Shown here in pieces: positions 1 through 64,000 of a stretch of 64,000 bases of DNA (within the stretch, counting starts at the first letter, position 1; every line of letters begins with the position of its first letter). A model generated the notes under the pieces. That model saw nothing but the letters and a program-made list of their open reading frames with translations. It searched no databases and was not told where the DNA came from. Location: NCBI GenBank assembly GCA_026770705.1, contig JANJGN010000042.1, positions 5,084,001 to 5,148,000 on the forward strand. The letters are read 5' to 3'. Source of the DNA: Isurus oxyrinchus (Eukaryota). The translations under genes were made by a program, and so were the position numbers.

Positions 1-2064
1 TCTCCAATCACCCGCTGACAGCTGAAAGATTTTCTCACTTTGCTGAGGGTTTATCCTGTGAAATGGTGAATAGGAAATGTAATGTGACTGAGAGATATTA
101 CATTCACTTAACATACAACTACAAACACGGAATATGTAAAAGGTGCCAGCTCACTGTCAAAATAGATGCCTGTCATGCTTCATTTTAACAGGAAGAGCGA
201 GGAGAGACAATATCAATTTAAATTGCAGTGGAGAAAATGCGGGGTTTTCAAATTAGCTGAATTCCTTTTGCCATCAGTCAGCATTGTCAAAATGAGCTGA
301 ATGTCACCTTCCTCTGCTGTAGATATTTATGATTTTATACCATCAACATTAACCTGTGCACAGGGCCAGTTGTTGAGGCCGATTGGTTTAGGTGATGGAG
401 CCCAAGTCCATTGGGAATCCTCGCTTCTCATTATTCCTGGTTTAAAGTGTGTCTACAGAGTTAATTATAGGTTAAATTGAATAAAATCCATCCAAACACC
501 TGGGGGGTTTTCTATTTCTGTTCATTCACGAAAACACTCACGAAACTTGGAACTGGAATAAAACTTGGCTTCATGCTTGCTTTCTGGATATTTGCCTCTC
601 CTTAGAGACAAACCCATTCCCTCTGTCACTCTCGGTGCATATGTTTGTGTGTGTTCCTCTGTGTATGTCAATATGAGTCAGTTCCCCGAGGGGTGAACAC
701 ATTCTTACCATCACTAACTTAATTTAAATTAGTTATGCAACTTCATGTTAAAATGTTAGAGAAACATATCAGAATGAAAAATGAAAGAGAGAGTTTGAAA
801 TTTTTGGAAGGAGGTGCAACTAAGAAACGGAAGATGGGAATGATGTTATTGATGATTGAGAGCAATGCATTGCAACCTTGGGGCTTTTGTAGGTCGATTC
901 CCTTCTCCACTCTAAGATTCAAAACAAGCTGAGTTTCCAGGTGAAGAAAAAAAACGTCTGTCGCCATATGTGTTGGGATATGAAGGATTCCTTCCCCCAT
1001 TCCCGGCTACCTCAGTCAACAGAATATAAAACGCTTAATTTCAGGGTCATGTGTTGGATCCCCATGCTGGGGGCTGTTGTCATTTGCAATCTTGCTGCTC
1101 TAAAACAAAAAAAAACACAACCTCATTCAGTGGCACTGGCAAGGCAGATATTCACCACTGGCACCAACTGACAGACATCAAATTCAAAACACTTTCATGT
1201 CGCGTTTCTTTCTGCTTCTGTCCCTGTCTCGCCTCCAGCTCCCTCTGCCCTCACAGCTCCCAGGTCAATTAGCTGCTTGATGCAGACACAGTCAGTACGT
1301 GGGAATGTAAGACACAATAAGATAGGTTTGCAGACCGTAGAGTAAAAAGACACCAGGATCTCATTTTCCTGATTCTCCCAATTACTGATTACAGGAATGT
1401 ACACAGTGCCGATTATCCACAGTCACACTCTCCTCCCAGTCTTGTCTACGTTAATCAGCTTTGAAATTGTTCACATTTTTATACTGGATTTCAGTGTGAA
1501 GAAAGCAGAGCTGTGAGAAGCTTATATCGTTCAGCAGATGTACTGCAGGAAGGTGCCTAACAGGCTGATGATAACAATGCTCTTTGGACACGGTGAGCTC
1601 CAGTGAAGGATCGGCACCATTAATGTGTCGCTCATTTAGTCTCGTGACTAATCTCGTGCTGGAAATGACAAGAAAACTCGGAGAATTTGCTCCGTGTTTT
1701 GGTTTCGACGAGCCGAATACAAGGCAAGAAAGCGCATTTCGCTAGAGTGGGTTATAAAGTGGCAGTGTTGGCGGTGTTGAGAAACAACATTATAGAAAAT
1801 TACAGCATAGAAAGAGCCCATTGAGCCCGGCGCGCCGCTTCCAAAGCGGAATTGATTGATCAGAAGTGATATCTGTGCCGGTGCAAATGGGAGACAGTAA
1901 CATTCGTCCTTCTCCCACCCATGTTTCGCCTTGCAACCAGCCCTTCTTCCCTTCTGTTTGTTCTCGACTTGTTCGAAGTGTGACATTTCTTGCTGTGAGG
2001 CGAAACTTTAACGCTGGGTGGAGCTGTTTGCACAAAGAAAGTGATCACATTCAACAAACCTCGA

Positions 2065-2136
2065 TCCCCTGACTGGGAATCGAACCCAGGCCGCAGCGGT
2101 GAAAGTGCCAAATCCTAACCACTAGACCACCAGTGA
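2065..2136 (-). tRNA. tRNA-Glu(TTC), probably a pseudogene
   Basis: Reverse complement TCACTGGTGGTCTAGTGGTTAGGATTTGGCACTTTCACCGCTGCGGCCTGGGTTCGATTCCCAGTCAGGGGA (72 nt) matches vertebrate tRNA-Glu. It has an A3:G70 acceptor mismatch, an A:C mismatch in the anticodon stem and several CpG-type transitions. Confidence 0.85.
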
Positions 2137-3219
2137 ATTTGTTACAATGCTTTTCGATTTGGCTTATCTACGCTACTTTTGCGTATTGTTTTTCAGTTCA
2201 GATCTCATTCACCTCAAAACTGCTTGTTTCGGTTTAACACAAACAAATTCTTCAGTCAATGAAAACAACAGTTTCTGTGAGCTGGACCATGAAATTGACA
2301 GTGAGGTGAAATAGTTCCACAAGCTGCACATGCGTAACTTCCAATTTCCAACCCCTCCACCCTGTTCGCTGTGGGCCAATGGAAGCGCCGATCCCCAGTC
2401 ATCAGACATCAGGGAACGTACCAAAAAGGTTTGACATTTAGAGGCTACTTTCGACTTTTTTTTCATTCCCGATCTTTTCACCAGAGAGGATTTTCTCCGA
2501 CTAATTGTTCTGTTTAGGTTGAGCACAACAGACTTATTTAGCCAATGAGAAGTACCAATGTTGTTAGCTGGAACATGAAATCGATACTTTCCTCCTTTAA
2601 GACAATTCTTCAAGCTTCCGCCTTTGACCGAGCTTTAAGTTATCTGACCAGATGTGATGCTCGGTGTCACACTTTATTATATAATGATCACGGGGGACGC
2701 CTTGTGACATTTCAACAGATTAAATGCGTTTTATCAATATAAGTTATTATATGCAGAAGCATTATCAAAACTTGCCCTTTTAAGTGAGAGGAAAGCTGCC
2801 TTGTTCCTGTTTGTTGTTGGATATTAACTGAGCGCAGTGTATTACAAGCGTCTTAGATTCGCTCTTCATCATTTCACAGAATAAACACTCAGGAAAGTGA
2901 GTGTATGTTTCTGCTGGCAGCGGGTGATTGGAGAGTGCGGGGCCGGAATGTTGCTGCTTTTCTGCTTTTCCCTGTCTCACTCACTGCGGAGCTGAGTAAG
3001 ACGGAATCATTAACGGTTCTATTTGAATCCAATAACTGCATAGATTTGTAGGTACCTGGTTGGTCAGTTGTTAAAGTATAAAGAAGTGACAGTATAAATT
3101 GCAGGGTTCCGCGGAAAAGGTCGGGTTGTGACAGAGATAGGGCGGGTAGAAGGTTCTCTTTATCTGCTGTAACCATTTTATGATTTCATATAAATAGTAC
3201 AGGCGTGCTGCTAAGGTCT

Positions 3220-3301
3220 GTAGTCGTGGCCGAGTGGTTAAGGTGATGGATTTGAAATCCATTGGGGTTACCCCGCGCACGTTCGAAAGCTGCTGACTAC
3301 G
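3220..3301 (+). tRNA. tRNA-Ser(TGA), probably a pseudogene
   Basis: 82-nt match to vertebrate tRNA-Ser(TGA) with a long variable arm. TATAAATA at about -30 and TTTT terminator at 3302. The T-stem is disrupted (GCACG/GCTGC), which damages the B box. Confidence 0.85.
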
Positions 3302-3369
3302 TTTTCCATTATTTCTGAATTTAACCATTGCTCTCTAACAGTAAAGCGAATCGACATTTGCACAACACC

Positions 3370-3403
3370 TGCAGTAGCAAAGATTGACCAGTGGGTGGCG
3401 GTG
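3370..3403 (+). promoter_or_regulatory. CTCF-like site with upstream (U) motif
   Basis: TGCAGTAGC, 6 nt, TGACCAGTGGGTGGCGGTG. Confidence 0.6.
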
Positions 3404-3439
3404 AAACCGTGATTGCTTCCATCACATGAAGCAGGCACT

Positions 3440-4710
3440 GTCTCTGTTCATATTAAATTAGACGCCATTTCTGTTTCTATTACACTAGGATTTGTCTCTG
3501 ATCATATTAGAAAAGGTCATCTCTCAGTTGTTTCTCTAATTGGCTCAGTCGCAGTTGTTTATATACTGGACTAGGGCCACAATACAATTGGCACTAGCTC
3601 AGTCATGACTGCACTGAAGCAGGTCTCGGCTAAAGTTACAATAAGCCATGCCCCAGTTGGCACTGCACTAGAGCTTGTCTCTGGTCATGGAAAACTAGAA
3701 CATGTTTTCATTTGCATTTCACAAGACTCTGTCTCTGCTATTACTCCAGCAGAACGTGCCACGTGTCTATCAAACTGGACCCTGTCTCAGTTAATGCTGC
3801 ACTAATACATGTCTCCATTCATATCACACAATTCCCTGTTTCTGCTGTTATTGTCCTTTATAATGACTTTGTTATTGCTGTACTTGTCCATGTCTCTGTT
3901 TTTATTAATCTCCTACCTTTGCAGGTATTTAATTTACCAGACACTGCGTCAGATTATATTAAAAAGAACCCTGAATTATGTGAAACTCCACTAGACCCTG
4001 TATCAGTTTTCTTAAACTGGATCCAGTCTGTGTTATTGCTACACTAGGCAGGTTCGTATTACACAAGATCCTGTTTCAGTTATTACTGTACTCAGCACTG
4101 CCTCACTTATGTTTCACTAGGTCACGGCCCTGCTTATAACACACTCAATCATGTCTGTACTTATATTCCTCTAGACCGTATTTCAGAACAATTTACACTA
4201 GACTCTCTCTCAGCCTGTATCACACTCGAAATTGTCAGCCTTTTTAACTAAACTGGATCCTGTCTCTGCAGAGGCTTTGTCTTTGTACCTCTGTCTCTGC
4301 TTCTATTCCACTCTCCCTTTCCGTGTTTTTATTCCAGGAGATCATCCCTGTCTCTCTTACACTGGCGGCACTCTCCGTTATTACAACTTAGACTCTATCT
4401 AGGAAGCAATTACTCTATGCCCTGTGCCTGTAATGACTGCCCTATTTCACTTGATGTTGATCCAGGCCCTGTATCAGTAACTACTGCATTAGCCCCGTCT
4501 CCGCTATTACAGCAGTAAACCCTATCTATGTTAATATAGCACTCGTCCCCATCCCTGTTCATTGTGCACTAGGTCACGTCTTTGCTTAAGTAACATTAGA
4601 TGGTCTCTATTGTTACTGCACTAGTAATGTCTCTGCTTAAATTACACTAGGCCCTGTCTCACTAATTACCACACCAGGCTCTGTCCCTGTTGTTACTACA
4701 CTATTCTATG
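3440..4710 (-). repeat. Degenerate 27/54-bp satellite arm (module A, left arm)
   Basis: Recurrent CTAGxCCCTGTCTCAGTTATTACTGCA-like units, the reverse complement of the large 34-44 kb satellite. Confidence 0.8.
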
Positions 4711-5511
4711 TTTCTATAAGGTGAACGTTGAGTTCGAAATGGGCCTCTGACTTTGGCCTAAAACTACAGGTTTCCAACTGACGGTTTGTTCCATGCAGCC
4801 CCTGATATTCAGTTTCATTACAGCCAACAATATTACATATGAGACATCGCCTGTTTTGTGTGTCGGTGTGAAAAGAAATCATGCTGCATTATTCCGCAAA
4901 GATAAAAGATTTATCTTCACCAGAATGTTTCATTTTATTTTATTTTCTCTTTTTCAAACTGTAGCCACAGATCGTCAAATAATGTAAATATTCATTGATA
5001 GTATATCCTGTTGTGTGCTCTTGTTTAGAAATTCATGTCCTACCAACCATTTCTTTGCTAAGACGGGGACATTTGTCACCACATTCACTTAATGTCTGTC
5101 ATCTCTCTACCTGAGACAGCATCTTACTCACGGAAAATTATAGCTCTCTCTCTCTCTTTCTCTTTCTCTCTCTCTCTCCCTCTCTCTGTCTGTCTCGCTG
5201 TCTCTGAGAAATTGACCATTTATTTAAATCTCTGGTTTTCTAATAATGCTTTTTTGAAAAAATAAATTTAATAAAGAATAATTCCCCGACATTAACCTCA
5301 ACGATAAACTACAGCCCATCTCCACCTTCAGCGAATGTGTTAAATCCCAAAGAGTTCCTGCAGTTTAATTGCAGATAGTTTAATACTGCAACTATTTATT
5401 GATAACTATTCAGTTGTTTTCCATTGTTTACAAAGTGATGTCAGACTGACCATTTCGTTTCCAAGAATCGGCTTTTCTGTTCCCAAAGATCATATGGAAA
5501 ATAATTATTTA

Positions 5512-6500
5512 TTATTTCACGGGACGTAAGCATCGTTGGCTCGTCCAACATTTTTATGCCCATCTCTAATTGCCCTTGAGAAGGTGGTGATGAACTGCCT
5601 TCTTGAACCGCTGCAGCCCAAATGGTGTAGCTACACCCACAGTGCTGTTAGGGAGGGAGTTCCAGGATTTTGACCCAGCGACAGTGAGGGAAGGGCGTTA
5701 CATTTCCAAGTAAGGATGGTGAATGACTTGGAGGGGAACTCCCAGGTGGTCGTGTTCCCATCTTTCAACTGCCCTTGCCCTTCTAAATGGGAGTGGTCGT
5801 GTGTTTGGAAAGTGCTGTCGAAGGAGCATTGTTGAGTTTCTGCAGTGCATCTTGTAGATCACACACACTGATGCTACTATGTTCGGTGGTGGAGGGAGTA
5901 AATGTAGAAGGTGGTATGTGAGTTGTCAAAAAGTGGGCTACATTGTGTTGGATGGTGTCGAGCTTGTAGTGTGTTACTGGTACTGCGCTCACCCAAACAA
6001 ATGCAGAGTATTGCATCACACTCTTGACTTGAGCCTTGTAGGTACTGGGCGAGTTTGGGGGTTCAAGAAGTGAATTAATCTCCTCAGTATTCTGAGCCTC
6101 TGATCTGCTCTTGTCGCCACAGTATTTACATTGCTGGTACAGTTCAGTTTCTGCTCAGTGGTAACGCCCACAACGTTGATAGTCGGGGATTCAGTGATAC
6201 TAATTCCTTTTAATATCAAGGGGAAGCAGTTGGATTCTCTCTTGTTGGAAATGGTCACTACTGGGTGTTTGTGTGGCACGAATGCTGCTTGATGCTTATC
6301 AGCCTAAGAGCCCATGTTGTCTAGGTCTTGCTGCATTTGGACATGGTGTGTTTCAGTATATGTGGAGTCATGAATGGTGCTGAACATTGTGTAATCATCA
6401 GCGACCATCCCCACTCCTGACCTTATGATGTGGCAGGGGAGGAGATTAATGAGGCAGATGAAGATGCTTGGGCTTAGGACACTGCCCTGAGGAACTCAGG
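5512..6500 (-). mobile_element. CR1/L2-group LINE 3' fragment
   Basis: Reverse-strand homologue of 13190-14300 (RT C-terminus plus GGGCAATTAG...ATGGG tail), inserted into the core of module A. Confidence 0.85.
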
Positions 6501-6809
6501 GATTAGAATCACATCGAGAATGATGAGCAGCTTATTGGAAAATGTTCACCTCAGCATCTCACTGAAGCCCCTGTGTGATGATCTATGCAAGCAACGGATG
6601 AAATGATCCTGTACATTTACCTGACATGATATCACGCACCTGAAATTATCCGATTTATTATTCCAATTGTTGGAAAGGATTGAAACTCTCGTTGTTCTCG
6701 TTCTATGGTTTTTAACTGTGAGATTTACAAATTCCACCCCGAACGTTCTAATCATTTTTGGACTAGTTTGTCTGTCTCTTTAATTTATATAATCTATGGA
6801 AACTTATCT

Positions 6810-7330
6810 GAAATGACTCAGGGCCTGGCGTAGCATAAAGAGATAAATAACCTGGTGCAATATAAAAGGATATTATGGGCTAGTGCAGCAATAGCAGAGA
6901 CGGGCTCTACTGTAACAGAAACTGAGGTATCAGTTAGTGCAGTCATAATAGAGACATTACTTGTTCAGTATTAACAGAGACATGATCTCGTGTAATATAG
7001 GCAGAGATATGGGCTAGCGAATTAACAATAGAGACAGGATTTGCTGTAATATAGATAGAAATATGGACCAGTACAGTCATAACAGTAACTGGGGCTGGTA
7101 CGTTATAAACATAGATATGGGCTACTTCAGTGATAGGAGAGGCAGGACCTGCTGTAACATAAACAGAGATATGGATTTGTGCAGCGAGGACACTAACTGT
7201 CCCTGGATTTAATATACAAATGAAATATGGGCTAGTTTGGGGAGAAGAGGGACAGGTCCTGATGATACATTCGAAGATGCAAGTCTTTGTATCAGCAAAA
7301 TGGAAATTAAATGCTTTGTATTATAAAACA
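6810..7330 (+). repeat. Degenerate 27/54-bp satellite arm (module A, inverted right arm)
   Basis: CTAGTGCAGCAATAGCAGAGACGGG / GTAATATAGGCAGAGATATGGG units, opposite in orientation to 3440-4710. Confidence 0.75.
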
Positions 7331-7661
7331 TGAAGAGGTCTCATTGAAGCAACTAACAGCAGCAGCGTCAACTTCAGCAATAAAAGATAAAAGTTCCTAT
7401 TGAAAACTGACAGGCCCAAGGTTTCTACTAATAATAACGATAGAAGTTTCCATTAGAAATTGCATGATAGGTGGCCCCTTAATGCAACCCTTGCAATGAT
7501 TACACCTCAAGAAACAGGATGCCAGTGTCTATTGGCTCATGATACCACCTGAAATATACTGGGAGACATTTTCCTCAGTGCTACGGAGCCACCCAGGTCG
7601 TCAAGATGGGAATACTAATTTGAAATGCGGTTTTTCCGGCGTTAGAGCAAGATGGCATATT

Positions 7662-8405
7662 GGTGTGTGTGTGGTTATGTGTATGTGCATGTGTCTGGGT
7701 GTGTGTCTTTGTGCGTGTGTGCATTTATGTATGTGTGCGTCTGTGCATGTTTGTGTCTGTTTTTTGACTGTATGTGTCTGTGTGTGCATGTATGTTTGCT
7801 TGTATGTATCAGTGTGTGTCTGTGAATGTATTTATGGATGTGCATGTGTCTGTGAATGTATGTGTGAATGTGCATGTGCGTCTGTGTGCGTCTGTGTGTG
7901 TGTTGATGTCAGCGTCTGTGTTTGTGTGTCTGTTTCTGTGGGTGTATGTGCGTTTGTGTGTGTGTGAGAGAGAGTGGGTATGTGTGTGTGTGTCGGCGTG
8001 TGTCAGTATGTGTGGCGTGTGTCTGTGTGTGTGGTATGTGGTGTGTGTCTGTGTGTGTGGTGTGTGGTGTGTGTCTGTGTGTGCATGTGTGTGTGTGTTT
8101 TGTATGTGTGCGTATGTGTCCGAGTGTTTGTGCTCTTGTGTGCGTTTCTTTCTGTGTCTTTCTGTGTTTCTGTGTCTGCGTTAGCATGCATTATATGTTG
8201 TGTATGTGTATGTGCGTGTGTTTGTGTGTGAGTGTCTGTGTCTGCGCATGTGTGTTTGTCTATCTATATATATTGATGCGTGCTTGTGAATGTGTTTATG
8301 TGTGTGTGTGTGTGTGTGTTTGCATATGCGCCGGTGTGTGTCTGGCTGTGTTCATGTGTGTGTGTATTTGTGTGTGAGTGTGTGTGTGTGTGTTTGTGTG
8401 TGAAA
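7662..8405. repeat. Degenerate (TG)n microsatellite, ~740 bp
   Basis: Direct sequence. Confidence 0.97.
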
Positions 8406-8429
8406 CACGTCATACTTTTTTGCAAATGA

Positions 8430-9260
8430 ATTTCACAATGACCTTCGTCATCCTTCCATTCATGAAAGATGACGGACACACAGCAAACAAATCTATTTCA
8501 GATGTGTTGTCCCCAAATGCTGCACAGTTTCTGATGGCTGAGGAGGTCAATCCTTGAGGGGCAGTTTCCATCACAAGTGCCTCAAATGAAGCTAAACGCG
8601 ATGTTATGGGCTGTTGTTTCTTGTCTTGGCGTCTGTTGCCAAGCCGCTGTAGCAAATAGGCATCATGGTGATGCCCAACAGCTCACAGAAAGTGCTGCCA
8701 TCTTCCTCTGTAGTCATCGAGTGAAATTCATGTCTGATAACCACAAATTAGGGCCTCCATGTCACGGATGTAACGGTCCTACAAGCAGAGCTTTGGGCGT
8801 CTCACTGTCCGCCTGGACCTTAGCTATGTGACCACCTTCCAACCTGTAAACGGGCCCGAGCCATCCAACCTCCCTCTGTTTGCTGAGCCTAACAGACTTG
8901 GGAGCTCTGTCTTTGAGAGGCCTGCCGCTTCCTGATTGTGTCCCGCCAGGAGATACCCAATAACCACCGCACACAGTGCAGATGGAAGTTGCGGAGATTT
9001 ATTTCTTGATAACTGTAAGTCGTCCATGTTTCACAGCCAGACAACAAGGTACTGAGGACACAGGCCTAATACACCATCTGCTTGGTGTCAAAGGTCAGCT
9101 TGATGTTAATTCATGTACGTTTCATGAGTCAGGTAATATCTGTTTCGCCGTGTGTGTATCAGGAACTGCATCAAGGAGCAGACTGTCTGTCACCGAGGAA
9201 CCTGGGGAGCAGGATTTACCACCCACATCCAGCCGGGTGTAACCTTGTGTGATCAGTGGT
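8430..9260 (-). mobile_element. RTE-clade LINE 3' fragment
   Basis: Reverse-strand translation KQREVGWLGPVYRLEGGHIAK...RPKL resembles the RTE C-terminal motif RLRWLGHVxRMxxxRIPK...GRPKLRY. Confidence 0.7.
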
Positions 9261-9523
9261 GGAAGTGCAACACTTTAAACATGATTTTCTTGACGTTTTT
9301 AATCAAATAGAACAAGTTAAAACCATGCTAGAGATGGTAAATAAGTCGCTGTTGATCTTCTTGTACAATAACTCTGTGTAACAGGATTTATTAAACCAGC
9401 ACGGAGGTCGGGGGTGCGCTTATGTTCTGTCATTGCAATGCTCCCTGCTGATAAACGGTGCCATTAATTCAAGAATCTCGGATCCAAATGTGGTTCCGCA
9501 TGTAGTAGCTCCAGTAAAATCGC

Positions 9524-9618
9524 TGCTCTAGGTGAGGCTCGAACTCACAACCTCGGCATAACCCGCTGATCGCACTGCTCTATAAGTACTGCGTGCTAAC
9601 TGATTGCGCCACTGGAGA
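9524..9618 (-). tRNA. Intron-containing tRNA-Ile(TAT), probably a pseudogene; 21-nt intron at 9560-9580
   Basis: Reverse complement TCTCCAGTGGCGCAATCAGTTAGCACGCAGTACTTATA[GAGCAGTGCGATCAGCGGGTT]ATGCCGAGGTTGTGAGTTCGAGCCTCACCTAGAGCA. G1>T, D-loop G>A and CpG decay; a TTTT terminator follows. Confidence 0.85.
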
Positions 9619-10559
9619 ACCTGCTAATGTCTGCATTTAATCTGGTTACAGTTTTCACAGATCATTGGGGTCAGACATGATGTCTTGGTGGCAGATTGGT
9701 CAATGGGGTCTCAATAAATTTTTATGATACTATATGAACTGTAATATATTTTGAATGAAATAACATGCTGAAAATGGGCCAGGGAAACCTTGTTAGTTTT
9801 CACAGACTGAGCATGGACACTGCAGAAGGTCCTGCGCCTTTTTCAATATTGTTTTTCTTAACTCCGAGTTTTCAAGAGGGAATTGGACAAATATTTGAAA
9901 TGGAAAAGCTGCTGGGTTATGAAGAAAGCGGAAGATATTGGGACTAACTGGGCAGGTCTTTGAAAAAGCTGGCGTGGGCACGATGGGTCCTAATGAGCTG
10001 TGAACTTTCACGATTCCAGTGCGAGATCAATTTGTTCCTAAATATCCCAGCCCAATCGGATTTCTGCAAAGGATAACCCAGAACTGCAACATGAGGACAC
10101 AGTTTGAAATTCTATACAAGCCCCTCTGGCTAACTCTCTGCGCGGGGTTTCTGTAGTTTACTGTGTGTCATATTCGCCCAACAGAAGCAGAAACACCCGT
10201 TCAAAATGGGACAGAAACACTGCCAAATGCATTTAATCTCCGAGCCGCCAGAAATCAGTAATTCACGTTTGTTGTTGAATATTAACTGAATACAGCATCT
10301 TACACTGTGAAAAAGAACAGACTTATGGGACACTGCACTGATCAGAAATGAACAATTTCAATTCCGGAGTTCTGATAATTTCTGAGATAAAATGATACCT
10401 GCAAATTGAGCCTTTCAATTCATTTCTCAGGGGACGAAGATAACACAAGTGTCACAGGATGGACAGGAGCAGTCATAGTCCGAAAGGTTGAAAGAGTGTT
10501 GATTACCTAATGATGAAAAAGGAAACTTCAAAATTGATAATAGATTGATAATTTTAAAC

Positions 10560-11015
10560 TGTTCTTAAGTCTACCAGTTACCTTATAACGAAGACCCATG
10601 GACTGTCAGTGATTATTGAGCTGATAATCTAGTTTAACATTAAAACTGCCCTTGTAAGTGATACTCCGGTGTAATAATAACCTTGCAATTGATAACCATT
10701 GAATATTGGTGTCCATGGAAATGGTGCCCTGTTCTAACAATGACTTTGCCATTTGATGAACCGGTCCAAGTGATGTCACCGGCAAACGGTGATCATGTGA
10801 TTGAAATATGTTGTTTTACTGCTCTTGTACCCGACACTCCAGTCCAACAGTGACCTTGTAGCTTATATCAGGATCTACAGTTGACCCTGTACCTGACAGT
10901 CCGGTCCAGCAGCTACCTTTAACTTTAACTTGAGGCCAAGAATAAATTTCTACCTGATGTGCCGATCTAATATTGAACATGCACCTGACACTTCGATCTA
11001 ACAGTAACTTTGTTA
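10560..11015. repeat. Degenerate ~31-bp minisatellite (TGACCTTGTACCTGACACTCCGGTCCAACAG-like)
   Basis: At least six consecutive 30-31-nt units at 10820-11010, more decayed upstream. Confidence 0.65.
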
Positions 11016-11589
11016 TAGGTGCCTAATGCCATAGATCATATGTTTTAGGACAGTAGGTTTATTTTCAGTAATGGATGGAGAATTCCACAGATTAATGACC
11101 TTTTGAGAGAGGATCAAGAGTTTTGAATTTATGCCCTGAAGATGTTCTAGGAATCACTGTCGGCTTCCAGTGTGATCGGACAGACCACAGGATAAGTGTT
11201 GGACATTTCCTCCTAGCATTCTGTGGGAACCAGCCGGGATCATTCTCCTGCATCAGAAACTACAGTCCAAGGGGCTGCACTTGTCCGTGTTTGTTCAATG
11301 TCTGTAATTAATATGAATGGGTGACACAATCTCACTTGTTTGTTCAAAGTTCGACAAGTACATTCTAGGCTCCCTAACTGTGCCTCTGGGGGGTTAAATC
11401 TCAGGTATAATAGTCACTACTTCAATAGTCGAACAGAGCGTGGGTGCTTCTCGCCGCTGCTCCTCTCAGAAGATGCACTTTCCACCAAGAGGCCCGTCTG
11501 TGCCATATACTACACCGCCCTCGCCGCTGTCACAGTCCCAGGTAAAACGTGTCTCAGTTTTCTCCGCTTCTCAGTTTCTGTTTCTCTTT

Positions 11590-12085
11590 CACAGGAGTTA
11601 GACATCCCTGGCTAGGCCACCCATGTATTGGCCATTCCTAATGAAGGTGATGGTGGGCAGTCTCCTTGAACCACCGCTGTCCACGTGGATTGAGAGGAGC
11701 TGGAGAACTTTCCAGCCGCTCTGCCTCACTCAGACCGAACTGTTTCTGGTCAATTCTGCAAAGCCAGGGATTATAGATTTTTCATTACCCTTATTATTGT
11801 TAGCGTTACTCCATCATGGGTTTGGAGCAGAACCGACTGGGCTGACATATATCACCCCTCCCTAATTGCCCTTGAGGACTGTGTGGCTTGCTGGGCCATT
11901 TCAGGGGGCAGTTAAAAGTCAACCACATTGCTGTGGGTCCGGAGTCACGTGTAAGCCAAACCAGGTAAGGACGGCAGATTTCCTTCCCGAAAGGGACATT
12001 AGTGAACCTGATGGTTTTTGTTTTTAAAGCTGTGGTTAGTTATAATTGTCCTGGTCACCATGATGGAGACTAGTTTTATAATTCC
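11590..12085 (-). mobile_element. SINE / LINE-tail fragments
   Basis: Reverse complement of 14510-14700 (AAGGAAATCTGCCGTCCTTACCTGG..., GGGCAATTAGG). Confidence 0.75.
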
Positions 12086-12479
12086 AGGCTGTATAATCAG
12101 TTCCAACATTACCATTAGGACACTATCTCCCCCCAACAATTTAAATGTTAGGCACAATAAATCAGCAATATCCGACATTCAATGTCGCTCAGCCCTGTTG
12201 ACTTTGACTCTAAATCAGGGTCACTCCAACTCTTACATTAGGGTCTTGCCAATCCCCAACATCAAACACGATGGCTCCTCACCAGGGAAAATGATCGTTC
12301 CTGGCTTCAGAGAGAGGCACGAGTGTTAGGCCAAGTAGTACAGCAGAGAATCAGTTCATTTTTAAACCTTCGACACACCCTCCTCTTCCCACCTGGAGTC
12401 AGTCCTTTATGTCGCCTCTGAAGGCCCTTCAGCCACTGTCTATGCCAGCTCGCACAGAGCAGTCCCATTCATTCCCATG

Positions 12480-14300
12480 ATATTGTCCGGAAAGTGGCCT
12501 CGCCTCAAGAGCCCAATTTCATTCAGAAATCAATCATTTCCACTTGGATAACCCTTGGGAGCAGCGAGATCCAGGTCATTACCACTTGCTGTGTCAAAAC
12601 ACTCATGTCCCCACCTCACCACTCCGCTGCCATTCCTCACCCAAGAGGCAATGGGTACTATAAAAAGTATGGGCCCTGACAATATTCCAGCTATACTAAT
12701 GAAGGCTTGTGCTCCAGAACTTGCCGCACCCCTAGCCAAGCTCTTTCAGTAGATCTAGAACACTGGCATCTACCCGGCTATGTGGAAATTTTGCCCAGTG
12801 CACAAAACGCAGGACAAATCCAACCCAGCCAATTGCCACCCCATCAGCCAGCTCTCCATCATCAGTAAAGTAACGGAAGGGGTCATCAGTGCTATCAAGC
12901 AACACTTTAGTAATAATCTGCTCACTGATGCCCAGTTTGGGTTCTGCCAGGGCCACTCAGCTCCTGACCTCATTACAACCTTCGTTCAAACATGGACAGA
13001 AGAGCTGAACTCTCGAGGTGAGGTGCGTGTGACTGCCCTTGATATAAAGGAGCCCTAGCAAAACTGGAGTCAGTGGGAATTACGGGGAAAATTCTCCGCC
13101 GTTTGCAGTCATACCGAGCACAAAGGGAGATGGCTGTAGTTGTTGGAGGTCAGTCAACTCAGCTCCAGGACATCACTGCAGGAGTTCCTCAGGGCAGTGT
13201 CCTTGGCCAAATCATCTTCAGCTGCTTCATCAATGACCTTATTTCCATCATAAGGTCAGAAGTGGGGATGTTCGCTGATGATTGTACAATGTTCAGAATC
13301 ATTCGTGACTCCTCAGACACTGAAGCAGTCCATGTCCAAATGCAGCAAGACCTGGACAATATCCAGGCTTGGGCTGACAAGTGGCACGTAACAATCACAC
13401 CACACAAGTGTCAGGCAATGACCCTGTCCAACTAAAGGGAACCTAACCATCGTCCCTTGACATTCAATGGGATCACTGTCACTGAATCCCCGACTATCAA
13501 CATCCTGGCGGTTACCCTTGACCATAACCTGAACTGAACTATCCACATAAATACTGTGTCTACTAGAGCAGGTCACAGTCTGTGAATCCTGCAGCGAGTT
13601 ACCCAACTCCTGACTCCTCAAAGCCTGTCCACCATCTACAAGGCAAAAGTCAGGAGTGTGATGGAATACTCCCCACTTGCCTGCATGAGTGCAGCTCCCA
13701 CTGCACTCAATACTCTTGACATGACCGAGGACAAAGCAGCCGGTCGATCGACACCACATCCACAAACACTCATTCCCTCCATGACCGACGCACAGTGGCA
13801 GTAGCGTGTACCATCTACAAGATGCACTGCAGGAACTCACCAAGGATCCTTCGGCAGCACCTTTCAAACCCACGGGCACTACCATCTTGTAGGACAAGGG
13901 CAGCAGACACAAGGGAACACCACCTCCTGGAAGTTCCGCTCCAAGTCACTCACCATCCTCAGTTGGAAATATATAGCCGTTCCTTCACGGTCGCTGGGTC
14001 AAAATCCCAGAACTACCCAGCAGCATTGTGGGTGCATCTACACCACATAGTTTGGTTTCATTTGTCTTTTAGTGAAAAAAACCTGCCATCCTCACCTGGC
14101 CTACATATGACACCAGATCCACAGCAAGTGTGGTTGACACTTTACTGTCCCCTGAAATGACCCTCACAATCAGGGGTGGACAGCAAATGCTGACCTTGGT
14201 TCAAGGCAGTAGGTCATCACCATCTTCAAGGGCAATTAGGGATGGGTAATAAATGCTGGCCCGGCCAGTGAAGCCCACATCCTGCAAACAAATAAAAATT
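12480..14300 (+). mobile_element. CR1/L2-group LINE, degenerate ORF2 reverse transcriptase plus 3' tail
   Basis: GPDNIP, QFGF, ALDI, GVPQGSVLG and MFADD motifs across frameshifted ORFs. Confidence 0.92.
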
Positions 14301-14354
14301 TACCCTGCCTCATGGTTTTGAATTCAACCGCCTCTGAATTCTACCTGGGGCAGA

Positions 14355-14740
14355 TGGAGGATTAGTGGTAACCTCACAGGACTAGTAATCTGAAGAGCCA
14401 GGCTAATTTTCATTGGTTCAAATCCCACTACAGCAGTTCGTGCAATTTAAATTCACCAAGTCTAGAAAACGAAACTCGTCTCAGAAATGGCGACGATAAA
14501 ACTCATCGATTGTTGTAAAAACCCATCTGGTTCACTGATGTCCCTTTCGGGAAGGAAACCTGCTGTCCTTACCCAGTCTGGCCTACATGTGACTCCAGAC
14601 CCTCCGTAAATGTGGCTGACTCTTAAATGCCCCAGGAAATTTGCCCCAGCAGGCCACTCAGTTCAATGGCAATAAGGAGTGGACAGAAAATGCTGGCCTT
14701 GCCAGTGATGTCCACATACCATAAAGAGAAAGACAAAATA
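14355..14740 (+). mobile_element. tRNA-derived SINE sharing the LINE 3' tail
   Basis: A-box-like TAGTGG, B-box GGTTCAAATCCC, and a tail homologous to 14230-14300. Confidence 0.75.
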
Positions 14741-15859
14741 AAATGGGACACCTGCAAGAGTGCAGTGCTCAGTCCTGCACAGCCCTATTGGGCCTAGGGT
14801 AGAGCTTCAATCCGGACATCATCCTCGGTAGAATACCTCATGCTAAAGTGATCATTTAAGGGCCTGACTGACAATTTCACACTAACATTGCGCTGAGTAA
14901 AACATTTCACGATCTAAAGACAAGACACATGGTGGGTACATTTCCATGAAAATCTTTAATATTTAGAAAAAATTAAAACATTTCAAAGATTCCAAAATCT
15001 CATGTCTCGCAGATGGCTACAGTGCCCCAGGATGAGCCTGACAGTGATGGCAAATGTGGGAACAGGTTCAGGCAGAGAGAGGGAGAGAGCACGTGAACAA
15101 TATCAGACACGATGGACATTGTCATTCAGATCAGACCATCGCCATTCAGGTCATTTCAACTGGTCAACTTGACCGGAAATAGAACAAAGGGACAAATGGA
15201 GGGCAGCGATTTAACAAACTTTAAAAAATATGAACTGACCTGGTGACAAATATGAGCCATGAATTCATTAAGGACAATGTTTATGGTACTTGGAAAATGC
15301 TCGGCTGTTAGCAATATTTGACTGAGAACAGTTTATATAGGCGGGCAGATGCCGATGGGACAGAAGGCGTTCCATTCTGCATTTCACAAGCAGTCGCCCA
15401 CGGACAAGTTCAAGCACAAGTGCCTGGTGACGAATTCGAAGACCATAAGACGGCAGATACATTCGTTCAGGATAAATCGAGGCTCACTGGTCTTCAGATC
15501 CTCCTCTTCGCTTGGAATTGGCCCGTGTCACTAAAAAAGGGGAACACGGGTGAGAAAGAGTTCATTCTCAAGGGTGTTGAGATCTGTCAGGCTAACCTCC
15601 CATCCCCCTCTGTCTGTCCTACACACGACTGAACCCCCTATCCCCAGCGATAGTCAGTTAACTGGAGCTGCGATCCTGATATTCATGTAGTGAGCAGGGA
15701 GTGACCAGGCTCTCAGATTGCTGGTTAATCACACTGCAGTCCCATATCAGTGACTCGTACATGGAACAGCATTAACTTGCTAACAGGGATGCAACTGCAG
15801 TGACGTTAACAACAGTCATAAACCTGAAACAGTTGTCGATTTATTGGTATTTTGGCATA

Positions 15860-16525
15860 TTTAATTCATTTCACAGGATGTAGGCATCACTGGCTGAGCC
15901 AGCATTTATTGCTCTTCCCTAGTTGCCCCTTAGAAGTTGGTGGTGAGCTGCCTTCTCGAGCCGCTGCAGTCCATGTGGTGTAGGTACACCCACAGTGCTG
16001 TTCGGAATGGAGTTCCAGGGTTTTGACCCAGCGAAGCGAAGGAAGGGCAATATATTTCCAAGTCAGGATGGTGAGCGACTTGGAGGGGAATTTCCAGGTG
16101 GTGGTGCTCCCATGTGTCTGCTGCCCTTGTCCTTCTAGGTGGTAATGGTCATGGGTTTGGAAGGTGCTGTCGAAGGGGCCTTGGTGAATTCCTGCAGTTC
16201 ACCTTGTAGATGGTACACGCTGCTGCTACTGTGCGTCGGTGGTGGAGGGAGTGAATGTTTGTGGATGAGGTGCCAATCAAGTGGGATGCTTTGGTGTCAA
16301 GATTCTTAAGAGTTTGTGTTTAGGAGAAGCACAAATTCAGGCAAGAGGAGAATACTCCATCACACTCCTGACTTGTGCCTTTAGATGGTGGACAGGCTCT
16401 GGGGAGTCAGGGGGTGAGTTACTCATCGTACAATCCCAGCCTCTTTGACCTGCTCTTGTGGCCACAGTATTTATATGGCTAGCCGAGTTTAGTTTCTGGT
16501 CAATAGTAACCTCCAGGATACTGAC
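15860..16525 (-). mobile_element. CR1/L2-group LINE 3' fragment
   Basis: Colinear with 5512-6180. Confidence 0.85.
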
Positions 16526-16680
16526 AATGCATTTATGATACAAGTACGCTGCAAGTATTCCTGCTGAAGAATTTTAGATAAATGAATTTATTCAATGCAA
16601 AGAGTACCGCATGAATGAATTAAAAGGGTCAAAGCCTCGTCTCAAATCCGTTTCATTGTCTTGTGATTAAAGTAATGCAA

Positions 16681-16714
16681 CGCTACCCTCTGCTGGCAGC
16701 TCACCGCCACTACA
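16681..16714 (-). promoter_or_regulatory. CTCF-like site with U motif
   Basis: Reverse complement TGTAGTGGC, 6 nt, CTGCCAGCAGAGGGTAGCG (core C15>T). Confidence 0.5.
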
Positions 16715-17164
16715 GGCGGTGCTGTTTGCCAGCCTCAGAGAAGTTCCGTTACTGCATGGTTGCATTTTAAAACATATTGACGAATTATATATATGGAACA
16801 ATACTCTGTCGGATTCAAGTTCGCAGCAGGGTTCGCTCTTTTACCACCTGACGCTGTACATGAACTCTCTCATCATTCCCCATTGGAGGTATTGGCTGGA
16901 GCTGGTTGTTGGGAGTTATTTCAGACCGCAATGTGCATATTTGGTGCAGTTATCAGACTCTAATCTCATTCAGAATGGGAGTATTTAAACTTTGCTGTAT
17001 TCTGTAATTCCTCTGCAATACATTGTCAATGTTCAACCCGACACATTGGATCTTGTTAAAGCTTTTTTACTACTTATGTCTCCAAGATAATGTTGTCCAT
17101 TTCTCACATTCTTGGTCCAAGGGGGGAAATTATATATATCAAACGCAAACAATATATGGGAGAG

Positions 17165-17410
17165 AAGGGGCCGAACATTTTGGTCTGAGATGAGGAGGAA
17201 TTACTTCACTCAACGTGTTGTGAACCTTTGGAATTCTCTACCCCAGAGAGATCTGGATTCTCCATCCACTTTAGTTCGGGATAGGCAGGGTTACAGTGTC
17301 TCGGGGATTTAAGGGATATGGGCAAAGGGCGGAAACAAGGAGTTGATTGACAGAGCAGATCGACGGCCATTCCGCCTACTCCTGCTCCTATTCTTGTGTT
17401 CCTGTAAGAA
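17165..17410 (+). mobile_element. CR1 LINE 3' end
   Basis: MRRNYFTQRVVNLWNSLP motif plus a CR1-type 3' UTR. Confidence 0.8.
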
Positions 17411-18759
17411 TCAATGTTAACAGCTTCCACGCTTTCGAGAGTCTGATCCATAGATCGAACACCCAATGGAATATTAACCTGAACTTTCCAGGTCCATTAG
17501 AGGCAGGCTGGGAGGGGGCAAGGCTGGCACTATGTCGGGGAAGGCGTCAGGAAGCGTGGAGAGAGGGAATCTGTGTCCATCCCAGGGCCTCGTTTGCTTT
17601 GCTCATTGTTGAAAGATTATCAACTCTTGTCAGTCAGAAACCAGTTTTTATTCTTTTACCATACAGGTTATTTTTTCCATGTGTGATTTTTCCTTCCTTA
17701 ATTCCTTATCTCCATGTGACAAATTTTGAATTCCCTCCGAGGAATGTTATCCATTGCCTTTCTGCCCATTTTTCACGTATTTAAATCCGCCCATAGCTTA
17801 CCCTGATCAGATGTGCACCTATGATCTTCATCAGCCTTTTCCCTCGCTGCAGTTTTAAGCATTGATCTTCTGGCTTCATTTATTATCATCTTAAACTAAT
17901 GCGGAATGAAACAGAACAATGTGGGATCCCAGCGTTAATGTGCTTCCAGTCCGAATACAATCCCTGTATCATTACAATCTGGAATCTATCAATCAACTAA
18001 TTCCGATTCCCTTGCAGTCCTCCCTCTGATTGTGGCGATATTTCTTCCAGGGTCCCATCCTTTCCAGAGGAACTGTTTAGAAAGCCGACAGGAATCCAAA
18101 TGCATCACATCCACTGTCTCTCTTGCTCCATGAAGCTCGTTTTGCTCACGTTCAAAGTGATCAGCCAACTCGATAAGCGAGTCCTTCCCTTCATGGACAC
18201 TTACTGGCTGCAATGAAAGGTTCTCCTTCTCTCCACATGCTCCATAAACCTTCCTTTCTTACGGGTTTACGAGGGGTAACTCATGGTCTGTGATTTCCTG
18301 ATTCACTTTTGCGAAATTTTTACCAAAGAATAATAAACGCTGCATTTTATTTTATCTGCTCGCCAGGCGTCTTTGCAGAATGCAAGCATTTTTCACAGAT
18401 TTATGACTGAGAACCTGCAGATTTTTGCTTAATTCCTTAAAAATCCTCGGATGCATCTTATCTGGGCCGTGGATTGATTCAGCTGGATTTCCACAGCTCT
18501 TCATTAACCATGCTGGTGCTAACGTAATAAATGTAGCAATTTACCCCTGAAAGTCCTATGGTCTCATTTGCGGATCAAATGTATATATTAACTGTTCCCT
18601 CTTTCATAGAAGATGAAACAAAAATACATATTTAACGCAGTTATAGCCCGGCTAGCATCAGTTGTGTTGCCCTTGATCATATTTTCGCACTCCACCTATG
18701 TTATTTTCTTGTAGCAACAACAAAAATATATTATGGTTTTCACCCCTTGCCATACGCTG

Positions 18760-19145
18760 TTTGAAAGGAGTTTTGTTAAAGTTGTCCTGAATCATGATGG
18801 ACTGGACAGAGTAGGCAGGGAGAAATAGTTCCCAATGTTGGAAGATTCGAGAACAAGTGGGCACAGATTTAAGATAATCAGGAAAAGAAGCAACGGCGAC
18901 ATTTAAAAATGAACTTTTTTTTCGCGCAATGAGTGGTTAGGATTTGGAGTGGACAGGCTGAGAGTATGGTGGAGGCAGATACAATTGATGCTTTCAAAAA
19001 TAAAGTGCATCATTTTCGGAAAAGGGAAAAATGCTGGACTAGGGGGAGAAGTGTGGAACTAGGTCAATTGTTCCTTTAGATGGTTAGCACAGGCAAGACA
19101 AATGGCCTTTTACTTTTCTGTAAGAATTCTTCGATTCTATGATTG
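18760..19145 (+). mobile_element. CR1 LINE 3' end
   Basis: Decayed RT C-terminus ending in a GATTCTATGATT tail. Confidence 0.75.
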
Positions 19146-19186
19146 ATATCAGAAACAGTAAATTAAATCAGCATTTTCACAGCATC

Positions 19187-19220
19187 TGCAATAGCAAGAT
19201 TTGTCCAGCAGATGGAACCG
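19187..19220 (+). promoter_or_regulatory. CTCF-like site with U motif
   Basis: TGCAATAGC, 6 nt, TGTCCAGCAGATGGAACCG (core C15>A). Confidence 0.5.
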
Positions 19221-19249
19221 AAACCATGATTGTTCAAATTGCGTGAGGC

Positions 19250-19700
19250 AGGCATTTCTCAATGGTTGCTGCATTGGCCCTGTCTCCACTCATATCAAAC
19301 TGGACCCCGTGCCTGTTTAAATAACACTAGGTCTTGTCATTGATTATGTTAGAGGAGGTTGTGTCCCACTTATTTCTGTATTCGGCCCAATCTCTGCTGT
19401 CAGCTTACTCAACTAGGCCCTCTTTCTGTTCTGTGAGACACTATCAGTTATTACTGTACGGAACTATGTCTCAGATAACATGACAAAACGTCAGGTCCCA
19501 ATTGTTAATGCCTTGTACAATGTCCCCCTTTGTATTAAACTGGAACATATGTCTGTTTGCATTGCATGAGGCTTTCCCTCAGTTATTACTTGAGTTGATC
19601 CTGCCATGTTTATATTAAGCTAGAGGAGGTCACAATGAATGCTGCACAAGTCCATGTTCTGTTTATATAACACGATGCCCTGTCTCTGTTGTTAGTGCTG
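19250..19700 (-). repeat. Degenerate satellite arm, truncated by a CR1 insertion
   Basis: Colinear with 3430-3850 and 24020-24460, directly after the CTCF-like site. Confidence 0.7.
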
Positions 19701-20350
19701 ACAGGCTGATTAATAAAGCATATGGTATCTGAGGCTTTATATATTGGGGCACAAAGTTCAAAATCAAAGAGATTTTCGAACACAGTTTAAGTCTCAACAT
19801 GAGCATTTGCGTCCAGTTCTGGGCACCACACTTTAAGAAAAGTGTGAACGTATCAGTGAGAGAGTAGGAAAGATTCACGAGAATGGTTCCAGGGATGGAG
19901 ACCTTCAGTTAAACTGGTAGAGCAGATGAATTGGTACTGCTTTCCATAGAGGAGAAAAGGTTGAGGCAGCAGTTATACATGTATTCAAAATCTAGATGGG
20001 TCTGGACAGAGTTGAAAGTAGAAAACGGTCCAATTGGTGGAAGGATCAAGAACCAAGGGGCACAGATTTAAGGTAATTGGGAAAATAAGCGTTAGCGGCA
20101 TGAGGAAATGCTTTTGTTCATGCAGCTAGTGGTTAGGACCTTGAATGGACTGCGTGAGGATGTAGTGGAGGCCGTGACAATCGAGTCATTCAAAATGGAA
20201 TTGGATAATTATATGAAAAGGAGGAAAACATTTGACCTACGGGGAGCAGACAGAGAGTGGCAGGAGATTAATTAATCCTTCGCAAGACAAGAACAGTAAG
20301 AACGAACGGAATGGCCTTTAAGTAGTGATAATACTATGAATATTACATGG
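19700..20350 (+). mobile_element. CR1 LINE 3' fragment
   Basis: CVQFWAPH-like coding remnant and 3' UTR; it truncates the satellite arm. Confidence 0.8.
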
Positions 20351-20959
20351 TTTTATGTTGATACGAAATAGTATTTATGTTATCTTTACAGCTCAGTTTG
20401 AGTTTCTGCTATTGAGGCTATATAGCTTTTAGGCTGGGAGAAGGAACTGGTGTTATTGCCTTAATTACTTTAAGGTACAGAGAAGCTTAGGTTCGATGAA
20501 TTATATTTGTTTTATTTGAATTGTGCAATTGAGGGATTCTTTGTCAGTTTCAAAGGGATAAACAAAAAAGGTGAATTCAGCAGCTTTAACTTAATACGAC
20601 ACCTCATCTTAAAACTAAACGATTATGACTTGGTTCAATTGACGAACCATATCCGTAAAGCAGAAGATCTGTATTGGAGGGCAGCCTTTGTCTTGACATA
20701 ACTGTAGGAAGGTGTTATTAACATTTACTAATAATGTATTGTATCTCTGGTATGGTGCTAAAACAAGTGTTGACGTGGCTATATACGATAAGTTGTATTG
20801 TTGATAAGAAGATGTAACATTGTTTGCAATAGCTCTGTATTTACAAGGGTGCATTATTTGCTCACAACTGAATATACATCCCGGAGCCCAGGGAATAAGA
20901 GATACAGATTTGTCTTCAGTGTTCATGGCTTCAGACACAGAGATGAAGTGACACCAAAT

Positions 20960-23740
20960 GAGCCTCACCCCAAGCCAATGAAAGAGGTTAATTTTGATTC
21001 TTTCCAAATAAGAGCACATCCACAAATAAAGAAGTACGATTTGATCGCCATTGCAGACATGGCTGCAGGAGGACACGGATTGGGACTTGAATATCAAGGG
21101 GCATTTTGGAAGGACATGAAGGGAAGAAATGGTGGAGGGGTGACTCTGCTAGTTAATGATGGCTTAGCAGAATAGAGAGGGATGACCCAAACTCATGAAA
21201 CCAGGATGTGCAATCACTTTGGAAAGAGGTGAAAAATGGGAAAGTAAAGACAGCGCTTGTTGGAGTCGTGTGCAGGCCTCCTAATAGTAACCACATGGTA
21301 ACACGAAGGAAGAAATAATGGGAGCATGTCGGAAAGGCACGACCGTAATCATGGGAGCTTTCAAACTACGTATGGACTGGAAAAGTCAGATGGGTAAAGG
21401 TAGCCCAGATGTGGAGCTGATCGAATGTTTCCGGGATTGTTTCTTAGTTTTAGAGCCAACTAGAAAGCAGGCTATACCAGACCTGGTATTGTGCAATGAG
21501 ATGGATTTAATTAATGACCTCATGGTGAAGGCAGCCCTCGGTAGTACTGACTATCGTATGATTGAATTTTACATTCTGTTTGAGGGAGAGAGGAGTGGGT
21601 CCGAGACTGTACTTTTAAGACTGAATCAGGGAAATTATGAGGGCATAAAAGCAGAACTGACTAAAGTGAATTGGCAAATTAAGTTAAGGGATAGGTTCAT
21701 TGCGAAGTAATGGTTTTAATTTTAGGGGATATATCAAGATACACAGGATATATACAATCCAGCGAGTACAAATAAGGTCCAGGGGACAACACACCCTCCG
21801 TGGTTACCTAGAAAGGTGAACGAGAGTACCAAACTTAAAGAAAACAAATATATGATTGTGCAATGATAGGTGGAATGCCAGTAGATTGGGCAGAAGAGAA
21901 GGATCAGCTTTAGATGACTATAAGTTTAATAAGGAGGGGAATAAAATAGAATACGACCAAAAGTTAGCCACAAATATAAAAACAGATAGTAAGAGCTTCC
22001 ATGAATATATTTTTGTAAAGAGACTAGTTATTGAAGTGAGCGTTCGCACCAGAGAAAGTGAGTCTGAAGGATTGTTAATGGAAACCATGGGAATGGCAGA
22101 TGAATCGAACAGGTACTTTGCATCAGTAGTTACTACAGAGGAAACAATTAACATTCCAGAGGCAGCTGTAAATCAGGAAATGGAAGGTAGGGAGGAACTC
22201 AGGAAAATTACAATCACCAGAGAAGTGGTACTGAGTAAATAGTTGGAGCTGCGGGCTGACAACTGCCCGGGTCCTGATGGACTTCATCCTGGGGTCTGAA
22301 AAGAAGTGGCTCGTGAGATAGTTGAGGAATTGCTTTAATGTTTTTCCAAGCTCACTAGATTCAGCGGATGTTCCTTTAGTTTGGGATAGAAAACAGAAGG
22401 AGACAGGAAGCTGGAAACTGCAGGCCAGTTAGCTTGACATCTGTTATGGGGAAAAAGTTAGAAGCTACTATGAAAAAAGCTGTAGCAGACAACTTTGACA
22501 AGTTCATGGTAATCAGGGAGAACCAGCATGATTTTGAGGAAGTAACATGGCCTGTGGATAAATGGTAACCGATGGATATACTGCAGTAAGGTTGGCAGAA
22601 GGCATTTGATTATGTGCCACATCAAAGGCGATTACAGAAGCCAAAAGCCCTTGGTATATAGGGAAACTTATTAGTATGGATAGAAGATTGGCTGGCTAAC
22701 AGGAATAAATGGAATTTTCAGGTTGGCAAGGTGTAACGAGTCGTGTGCCAAAGGACTCAGTGCTAGGACCTCAACTCTTTACAATTTATATAAATGAGTT
22801 GCATGAAGGGATGGAAGGGATGGTTGCCAAATTTGCTGATGACACAAAGATAGGTAGGAAATTAATTTGTGAAGAGGACATAAGGAGGCTACAAAAAGAC
22901 ATAGATAAAGAGAGTGGGCAAAGGTCTGGCTAACGGAGTATAATATTGGAAATTTGAAATTGTCCATTTTGGCAGGAAGTATAAAAGAGAAGCATATTAT
23001 CTAAATGGTGAGAGATTGCAGAGCTCTGAGATTCAGTGATCCGGATGTCTTAGTGTGTGAATCATTAAAGGCTAGTATGCAGGTACAGCAAGTAATTAGT
23101 AAATAGAAAGTTATCATTGATTGCAAAAGGAATTGAATTTAAAAATAGGGATGTTATGCTCCGGTTATACAAAGCACTAGTGAGACCACATCTGGAGTAC
23201 TGTGTGCAATTTCGGTCACCTTGTTTAAGGAAGGATGTAAATGCGTTAGAATCAGTTCAGAGAAGGTTTCCCAGATTCATAACTGGAATGGGCGGATTGT
23301 TTTATGAGGAACAATTAGACAGGCTAGGCTGGAGTTTAGGAGAGTAGCAGGCGACTTGGTTGAAACATGTAAGATCCTGGAGGTCCTTGACAGGGTGGAT
23401 GTACAGAGGATGTTTCCTCTTATTGGATAACCTGGAACTAGTGGTCACTATTTAAAAATAAGGGGCTACTCATTTCAACCGTTTCTGGGACGATTTTCCT
23501 TTATCTCTGTGGGTCTTGAGTATTTGGAACTCTCTTCCTGAAAATATTGCTTAATAAATTTTACTTGATCCATAAATACCACTTATTGGGAACTTGTTCG
23601 GTCAGGCACAAATGAATACTCCATTATTATAAATCAAGAATTCGGAACGTAGATATTTTAATTAAAATAGGTTTATATCTCAAAATCTCCTAAGCTTTAC
23701 AGGCCTCTTTCTGTGCTGCAAGCATTCCATGATTCAATGA
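20960..23740 (+). mobile_element. CR1 LINE, degenerate ORF2 (AP endonuclease plus RT)
   Basis: YDLIAI, GRNGGGV, PDLVLCN, STDYRMIEF, VPKDSVLGP, KFADDTK and LVRPHLEYCVQF motifs, with many stops. Confidence 0.92.
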
Positions 23741-23799
23741 TTTATATTTTTATCAATGACCTCACAAGTATTAACTGAAATTGGCATTTAAACGGCATT

Positions 23800-23833
23800 G
23801 ATAATAGCAACGTGTGTCCAGCAGATGGCAGTG
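23800..23833 (+). promoter_or_regulatory. CTCF-like site (near-consensus core)
   Basis: GATAATAGC, 6 nt, TGTCCAGCAGATGGCAGTG. Confidence 0.7.
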
Positions 23834-23855
23834 AAGCCGAGGTACTTTCCATTAA

Positions 23856-24010
23856 CCAAATCAGAATTACCTGGAAAAACTCAGCAGGTCATGAGGACTC
23901 GAAACGTCAACTCTTTTCTTCTCCGCCGATGCTGCCAGACCTGCTGAGTTTTCCCAGGTCATTCTGTTTTTGTTTTGATTTCCAGCATCCGCAGTTTTTT
24001 TTGTTTTTAT
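23856..24010. mobile_element. Penelope-like terminal-repeat insertion with inverted end; hammerhead motif 5'-truncated
   Basis: Near-identical to 28134-28312 and 54136-54347. Flanked by an imperfect TSD, TACTTT(C/A)CATTAA. Confidence 0.75.
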
Positions 24011-24019
24011 TACTTTACA

Positions 24020-25480
24020 TTAAACAGGCTTTCTCTCAATTGTTACCGAAATGGACGCTATCTCGGTTCACATTAAACTAGACTCCATCTCTGATCATAT
24101 CACAGGATCATATTTCTGATGATTTTACAGCAGGTCATGTCTATTTGTTTCCTTACTCAGCCCAATCTCTGTTGTTGATATACCTGATCCAGGCCCTCTT
24201 TGTATTATATCAAACCTTCTCTCAGTTATGACTGCACTGAATCATCTCTCGGCTGACATGACATTAGGTCATGTCTCAGTTATTACTGAACTAGGCCCTG
24301 TCTCTTTTAATACTAAACCAGAACATGCTCATGGTTGCATCACACGAGGCAGTGTCTCAGTTTTTACTCTGCCACGTTTATACTGAACTTGACAATTTCA
24401 CAGTTAATGCTGCACATATAAATTTCTGTTTATATCACACAATGTCCCTTCTCTGTTACTATTGTACTATACCATGTCTCTCTCATTGCAGCACTTGTCC
24501 AGGTTTCTATTGGTATTAATCTAGGTACTTGGCTGGGAGTGATTGCACTAGGTCTTACTTTAATTGATATTGCACAAGGTCCTTTATCAAGTTAAACTGC
24601 ACTAGACCCTGTGTCAGTTTCTTTATACTAGATTCTGTCTCCTTTATTACTTCGTCAGTCCATGTCTCTGTTCAAATTACACACACTGCTGCCTCATCTA
24701 TTCCTGCATCCAGCACTGCCTCACTTTATAATCCACGAGATCGCATTTCTATTTACGTTATACTAGACCATCTCTCTGTTCATGTCAGTCTAGGTCATGT
24801 CTCTGCTGACATTCCGCTGGACGTTTCCTTGCATGTGTTCATATAGAACTAGACCCTGTATATTTGTTTGCAGTGCAGACCATGCCTGTGATTATTTTAC
24901 ACAAGGCCACGTCTATTACTAATATGCTGGACCTTGTCTCAGTAATTATTAAACTTGACCCAGTTTTCTTTTCAATTATTGGAGATGTTGTATCAATATT
25001 TGGTGCACTCCGCCCTGTCTCAGTATTACTGCACCTGACCCTGTCTCGGTTTATATCCAAATGGATCCTTTCATAATATTACACCAGTTCCTGCCTCAGT
25101 TATATCAGTGCTTGGCCCCATCTCAGTTGTTCTGGAACTATACCATGTCTCTTTTTGTATTACATACGGCAAAGTCCCAGTTCTTACTGCGCTGGACTAA
25201 TGGTCCCTATACACAGCACTAAGCTTTGTTTTAGTTGTTGCTGCACTACTCCATGTCTCTGCTTATATTACGTTAGCCCTATCTCTGATGTCTCATAAGT
25301 TACAGAAGATGCAGTTGCAGTTATTATTGCACTAGACTCTGCCTTTTTAATGCTAAACTGGACCCCTTTTCAGTTTATATTGCACTAGTCTTGATCTCTA
25401 TTATTACTTCAGAAAACAATTTCTTAGCTTAAATTAAGCTAATCCAGCCTGAGTTATTACTGCGCTAGGCTGTGTCTATG
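24020..25480 (-). repeat. Degenerate 27/54-bp satellite arm (module B, left arm)
   Basis: Same units as 3440-4710, colinear with it. Confidence 0.8.
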
Positions 25481-26489
25481 TGAAATAGAGAGATAATATA
25501 AATAAAGGTAATGAGCTAGAAAATGGTCCCTGGCCTTGGCCAAAGATGAACGGCATGAGATGGGCGGCCAATTCAGCGCCTGATATTCAGTTTCATTATA
25601 GTTGACATCACGGATCATATGCCACCTGTTCTGTTTGTTTTCATGAAGAGAATCATTCTTCACACTTGCACTGTAATTCCTCGAATATAAATAATTTACT
25701 TTCACCATTGTTTGGCATTTCATGTTCTCTTCTTCAAATTGTGGCTGCCGATCTTTTAATGCAGAAAAAAAATATTGGTCCCATTTTCTACTCTGCCATT
25801 GTATAGAAAGTCATGGCATACATCGTTACTAAGATGAAGGTGCCAATTACCAATCTGTTGCTCGACCCTCTATCTGATGCAGCGCATAAGTCACTGTCGT
25901 CTGTTTGCCTGTCTGTCCGTTTCTCTCTCTCTCTCCCTCACACACACGCACACACACACCTCACGGTCTTTCTGCAACTTCAGTGAATGTGTTAACACCC
26001 CAAAAAGAACAAATCATGCATTTCAACTGAAAATCGTTTAATATTGTAATTATTTATTAATAACCATTCTGCTGTGTGCTCTTGTTTATAAAGTGATTTC
26101 AGACTGTCTCTGTCATTTCCCAGCTGGAGTTATCTGCCTCAGGTGATCAGATGGAATGTGGATTACATCACCTCGAGAACAAGGACAGCTTATTGGCAAA
26201 TGATCACATCAGCATCTCACAGAAGTTCCTGTCTATACAGTGAGTCTGTGATCATTTGTGGAAGCAAAATGGACAAGTTGAAACTGTACCTGTTGTGAGG
26301 TTAATATAACTGTAATTCTATGGTTTATTACTCCTAGGGATGGAAAGGGTTGAAACATTCCTTGATCTCCAGGGAATTTTCAATCTTTTGTTTCTGCAAC
26401 CTTTGAGTGTAACTTCCACTCCTTCCACTACAACTGCACTAATCCTTTTTGCACTGAATATTCTGCTTCTATGCTGTATGTTCCATGTA

Positions 26490-27110
26490 ATGACTCAGGC
26501 TCTTTGTAGCATAAACAGATGCAGGGTCGATGTATTACAAACAGATATATGGGCTGGTGCAGTATTAACAAAGCTAGGGCCTGTTGTAATGGAAACAGAG
26601 ATAATCTAGTGCGGTGATAACAGAGACAGGACCCGGTGTAATATAAGCAAAGATATGTACTACTGCATTAATGGCAGAGATAGGTCCTAGTGTAAAGATA
26701 GAAGAAATAAGTCTTTGTTTAATCACAATGGATACAATACTTTGCACAATGATATCCAGTTTATCGCTAAGTGATTACTGTCAAATTTATCAATGTTAGG
26801 AACATGTTACTGTTGAAAATAGACGGGAACAATGTTCCCATAGTAAGAGCAGAGTATTAAATTGGATGGATAAGCAGGTTATTTTCTGGCTGGAACAGTG
26901 GCGGGAGTGAAGTGTAATAATTACCGAAATACGAGGCAATGCAATAAGAATGGACTCAGAGCCCAGTGTGATTACAGCAAAGGCATTGTTTAATTTTAGT
27001 GTAACGAGGACAGTGTTCGATCCAATACTAACAGCCGCAGGTTGCAGTGTATTACTGAACACATCACTGAATCCAGTGTGCTGAGAGCACAGTCGGCGTC
27101 TAGTGCATCA
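26490..27110 (+). repeat. Degenerate satellite arm (module B, inverted right arm)
   Basis: Begins ATGACTCAGG..GTAGCATAAA like 6813; units such as CTAGTGCGGTGATAACAGAGACAGG. Confidence 0.7.
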
Positions 27111-28133
27111 AAACCGAAGTTAAGGTGTCATACATTAGTGCATGTGATTCCGAAAACGTTGCAAATAAGTCGCCGAATAACAGAATCAAGGACCATTGAA
27201 CTCTGAATGGAATAAGGTTTGCGATGGGAACTTTGAACAGATCTTGTCCGTGTTGAATATTTGGCAACAATCTCAGTCGTGGCTGAGAATATTTGGGTTC
27301 CAGTCTCTCTCCAGTTAAAATCCTAGAACTCTCTCCCTAACAACACTGCAGGTGTACCTACACCATGTGGACTGCAGTGGTTCAAGAAGGCAGTTCACCA
27401 CCATCTTCTCAAGGGGAATATGGGATGGGCAATAAATGTTGGCCCAGCCAGCGAAGCTCGCATGCCGTGAATGAATGAGAAAAAGAGACTGGACCCCATA
27501 AACTGGGTGGGTTCTGCAGGTGTCAGTACAAATTCAAGTTTAATTGCTTTTAATTGGTCCTTCTGCCCAATATGTTCTTATAGTCAGAATCGATGAGAGA
27601 ATATAGCAGACAGAACAATCCTGTACAGTGTCCCTATCCAGCCAGACAGGGGTTCCTGCGACACAATCACACGTTTGACCAGCGCGTTCACTGAAAAACA
27701 ATTCTTCCAGTTAAATTAATGAAACAAGTGGCGATTACATGGCCCGGGCAGATTGGAGCCTGGTGTAATAATGATCACAGAGGCAGCCTGTAATGTATGA
27801 ATGACAGAGGCCGTTTTTACCGCTTGTACTCTTGTATTGAGCGAGGTAGATGAGCAAAGAAATCCGAATGTAATTGTACAGCAAACTGGAAGGAAGCAGT
27901 TGTGTTTTGGGGATAGTGCAGGCTCCTATGCAATGATGAGCGGGGGAGGGATTTGTGTGATAAGAAAGTCATGGAGATATCATGACAAAGGCCCGTTTGA
28001 CTGACTCCACCTGACTAAGAATGTTTATACCCAAGGGGGAGGCAATAAGGACATGGAGACTGCAGAGGTTCTGATATCTGAGCTGACACTGACGCACCTG
28101 ACAGAGGAACAGAAACGGATCTGTTCCTTCACA

Positions 28134-28312
28134 AAACAAAAACAGAATTAACTGGAAAAACTCAGCAGAACTAGTTCTGTCGAAGGGTCATGAGGACTCG
28201 AAACGTCAACTCTTTTCTTCTCCGCCGATGCTGCCAGACCTGCTGAGTTTTTCCAGGTAATTCTGTTTTTGTTTTGGATTTCCAGCATCCGCAGTTTTGT
28301 TTTGTTTTTATC
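28134..28312. mobile_element. Penelope-like terminal-repeat insertion with inverted end and a minimal hammerhead motif
   Basis: 14-bp TSD TCTGTTCCTTCACA (28120-28133 / 28313-28326); internal inverted repeat. Confidence 0.8.
28173..28211 (+). ncRNA. Minimal type-I hammerhead ribozyme-like motif (variant core CUGUCGA)
   Basis: AGUU-CUGUCGA-A-GGGUC(AUGAG)GACUC-GAAA-CG-UC/AACU: 4-bp helix I, 5-bp helix II, palindromic ACGU helix III, predicted cleavage after GUC at 28207. Confidence 0.6.
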
Positions 28313-28819
28313 TCTGTTCCTTCACAGTTTATCCTGCAGGTTTGGAGTTGCACAGAGGCACACGGGCCGAATCTGACAGCTCAAACAAACCGACATTTTC
28401 AATCTTCTGCTTGATTTTCATTGTGACTGATAAGGTCAAATAGCAAAATTTCCCCAGAGCAAAATTCTGTGCCACAGAGATTCAGGAGGTGGGGATTTTC
28501 TGATCAGAGTGCGATCCAGGGGCATTCACTTGGAGTTTATAAATGGAGTCTTGAAAGATACCTGACAATTATCAGCATTACACGTACAGACACTTTCAGA
28601 CGGCAGGATAAGCTCACCAGGTAAACTGTGTAATTATCACATTTTATTTGGGCCCAATAAAGGACAGAGGAGGTGCCGAAATGATACTGCAACAAGAAGA
28701 TACATAAAAACAGAGAGATAAACAGTAAGAAGAGCAGAAAATCATTAAAAAAAAGTCCTTAAACCTATTGTGCCTGTGTCGGCTCTTTAAAAGGTCTGTC
28801 CAATATTCCCCATAATGGT

Positions 28820-29940
28820 CAGGATATACAGGGGAAGGTGGCAGGTTGGATCCAAATTTGTCTCACGACAAGAAACAAAGAGTAATGGTCAATGGGTGTT
28901 TCTGCGAAAGGGAAACGTTCCCAGTGCTTTTCCACAACGCTCAGTGCTGGGCTCTTGCTGTTTGTTGTGTTTATTAATAACTTAAATTTAAATGTGAGAG
29001 GCATGATTGGGAAATTTGCAGATGACGCAAAACTTGGTCGTGTAGTGGAGAGACTAGCTGTGTGTTCCAAAATGACATGACTGGTTTGGTTGAGTAGACG
29101 AAGTGGCAAATGGGATTGAATCTGGAGAAGTGTGAGCTAATGCATTTGAGAGGGGGAGGGGACAAAGCAAAGGAATTCTTAATAAAGAGGAAGATATTGA
29201 GAGGCTGAGGAAGAGCGAGACCTTGGGGTGGATGTTCACAGCTCCCCAAAAGTTGGCGGGACAGGTGGACAAGGTGGTCAAGAAAACATATGCAATGTTT
29301 TCCTTTATTGGGCGAGGTGTTGAACAGAAAAGCAAAGATGTAATAATGGAACTGTGTAAAACGCTGGTTCAACTACAGCTGGAGCTTTGCGTACAATCCT
29401 GGTCACCACGTTACACGAAAGCATAATCGCTCGCAGAGAGCTTAGAGGAGATTTACAAGAACGTTGCCAGGGCTTGAAAATAGCAGATATGAGGAGAGAT
29501 TAGATATGCTAGGGCTGTTTTCCTTAGAACAGAGAAGGCTAAGGGGTGACATGATTCAGGTGTACAAAATGACGAGGGGCCTAGATAGGGCAGACAGGGA
29601 AGAGTTGTCTCTCGTCACTGAGCCGTCAGTTATCAGGGGGAACAGAGTTAAGGTGATTGGTAGACAGATTAGCGGGGACATGAGGAAAAATATTTTCACC
29701 AAGATGGTGGTTGACATCTGGAATTCACTGCATAAGTTGAGGGTTGAAGTAGAAACGGTCAACCCATTTAAAAGGCACCTGGATCTGCACCTGAACTGCT
29801 GTAACCTGCAAGGTTATGGACCAGGTGCTGGGAAGTGGGGTTAAAATGAGCGGCAAGTTTCTTTTATTTTTGGCCAGTGCAATCACAATGGGCTGAATGG
29901 CCTCTTTCTGCACCATAACTTTTCTAGGATTCTATGTTTC
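28820..29940 (+). mobile_element. CR1 LINE RT / 3' end
   Basis: KFADDAK, LFSLEQRRLRGD and WNSL motifs; GATTCTATG tail. Confidence 0.9.
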
Positions 29941-31116
29941 TATTATCTGACAGTTTTTAAGTTCTAAAGTATGTATACTCTTTCCAAAGTTGAATTCGCT
30001 TCTGCTATCATTTCAGGTTGTTCTTTCCAGCTCATGACAACTCACCGTGTTAAAAAAAATCAGTTCTAATCTCACCATCCAGTTGAATTAATCTGAATCT
30101 GTCATTTCTGATCACTGATTGTTGTGCCAGTTGAAACGGGCTCTCTTTATTTACTCCATCAAACCTTTAGTGATTTTGAACATGTGTATGAAAGAGATGT
30201 AGAGATGGAGAGAGATGCCAGAACTGACACAGAGCATAAAACTGAGTGAGGTTAAAGAGAAATAAGGAAGAGGCGGCATGAGAGGTAAATTGAGAAATAA
30301 AGCCAACAAGCAACACAGAGCAAATATCACAAAATATAAGGGAGCAAGCGGTCATTTCCCAGCTTTAGAGAACAGGGGAAGTTCAGTGAATGATCCACAG
30401 ACGCATCCAGTTATGTCTTGGAATGGCAACTCGAAATAGAAATAGATCACAGCAGCCCCATTTGTAAATCTCACCGCAATGTGATCTGTGTGATGCTGCA
30501 CTGACTCTGTGGCCAGATATAGGCCACCTTCACAGATGTTTCCACCAGATTGTGGCCCCTAGATTTATTTACTGCTCAGAAGTGAGATGTGTGGTTAGGA
30601 ACCAGCAGCAGAGAAACAGGAAGTGGTGTTACCTGAGAATGAAACAGCAGCCGTCAGTTTGATGTTATCACCATGAACAGTCTTCCTGCCTGTGAGGGTG
30701 AACTCACTCTGACAGCATCAAGAAGCCCAGCATAGATTGTTCCTAGTTTTTACATTGCATTCACCTCCATTCCCATATAAAAAACAAAACATATGAGTTT
30801 CTATTGGTTGTAGCATGTTTATTGAAGGTGGAGGTGGATTAAGGATTATCACTGGGAGAACAAAATAAAAAAAAATTAAACATCCTTCACGGATAACTCT
30901 TTGGGTAAAGAATGTTTTAAATGAATCATGTGTTGTCTGGTAAAGGGACAAGAGAGTTAAATGGCCTCTGTGTAAGAGCGGGGTTAAATAATTTATGTTG
31001 TGTCAGAGACAGTTTAAGTGATTAAGTTGCTGTTTTGGAAAGAAAAGAGGACAAGATGCTGAGCTGTTGAGAGAAAGAGAGAGAGACAGAGAGAGAGAGA
31101 TAAGAGATTAAATGTG

Positions 31117-31269
31117 NNNNNNNNNNNNNNNNNNNNNNNNNNNNNNNNNNNNNNNNNNNNNNNNNNNNNNNNNNNNNNNNNNNNNNNNNNNNNNNNNNNN
31201 NNNNNNNNNNNNNNNNNNNNNNNNNNNNNNNNNNNNNNNNNNNNNNNNNNNNNNNNNNNNNNNNNNNNN
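31117..31269. other. Assembly gap (153 N)
   Basis: Run of N between a GA-rich tract and the satellite. Confidence 1.
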
Positions 31270-32115
31270 TGTAGTCTTAAATGAGCTGTGGCCTAGTGTG
31301 TTGTAAACATAAACAGTGTTTGGATCAGTCTAACTGAGGAACATCCTTGTGTAATTTAAAAGCATTCCGGCTTGAAGGTGATAACTCAGACTAGCCTAAT
31401 TTAATAGAAATAGAGATATGGACTATTTTAATATTAGATGAAGTAGGTTCGGCTGTAACAGTAACAGTGACATTGTCTAAAGCAGAAAAACTGAGGCTGA
31501 ATCCACTGCAGCCATTACATATAAAGTAACTGGAGGAAAATACTTTCATACAGTGCCTAAGGGCAGTGATTGATGATTAAGGGTTTGATCAATATAAACG
31601 GAGACATGGTCAAGTGCACTGGCTGATGATGCAGGGTTTGATCAGTAACAACTGAGGCAGGGACTAGTGCAGTGATTGATGATACAGGGCCTAGATTAAT
31701 ATCAATTGAAACAGGACCTAGTGAAGGAATTACTTATTAAGCTCCTTGATGAATATAAACTGAGACGAGGTCCAGTAGCAGTCATTAGTGTAACAGGGTC
31801 TAGATTTAAATGAATTGAGGCATGGTAAAGTGCAGTGATTACTGATACAAGACCTAGACTGATATAAACTGGGACAGTGCCTAGTGCAGCGATGACTGTT
31901 ACTGTGCAGAGATTAATGTAAACTGAGACAATGCCTAGTGAATCAATTACTGATTAAGAGCCTTGGTGAATATAAACTGGGGCAGGGGCAAGTGCAGTGA
32001 TTACTGATGTAAGGCCTAGGTTGATATAAAGTGAGGGAGGGTCAAATTCTGTGAATACTGATACTGGACCTGGGTTAAAATGAACAGAACAGAATCTAGT
32101 GCCGCCATTACCAAT
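31270..32115 (+). repeat. Older degenerate part of the 54-bp satellite
   Basis: ATATAAACTGAGACAGG...CTAGTGCAGTGATTACTGATACA units. The array resumes at ~33990 after LINE insertions. Confidence 0.8.
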
Positions 32116-32119
32116 ACAT

Positions 32120-33560
32120 CACCTGACATAGGTGTACAACCTCATATCCCTCACATGCGAAGGGAACTGCATGCTGAGGGAGCTCAGGAATGCTCTGATT
32201 ATGAGTCTACTCAAGAAGGGAGACAAGTCTAATTGCAGTAACCCAAAAGAATCCCCTTTGCTGTCTTCCAGAAGGAAGATTATTGCAAGCATCCTCCTTA
32301 GTGACACACTTACCATGACCACAGAGCTCTTTACAGAGACGCAGTGACATTTTCACCCATCGAGAGGCACCATGATGTTCACTGTGTGGCAAATCAATGA
32401 GAAATGCCATGAGCAGTAGCAACAGCTGCACAAGGCCTTGCTCCGCATCACAATTATCTTTTCCTCTGCCGACGATTAAGACATATGGATTATCCCCTCA
32501 AATTTGGTGCCATCAGAAATTTTTCACCGTCCTCCATCTGTTCCACAAGGGATTGCAAGCCCTGATCCTCACCAGCGGAACCAGCACGGACCCTACCTCT
32601 GTGAAAACTGGGGTCAGACAGGCTTGTGTCACCGCACCAACCCTCTCCTCATTGTTTTCTCTATGTAATAGTTCACCTCACCTCCAGAAGATTACCCACA
32701 GGTGTGGAGATAATCTAGCAAACAGACAGGAAACTGTTGATCCTACACCACCTTCAATCCAAAACCAAAATCTCCCAGCATCATTCATTGAGCTTCAGTA
32801 ATCTTCTGGTTCTTGTGTGCACCCTTACTGAAAACTGAGCTCCAGTTTATTGCTGACAACTTCTTTGAAGGATATGAAAATATTGGCTTTCCATTAAACA
32901 CCCAGAAAGATAAGACTCACTTCCAAACAGCCCCCAGACCACAAAACCTCCCCCATTGGCAAGATCCTGAAAATGTGGATCTTCTTCAATACCTTCGGAG
33001 ACTCCTCTCTAGGAAGGCAGAAATAGGCAACAAAACTCATCATCGAGTCTAATGCAGAGGGCCAGCCTTTGGCCGACAGACGATCACGGTATTTGAGGAT
33101 TAGAATTCCAAACCCAAGTCTCTGGCCATGGTATACTGGGCAGCAGTGATCTCCAAGCACCTAAATGTTTCTGGACTTGGACAACGTCGAGTAGGCACCT
33201 CTAAGTTCTGAAGAATTAATACCAGCAGTGCCATTAGAAGGTTCTACAAACCCAATGTGAGGAAAGGCAGTCAGACAGCAGTGTCCTCTCTCAAACCAAC
33301 ATGCCCAACAGAGAGACCCTCATCACTCAATAGAGGCTCTGCTGGGTGGAACATATGGTTCGTATGCTGAACACAAAACTCCCAAAGTCATTAATCCACT
33401 TGGAACTCTGTCTCGGCAGGAGGCAAATAGAGTGCTTGAGGGATGTGCTCAAAGCATCCCAGAAATGTTCGAACATATCTGCCAGTTCATGGGGGTCCCT
33501 AGTTTGTGGCTGACCAAAATCAAAGAAGCTTACTGAGGAAGGCTGATGTCCACTAATATC
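32120..33560 (+). mobile_element. RTE-clade LINE RT fragment inserted in the satellite
   Basis: KKGDKSNCSN...LLS...KIIASILL, GVRQACVTAPTL and LCWVEHMVRM motifs. Confidence 0.8.
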
Positions 33561-33574
33561 CTTCAGGGGCGTCA

Positions 33575-33875
33575 CACCAGGGTCACTCAGCTCCTGATCC
33601 CATTACAGCCTTGGTCTAAACATGGACAAATGAGCTAAAATCTAAAGTTGAGGTGAAAGTAACAGCCTTTGATATGAAGGCAGCATCTGTCAGAGTGTGG
33701 CATCAAGGAGCAAAACTGGAGTCAATGGGAATCAGGGGGGAATCTCTCTGTTGGTCAGTGTCATCTGTAACACAGACGAAGCTGGTTGTGGTTGTTGGAG
33801 AATTAATCATCTCAGTTCCAGAACATCACTGCAGTTGTTAATTAGGTTAATGCCATAGGTCCAACCATCTTTAGC
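33575..33875 (+). mobile_element. CR1/L2-group LINE RT fragment
   Basis: Colinear with 12945-13220. Confidence 0.75.
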
Positions 33876-33989
33876 AGAGTCTGCAGATGGCGCATTGGGC
33901 CTAACAGCCAAATCAGAACATATCGAAGTGGCATGGCAGCATGTCATCCTCGATCCTGAGGGAATGCCTAAGAAGAAGGAGACAGTCTC

Positions 33990-36900
33990 TAGATGAATTT
34001 AAACCGAGACAGAACATAGTGCAGTGATTACTGATTCAGGTTCTAGATTAATCTGTACGTCTATTACAGAAACAGGGGTGAGATTGGTATTGACTAAAAT
34101 AGAGTCTAGTGCAGTAATAACTTAACAGACCCTAAGTATTATAAGCGGAGTAGGGGCATTGTGCAGTAATTATAGATACAGTACCTCGATTACTATAAAC
34201 TGAGACAGGACCTATTACAGTGCATGCTGATACAGGGCTTAGAATATAACAACCTGAGACAGCATCTACTACAGTGATTACAGACACAGGGCCTAGATTT
34301 ATATAAACTGAGACAGGGTTTGTTAGCGTAATTTCTGATACAGTGCCTCGGTTAATATAAGCTCAGACAGGGCCTATTCCATTGATTACTAATACAGGGC
34401 CGAGATTAATTTAAGCTACGACTGGATCTATTACAGAGAGTACTGATGCAAGGTAAAGATTCATATAAACTGAGGCAGGGTCTATTACAGTGATTCCTGA
34501 TACAGGGTCTATATTCATATAAATTGAGACAGGGTCAATCACAATGCTTATTGATACAGGCTCTAAATTAATATTGGCTGTGGGCAGGGTTTATTACAGT
34601 AATTACCAATACAATGTCTGTATTAATATAAAAAGAGACGTGGTCTATCACAGTGATTACTGATACAAGGTCTGTATTAATATAAAGTCTACTACACTGA
34701 TTATTGATACAAGGTATGGATTGATATCAGCTGAGGCTGTGCTTATCATGGTGACTACTCACACAAGTTTTGGATTAACATCTATTACAGTTGTCACTGA
34801 TGCATTGTCTGCGTTAGTATAAGCCGAGACGGGGTCTGTCACAGTTATTAATGATCAATGGTCTAGATTAATATGAACTTAGACAAGGTATATTACAGTG
34901 ATTAGTGATACAAATTATGTATTAATACAAACTGAGAAAGGGTCTATTACAATGATTACTGATACAAGTATGGATTCATATCAACTAATACAGGGCCGAT
35001 TACAGTGATTACTGAAACAAGGTCTGGATTAATATAAACAGGGACAAGATCTATTAAAGTGATTACTGATATATGGTATGGATTAGAATAACGTGACAGG
35101 GCCTGTTGCAATGATTTCTAATACCGGGTCTAGATTAATATAAACAGAGACAGGGTCTATTACAGTGATTACCAATACAAGATATGGATTGATATAAACT
35201 AAATCAGGGTCATCTTCAGTGATTACTGATGCAAGGTATGGATTAATAGCAAATGAGACAGGGTCTGTAACAGGGATTACTGTTACACTATATGGACTGA
35301 TGTAAACTGAGACAGGGTCTTTTACAATGATTACTGAGACAATGTCTGCATTAATATAAACTGAGACAGGGACTATTACAGTGATTTATGATACAAGTAT
35401 GGATTAATTTCAACAGAGTCAGGGTCATTACAGTGAATAATGATACAGGGTCTAGATGAATATAAACTGACACAGGGTCTCTTACACTGATTACTGATGC
35501 AAGGTATGGATTAACAAAAATATCAGACAGAGTTTATTACAGCGATTATTGATGCATTGTTTGGATTAAAATAATTGGAGACAGAGATATTACAGTAACT
35601 ATCAGTACAATGTCTTTATTAATATTTACTGGGACAGGGTCTATTACAGTGATTACTGAAGCAAGGCCTGGATTAATATAAAATGAGACAGGGTCTATTA
35701 CAGTGATTACTGATACAAGGCCTGGATTAATATAAAATGAGACAGGGTCTATTACAGTGATTACTGAAGCAAGGTATGAATTAATCACAACTGAGTCAGG
35801 GTCCATTACAGTGATTAATGATACAGGGTTTGGCTGAATATAAACTGAGGCAGGGACTATTACAGCGATGAGCAATGCAATGTATGGATTAATATCAACT
35901 GAGTCAGGGTCCATTACAGTGATTACTGATATGGCGTCTAGATCAATATAAACTGAGGAAGGGATTATTACAGTGATTACCGGTGCAAGGTATGGATTAA
36001 TATAAACTGAGTCATGGTATGTTACAGTGATTACTGATACAAGGAATGGATTCATAGCAACTGAGACAAGCTCGATTACAGTGATGACTGATGCAATGTC
36101 TGGGTTAATATAAACTTGGACAGGGTATATTCGAGTGATTACTGATACATGGTATCGATTAAAATTAACTGAGACAGGGTCTGTTACATTTATCAATGAT
36201 AATTGGTCCAAATGATTATAAACTGAGACAGGGTCTCTTCCAGTGATTACTGATGCAAGGTATGGATTAATAAAAAAATGAGACAGGGTTTATTACAGCG
36301 ATTATTGATGCATTGCATGGATTAAAAGAAACTGAGACAGAGTATACTACAGTAATTACCAATACTTATTAATATTAACTGAGACAGGATCTATTACAGT
36401 GATTACTGATACAAGGCCTGGATTAATATAAAATGAGACAGAGTCTATTACTGTTATTACCGATGCAAGGTATGGATTAATCATAAATGAGTCAGGGTCC
36501 AATACAGTGATTACTGATACAAGGTCCAGATGAATATAAACTGAGGCAGGGACTATAACAGCGATTAGCAATGCAATGTATGGATTAACATAAACTAAGA
36601 CAGGGTCTCTAACAGTGGTTACTGAAACAAGGTCTGTATTAATATAAACTAAGACAGAGTCTATTACTGTGATTAATGATACAAGGTATGGATTAATATC
36701 AACTGAGTCAGGGTCCATTACAGTGATTACTGATATGGGGTCTAGATCAATATAAACTGAGGAAGGGATTATTACAGTGATTACCGGTGCATGGTATGGA
36801 TTAATATAAACTGAGTCATGGCATGTTACAGTGATTACAGATACAAGGAATTGATACATGTCAACTGAGACAAGCTCGATTACAGTGATCACTGATGCAA

Positions 36901-39900
36901 TGACTGGGTTAATATAAACTTGGACAGGGTATATTCGAGTGATTACTGATACATGGTACCGATTAAAATTAACTGAGACAGGGTCTGTTACATTTATCAA
37001 GATTAATATAAACTGAGAGAAGGCCTAATACAGTGATTACCGATGCAAGGCATGGATTAATATCAACTGAGATCGGGTCTATTACAGTGATTACTAATAC
37101 AGGGTCTGGATTAATATAAACTGAAACAGGGTCTATTACAACGATTATTCAAACAGGGTCTAGATTAATATAAACTGAGTCAGCATCTATTAGACTAATT
37201 ACTAATTCACAGTTGGTATCAATATGAACTGAGACAGGGTCTATTACAGTGATTACTGATACAGGGTCTAGATTAATATAAATGGAGACAGTGTCAATCA
37301 GAATGATTATTGATATAGGATCTACATTAATATGGACTCAGGACAGCATCTATTTCAGTGAGTAATGATACAACTTATTGATTAATATAAACTGAGACAG
37401 GTACTATTACAGTAATTACCAAAGCAATGTCCGTATTTATATGAACTAAGGCAGGGTCTATTACACTGATTACTGATACAAGGCCTGCATTACTATAAAT
37501 GGAGACATAGTCTATTGCATTGATTACTGATAAAAGTCTTGGATTAACATAAACTGGAACAGGTTCTATTACATTAATTACCAATACAATGTCTCTATTA
37601 ATATAATCTGAGACAGGGTCTATTACAGTGTTTACACTGATCCAAGATATGGATTCATATCAACTGAGATAGAGGCTATTACAGTGATTCCTGATACAGG
37701 GTCTGTATTAATATAAAATGAGACAAGGCCTACTACAGTGATTACTGTTATATGGTATGAATTGAAATAAACTGAGACAGGGTCTCTTACAATGCTTACA
37801 GATACAGAGTCTGGATTAATTAAAACAGAGGCAGGCTCTATTACAGTGGTTGCCAAGAGAAGGCTTTGATGGATCTAAACTGAGTCAGGGCCTACTTCAG
37901 TGATTACTGATACAAGATATCAATTAATTTCAACTGAGACAGGGTCTGTTGCAATGATTAATGTTGCAATGCATGGATTGATTTAAACCGGACAGGGTCT
38001 TTTACAGTGATTAGTGAGACAAGTTCAGTGTTAATATAAACTGAGACAGGATCTCTTTCAGTGGTTACTGATCCAAGGTATGGATTAAAATAAACTGGGA
38101 CAGTATCTGTTACAGTTATTACTGATACATGGACTAGATTCAGGTAAATAGAGACCATGTCTCTTTCAGTGATTAATAATACAAGGTCTGGATTGATATA
38201 AATTGAGACAGAGTCTATTCCCGTCATTATCGAGACTAGATCTGTGCTAATATAGATTTAGTCAGCATCTACTTCAGTGATTATTGATACAAGGTATTGA
38301 TTCATATCACTGAGACAGGGTCTGTTACAGTGGTTATTGTTAAAATATTTGGATTGATATAAACTGAAATAAGGTCTTTTACTGTCATTAATGATACAAG
38401 GCCTGTATTAATATAAAATGAAACATGGTCCATTACAGTGATTACTGATACAAGGTATGGATTAAAATAAAGTGAGACAAGGTCTGTTAGATTTATTATT
38501 GATACATGGTATGGATTATAAGAAACTGAGACAGGGTCTATTACAGTGATCACCAATACAAGACCTGGATTGAAATAAACTGAGATAGGGTCTATTCCAG
38601 CCATTACCGAGACAAGGTCAGTATTGATATAAACTGAGTCGGGGTCTACTTCAGTGATCACTGATTCAAGGTATTAATTAATAACAACACAGACAGGGTC
38701 TGTTCTAGCGATTACTATAACAATGTATGGATTGATATAAACTGAGTCAGGGTCTTTTACACTGATTACTGAGACAAGGTCTGTGCTAATGTAAAGTGAG
38801 ACAGGGTTTGCTGATACAAGGTATGGATTAATTTGAACTGAGGCAGGGCCTATTACAGTGATCATTAATACAGGGTATCAATTTACATAAACTGAGGCAG
38901 GGTTTATTACAGTGACTACTGATACAAGTTATTGTTTCATATCAACTAAGACAGGGTCTATTGCAGTGATTACTAATGCAGGGTATGGGGAAAATATGTA
39001 CTGAGACAGAGTCAATTACAATGATAACTGATACATGGTGTGAATTAAGATTAGCAGAGACATGATCTATTACAGTGATTACCAACCCAAGGCCTGTATT
39101 GATATAAACTGAGCCACAGTCTACTTCAGTGGTCACTGATACAATGCATTGATTAATATCAACAGAGACAGGGTCTGTTACACTGATTACTGTTACAATG
39201 TATGGATTGAAATAAACCTAAAGAGGGTGTTACACAGTGACTAATGATATAATGTCTGCATTAATATAAATGGAGATAGGGTCTCTTTTAGTGGTGACTG
39301 ATACAAGGCATGGATTAACATCAACTGAGGTAGGGTCTATTACAGTAATTACTAATACGGGGCCTAGATTAATATCAACTGAGGGAAGGCCTATTTCAAT
39401 GATTACTGTTACAATGTATGGATTACTATAGACGTACAAAGGGTCTATTTCAGTGATTACTATACATGGCCTGTATTAGTATATACTGAGGCAGGGTCTC
39501 TTTCAGTGGTTACTGATACAATGCATTGATTAATATCAACAGCGACAGGGTCTGTTACAGTGAATACTGTTACAATGTATGGATTGAAATAAACTTAAAG
39601 AGGGTCTTATACAGTGACTAATGATATAATGTCTGCATTAATATAAATGGAGATAGGGTCTCTTTTAGTGGTGACTGATACAAGTATGGATTAATATCAA
39701 CTGAGGCAGGATCCATTACAGTAATTACTAATACGGGGCCTAGATTAATATAAAATGAGGGAAGGCCTATTTCAATGATTACTGTTACAATGTATGGATT
39801 ACTATAGACGTACAAAGGGTCTATTTCAGTGATTACTATACATGGCCTGTATTAGTATATACTGAGGCAGGGTCTCTTTCAGTGGTTACTGATACAATGC

Positions 39901-42900
39901 ATTGATTAATATCAACAGCGACAGGGTCTGTTACAGTGAATACTGTTACAATGTACGGATTGAAATAAACTTAAAGAGGGTCTTATACAGTGACTAATGA
40001 TATAATGTCTGCATTAATATAAATGGAGATAGGGTCTCTTTTAGTGGTGACTGATACAAGGTATGGATTAATATCAACTGAGGCAGGATCCATTACAGTA
40101 ATTACTAATATGGGGCCTAGATTAATATAAAATGAGGGAAGGCCTATTTCAATGATTACTGTTACAATGTATGGATTACTATAGACGTACAAAGGGTCTA
40201 TTTCAGTGATTACTATACATGGCCTGTATTAGTATATACTGAGGCAGGGTCTCTTTCAGTGATTACTGATACAAGGCTTGGGTTGGTTAATATAATATGA
40301 GACAGAATCTATTACAGTGTTTACTGATACAAGGTCTGGGCTGGTATAAATTGAAACAGGGTGTATTACTGCGACTACTAATACAGGGTCTGAATTGATA
40401 TAATATGATACTGGGTGTAGTACAGTAATTTCTGATGCAGGGCCTAGGTTAATATACACTGAGACAGGGTCCATTACATTGAACATTGATACAAGGTCTG
40501 TGTTAATATAAGGAGAGGCAGAATCTCTTTCAGTGATTGTTGATACAATGTATGGATTAATATCAAGTGAGCCAATGTCTCTTTTAGTGGTTACTGATGC
40601 AACATATGGATAATATCAACTGATGCAGGGTCTATTACAGTGGTTACTGATACAGGGTCTAGATTAATATAAACTGAGACAGGTTCTGTTACAGTGTTAG
40701 TGATATAAGGTCTGGACTGGTGCAAACTGAGACAGCATGTTTTACAGCAACTACTGACACAGGGTCTGTATTGATATAATCTGAAACTCAGTACAGGACA
40801 ATGATCACTGATACAGTTCCGGATTAATATAAACTGAGACTGGGTCTAGTACAATAATTACTGATATAGGTCCTGGATTGATATAAACTGAGGCAGTGAC
40901 TAGTACAGTAATTGTTAATACATGGTATGGATTAAGATAAACTGAAAAAGGGTCAATTAATGTGGTTACCGACATAAAGCCTGCATTAATATAAACTGAG
41001 AATGGGTTAAATACATTAAGTAATGATACAGGGCCTAGATTAATATAAACTGAGACAGGCTTGATTACAGTGATTACTGATAAATGGTCTCAATTAATTT
41101 AAACTTATGCAGAGTCTATTACAAAGATTACTGATACAGGGTCCAGGTTAATAAAAACTGAGACAAGGCCTATTGAGGTGATTACCAGTACAATATCTGC
41201 ATTAATATAAACAGCGACAGTGTCTATTCAATTGAATACTGATACAAGGCACGGATTAAAATAAATGGAGCCAGTGTGTATTACTGTGAATACTGATACA
41301 GGTTATGGGTTAATATAAACTGAGACAGGCTCCATTACAGCATTCACCAATACAATATCAGTGAATATATAAACTGAGAAAGGGTATTTTACAGTGATTA
41401 TTGATTCAAGGCATGGATTAATATAAACTGTGACTGGGTGTATTACAGTGATTGCTGATACATGGTATTGATTAACATAAACTGAGACAGGGTCTATTCC
41501 AGTGATTAACAAGACAAGGTCTATATGATAGAAACTGTGTCAGGGTTTTTACAGGGATTACTGATACAAGTTATTGATTACTATCAACTGAGGCAGGGTC
41601 TCTTATGGTGATTACTAATACAAGGTTTGTATTAATAAAAACTGAGACAGGGTCTCTTTCAGTGCTTACTGATACAAGACATGGATTAATATAAACTGAG
41701 ACACTGTGAATTACAGTGAATACAGAAACAGGTTATGGGTTATTATAAACGGAGACAGTGTGTATTACAGTGAATACTGAAACAGGTTATGGGTTATTAT
41801 AAACTGAGACAGTGTGTATTACAGTGAATACTGAAACAGGTTATGGGTTATTATAAACTGAGACAGTTGCGTATTACAGTGAATACTGAAACAGGTTAGG
41901 GGTTAATATAAACTGAGACAGTCTGTATTACAGTGAATACTGAAACAGGTTATGGGTTATTATAAACTGAGACAGTGTGTATTACAGTGAATACTGAAAC
42001 AGGTTATGGGTTATTATAAACTGAGACAGTGCGTATTACAGTGAATACTGAATCAGGTTATTGGTTATCATAAACTGAGACAATGTGTATTAGAGTGAAT
42101 ACTGAAACAGGTTATGGGTTATTATAAACTGAGACAGTGTGTATTACAGTGAATACTGAAACAGGTTATGGGTTATTATAAACTGAGACAGTGAGTATTA
42201 CAGTGAATACTGAATCAGGTTATGGGTTATTATAAACTGAGACAGTGTGTATTACAGTGAATGCTGAAACAGGTTATGGGTTATTATAACCTGAGACAGT
42301 GTGTATTACAGTGAATACTGATACAGGTTATGGGTTATTATAAACTGAGACAGTGTGTATTACAGTGAATACTGAAACAGGTTATGGGTTATTATAAACT
42401 GAGACAGTGTGTATTACAGTGAATACTGAAACAGGTTATGGGTTATTATAAACGGAGACAGTGTGTATTACAGTGAATACTGAAACAGGTTATGGGTTAT
42501 TATAAACTGAGACAGTGTGTATTACAGTGAATACTAATACAGGTTATGGGTTATTATAAACTGAGGCAGTGTGTATTACAGTGAATACTGAAACAGGTTA
42601 TGAGTTAATATAAACTGAGACAGTGTGTATTACAGTGAATACTGAAACAGGTTATGGGTTATTATAAACTGAGACAGTGTGTATTACAGTGAATACTGAA
42701 ACAGGTTATGGGTTATTATAAACTGAGACAGTGTGTATTACAGCGAATACTGAAACAGGTTATGGGTTATCATAAACTGAGACAATGTGTATTACAGTGA
42801 ATACTGAAACAGGTTATGGGTTATTATAAACTGAGACAGTGTGTATTACAGTGAATACTGAAACAGGTTATGGGTTATTATAAACGGAGACAGTGAGTGT

Positions 42901-44120
42901 TACAGTGAATACTGAATCAGGTTATGGGTTATTATAAACTGAGACAGTGTGTATTACAGTGAATACTGAAACAGGTTATGGGTTATTATAAACTGAGACA
43001 GTGTGTATTACAGTGAATACTGATACAGGTTATGAGTTATTATAAACTGAGACAGTGTGTATTACAGTGAATACTGAAACAGGTTATGAGTTAATATAAA
43101 CTGAGACAGTGTGTATTACAGTGAATACTGAAACAGGTTATGGGTTATTATAAACTGAGACAGTGTGTATTACAGTGAATACTGAAACAGGTTATGGGTT
43201 GTTATAAACTGAGACAGTTTGTATTACAGTGAATACTGAAACAGGTTATTATAAACTGAGACAGTGTGTATTACAATGAATACTGAAACAGGTTATGGGT
43301 TATTATAAACTGAGACAGTCTGTATTACAGTGAATACTGAAACAGGTTATGGGTTAATATAAACTGAGACAGTGTGTATTACAGTGAATACTGAAACAGG
43401 TTATGTGTTATTATAAACTGAGGCAGCCTCTATTACAGAAATTACTAATACAATATTTGTATTTATATAAACCGAGAAAGGTTATTTTGCAGTGATTATT
43501 GATGCAAGGCATGGATTAATATAAACTGAGACTGGGTCTATTACAGAGATGACTGATACATGCTATTGATTAACATAAACTGAGACAGGGTCTATTACAG
43601 TGATTACCAATACAAGGTTTATATTGATATAAAGTGTGTCATGGTTTTTACAGGGATTACTGATACAAGGTATTGATTACTATCAACTGAGACAGGGTCT
43701 TTTGCCGTGATTGTTTGCATTATATAAACTAAGACAGGGTCTCTTTCAGTGGTTACTGATACAAGGTATGGATAATATCCACTTAGGCAGGGTTTATTAC
43801 AGTGATTACTGATACAAAGTCTGTATTCATATAAACAGCGGCAGGGTCTAGTGTAGTGATTACTGGTAAACGGCCTAGATTAATATCAACTGCTACAGAA
43901 CAGGATTACTGATACTGAGCCCAATTTAATAAAACTGAAGCGGGGCATAAAGCGATAATCTCTGACACAGCACGGAGTGTAAGTCAACCAGGGATAAATC
44001 TGGTGTGGAAACAATTGATGCAGGGCTTTGTGGCATATTGAGAAGGACAGAGAGTAATGCAGTTATAATTAATGCATAACCTAGTGTAATATACAGAGAG
44101 ATAGGGTTTAGTGTGACATC
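33990..44120 (+). repeat. ~10 kb 54-bp tandem satellite (GATTAATATAAACTGAGACAGGGTCTA+TTACAGTGATTACTGATACAAGGTATG), a dimer of two related 27-mers
   Basis: Continuous 54-bp periodicity. The two halves share ACTGA.ACA.GGT.T at the same offsets. Confidence 0.97.
41690..43410 (+). repeat. Homogeneous sub-array, ~32 near-identical copies of TTATTATAAACTGAGACAGTGTGTATTACAGTGAATACTGAAACAGGTTATGGG
   Basis: Directly visible near-perfect 54-bp tandem repeat. Confidence 0.97.
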
Positions 44121-44634
44121 ATTAGAAAGATCTTACTGTGCAATATAATAAGTGTATTAATTTCGAATTAACATAAGCCCCAGCATCACTGATCCATTTG
44201 CCAGTGGAACAGCTTCTCCCTAAATATTGAAAAACATTCCTCACACGTTGGACCATTTCTGATAAACCTATCCTAAGATTCTCGTTGATGAGGAGAGCAA
44301 TCCCAGTTTTTTGTTGTGCAGAGAGTGAAGGGTAGTGCAAACTTAAGTTCCAGGAAATCTTCTGTCTTGTTACTTCGAAATTAGCATTTAACAATCGTTG
44401 ACACTGTTATATGGGGCCAATGGAAATAAAGTGCACTGTTACAACAGAGTCAGGCTAAGACACCGGGCTACAAGGCAACGGATCCCTGACAACTAAATTG
44501 ATGTGTGTAAGACTGGAGCCTGCTCCTGAACTTTATATACATAGAACCAAATGCTATAATTTCAAAATAGCAACTGCAACATGTCCAGTGCCTTGCATTA
44601 GTGGCTCTCATACATGGACAGTAACCACTACTGA

Positions 44635-44740
44635 ACTGAAAACAGAAAGTGCTGGAAAGACTCAGCAGGTCTGGCAGGGTCTGAGGAGAGAGCAACAGAG
44701 TTAACGTTTCGATTCCATGTGAGTTTATTCAGAGCCTCAA
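44635..44740 (-). mobile_element. Older Penelope-like terminal repeat with a decayed hammerhead
   Basis: AAAACAGAAAGTGCTGGAAAGACTCAGCAGGTCTGGCAG...GTTAACGTTTCG; reverse complement reads CTGAATAA..GAAACGTTA. Confidence 0.6.
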
Positions 44741-44814
44741 CTGCAGGTTTGAAGCATGGTCAGGTGGGTGATCATTCAGATGTGGCGATGGTAATGTCAT
44801 CTCAGTCTTAGGGA

Positions 44815-45290
44815 ATAGCAGCATCGAGGTACATTAACTGGGCTGGTAATACAGAGAAGATCAGAAATGCTCCAGAGACATGATTTAAACGCCACGACGG
44901 CAGCTGGCGGGATTTCCATTCATTTAATTCACTAAAACCGAAACTGGAATAAAATTACTCATTGCATTAATAATCGAACAACCTCATTGTCATGAAGTTG
45001 CAACTGGTTCACTAATGTCATTCGGGGAGGAAATCTTACCCTTACCAGCCTGGCCTACGTGAGGCTGGAGCCCCACAACAACGTGGTTGACTCTTAACGG
45101 CCCTTGGAATGGTCCAGAAGGCCATTTAGTTGGGTCAAAGCACTTCTTGGAAAGTCAAATAAGAGGCGCACGGCACAAACTGCAGCTGTTGAAGGTGTCG
45201 GCTCCCCGCCACCTTCTCAAGGGTACTTATTGCAGGACAGTTAAGGCTGGCCTTGTTTTCGACGTTCACAACAAAAGAACAAATAAAAAC
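44815..45290 (+). mobile_element. tRNA-derived SINE (same family as 14355-14740)
   Basis: CTGGTTCACTAATGTC...GGAAATC...CCTTACC...GGCCTACGTGA core plus shared tail. Confidence 0.7.
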
Positions 45291-46484
45291 AACGGTCAAA
45301 GCTTTGTAAACCATTACGGATGCTCTCAATGTAAAGTAAGGCCAGAAAATCTGGAAACACTCAGCATCATTCTCCGCTGACACTATTTTACAGCGCAGGG
45401 GTATCCTAGACCAATACCTAATGCGCAACTAACATCACTAATAAACAGGTGATCTGGGCTTTTATTACATCTCTGTTGGTGGGAGCTTCCTGTGCACAAA
45501 TTGCCTCCTGTAGTTCTAACGTGACACAAGAGATTGTAATTCGAAATAAGGTACATCAATGAGGTTAATGAGATATGTGATTTTGGACCTCCTGAGATGG
45601 TGAAATGTGCTGTATAAACACCGAGTTTTTACTAAAAGTGAACATGTCAAAACATACGTGGTGATGTGTTAGAAAGTCTGAGAAGAATGTGATTAACGGT
45701 CATTTCTCTGTTCATTATTTAAACATGTTTATGTGAAAGGGGTTCATCCTTTCACCAATCGATATTTAGCGGAATAACAGGCTGCTCAGAAATGCTTAAT
45801 TGATGTAAGCAGCAGAATTTCCAGAAACATTTTTTCTTAAATTTAATGGCTTCTTTTGTTTAAAATAAATAACATCTGTACCAATTGGTTTTCTGAAAAT
45901 TGTGTTCAATTCTTATACCATCTGTGAATATTCTTAAAATAAACTTGTTTTGCGCTGAACATAATCAATAAGTGACTGTTGATCTGATTCTGCTGCCATG
46001 AACACCACTTTGAAACTAGTGAGGCGGTTATGTAAATAAACACAGAAATAGACGCCTCAGAATAGAATATTGAGCGTCGGAAATACAATAGATGTTTCCC
46101 CACCAGCAGAGCATGGAAATAACAACAGAGAGAAATGCAAATCACACAAAGGATTCCAGTAATGATTGATAGTTGGAAGATTTCTATAAGTTATGGGATA
46201 ACAATATAAAGATGTTTTTGTGTTCAAAACTGGCGAAGCGTCCTTTGATCCTATATACAGCAGCATTGAAAATGTGTTTGCGGAGTTTCCTGCATTCTAT
46301 CCCGCTCTGTCTCCCTTTCTCCCCTATGCCGGGCGTGTCTGGCCTCTCATTAGTGTGTCAGCGTCTGTAACTCATAACGTGAAGTCAGTATCTTATCAAA
46401 GATTAATCTCACCCCTATTCATTGACTTTTAACGAAATAGATGGCTGTTCACAGAAGGAACTTAACTCTAAAATGTGTCTGGTT

Positions 46485-46810
46485 CACTTAACAACATGGG
46501 AGTATTTAATGGGACAGTCTAAAGGGAGCACTCCTCTGCAAATTAACATTCCTATGTCTTCCAGTGAATGGTTTATGGGAAATTGTAGAGGGATCTTTTT
46601 TCTGCATCTGATACTGCTGCACCATTCTTGGGAGCATTCGATCGAATCATGTAGAGGGACCTTTGTCTATCCAGCGCTATACATGTCCTGAGAATGTTTG
46701 GTGGGATAGTTTAGAGAGACTTTTACTCTGCCTCACCCAGGAATTTACCAATGTAGAGGTAGCTTTACTCTGCGTCTCCCGTGTCTATCCTTAGGAGTGT
46801 GTAATAGTGT
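46485..46810. repeat. Degenerate ~60-65-bp minisatellite (GGGACAGTGTAGAGGGAGCTTTACTCTG-like)
   Basis: About five recurrences of TGTAGAGGG..CTTT..TCT. Confidence 0.6.
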
Positions 46811-47329
46811 TTCGGACTCAGTGCATGAAATGGTGTTCTAGACCGAATCCCTCATCACATGTCAAAATATATTTGGATGTTCACTTGAAGTACTGTAGCC
46901 CCAAGGGCCCTGGCACAAAAGCTAGGAAGTGGGATTAGACTTGATAGATCATTTCAGGCCATTATGGTTAGGGTGTGCACAATGGCCTGTTTCTGTGCTG
47001 CAGAAATCTATGATTTTCAGATCCTATGAAGTGCGTTGAGGTCTCAGAAAGTGTACAGAGGAAGGTAATGAGTTTGTTAACAAGGATCAGGGTCTTTAGT
47101 AACAACAATCAATTGGACAAATTGGCAGCATTCTGCTTGTGATAAAGAAGATTAAGCAGAAACCTAAACGCTTTTTCCAAGATGATGAGAGGTTTGAAAG
47201 AGAATTAGCAGAGAACATCAGTTCCTTCTGTTCATTGTGTCAATATCCAGTGATCATAGCTTCAGAACAAATGTATATATTGGCAGATTTGTAAAAGGGC
47301 GATGAAGAGAAATATTTCGCCAGCAATTG

Positions 47330-49930
47330 GTTCCCTTTATATTACACCAGATCCTGCCTCAATTATTACTCTTTGAGTTCAAGTCACAGTTCTGGTTTTG
47401 CTGAAACCTGTGAAATTTATGGATGCATAATCTGGTATTTGTATTTTTATTACACTAGGCTCTGACACAATTAACTCTGTGCTAATCAAGCCTCTGTTTC
47501 AGGCCGGCCCCCAAATCTGTTATTACTACATTAGAGCATTTCGCTATATATATTATATAATGCTCTGTTTCAGTTATTAGTGAACCATACACCATGTCTC
47601 TATATGTCGCACTCGACCACGTCTCAGTTATTACTATACTAGAACATGTATGTGTTAATATAACCCTGGATCCTGTCTCTGTTGTTACTGCACTGGAACT
47701 TGTCTACATTTATGTTTTACATAATTGTTTCTGTTAAAATTGCACTGGAAAATATATCTCTTTATATTTTACAGTGGGCCCTTTCTCAGTTATTACTGCC
47801 CTATACCATGTTTCTGTTAAGCTAACACTTTACCCACGCCAGTAAACATTGAATTATATCATGGCAAACGTATTGGAAACTGGTGAGGAAATAGTGAAGT
47901 TAACGCGCAGCACAAAACAATGGAAACAGAAACAATTTTTTTTTATTGAATTTCATTGAGAGTGGAAAGTGTTACATTCCATTCCAAGTGAGAGAGTTAC
48001 AGATTTATTATGCTCACGTTAGGTATAGGTACAGTTGCATTTTCACCGCCTCTTGCACAGATCATCACACACTCCAGTGACGCACAAGTGATCACTTGTT
48101 AACAAACAGAGAAAATGGTGGGTAGATGTCCTTTATTCTCCATGTGATTTAATCCACTTTCGAACTGAATTCTGAGCGCAGCTAAACTCACTTTGGAATC
48201 TAAATAGGCATTTTCCACACAAGAACTCGAAAAAGACGTCAGCATCAAGAAACGTTAACGATAATAGATGATCTGAAATTGCTGGATGGATGGTTCGAAA
48301 TATAGATAGATAGACTGACAGCCAAACAGACAGGTACGCAGCTAGATGGGTTGACAGATAGAGAGACTGAGATACACAACATCTAGCGTAATATATACAG
48401 TTTAATGCTAAATAACTTTTTCGGTGGCTCATATGATACAAACAGGGAGATGGTCTTGTATAATGTGAAGAGATGTATGCATCAGTGCAATTACTTACTC
48501 CAACAGGGCCTAGTGTAAAACACCAACTGAGACTAGGTCTTTTGCACTGCGATCTGAGACAGAGTCCTGTGTAATTTAAAGGAAGGCATAACCCAGTCAT
48601 TAAGTATCAGCACCTTTCATGGTCTTAAATACCTCGATCAAAGCCCCTCTTAACACCTTCTATTCTAAGGAAAACGATTCAAGATCTCCAAGGTCCAGTA
48701 ACATTCGGATCAATCTCCTCTTCATCCTCTCTGCGACATTCAAATGCTTTATAAAACAGAGTTCCTGGAATAATTATGTACAATACCCATGGAAACACAA
48801 TAGGGAGTACTTTAACAAATGTTGTTTTTAATCATTCACTGGGCTGAAGTATTTATTTCTCTCTATTCATCCAGGAGATGTGAGCGTCTCTGACACGGCC
48901 AGCATTTCCCCCATGCTCCGCTGTCCTGGAACTGAATATCTGGCTAGACATTTTCAGAGTCGGAGGATAGTTAAGAGTGAACCACGTGCTGTGGGCCTGG
49001 AGTCACATTTAGGCCAGACTGGGGAAGGATGCATATTTACTTCACCGAATGTTCATTAGTGAACCAGATGCGTTTATAGCAATGAAAATTGTAACGATCC
49101 AGTTCCATTTCCATTTTTTAATTCATTCATGGGATTTGTGCGTTTCCAGCTGAACCAACATTCAATAGCCAAACACAATTGCCCTTGAGAAGGTGTTAGT
49201 GAGCAAACCTCTTGTACTGCTGCAGTCCACGTGCTGTAGGGACACCCACAGTGCTTCTAGGAAGGGAGTTGTATGATTTGGACCCAAGGATAGTGAAGAA
49301 ACAGGGACTTTCCATTGTTGTTCCTGTGCTACTGCTGCCCTTGTTGCCCGGAGAATTGGGGAATATTCCACCACACTCCTGACATGTGCCTTGTAGTTTG
49401 TGGACAGGTATTTGCAGAATTCCCAGCTTCCGAACGGCTCTTGTCTCAATCGCATTTAAATTTCGCCAGTTGCTGTGGTGGGATTTGAATCCATGTCCCC
49501 AGAAGATGAGTCTGGACCTCTGGGCTAGTGATGAGCACTTGGGACGCTATAACATTCAAGGCTATGGGCCAAGTGCTGGTAAATAGGATTAGGTAGGTAG
49601 GTCAGGTGTTTCTCACTTGCTGGTGCAGACTCGATGGGCCGAAGGGCCTTTTCTGCACTGTGATTCTGTGAATCTGTGGCAGCGCCACGGCAATGTTGTG
49701 CCTGAGTTAGAGTCCAGTGTAATGTAACCAGAGACAGGGCCTGGTATAATATAAATGGAAAGCTGCTCCAGTACAATAATAACTGAAACAGAGCCTGGTT
49801 AAAATAAACTTCAACATGGTCCAGTACATTAAAAACAGGGACAAGTTCTATGAAATATAAGCATAAACAACATAGCGCATCAATAACTAAGAAACCGCCT
49901 TATGTAACACAAACAGATATTATATGAGGT
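47330..49930. repeat. Reverse-oriented satellite module C: arms 47330-47830, 48470-48600 and 49690-49930; core ~47830-48460; interrupted by SINE/LINE fragments at 48600-49680
   Basis: 48088-48200 aligns to the reverse complement of 26120-26210. Satellite units face opposite ways on the two sides of the core. Confidence 0.7.
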
Positions 49931-50083
49931 CAAATTTCAACAAAGCTTTTTGGAATTTAAACTTAGTTAATTTTATACATCTGAACTATTAAAAATGCCC
50001 TCAATATCAGTAATGGGAAACGTGCATCTCCCAGGCTCATCAAAACACAGCTGACATATAAAGGTACGTTTCAGAAATACATT

Positions 50084-50449
50084 CCACCCCCCCCCCCACC
50101 CCCACACCCCCCCAACCCCCCCCCCCACCCCACACCCCCCCCCACACCTCCCCCCACCACCTCCCCCCACCCCCCACCCCCCACCCCCCACCGCCCCCCC
50201 CACCCCACCACCCCCCCCCCACCCCCCACCACCCCACCCCCCCCCACCACCCCCCCCACCCCCACCCCACCCCCCCACACCCCCCACCACCCCACCCCCC
50301 CCCCACCACCCCCCCCCACCCCCACCCCCCCCACCACACCCCCCACCACCCCCCCCACCACCCCCCCCACCCCCACCCCACCCCCCCCACACCCCCCACC
50401 ACCCCCCCCCACCCCCCCCACCCCCACCCCCCCCCCCCCCCCCACCACC
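50084..50449. repeat. C/A-only low-complexity tract ((GGGGT)n-like on the - strand)
   Basis: ~365 nt composed almost entirely of C runs separated by single A. Confidence 0.95.
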
Positions 50450-50716
50450 TTCCATGTTTTTTTCCCAAAGGGACTCCAGATGAAGAGCAAGGTGGTTAAC
50501 TTTGAATCTCCCTCTAAACATTCTCAGTGTGCAGTCATTTTTATTAAACGGCCACGAGAATCAGCAACCTGAGCACAGTCAGTAAAGCCAGACGGCATCA
50601 ACCGAGGCACAGGCAAAGACACAGACAGTCCAATTAACTGTATAAAATTCTCTGAACGATCTTCTGTGGACATCTCCCACAGCTGAGAAACACTGAACGC
50701 AGGCTAGCGGAAACAC

Positions 50717-51503
50717 AAGAAGAACAACAACAAAGAACAAAGAAAAGTACAGCACAGGAACAGGCCCTTCGGCCCACCTAGCCTGTGCCCATCATATTGC
50801 CCGTCAACTAAAACATTTTGCACTTCTGGGGTCCGTATCCCTCTCTTCCCATCCTATTCATGTATTTGTCAAGCTGCCTCTTAAACATCACTATCGTACC
50901 TGCTTCCACCACCTCCTCTGGCAGCGAATTCCAGACACTCACTACACTCTGCATAAAGAACTTGCCCCGCACATCTCTGTAGTTTTCTCCTCTCACCTTA
51001 AATCTATGTCCCCTAGGAATTGAATCTCCCACCCTGGGAAAAAGATTCTGACTGTCTCCTCTGTCCATGCCACTCATAACTTTGTAAATTTCTATCAAGT
51101 CGCCCCTCAATCTCAGTCCCTCCAGTCAGAACAATCAGAGTTTCTCCAACCTCTCCTCATACCTAATAACCTCCAGATCAGGCAGCATCCTGGTAAACCT
51201 CCTCTGCACCCTCTCCAATGCCTCCATTTCCTTCTGGTAATGTGGCGACCAGAATTGCAAGCAATATTCCAAGTGTAGGCTAACCAAGGTTCTATACAGC
51301 TGCAGCATGATTTCCCAGCTTTTAGACTCAATACCCCTGCCAATGAAGGCAAGCTTGCCATATGCCTTCCTGACTACCTTATCCACCTGCGTTGCCACTT
51401 TCAGTGACCTGTGGACCTGTACACCCAGATCCCTCTGCCTGTCGATGCACTTAAGGGTTTTGCCATTTACTGTATAATTCCTACCTGTATTAGACCTTAC
51501 AAA
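50717..51503 (-). mobile_element. Relatively young CR1 LINE 3' end
   Basis: Reverse-strand ORFs LEYCLQFWSP, ALERVQRRFTRM, RGHRFKV and WNSLP. (AAAGAAC)-type tail at the left; possible short TSD AAACAC. Confidence 0.9.
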
Positions 51504-51799
51504 CTAAACACCCGCCTGACATATTGATGCTCAATGTTAATACCTTCCAACCAATATCCCCACGCCTGATTGACCCACCAATAATGGCGGGATATTAGTC
51601 GGGAAGGAGCGCCCCTGGGGGTCCTCAATATTGACTCCAGGAGTCATGAATACTCCTGGCATCAGAACAGGCAACAGTGGAAAATCTCCTTTCTAATTCG
51701 AGTTATTTCCCCATCTCAACTAATGAATCAGCGGGTCTCCATGTTGAACACAATTCTGGTGAAACCCTGAGAGCAGAAAAGGAAATGGAACTTCAGTGC

Positions 51800-53620
51800 A
51801 CATCAGCAAGAATGGCTCGATACCTATACTGACTGAGCTGGCCGAGTCACGAAGGACATATCTACCAGACCGTGCCCCTGTAAGGTGTTGCGAGAACACA
51901 AGGAGAAAACTTACTTGAGACAAGGCTCATTACTCTACCTGGCACAGATACATCTCTCCACGTCAGTATTGATGAGAGTGTCCACCGCACTTTTCTTTTG
52001 GATACAAAGACCCATCTTCAGACTGAGAGCACCACCCGCGATGTTGTGTGGCATAATCATCGTGCTAAATGTGATAGATTTGAAGAATATTTGGCAATTA
52101 AAACCGTGTGTCAGTGAGGCCATTAGCTTGAGCAACATTCTCATCCCCCCACAATATGCACGTCATGGGATGTATAACCCTCACTCTACCATTAGGATGA
52201 AGCCAGGGGATCAACGGTTGTTCAGTGATGAATTTAGAGCAGTAGACCAAATGCAGCAACAAGAACATCTAAAAATGGGGCATCAGCCTGATCAAGCTGT
52301 AACATGGTGGAAAATTGCTGAACAAACCCAATGTGGCCCATTGACCCTCAATCATTGTACTCTCAGCCAGCAGCAACCTGATGGAAGGTGTCATTGACGG
52401 AGCAATCAAACAGCAGCTCATCACCAACAAGCTGCTCAACAATGCTCAGTTTAGGCTTCACAAGGGCCTTTCAGTTCCCGACTACATCACGTTGTTGATT
52501 TCAACAAAGACAAACAGCTAAAGTTCTAATATGAGAGTGAATGCCCTTCACATCAAGGTAGCAGTTGACACATTGTGGCATCAAGGAGCATGAGCAACAT
52601 TGCAGTCAATGGCAATCTGGGGGAAACTCATTGGAGTCATACCTAGCACAAATGAAAATGATTGCTGTTGCTGGAGGCCAAAAGCCCCACACCAGAGCAT
52701 CGCTCTCGGACTTCCTCAGGAAAGTGTCCTAGGCCCAGTCATCCTCAGTTGCTTCATCAATGACCTTATTTCCATAATCATGTCAGAAGTCACGATGTTC
52801 ACGAATGTTGGCACAATTTTCAGCATCATTCACGATGCTTCAGATACTGAAGCAGTTCATGCCCCCATGCAGAAAAGAAAAACATTTGGACAATATTAAA
52901 CCTTTGGCTGATGAGTGGAAAGTGACATAACGTGTTACAAGTGCCAGGCAGTGACGATCTCCATCAAGAGAGAATCTAACCATCTCCCGTTGTCATTCAT
53001 TGACATTAGCATTGCAGAATCCAACACCAGCAACACTGTGGGGGCCACAGCAGTAAATTAAGTTAACTGAACCAGCAACATATATGAAGAATCTAGAAAA
53101 GGTCAGAGGCAGCACATTGTATGGCGAGCGATGCACCTCAAGTTTCTTCACAATCTGTCCACAATGTCCATGCAATTTTTAGGAAAGTAATTGAATATCT
53201 CAGCTTGCCTGGATCAGGGAAGTTCCAACAAAACACTTGCCGAGCAGGCCCGAGAAACCACATTATCTTCTCCTAATACTATTTCTTATATTCGGAAGAA
53301 GGAAGACACCATGTAGGAAAAATCATTGCGCCTGATTGGCCATCCCATCCGGCGTTTATAAATCCGTTCCCTCCAGCACCACTGCACAAATACAGCAGTG
53401 TGCACCATCTACAAAATACACGGTGGCAACTCGCCAACTGTTCTTTGACAGCCCGTGCAAGCCCCTGACTACTAACATCTAGAGGAGCAAGTGTGACAGA
53501 CCCATGGAAAGACCTATAAGTTCCCCTCAAGGCCAAACACCACATTGGCTTGGAAATATGTTGTTATTTCTTCACTGTCGCTGGGTCAAAACCCTGAAAC
53601 CCCTATTTTACAGCAATGAA
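51800..53620 (+). mobile_element. CR1/L2-group LINE, degenerate (end of endonuclease plus RT)
   Basis: LPQESVLGP..CFINDL motif; colinear with 12800-14020. Confidence 0.85.
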
Positions 53621-54135
53621 TCATAGGGTCATTGAAATCCACAATACGGAAGAGGGACATTCATCCCAGCGAACAAGCAGTAATCAGCCTTGTCAACTTT
53701 CCAGCTCTTGGTCTGTAACCTTTTAGGTTGTTTCACTTCAAGTTTTTACAACTCTTTCACATCATGAGTTTTGGATTCCCATCATCCTTTGGGTGAAAAC
53801 ATTTGCCGTGACCTATTTACTCTAGAATGAAGGGGTCGACAGTACTTTAGCCAGATTTGTTGATGATACCAAGCTGGAAAAGGAATCAGGTTCTGAGGAG
53901 GACACTAAGAGGCCACAATGACATGTTGGTAAGCTGAGTGATTGTGCTGAAATTTGGCACATGGAATATAAGGTTGGAAAAATATGAGTTTGACTAATTT
54001 TGCCGGATAAGTCGAAAGGCAGCATGTTATTGACTGCAGAATTTTTCGGTGCAGAGAGAACTGCGTGTGTTTGTACACGGATCACACAAAGCATGCGGGC
54101 ACAGCAAGGAGTTAGGGAGGCAAAGAAAATAACCT

Positions 54136-54347
54136 AAAGACAAAACAAAACTGCGGATGCTGGAAATCCAAAACAAAAACAGAATTACCTGGAAAAACTC
54201 AGCAGGTCTGGCAGCATCGGCGGAGAAGAAAAGAGTTGACGTTTCGAGTCCTCATGACCCTTCGACAGTTCTGTCGAAGGGTCATGAGGACTCGAAACGT
54301 CAACTCTTTTCTTCTCCACCGATGCTGCCAGACCTGCTGAGTTTTTC
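54136..54347. mobile_element. Penelope-like palindromic terminal-repeat insertion
   Basis: 15-bp TSD CAAAGAAAATAACCT (54121-54135 / 54348-54362); ~80-bp near-perfect inverted repeat centred at 54269-54270. Confidence 0.8.
54267..54305 (+). ncRNA. Minimal hammerhead ribozyme-like motif (second complete copy)
   Basis: Identical to 28173-28211. Confidence 0.6.
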
Positions 54348-55967
54348 CAAAGAAAATAACCTCTTTTATGCAGCATTGTGTTACCTCAGCTTCCTTTGTT
54401 CAAAAGTAAACAAACCTAACCTATCCTCCCAAATAGCAATCCTCCTGCAGTCGAGGCAATGTCGTCATAAATCTCCGCTGTAACGTTTCTAGCCCAATCA
54501 AATCTTTCATATTGTTCCTGGCCCAGGGCTGCACCGAACACTCTAACTCGGGCCTAACTATTGTTTTACACAGTTCCAGCAGGACGTCTCAACTCGTATA
54601 TTCTATGCCTCGGAGAATAAAGGCAAGAATCCCATCTGTTTCTTGATCAATTTATCTACTTGTCAAGGCACCTTTACGAATATCTGCATTCGATAGTCCC
54701 ACTTTACTTCTCAGTGTCGTATCATTCGTGAATCAGTGGCAGTCACTATCTCAGAATGCACTGGATGCCGGGGTGCTGAATAAATTTAAGGAGGAGAAAG
54801 ACAGATTTTTAATTAGTAATCGGTTGAAAGGTTACAGGGAGAGGATAGGAAATTGGAGTTGAGGCCGAAATGAGATCAGCCATGATCGTAATGAATAGCG
54901 GGGCAGGCTCGGTGGGCGGAATTGCCAACTCTTGCTCCTAGTTCTTATGTTTTATTTACTGTTTATTACTCTATCTTGTTAGCTTTCCTTAAATGCACTA
55001 CCTCGCAAACATCTCTAAGCCATTCTTATGTCTACCTGACTGGTCGATTTCCTGCAGTATACAGCTTTTTGCTCAATTCTTAATCACACAGCTAATTTGT
55101 GTATCATCTAAAGCCTTCTTAATCATGCTCTTTTCAGTCATGTGCAAGTAATTGATATATGCAAGAAAAGGTAAGTGTCCTATTACTAAGGCCTGGGGGA
55201 TACCACTCCCGTTTACCGAAACACCCCGTGTCATTTACCGTTTGCTTCCTGGCAATGAACCAATTTTGGATTTACCTCGCCGCTTTGCCCTGGATCACAT
55301 TGGCTTTTAATTTCAGAACCGCTCTGCCATGTAGAACCTGGTCATTTTAAAATCCATATACACTACATCGAATGCATTGTATCCATCGGCACTCCTTATT
55401 ATATCTTCAAAACATTTATGCATAATAGTCAGACTCGCCCTTCGTTTAACAAATTCTTGCTGTCCAGCTTTGCTTACTCAGTGTCATTCTAAATGTCTCA
55501 TAGAATGTTCTCTTTCCAATACTATTCCCTGCTCCAAGATTATATTCAGTGTCCTGTAATTACTCAGTCTTATACCTTTCTGCGTTTTGAACAAGGGTAC
55601 AACGTTAGCTGTCCTGTCGCCCTGTCTCAGTGCCTGAAGTTGCAAAGGATTATAAAGTAGTGGTGATTCCTATGCCGTGGGTACAGTTCGGGCGAGCCTT
55701 GGCATTTATGCATTTTAAAAGGTATTAAACCGCTTGATACTTTCAAAATGGTGGCAATTCGCCATTTCTAAAGGGGAATTGGGAGTCGGTAGACATGTTT
55801 GACTTAACAACTATTCCAAATCAGTCGATAATAAATAAGTAAAACATTAGAGACTGTCTAATGTAATATAAACCATCCATGCCCATCCCTACATTACACT
55901 AGGCCCTTTTTCAGTTATTGCCGCCTGAGGCAGTGCTGGTTTGGTATGATTTAGGCAAACCAACTTA

Positions 55968-56001
55968 CACTGTCATCTGGTGGCCAATCGTTGCCATTAC
56001 T
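55968..56001 (-). promoter_or_regulatory. CTCF-like site with U motif
   Basis: Reverse complement AGTAATGGC, 6 nt, TGGCCACCAGATGACAGTG. Confidence 0.55.
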
Positions 56002-56639
56002 GCTATCGTGAAAATGTCGACGTTCGTACTGTTGTTGATAGAAACGTATCAACAAACAAATTTGCACTTATATTCCACTCAACGCATTTTTAATGAAAGG
56101 GAATTAAATGCTGTAAGAATAACTGGTGAAGCAAATCCACCTTTGTGGAAGTAACTTGAAAACATTAGGAATAATGTGTCTTGTATGCACACACTCACAG
56201 ACACAAATAGACGCAGATACATATGTTGAGTCTCAGTCACACAACCAGTAACCACGGAAAACGTGAATGTAAAGGCCCTCAGGAGAAACATTCCTTAACA
56301 TTAAAACACGGTGTACAATAGACACAACAGAGATTTCCACTAATCTTTATGAACTGCAATGCGTTCTGGCTCACCTATCCTTCAGTCCCTCAATCCAGTT
56401 CAAATTTTCGAGATTGTCATAAGATTCGACCAGTACTTTCAACAAAACTGTGACATAACACCGAGCAATGGGAAATTGTACACAGCTCCTGATGGCTGTG
56501 ACCAAGACTAAACGTATTTTACAACAAACAAAAATCCATCTTCCCACCGAGTCAAATATATGTTCTTTAATTATTATGAGACATACTTCTCCCTTCATCC
56601 ATCTGTCCATTTACCTATCACAGAAAAAAATGCTGTACC

Positions 56640-57550
56640 ACAATAACTGACATTGGCAATAGATTAATATAAACAAAGTGTCCAGTGCTGTCATTACAGG
56701 AAAGAGGCCTTATTTAACATAAACAGCGATAAGGACTCCTGCACTCTGAGCAGTTTAGTCCATGAATAACTATCGCAGACCCCGTCGAATATAAACAGGG
56801 AGATGACCTCATGCAATTTAAAGGTGGGCATAAAATAGTGCAGAAATAAAGGAGAAAGGGTCTAGTGTAATATAAATAAGGACATGGATGAGTACAATAT
56901 AACCAGACACATGCGTCAGTGCAGCAATAACTGAAAATGTGCCTAGTGTAAAGGATGGATGCGCACAGAGTTTATTGCACCAATGTCCGTGACTGGACCC
57001 AGTAGAATATGGACGGAGACATGGTCAGGTTATGGCCTTGCAAACCCCTTCAGTAACTTGAACACTTCTTTCAAAACATCTCTTAACTCTCTCTGCTCTA
57101 GGATGCTATTTCTATCGTTTTTCCACAGAACGGAAGCCCCGCACCCCATTTTGATAAATCCTTCGACAGCATCTTCAGAACCCGAGAGCTCTGCGACATA
57201 GAAGGACAAGGACAGCAGGTGAATGGAAGCACCAACAACTGCTAGTGCCGCTCCAAGTCACACACAATATTCTGATTTGGAAATATAGATTTTTTTCCTT
57301 CGTTGGTATTGAGTCAAAACCCCAGAGCTCCCTTCCCACCAGCACTATTTTTGGATTTGAAACACACACAAGGCGGCTCACCAACACATTTTCCAGGGCA
57401 ATTAGGTTTGGTTAGTAAATGTCGGCCTTGACAGAAATGTCAAAATCTGAGAACGAAGTAGAACAAGCAATAACTGAGTGAAGGTGTGCTGTGATATAAA
57501 CATAGACATGCTTTGGAGCAGTAATAATTGAGGCAGTATATGTATGTTTT
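56640..57550 (+). repeat. Degenerate satellite arm of reverse-oriented module D (LINE fragments inserted at ~57030-57450)
   Basis: CTAGTGTAATATAAATAAGGACATGG / CAGTGCAGCAATAACTGA units abutting the CTCF-like site at 57571. Confidence 0.65.
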
Positions 57551-57570
57551 CATGGAAGCAATCGCGCTAG

Positions 57571-57604
57571 CACTGCCACCCGGTGGCGAAAGATTGCCAT
57601 TGCT
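57571..57604 (-). promoter_or_regulatory. CTCF-like site with U motif
   Basis: Reverse complement AGCAATGGC, 6 nt, TCGCCACCGGGTGGCAGTG. Confidence 0.6.
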
Positions 57605-57859
57605 GTTACTGTAAAATGCCTTCATCAGTTATTGTCTCTTATATTAACGCACCAAAACCAAGCTACAATGATATACAAGATCATTACATTCTACAGGGGG
57701 TGGCAAAGGATAACAATGCAAAGGATTCCACCTGAGTGAAGCTTTGTTGCGCAAAGAAACATTAGCAAAAGGACAAAGTGGTTCAAATCCTGTTAATTTA
57801 TATTAATGTACATTTATTGGCGTTAATTGAAGGGAGGACTTTTGATCAGGGAACATTTA

Positions 57860-57995
57860 TGTGTGTGTGTGTGTGTGTACGTCTGTGTGTGTGCGTGTGT
57901 CTGTGAGTGTGTATGTGCACGTATGTGTACGTCTCTGTTTGTCTGCCTGTATCTCTGTGTGTCTGCTTGTTCACTTATGTGCCTGTGCGTGTTTG
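57860..57995. repeat. Degenerate (TG)n microsatellite
   Basis: Direct sequence. Confidence 0.9.
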
Positions 57996-58419
57996 TCTAA
58001 ACACATCATTCTTAATGTTTCTATGCGAATTCTGCAAAGGTAAATGATTATGTTTTCCAGTTATGTTTCTATATTTTATTCTCTTTGATTAAAAATATAA
58101 TTTTAGGTCCTGTAATATCCTTAATGTGCATTGATTATCCATTTATTTTGTTCTCATATTTAGATCGCATTGTCCCACCGATCCGTTACCAAGGCAATGT
58201 CTGTCCTCAGAAATCATTTGTGAAAAGTGATTAAATCGGAGCATGCATAACGTGTATGAACACATTGTTCTTTGTGACAGATTGTTAGTTGATCAAAAGC
58301 GCATCTCACGGGACCTTGTATTGATTTCTGCATGTTGCAGTAAAAGTGAGAATCTCACTATCCGTGACCTGAGATTAATAAAACATTTCCTTCAGTCAGA
58401 AAGAAATCGAATTATATCC

Positions 58420-59010
58420 AACAACCATTTGCAACTATATAGCCCCTTTAATGTGGTAAATCGCTGCACGTTGATTCACCAGACCACTAACAGGCCAAGT
58501 CTGACACCGAGTCACGTAAGGAGACACAAGGGTGGATGACCATACATTAGGTCAACGATGTAACTTTTAGTGAGGATAGTAAAGGAGGAGAGAGGGAGAA
58601 GGGGTTTATGAGTGAATTCCATGGCTAAGGGCCAAGGCAGTTGGCAACAAGTGATAAAATTCACGGATACAAAAGATGTGAGAATTCGAGGAGGGAAGGG
58701 GGAGGATTGTGAGGCTGAAGGAGCTGATAGGGATGGAAGTGGTGGTTGTAAGGTCGGGGGAGAGGTGGTGGAGGCCATGGAGGGAGTTTAACAATTGTGA
58801 TAATTTTATTACTGATGCATTCCTTAACCGAGAACCGCTGTGAATCAGGGAGAATAGGGTTGATGGGCCAACTGGACATGTGTGCCTTAAGATATGGGCA
58901 AGAGCATTTAGCTTGAGCTCCTATTTATGGAAGGTGGACTCTGGGGGGATGGTCAGGAAACCATTGGAATATTCAGGTCTAGAAGTGACAAAGAGTTCGA
59001 TGGGAGTTTT
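58420..59010 (-). mobile_element. L2-like LINE 3' fragment
   Basis: Starts with the reverse complement of an L2-type tail (AACAACCATTTGCAACTATATAGC), followed by a purine-rich antisense body. Confidence 0.6.
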
Positions 59011-59029
59011 AATCCACTGCCTATGTCAT

Positions 59030-59660
59030 GTCGACCCAGAAACAGGGAATAATTAATTGGGTTTCTGCTCCTATGTCTGTCGGTGTCATATAGGACCAGT
59101 AACAAATAATCATTCCTAGGGTTTGTGCTCGCATGACTGCCTGTATCAAATAGGCCCAACATCTGGAGATAATGCCCAGGGCTTGTGATTCAATGTGTGT
59201 CTGTGTGACTTGGGACCAGCACCTGGGAATCATTAATATGACGTGTGATTCAAGGGCACTTCGTATCAGATAATCCCTGCACCTATTAGCAATATCCAGG
59301 TTTTGAACAACTAAACGGTCATACATCAGCAAATCCAGGTTCTGGGGACAATTCCCAGCGTTTATGTTCTCTGGTGAGTCTGCTGGGCCCAGGTGCTTGA
59401 TACTAACCCCAGGATTTATGCTCCCTGATGCTTCTAATATCCCCCAGTCTCTAGGAATCACATTCAGGATTTGTGCTCCCTGGAGCGTCAGATGGTTTCT
59501 GTCACAATTGCCTCATGATCTGAAAATCTTTCCCAGGATTCATACCCCGGTACTTCAGAGAGGATACAGGTTCTGGGAAGCAATCTCAAGGTATGAATTC
59601 ATTCGAAATGAACGTTCATATACCCAATGGAGATGAACCTGGACTGTTTGGGCACATTGT
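59030..59660. repeat. Degenerate 60-bp minisatellite
   Basis: Successive 60-nt lines align (CCAGC ACCTGGGAAT...CCAGGGTTTGTGCTC). Confidence 0.7.
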
Positions 59661-60894
59661 TGCTGGGCAGATCTGTGTATAAATAGGTTCCTTTGCTAAC
59701 AGCTGGGTTCTTGTTGCCTTGCTATATTTGATCTGTGAGCAGGAAACTGGTTGTTGAAGTTTCTGCACAGCAGCCACAGATGTTTCCTGTAAATTGAAAT
59801 GTGAATATTCTCTCCTCCCTGATGGTGGAATGCTGGATTCCTGTCACTGCCTGTTGGGCAGAGATATGGGATGAACGTGTTGTTCAACAAACTGGGAATA
59901 AATTTAGCAGCAAATGAATCGTTAGGCAATCTTAATCTAAATTGCATTTCTTATGAGATGATATTAAGGAAACTGCGTTTTGTGTATGGCAGGTGCAGAA
60001 CAGACTAAATGCGGCAACAACAGTACAATGAATTCGGGATTTTAATTAATTAAGGCCAATTTGATTCTGATAATTGCGAAGTTCTTTCACAATCCTGTAA
60101 CATGGAATGCCAGCTGAGCTGGTATCACACAGATATAAATAACACATTAACTACTCTGATACTAAAGTTTGATTCATTTAACAATTTTGTAATTTACCCA
60201 ATGGTCTGCAGACGGTGGAGTCACAATCCCAATCTGGAGACTGGGAACTCATATTATTCACTGAACTGTTAGTACAATTGTAATGGCAGGCTTTATATTT
60301 TCATATATAACCCGTTGGCACATTTGGTCTTGGCACCTGAAAAGCTGAGCACAACTGGCTTGATATCACCATAAATTCAATGATTTCTCATCCTTGGTGC
60401 AAATTAACAACATCAAAAAAAAATCAAACTCGTGATGCCCCAAATCTCTGAATATAATTTATGGTTTAGTGGGGTCACCCAGATCGATATTGTTTTATCT
60501 GCATTGCTAAATATTTCCCAATGGTTTGTGGGATAAATCTGTCACATCAATTAGAAAGATAGACATGGTGATTTAATTCTTAACTAAACAGGGTTCAGCT
60601 GCACTGTGCAGCATCATCACACACACATTCCTCGGTGCAAATCTCAACTTCTCCCATTTAGAATCATTCACTGTGAAATGAAAGAACAATATTCACACTG
60701 GTGACCAGAAATCCAGTGGAAAATTGATTCACGGAGGATTGTTTTAAAGTGAAGCTTCACATTTCACGATGGATTATATCTGAAATTAAGTGACATTATT
60801 CCGAAACTGTCGATGTCTTGGGACAAATATAATAGCTTTCTCTGAACAAATATCAGTAACATTTGTATCTTTTATCACACAGATAGGGGAACAT

Positions 60895-61190
60895 GGAAAT
60901 AAAGAAGACATACATTTAACCAGTGCATTTCACAACCACAGGATACCTTAAAGCGCTTTATAGGCAATGAAGATTTGTTTGTTTATTTATAAACCTATAA
61001 TCACCATTGTATTGCAAGGAAAGACAACCGTGAATTTACGTATAGGAGGATCCAACAAACTGCGCTGTGATAAATCACTAGATAAGCTGATTTTGGGATG
61101 TTGGCTGAACGAGAAATATTGGCCCCAGGGGATCTCTCCCTTCATCTTCGGAATAATTCCATGGGTGTGTTTAGGTCCTTCTGAGAGCAA
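60895..61190 (-). mobile_element. Ancient SINE remnant (DeuSINE/SacSINE-like); related + strand piece at ~45400-45630
   Basis: Recalled similarity to the Deu-domain region (CTTCGGAATAATTCCATGGG...TCTGAGAG) and mutual similarity of the two pieces. Not searched. Confidence 0.45.
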
Positions 61191-61404
61191 TTAGACACTG
61201 AGCACATGTGAGGTGTTTATTGGGAATGTAAAGATTCGCACTGATTCAATTTAAACCTGCTTTGGAGTGAGAGTATCACATCCCAAAGGATAAATAGACA
61301 ATCAAAAAGATATGTTTGTGGAACACGGAATATTAATGGTTAATAATTGTTTATACAGCTGGACTCAGACAGGAAAAAGGAGGAGGAGCCAGGCTGTTAA
61401 CTGG

Positions 61405-61568
61405 GGGAGGAGAGTGACTCCCATTCTGCAGCTTTGTCTCTCTCTCTCTCTCTTATTTGACTCTAGCCAGTATAAATAGCGGGACGGTTCAGCTCCTGGT
61501 TCACAATCCGCAGGTGTCACTGTGACGGAGAGTCACGCTCCCAAGTCAGTTATACCCAGAGACTGAGG
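61405..61568 (+). promoter_or_regulatory. VH promoter / 5' UTR
   Basis: TATAAATA at 61471 (~100 nt before the ATG), AP-1/CRE-like AGTGACTC at 61413, E-box CAGGTG at 61511. No octamer seen. Confidence 0.7.
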
Positions 61569-61614
61569 ATGGGATTTGCGCTGTGCCTTTGCTTCTTCTT
61601 GGCTTACTTCACCT
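61569..61614 (+). CDS. IGHV: Ig heavy-chain V leader exon (L1), MGFALCLCFFLAYFT
   Basis: ATG at 61569, 15 mostly hydrophobic codons plus 1 nt, then a GTGAGT donor at 61615 (phase 1). Typical 46-nt Ig leader exon followed by a 125-nt intron. Confidence 0.93.
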
Positions 61615-61739
61615 GTGAGTATTCCTGACTATATAAGTGATACAATAAAGTCTGCTTCTTGTCTGATATCGTGTTGCTATTTAAGTTCAATGATTTGATT
61701 GTTTTCTAATGTAATTACATTTTTTCCATTCGCTAACAG

Positions 61740-62041
61740 ATGTCCAATCCGCCATCGTGCTGACCCAGCCGGCCTCAGAGACCGCTAAGCCCGGACAATC
61801 TCGCAAACTGTCCTGTTCGGTGAGCGGTTTCAGTTTGGACAGCTACTATGTGCACTGGGTTAAACAAGTTCCTGGGACAGGGCTGGAGTGGCTCCTTGCT
61901 TTCCACAAACCCTCGTCAACCACGTATTACGCACCTGGAGTTGAAGGTCGAATCATCCCATCAAGAACTTCGTCCACAACTTACATTGAGATCAAAAATC
62001 TGAGACCCGAAGACACCGCGAGGTATTACTGTGCAAGAGAC
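61740..62041 (+). CDS. IGHV: Ig heavy-chain variable segment exon (germline, open): (Y)VQS-AIVLTQPASETAKPGQSRKLSCSVSGFSLDSYYVHWVKQVPGTGLEWLLAFHKPSSTTYYAPGVEGRIIPSRTSSTTYIEIKNLRPEDTARYYCARD
   Basis: Pyrimidine tract and CAG acceptor ending at 61739, in frame with the leader. Conserved first Cys, WVKQxPGxGLEW and DTAxYYCAR motifs, no stops, immediately followed by an RSS. Confidence 0.96.
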
Positions 62042-62080
62042 CACAGCGACCTGAACAAGCCCAGAACTCGTACATAAACC
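62042..62080 (+). other. V 23-RSS
   Basis: CACAGCG (62042-62048), 23-nt spacer, ACATAAACC (62072-62080). Confidence 0.93.
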
Positions 62081-62434
62081 GCAGAAGAATAATTACAGTG
62101 AATCATAGGTCAGTATTAGCTCAAAATAGGTTAAGAGATGTGTTTGAACCTCGATTGAGAAGTTACATTTTCCAAAGCAATAAAGTGGCGAAGAATAAAA
62201 ACAAAATGTTGATTAACTCCGTATATTAAAGAGCATAGTTACCGCTTAGAATATGCACAACTGATGACTAGGCGCCAAATCAAAATATTGACAAATTATT
62301 GCGTGAATGGAGATAATTTTAGCCCAAGGTTCTGCTCCTGATTAAAACTCTTGAATGAATTGTAATCAAAATCTGCAAATCTTCTGCTGACTGAAGGGTT
62401 TTGTTTCTTATAGCAACAATCAGTGAGTGAGAGC

Positions 62435-62514
62435 AGTATCTGTGCTGGCTCGTGTCACTGTGATACTACAGTGGGTCACGGTGTTGTGTATAGTGAACTC
62501 CTCATACAAATAGC
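62435..62514 (+). other. IGHD: IgH D1 segment ATACTACAGTGGGT (62463-62476) with 5' 12-RSS and 3' 22-RSS
   Basis: AGTATCTGT (62435-43), 12 nt, CACTGTG (62456-62); D; CACGGTG (62477-83), 22 nt, ACAAATAGC (62506-14). The D core resembles the shark IgM D1 sequence as I recall it (TACTACAGTGGGT). All three frames are open (ILQW / YYSG / TTVG). Confidence 0.92.
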
Positions 62515-62829
62515 CCACAGAGGGACTTTGATCAAATCTGCGATCAATATCACAGCAGGAAAGTCAAAGAAAATAAAATGACCAACAATAAGTGTTTTAA
62601 GGAACACAGATTTACGAAAAAATGTATAAAAGTCTCTGAATTTACTAATTTTGATTGTCTTGCTAAATAGGGGCACAGTTGTTAAAGGCGTATTTCGATC
62701 CGTTTTGTAAACATAATGAAGAGTTCTAACTGAAATATCACAGTGATGTATTCCTCGAGTATTCAGTATCAGGTTTCTCAGACCGCTGTGGATTTGAATC
62801 TCTGTATTTCACATTAAACAGTCCGCCGC

Positions 62830-62896
62830 AGTTTCTGACATGGTGCGTCTCACAGTGATACAGGATGGCACAGCCGTTACGGTTAATGCAAAAACC
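62830..62896 (+). other. IGHD: IgH D2 segment ATACAGGATGG (62858-62868) with 12-RSS on both sides
   Basis: AGTTTCTGA (62830-38), 12 nt, CACAGTG (62851-57); D; CACAGCC (62869-75), 12 nt, GCAAAAACC (62888-96). Confidence 0.9.
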
Positions 62897-63221
62897 TCAT
62901 CGGGGCTAATTGATTGCATTTCGGTCGATGCATTTTTTCTTACAATACAACTATATTAAACAAAGCCCTATCTGTGCCTGGAGCTCCCCAACTGACAGGT
63001 TTCAAGAGGTGCTAACGTGTTAATTATTAAATCAGTGGTTGCTGATTTCAATGCATGATCATCAGATACTCTGCGAAATACAAATAAAACAGTATAATTT
63101 ATAAAGTTTTAAAAATATTTCGCAATTTTACATTTTTGATAAAGTCGATCATGTTTTTACTTTGCCTCTCGGTTCGTAACATTTAAATTAATATTGAATT
63201 TCTCCCCTTGTGTGCAGAACT

Positions 63222-63308
63222 GGTTATTGTGTGACCCAGATCAGCGAATGTAACACAGTGACTATATTGATTACTGGGGCCAAGGAACCATGGTGACGGT
63301 GACTGCAG
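63222..63308 (+). other. IGHJ: IgH J segment (63261-63308, YIDYWGQGTMVTVTA) with 23-RSS
   Basis: GGTTATTGT (63222-30), 23 nt, CACAGTG (63254-60). WGxG motif, then a phase-1 GTAAGA donor at 63309. Confidence 0.96.
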
Positions 63309-64000
63309 GTAAGAAACAAGCCTTCATTCTGCGCTCTTGGATTTGCTTCATTGTTTCACATTTCTGTTTATTTTTGTCATTTATTTGTTAACCGAAACTT
63401 TGCATTCTATGTTTACAATGTTTCATTTAATTATGCTGCAAAGGGATTGAACAATTCTCCTGCTTCTCGGCAAAAAATAAAGCTATGGGAGTTTTAAGGA
63501 CTTCTTTGTGTGATTTGCCTTTTATCTGCTGATGAGGCTTTGTGCCTGGCTTACTTTAAATACATGAGTCTTGTTAATCAGTTTGGTGTTTCTACCATGT
63601 TTAATCTCGGTGACATCTGATTGCTGCAAGTTTTCTAATCGACTGATTACATTGTGTTTAAAAGTGTTGGAAATAAGATTATAGACAGGAAACCGAGTGC
63701 TATCAAGGTCAAAAATGTCATTTTAAACTATGGCTTTTAAAATAAATGTTTGCCATTTTTATTTGTGTTTAACTGCGCTGTAAAATATCAATATAATGCT
63801 GACCAACGTTCATCTTAAATAAGTGAAGTGCTACGATAACTAAGAACAACAGGGTTAACAAATTTGCTGCCTGGGTCAGGATTAAATGAAAACAACTTGA
63901 AACATTAAAATGCAGTAATGTCGCCAGATATTACTAAAGTATACAGTGAAAATCAACACAATGCATTAAACATGATGCATCGAAGTACAATTCTTCTGCC

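What the first reader, a model, noticed from the sequence alone, without database searches (positions are those of the whole stretch)
3340..57620. Repeated module of CTCF-like site, satellite arm, unique core and inverted satellite arm: a foldback-like insulator cassette
Seen in the sequence: five paralogous cassettes share GCATTT.CAC-like flanks, a U-like 9-mer, an invariant 6-nt spacer and a CTCF-like 19-mer (3370, 19187, 23800 on +; 55968, 57571 on -). Four of them lead into the same 27/54-bp satellite; at 55968 only a short remnant follows. Modules A (3340-7330) and B (23780-27110) are colinear through a ~1 kb non-repetitive core (4797 CAGCCCCTGATATTCAGTTTCATTA vs 25575 CAGCGCCTGATATTCAGTTTCATTA; 6527 CAGCTTATTGG..CAGCATCTCAC vs 26186) and end in an inverted satellite arm. 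Module C (47330-49930) carries the same core in reverse. Established knowledge: foldback elements have long inverted arms built from tandem subrepeats, and CTCF ZF9-11 bind a TGCAGT-type motif 5-6 bp upstream of the core. Inference: this is either an undescribed foldback-type element that spreads CTCF sites or a segmentally duplicated boundary unit of shark Ig/tRNA regions.
Basis: partly seen in the sequence, partly recalled or inferred. Interest (0 to 1): 0.8.

Follow-up and report, generated by a model that had tools for sequence, protein, structure and literature searches.

The report
Old repeat unit carrying CTCF-type sites
Beside a shark antibody gene lie six worn copies of an old non-coding repeat whose first 110 bases hold a good, apparently selectively kept match to the binding site of the genome-folding protein CTCF; it is not a foldback jumping gene, and whether CTCF binds is untested.

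Summary
Five head cassettes sit where stated, and I found a probable sixth at 16.7 kb. Modules A and B are colinear over about 3.1 kb at 61-72% identity. C is a partial reversed copy. All arms carry the 27-bp repeat that also builds the 10-kb satellite.

It is not a foldback transposon. Head and tail are unrelated, so there are no terminal inverted ends. No convincing target duplication exists, and nothing is coding.

In raw reads, module B has the same depth as its non-module flanks. That depth is far above single copy, so module and flanks ride together in a larger block present in tens of copies, also in a sister species.

New here: substitutions in the CTCF core fall mostly on positions the published consensus tolerates (7 of 11, 16% expected). 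The true register ranks first of 149 control windows. This points to past CTCF-type constraint, yet every copy except B has one hit at an invariant position.

All heads start at one point, in four kinds of upstream context. How the unit multiplied stays open. Binding is untested.

This scan has noted the same module on other pieces of this genome beside IgH clusters (s1-300798, s1-300803, s1-871945, s1-871949).

The assembly gap touches no module.

The parts
3320..3450 (+). Module A head. U-like 9-mer at 3370-3378; CTCF-like core at 3388-3402, with one mismatch at a fixed position (A6 to G).
3450..4715 (+). Module A arm 1: degenerate 27-bp minisatellite, in the opposite orientation to the big satellite.
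   Evidence: in-register match to B arm 1 at 66%
4729..6800 (+). Module A unique core (4729-5499 and 6500-6800), split by an inserted LINE 3' fragment at 5500-6499.
6800..7455 (+). Module A arm 2 (6800-7230, minisatellite inverted relative to arm 1) and unique tail (7230 to about 7455).
16664..16754 (-). Probable sixth head, solitary and more decayed. CTCF-like core at 16682-16696, one mismatch (C12 to T). No arm follows it.
   Evidence: leave-one-out profile E 0.12, best non-member hit
18782..19142 (+). 3' end of a CR1-like LINE that abuts the start of head D.
19143..19745 (+). Module D: head (19143-19250; core 19205-19219, mismatch C12 to A) plus arm 1 only. Another LINE 3' part follows it.
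23107..23742 (+). 3' part of a LINE ending in an (ATTCAATG)n-type tail at 23724-23742, directly before head B. A weak reverse-transcriptase trace lies at 22709-22933.
23748..23853 (+). Module B head. CTCF-like core at 23818-23832 is a perfect match to the consensus.
23854..24021 (+). Young palindromic high-copy insertion that separates B's head from its arm. It is not part of the module.
   Evidence: depth about 35000
24025..26866 (+). Module B body: arm 1 24025-25484, core 25512-26500, arm 2 26500-26700, tail to about 26846-26866.
31117..31269 (.). Assembly gap. It lies in no module. The left border of the satellite block is therefore unknown.
31400..43958 (+). Satellite of 54-bp units (dimers of the 27-bp arm repeat), at 31400-32120 and 33979-43958, interrupted by 32121-33978. 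A 377-bp higher-order repeat at 96% identity lies at 39066-40274.
47336..49930 (-). Module C, reversed and partial: arm 2 47336-47860, distal core 47882-48400, other repeats, arm 1 49702-49930. No recognisable head. A LINE tail at 51090-50727 lies on the head side.
55836..56052 (-). Module E: head 55927-56052 (core 55969-55983, mismatch G11 to A) and a short arm stub 55836-55931.
56084..57655 (-). Module F: head 57530-57655 (core 57572-57586, mismatch A6 to G), a SINE-like insertion at about 57160-57470, arm 1 56646-57100, and a core piece 56084-56345 that abuts the start of head E.
57901..58412 (+). Headless core fragment in + orientation.

Best explanation
What it is. This is an old, non-coding repeat unit of about 3.1 kb with defined, unlike ends. 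In order it holds a unique head of about 110 bases with a CTCF-type site, a 27-bp minisatellite, a unique core of about 1 kb, the same minisatellite inverted, and a unique tail of about 200 bases.

History.
- The unit was multiplied at least six or seven times inside this locus long ago; copies are now 55-72% alike.
- It was then broken up by LINE, SINE and small palindromic insertions and by deletions.
- An arm-type array expanded into the 10-kb 54-bp satellite.
- Much later the copies were carried along when a larger block, which by earlier notes includes the IgH cluster, was amplified to tens of copies.

Class. It is not a foldback transposon. I take the first multiplication to have been local and at the DNA level, because six copies lie within 55 kb. 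The common start point of all heads leaves a mobile-element origin open.

The head. It is a genuine CTCF-type motif that stayed compatible with CTCF binding while the copies diverged. The most likely activity is therefore CTCF binding and loop anchoring. This would be strongest at B and weakened at the others, which each carry one hit at an invariant position.

Status of each step.
- Shown: structure, homology, periodicity, motif statistics, depth.
- Inferred: order of events, copy number, binding.
For: Structure and homology.
- A and B are colinear at E-values down to 3e-88.
- The arms match in register at 66%, against 56-60% out of register. The arrays were therefore already degenerate when copied.
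- Every arm shows 27-base periodicity and no core does.
- The satellite profile hits the arms in opposite orientations on the two sides of the core.
- Nested LINE and young-element insertions interrupt A and B at points where the other copy is continuous.

Motif.
- Six consensus matches, against 0.62 expected.
- In the 14 core columns of five heads, 11 cells differ from the consensus. Seven go to the letter that CCASYAGRKGGCRS tolerates, against 15.6% expected (p 4e-4).
- The true register is rank 1 of 149 control windows: 4 non-tolerated cells against 9 for the next best (15-mer version).
- Adding the sixth head keeps rank 1.
- Pairwise identity peaks over the core, 0.72 against 0.55-0.62 beside it.

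Larger block.
- With about 1.9 Gb of reads, depth is a flat 11-29 across module B. It is also flat across the non-module stretches 26925-27121 and 27516-27900.
- Many sites are read as another letter in all reads, and some of those reads differ at 4-15 other places.
- Shark assemblies listed in PMC11979771 are 2.9 Gb or larger, so single-copy depth would be below 1.
- The sister species gives the same picture.

Cartilaginous fishes.
- Skate domain borders carry MA0139.1-type motifs with an orientation bias (PMC10115646).
Against: - All heads begin at the same point although their upstream neighbours differ: a tRNA-Ser pseudogene, two LINE tails only 49% alike, and unrelated sequence. A and B also end together. 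Shared ends with unrelated flanks are what a mobile element gives.
- A 9-base direct repeat flanks A, with about 2% chance expectation.
- Pairwise distances are star-like.
- The copy-number reading assumes that reads were sampled at random and that the genome is of ordinary shark size. I had no known single-copy stretch as a yardstick.
- The substitution test rests on five or six related sequences and on a consensus, not a weight matrix.
- The upstream motif is only a 6-of-10 match to the published CAGCTGTTCC-like consensus (PMC12885311).
- No binding, accessibility or contact data were seen.
Confidence: 0.5

Rival explanations
1. The unit is a dead non-autonomous mobile element of unknown class, foldback-like, Helitron-like or other. 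It inserted repeatedly and so seeded CTCF-type sites.
For: - A common 5' start in five heads with four kinds of upstream context.
- A common 3' end in A and B with unrelated downstream DNA.
- Both orientations and star-like distances.
- Internal tandem repeats and no coding capacity.
- A 9-base direct repeat around A.
Against: - No inverted similarity between head and tail.
- No repeat around B beyond chance.
- In A, homology with B seems to run through the right-hand copy of the 9-mer.
- Six copies within 55 kb would need an implausibly abundant family or local hopping.
- There is no excess depth over the flanks at 80% likeness.
- Three copies are head-only fragments.
Confidence: 0.25
2. The unit spread as RNA through LINE machinery. 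This could be 3' transduction by the LINE that sits upstream. It could instead be retrocopies in which the enzyme jumped from the 5' end of the unit's RNA to the 3' end of a LINE RNA, which would explain LINE tails abutting the head start.
For: - Intact LINE 3' tails end exactly at the head start in D (19142) and within 15 bases in B (23742).
- A LINE tail lies on the head side of C.
- The LINE parts differ in length and are only 49% alike between B and D, against 66% for the heads.
- The ends are asymmetric.
Against: - The tail has no LINE-like or A-rich 3' end.
- Fragments are truncated at the 3' side (D, E, F), the opposite of what LINE-made copies show.
- The copies are clustered locally.
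- A, E and F show no LINE tail upstream.
- LINE insertion by microhomology at the same spot is an equally good reading.
Confidence: 0.12
3. The heads are a purpose-kept boundary system. Each IgH block would keep oriented CTCF anchors: three forward sites left of the satellite, and two reverse sites 4.2-5.8 kb upstream of the V exon. These would insulate the antibody mini-locus from the satellite and from neighbouring blocks.
For: - The substitution pattern is motif-specific.
- Orientation is + for A, D and B and - for E and F, with the V exon at 61757-62077 (+).
- Earlier notes report the same geometry on another piece.
- The mouse IgH locus has a class of CTCF sites within 8 kb upstream of VH leaders (PMC6746451).
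Against:
- The probable sixth head at 16.7 kb (-) breaks the tidy pattern.
- Overall head identity (0.55-0.71) is no higher than that of core segment c2 (0.72).
- The sites face away from the V gene.
- There are no binding data.
Confidence: 0.15
4. The CTCF likeness has no meaning today. The heads would be neutrally decaying DNA, and the motif an ancestral accident or a site for another factor, for example an E-box protein at CAGATG.
For: - Every copy but B has lost an invariant position.
- The copies are as diverged as the arms and cores.
- At 80% likeness, two further organisms' runs from the same study as X5 gave only 29 reads, all on flanking repeats, and none at all.
Against: - The true register is rank 1 of 149 on two measures, with a wide margin.
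- A 14-mer consensus match in a 3-kb unit is itself improbable.
Confidence: 0.3

Closest known systems
Foldback (FB) transposons of Drosophila and similar elements
   Same: Two long arms built from tandem subrepeats lie in inverted orientation around a unique middle. The unit is non-coding.
   Different: - The arms are internal. The outer ends are a unique head and a unique tail with no inverted similarity.
- No reliable target duplication.
- No sign of dispersed young copies.
- The arms of one module are no more alike than arms of different modules.
Repeat-borne CTCF site expansions, for example SINE B2 in rodents (background in PMC10982698)
   Same: A CTCF-type motif sits at a fixed place inside a repeated unit, so it is multiplied together with the unit.
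   Different: - The carrier is a 3-kb composite with minisatellites, not a SINE.
- Copies number a handful per block, not tens of thousands.
- No binding has been shown.
- Spread seems tied to duplication of a locus.
CTCF-binding elements of the mouse and human IgH V region (PMC6746451)
   Same: - The sites lie a few kb upstream of a VH exon, like the paper's class found within 8 kb upstream of the VH leader.
- They share the half-site CCAGCAG with the mouse VH sub-consensus GACCAGCAGGGGGC.
- The site in B has no CpG.
   Different: - There are no RSS-associated sites here.
- The shark sites are part of an old repeat and are antisense to the V gene.
- Sharing the half-site has about a 1 in 4 chance.
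- Descent from a common ancestral element is not implied.
CTCF sites beside or inside tandem repeats (own knowledge: DM1 CTG repeat flanks; DXZ4 and FIRRE macrosatellites)
   Same: A CTCF-type site is placed directly at the edge of a tandem array.
   Different: Only one site sits at one edge of each array. The repeat units themselves carry no CTCF motif.
Satellites born from internal repeats of dispersed elements
   Same: The 10-kb 54-bp satellite belongs to the same family as the 27-bp arms and is more homogeneous, as expected for a later expansion.
   Different: The direction of descent, arm to satellite or satellite to arm, is inferred from homogeneity alone.

Membership tests
Foldback transposon | Inverted repeats reach both termini of the element. 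| tested here: not met
   Local alignment of head against reverse-complemented tail is no better than shuffles (p 0.04-0.94 over six pairs, none consistent). The inverted arms are internal.
Foldback transposon | Arms are built of tandem subrepeats. | tested here: met
   Lag-27 autocorrelation is 0.35-0.47 against a mean of 0.27 in all arms. Arm orientations are opposite.
Foldback transposon | A target-site duplication flanks each copy. | tested here: inconclusive
   A has a 9-mer at 3303 and 7447 (chance about 2%). B has only an 8-mer, misplaced inside the head (chance about 10%).
Any transposable element family | Copies are dispersed through the genome, independent of the neighbouring DNA. 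| tested here: inconclusive
   Depth over module B equals that of its flanks at 80% likeness. Copies only 60-70% alike could not be counted. No whole-genome search was available.
Any transposable element family | Common termini with unrelated flanks. | tested here: met
   Head profile column 1-2 falls at 3329, 19143, 23757, 56043 and 57646, with different upstream DNA. A and B end together.
CTCF binding site (sequence level) | Match to the core consensus CCASYAGRKGGCRS (quoted in PMC6746451). | tested here: met
   B matches perfectly. A, D, E, F and the 16.7-kb copy have one mismatch each. Six hits against 0.62 expected.
CTCF binding site (sequence level) | Upstream motif for zinc fingers 9-11 at 2-7 bases from the core region (PMC12885311). 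| tested here: inconclusive
   The spacer length is fixed. The 10-mer matches the published CAGCTGTTCC-like consensus at about 6 of 10 positions. Four positions of the 9-mer are invariant in six copies.
CTCF binding site (function) | Occupancy by CTCF in cells. | not testable with these tools
CTCF-binding data for cloudy catshark are reported to exist (PMC7471279).
Segmental (block) duplication | The unit and its unrelated flanks are multiplied together. | tested here: met
   Depth is a flat 11-29 over module B and over 26925-27121 and 27516-27900, with about 1.9 Gb of reads. Many sites differ from the window in all reads. This concerns the recent amplification, not the old one.
LINE 3' transduction or chimeric retrocopy | A LINE 3' end lies directly upstream, with LINE 5' truncation of variable length. 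| tested here: inconclusive
   Met in B and D and partly in C. Not met in A, E and F. No LINE-type 3' end on the tail.

The most novel reading that the evidence does not exclude
The heads are working, oriented CTCF anchors that were kept under selection and co-amplified with every IgH block. Each shark antibody mini-locus would then get its own loop boundary against the neighbouring satellite and the next block. That would be an independent, repeat-borne counterpart of the CTCF architecture that governs V(D)J recombination in mammals.
Probability: 0.15. Interest if true: 0.7.

Novelty: new member of a known kind. Interest (0 to 1): 0.38.

Why it matters
Sharks keep their antibody heavy-chain genes as many small separate clusters. 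How each cluster is kept independent during recombination and expression is an open question.

A family of oriented CTCF-type sites that travels with each cluster-bearing block, and shows a substitution pattern expected under CTCF constraint, gives a concrete candidate that can be tested directly. CTCF-binding data for a catshark are reported to exist (PMC7471279).

If the sites prove unbound, the locus is still a clear case of how an old composite repeat seeds a satellite and is then carried along by gene-cluster amplification.

Tried and rejected
- Head derived from a tRNA-type SINE. Only A has a tRNA-Ser-like sequence upstream. That sequence, with the LINE tail before it, is a separate duplicated unit (200-470 against 3050-3302).
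- Head as a recombination signal. By eye there is no heptamer and nonamer in proper spacing.
- Extra heads behind other LINE tails (29940-30060, 20310-20480, 50729-50600). MAFFT suggested likeness, but profile searches found nothing.
- LINE tail remnants upstream of A, E and F. Not better than shuffles.
- One large palindrome centred on the satellite. The inverted matches between the left and right halves are not mirror-colinear.
- Tandem array of units. No head is preceded by a tail.
- Coding or RNA function of the core. No Pfam match for its ORFs or those of neighbours beyond LINE reverse transcriptase. No Rfam match in 23600-27000 apart from weak hairpin hits on the young insertion.
- Head, core or tail pieces at the borders of the big satellite. 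None found.
- Literature. No paper found that describes this repeat or CTCF sites at shark IgH clusters.
- Dfam and Repbase could not be consulted.

Full report
**Setting.** The window is shark DNA.
- It holds an antibody heavy-chain V exon at 61757-62077 (+).
- It holds two low-scoring tRNA-like genes at 2.1 and 3.2 kb.
- It holds LINE fragments with reverse-transcriptase traces.
- It holds a 10-kb satellite of 54-bp units.
- It has one assembly gap at 31117-31269.

**The gap.** I tested it first, as asked.
- Its left side ends in GA-rich low-complexity sequence. Its right side is unique for about 130 bases before the satellite begins.
- No repeat or alignment links the two sides.
- No module touches the gap. 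The only thing it hides is what lies at the left border of the satellite.
- I did not try to fill it.

- Self-comparison and segment-by-segment profile searches show that A (about 3320-7455) and B (about 23748-26866) are colinear over head, arm 1, core, arm 2 and tail at 61-72% identity. E-values go down to 3e-88.
- A's core is interrupted at 5500-6499 by a LINE 3' fragment, exactly where B is continuous (26156/26160).
- B's head is separated from its arm by a young 168-bp palindromic element (23854-24021).
- C (47336-49930) is a reversed, partial copy with both arms and the distal ~500 bases of core, but no recognisable head.
- D is head plus arm 1. E is head plus a stub.
- F is head, arm 1 and a core piece (56084-56345) that runs straight into the start of E's head.
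- A further headless core lies at 57901-58412 (+).
- Every arm shows 27-base periodicity and no core does. The large satellite is dominated by a 54-base period and belongs to the same family. Arm 1 and arm 2 hit its profile on opposite strands.
- The arms of A, B and D match best in one register (64-67%, against 56-60% elsewhere). The arrays were therefore already degenerate when the unit was copied.

**The heads.**
- A profile of the five heads finds only those five at significance.
- The published core consensus CCASYAGRKGGCRS (quoted in PMC6746451) with at most one mismatch hits six times, against 0.62 expected.
- The sixth hit, at 16683-16696 (-), lies in a stretch that aligns with the heads on both sides of the core. 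It is the best non-member hit of a leave-one-out profile (E 0.12). I take it as a probable sixth, solitary, more decayed head.
- B matches the consensus perfectly. A and F have A6 to G, D has C12 to A, E has G11 to A, and the sixth has C12 to T.
- The spacer between the upstream 9-mer and the core region never varies in length.
- The 9-mer itself is only a partial match to the published upstream consensus, about 6 of 10 against CAGCTGTTCC (PMC12885311).

**Is the motif more than a passenger?** The 15 core columns have the highest pairwise identity in the head, but only slightly (0.72 against 0.55-0.62 beside it, and 0.71 for another block). The kind of change is more telling.
- In the 14 consensus columns of the five heads, 11 cells differ from the family consensus.
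- Seven of them are the very letter that the degenerate consensus allows.
- Given the transition share seen in the rest of the head, 15.6% would be expected (binomial p 4e-4). The 15-mer version gives 8 of 12.
- As a control that keeps relatedness and base composition, I slid the same pattern of fixed and two-fold positions along the alignment. Of 149 windows the true register is first on both measures: 4 non-tolerated cells against 9 for the runner-up, and a tolerated share of 0.64 against 0.39.
- Adding the sixth head keeps it first. That copy was partly found through the motif, so it is not independent.
- This is the pattern expected if the sites stayed under CTCF-type constraint after the copies separated.
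- The test rests on few, related sequences and on a consensus, not a weight matrix. Every copy but B has since taken one hit at an invariant position.

**Foldback transposon?** No.
- The inverted arms are internal.
- The unique head and the unique tail show no inverted similarity.
- A is flanked by a 9-base direct repeat (3303 and 7447, chance about 2%). B has nothing comparable, and A-B homology seems to continue through the right-hand copy.
- Nothing is coding.
- No Rfam family matches the module.

**How did it multiply?** Two observations pull in opposite directions.

Pointing to a mobile unit:
- All heads start at the same point (profile column 1-2 at 3329, 19143, 23757, 56043 and 57646) although their upstream neighbours differ.
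- A sits behind a decayed tRNA-Ser-like gene. That gene, with the LINE tail before it, is itself a duplicated unit.
- D and B sit directly behind the 3' end of a CR1-like LINE with an eight-base repeat tail ending at 19142 and 23742.
- E and F sit behind unrelated DNA.
- The LINE parts of B and D are only 49% alike, against 66% for their heads, so they do not look co-duplicated.
- A and B also end together, with unrelated downstream DNA.

Pointing to local DNA-level copying:
- Six or seven copies within 55 kb cannot be explained by ordinary dispersal of a 3-kb element.
- Three copies are head-side fragments.
- Read depth gives no sign of further copies.

I therefore rank local DNA-level multiplication of a defined unit first and a dead mobile element of unknown class second. 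A LINE-mediated route, by transduction or template jumping, which would explain the LINE tails at the head start, comes third.

**The larger block.** I laid raw genomic reads of the source species, a sister species and two other organisms on 22000-27900 at 80% likeness.
- About 1.9 Gb of reads were scanned per species. Shark assemblies listed in PMC11979771 are 2.9 Gb or more, so a single-copy stretch should show depth below 1.
- Depth is 11-29 all along module B. It is the same (14-18) over the non-module DNA at 26925-27121 and 27516-27900.
- The LINE, the SINE and the young palindromic element reach 10^3 to 3.5x10^4.
- At many sites all reads carry another letter than the window, and some such reads differ at 4-15 further places.
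- The sister species gives the same picture. One of the two other organisms gave only 29 reads, all on flanking repeats, and the other gave none.
- I read this as follows. Module B and its flanks belong to one larger block present in tens of copies, some of them close to this one and some up to about 10% diverged.
- This fits earlier notes of this scan, which describe the same five-site architecture. They also report the same pair of reverse sites '4-5.6 kb upstream of the V gene' on other pieces of the genome. Here the reverse sites lie 4.2 and 5.8 kb upstream of the V exon, or 4.0 and 5.6 kb from the cluster start given in note s1-871285.
- I had no single-copy yardstick, so the copy number is an inference.

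**Likely working.**
- If bound, CTCF at A, D and B (forward) and at E and F (reverse) would form convergent pairs around the satellite, leaving the IgH cluster outside.
- The probable sixth head (reverse, 16.7 kb) would pair with A.
- Cartilaginous fishes do use this motif with an orientation rule at domain borders (PMC10115646).
- Binding here is not shown.
- The earlier follow-ups on paralogous pieces called the heads passengers of block duplication. I agree for the recent amplification. I add that the substitution pattern argues the sites were not neutral throughout.

**Verdict.** This is a real, old composite repeat with a CTCF-type head. It is not a foldback element. The copies examined were carried along with a larger amplified block, which by earlier notes includes an antibody-gene cluster. 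Function is plausible and testable but unproven. Interest is moderate.

Noticed in passing
window 23854-24021, 28132-28326, 44634-44736, 54126-54354: A small palindromic element, flagged by another note as carrying a hammerhead-type ribozyme. It reaches depth of about 35000 in 1.9 Gb of reads in both species, so it is extremely abundant. Many reads join opposite strands inside it.
   Followed up: partly
window 27314-27493: A SINE-like repeat with depth of about 23000. Hundreds of reads show a 'goes back 47-56' joint at 27317-27372 with 7-9 extra letters, so most genomic copies carry a short internal tandem duplication that this copy lacks.
   Followed up: no
window 3219-3302 and about 395-470: A tRNA-Ser(TGA)-like sequence scoring only 39 bits, with a mispaired T stem by eye; it is probably a pseudogene. 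Together with the LINE tail before it, it forms a unit that occurs twice (200-470 against 3050-3302).
   Followed up: partly
window 2063-2137 (-) with 1795-1836 (-): A tRNA-Glu-like sequence (39 bits) is followed about 230 bases later, on the same strand, by a CR1-type tail. This is the layout of a tRNA-derived SINE, not of a tRNA gene.
   Followed up: no
window 50084-50449: A 365-base tract of almost pure C broken by single A's, on the head side of module C where its head should be.
   Followed up: no
window 39066-40274: A 377-bp higher-order repeat at 96% identity lies inside the otherwise 74%-alike satellite, a sign of recent local amplification.
   Followed up: no
window 7663-8402: A 740-base (GT)n tract about 200 bases after the end of module A. 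A similar GT-rich stretch lies just outside the start of F's head (57705-57996).
   Followed up: no
window 23818-23831 and the other head cores: The family consensus shares the half-site CCAGCAG with the sub-consensus reported for mouse VH-region CTCF sites (PMC6746451). The chance of this is about 1 in 4, so it is a curiosity only.
   Followed up: partly
window 32121-33978: A block of about 1.9 kb interrupts the satellite and holds a LINE-like piece (33568-33875, alike to 12947-13222 and 52454-52748). The two satellite parts have the same orientation, so they were probably one array.
   Followed up: no
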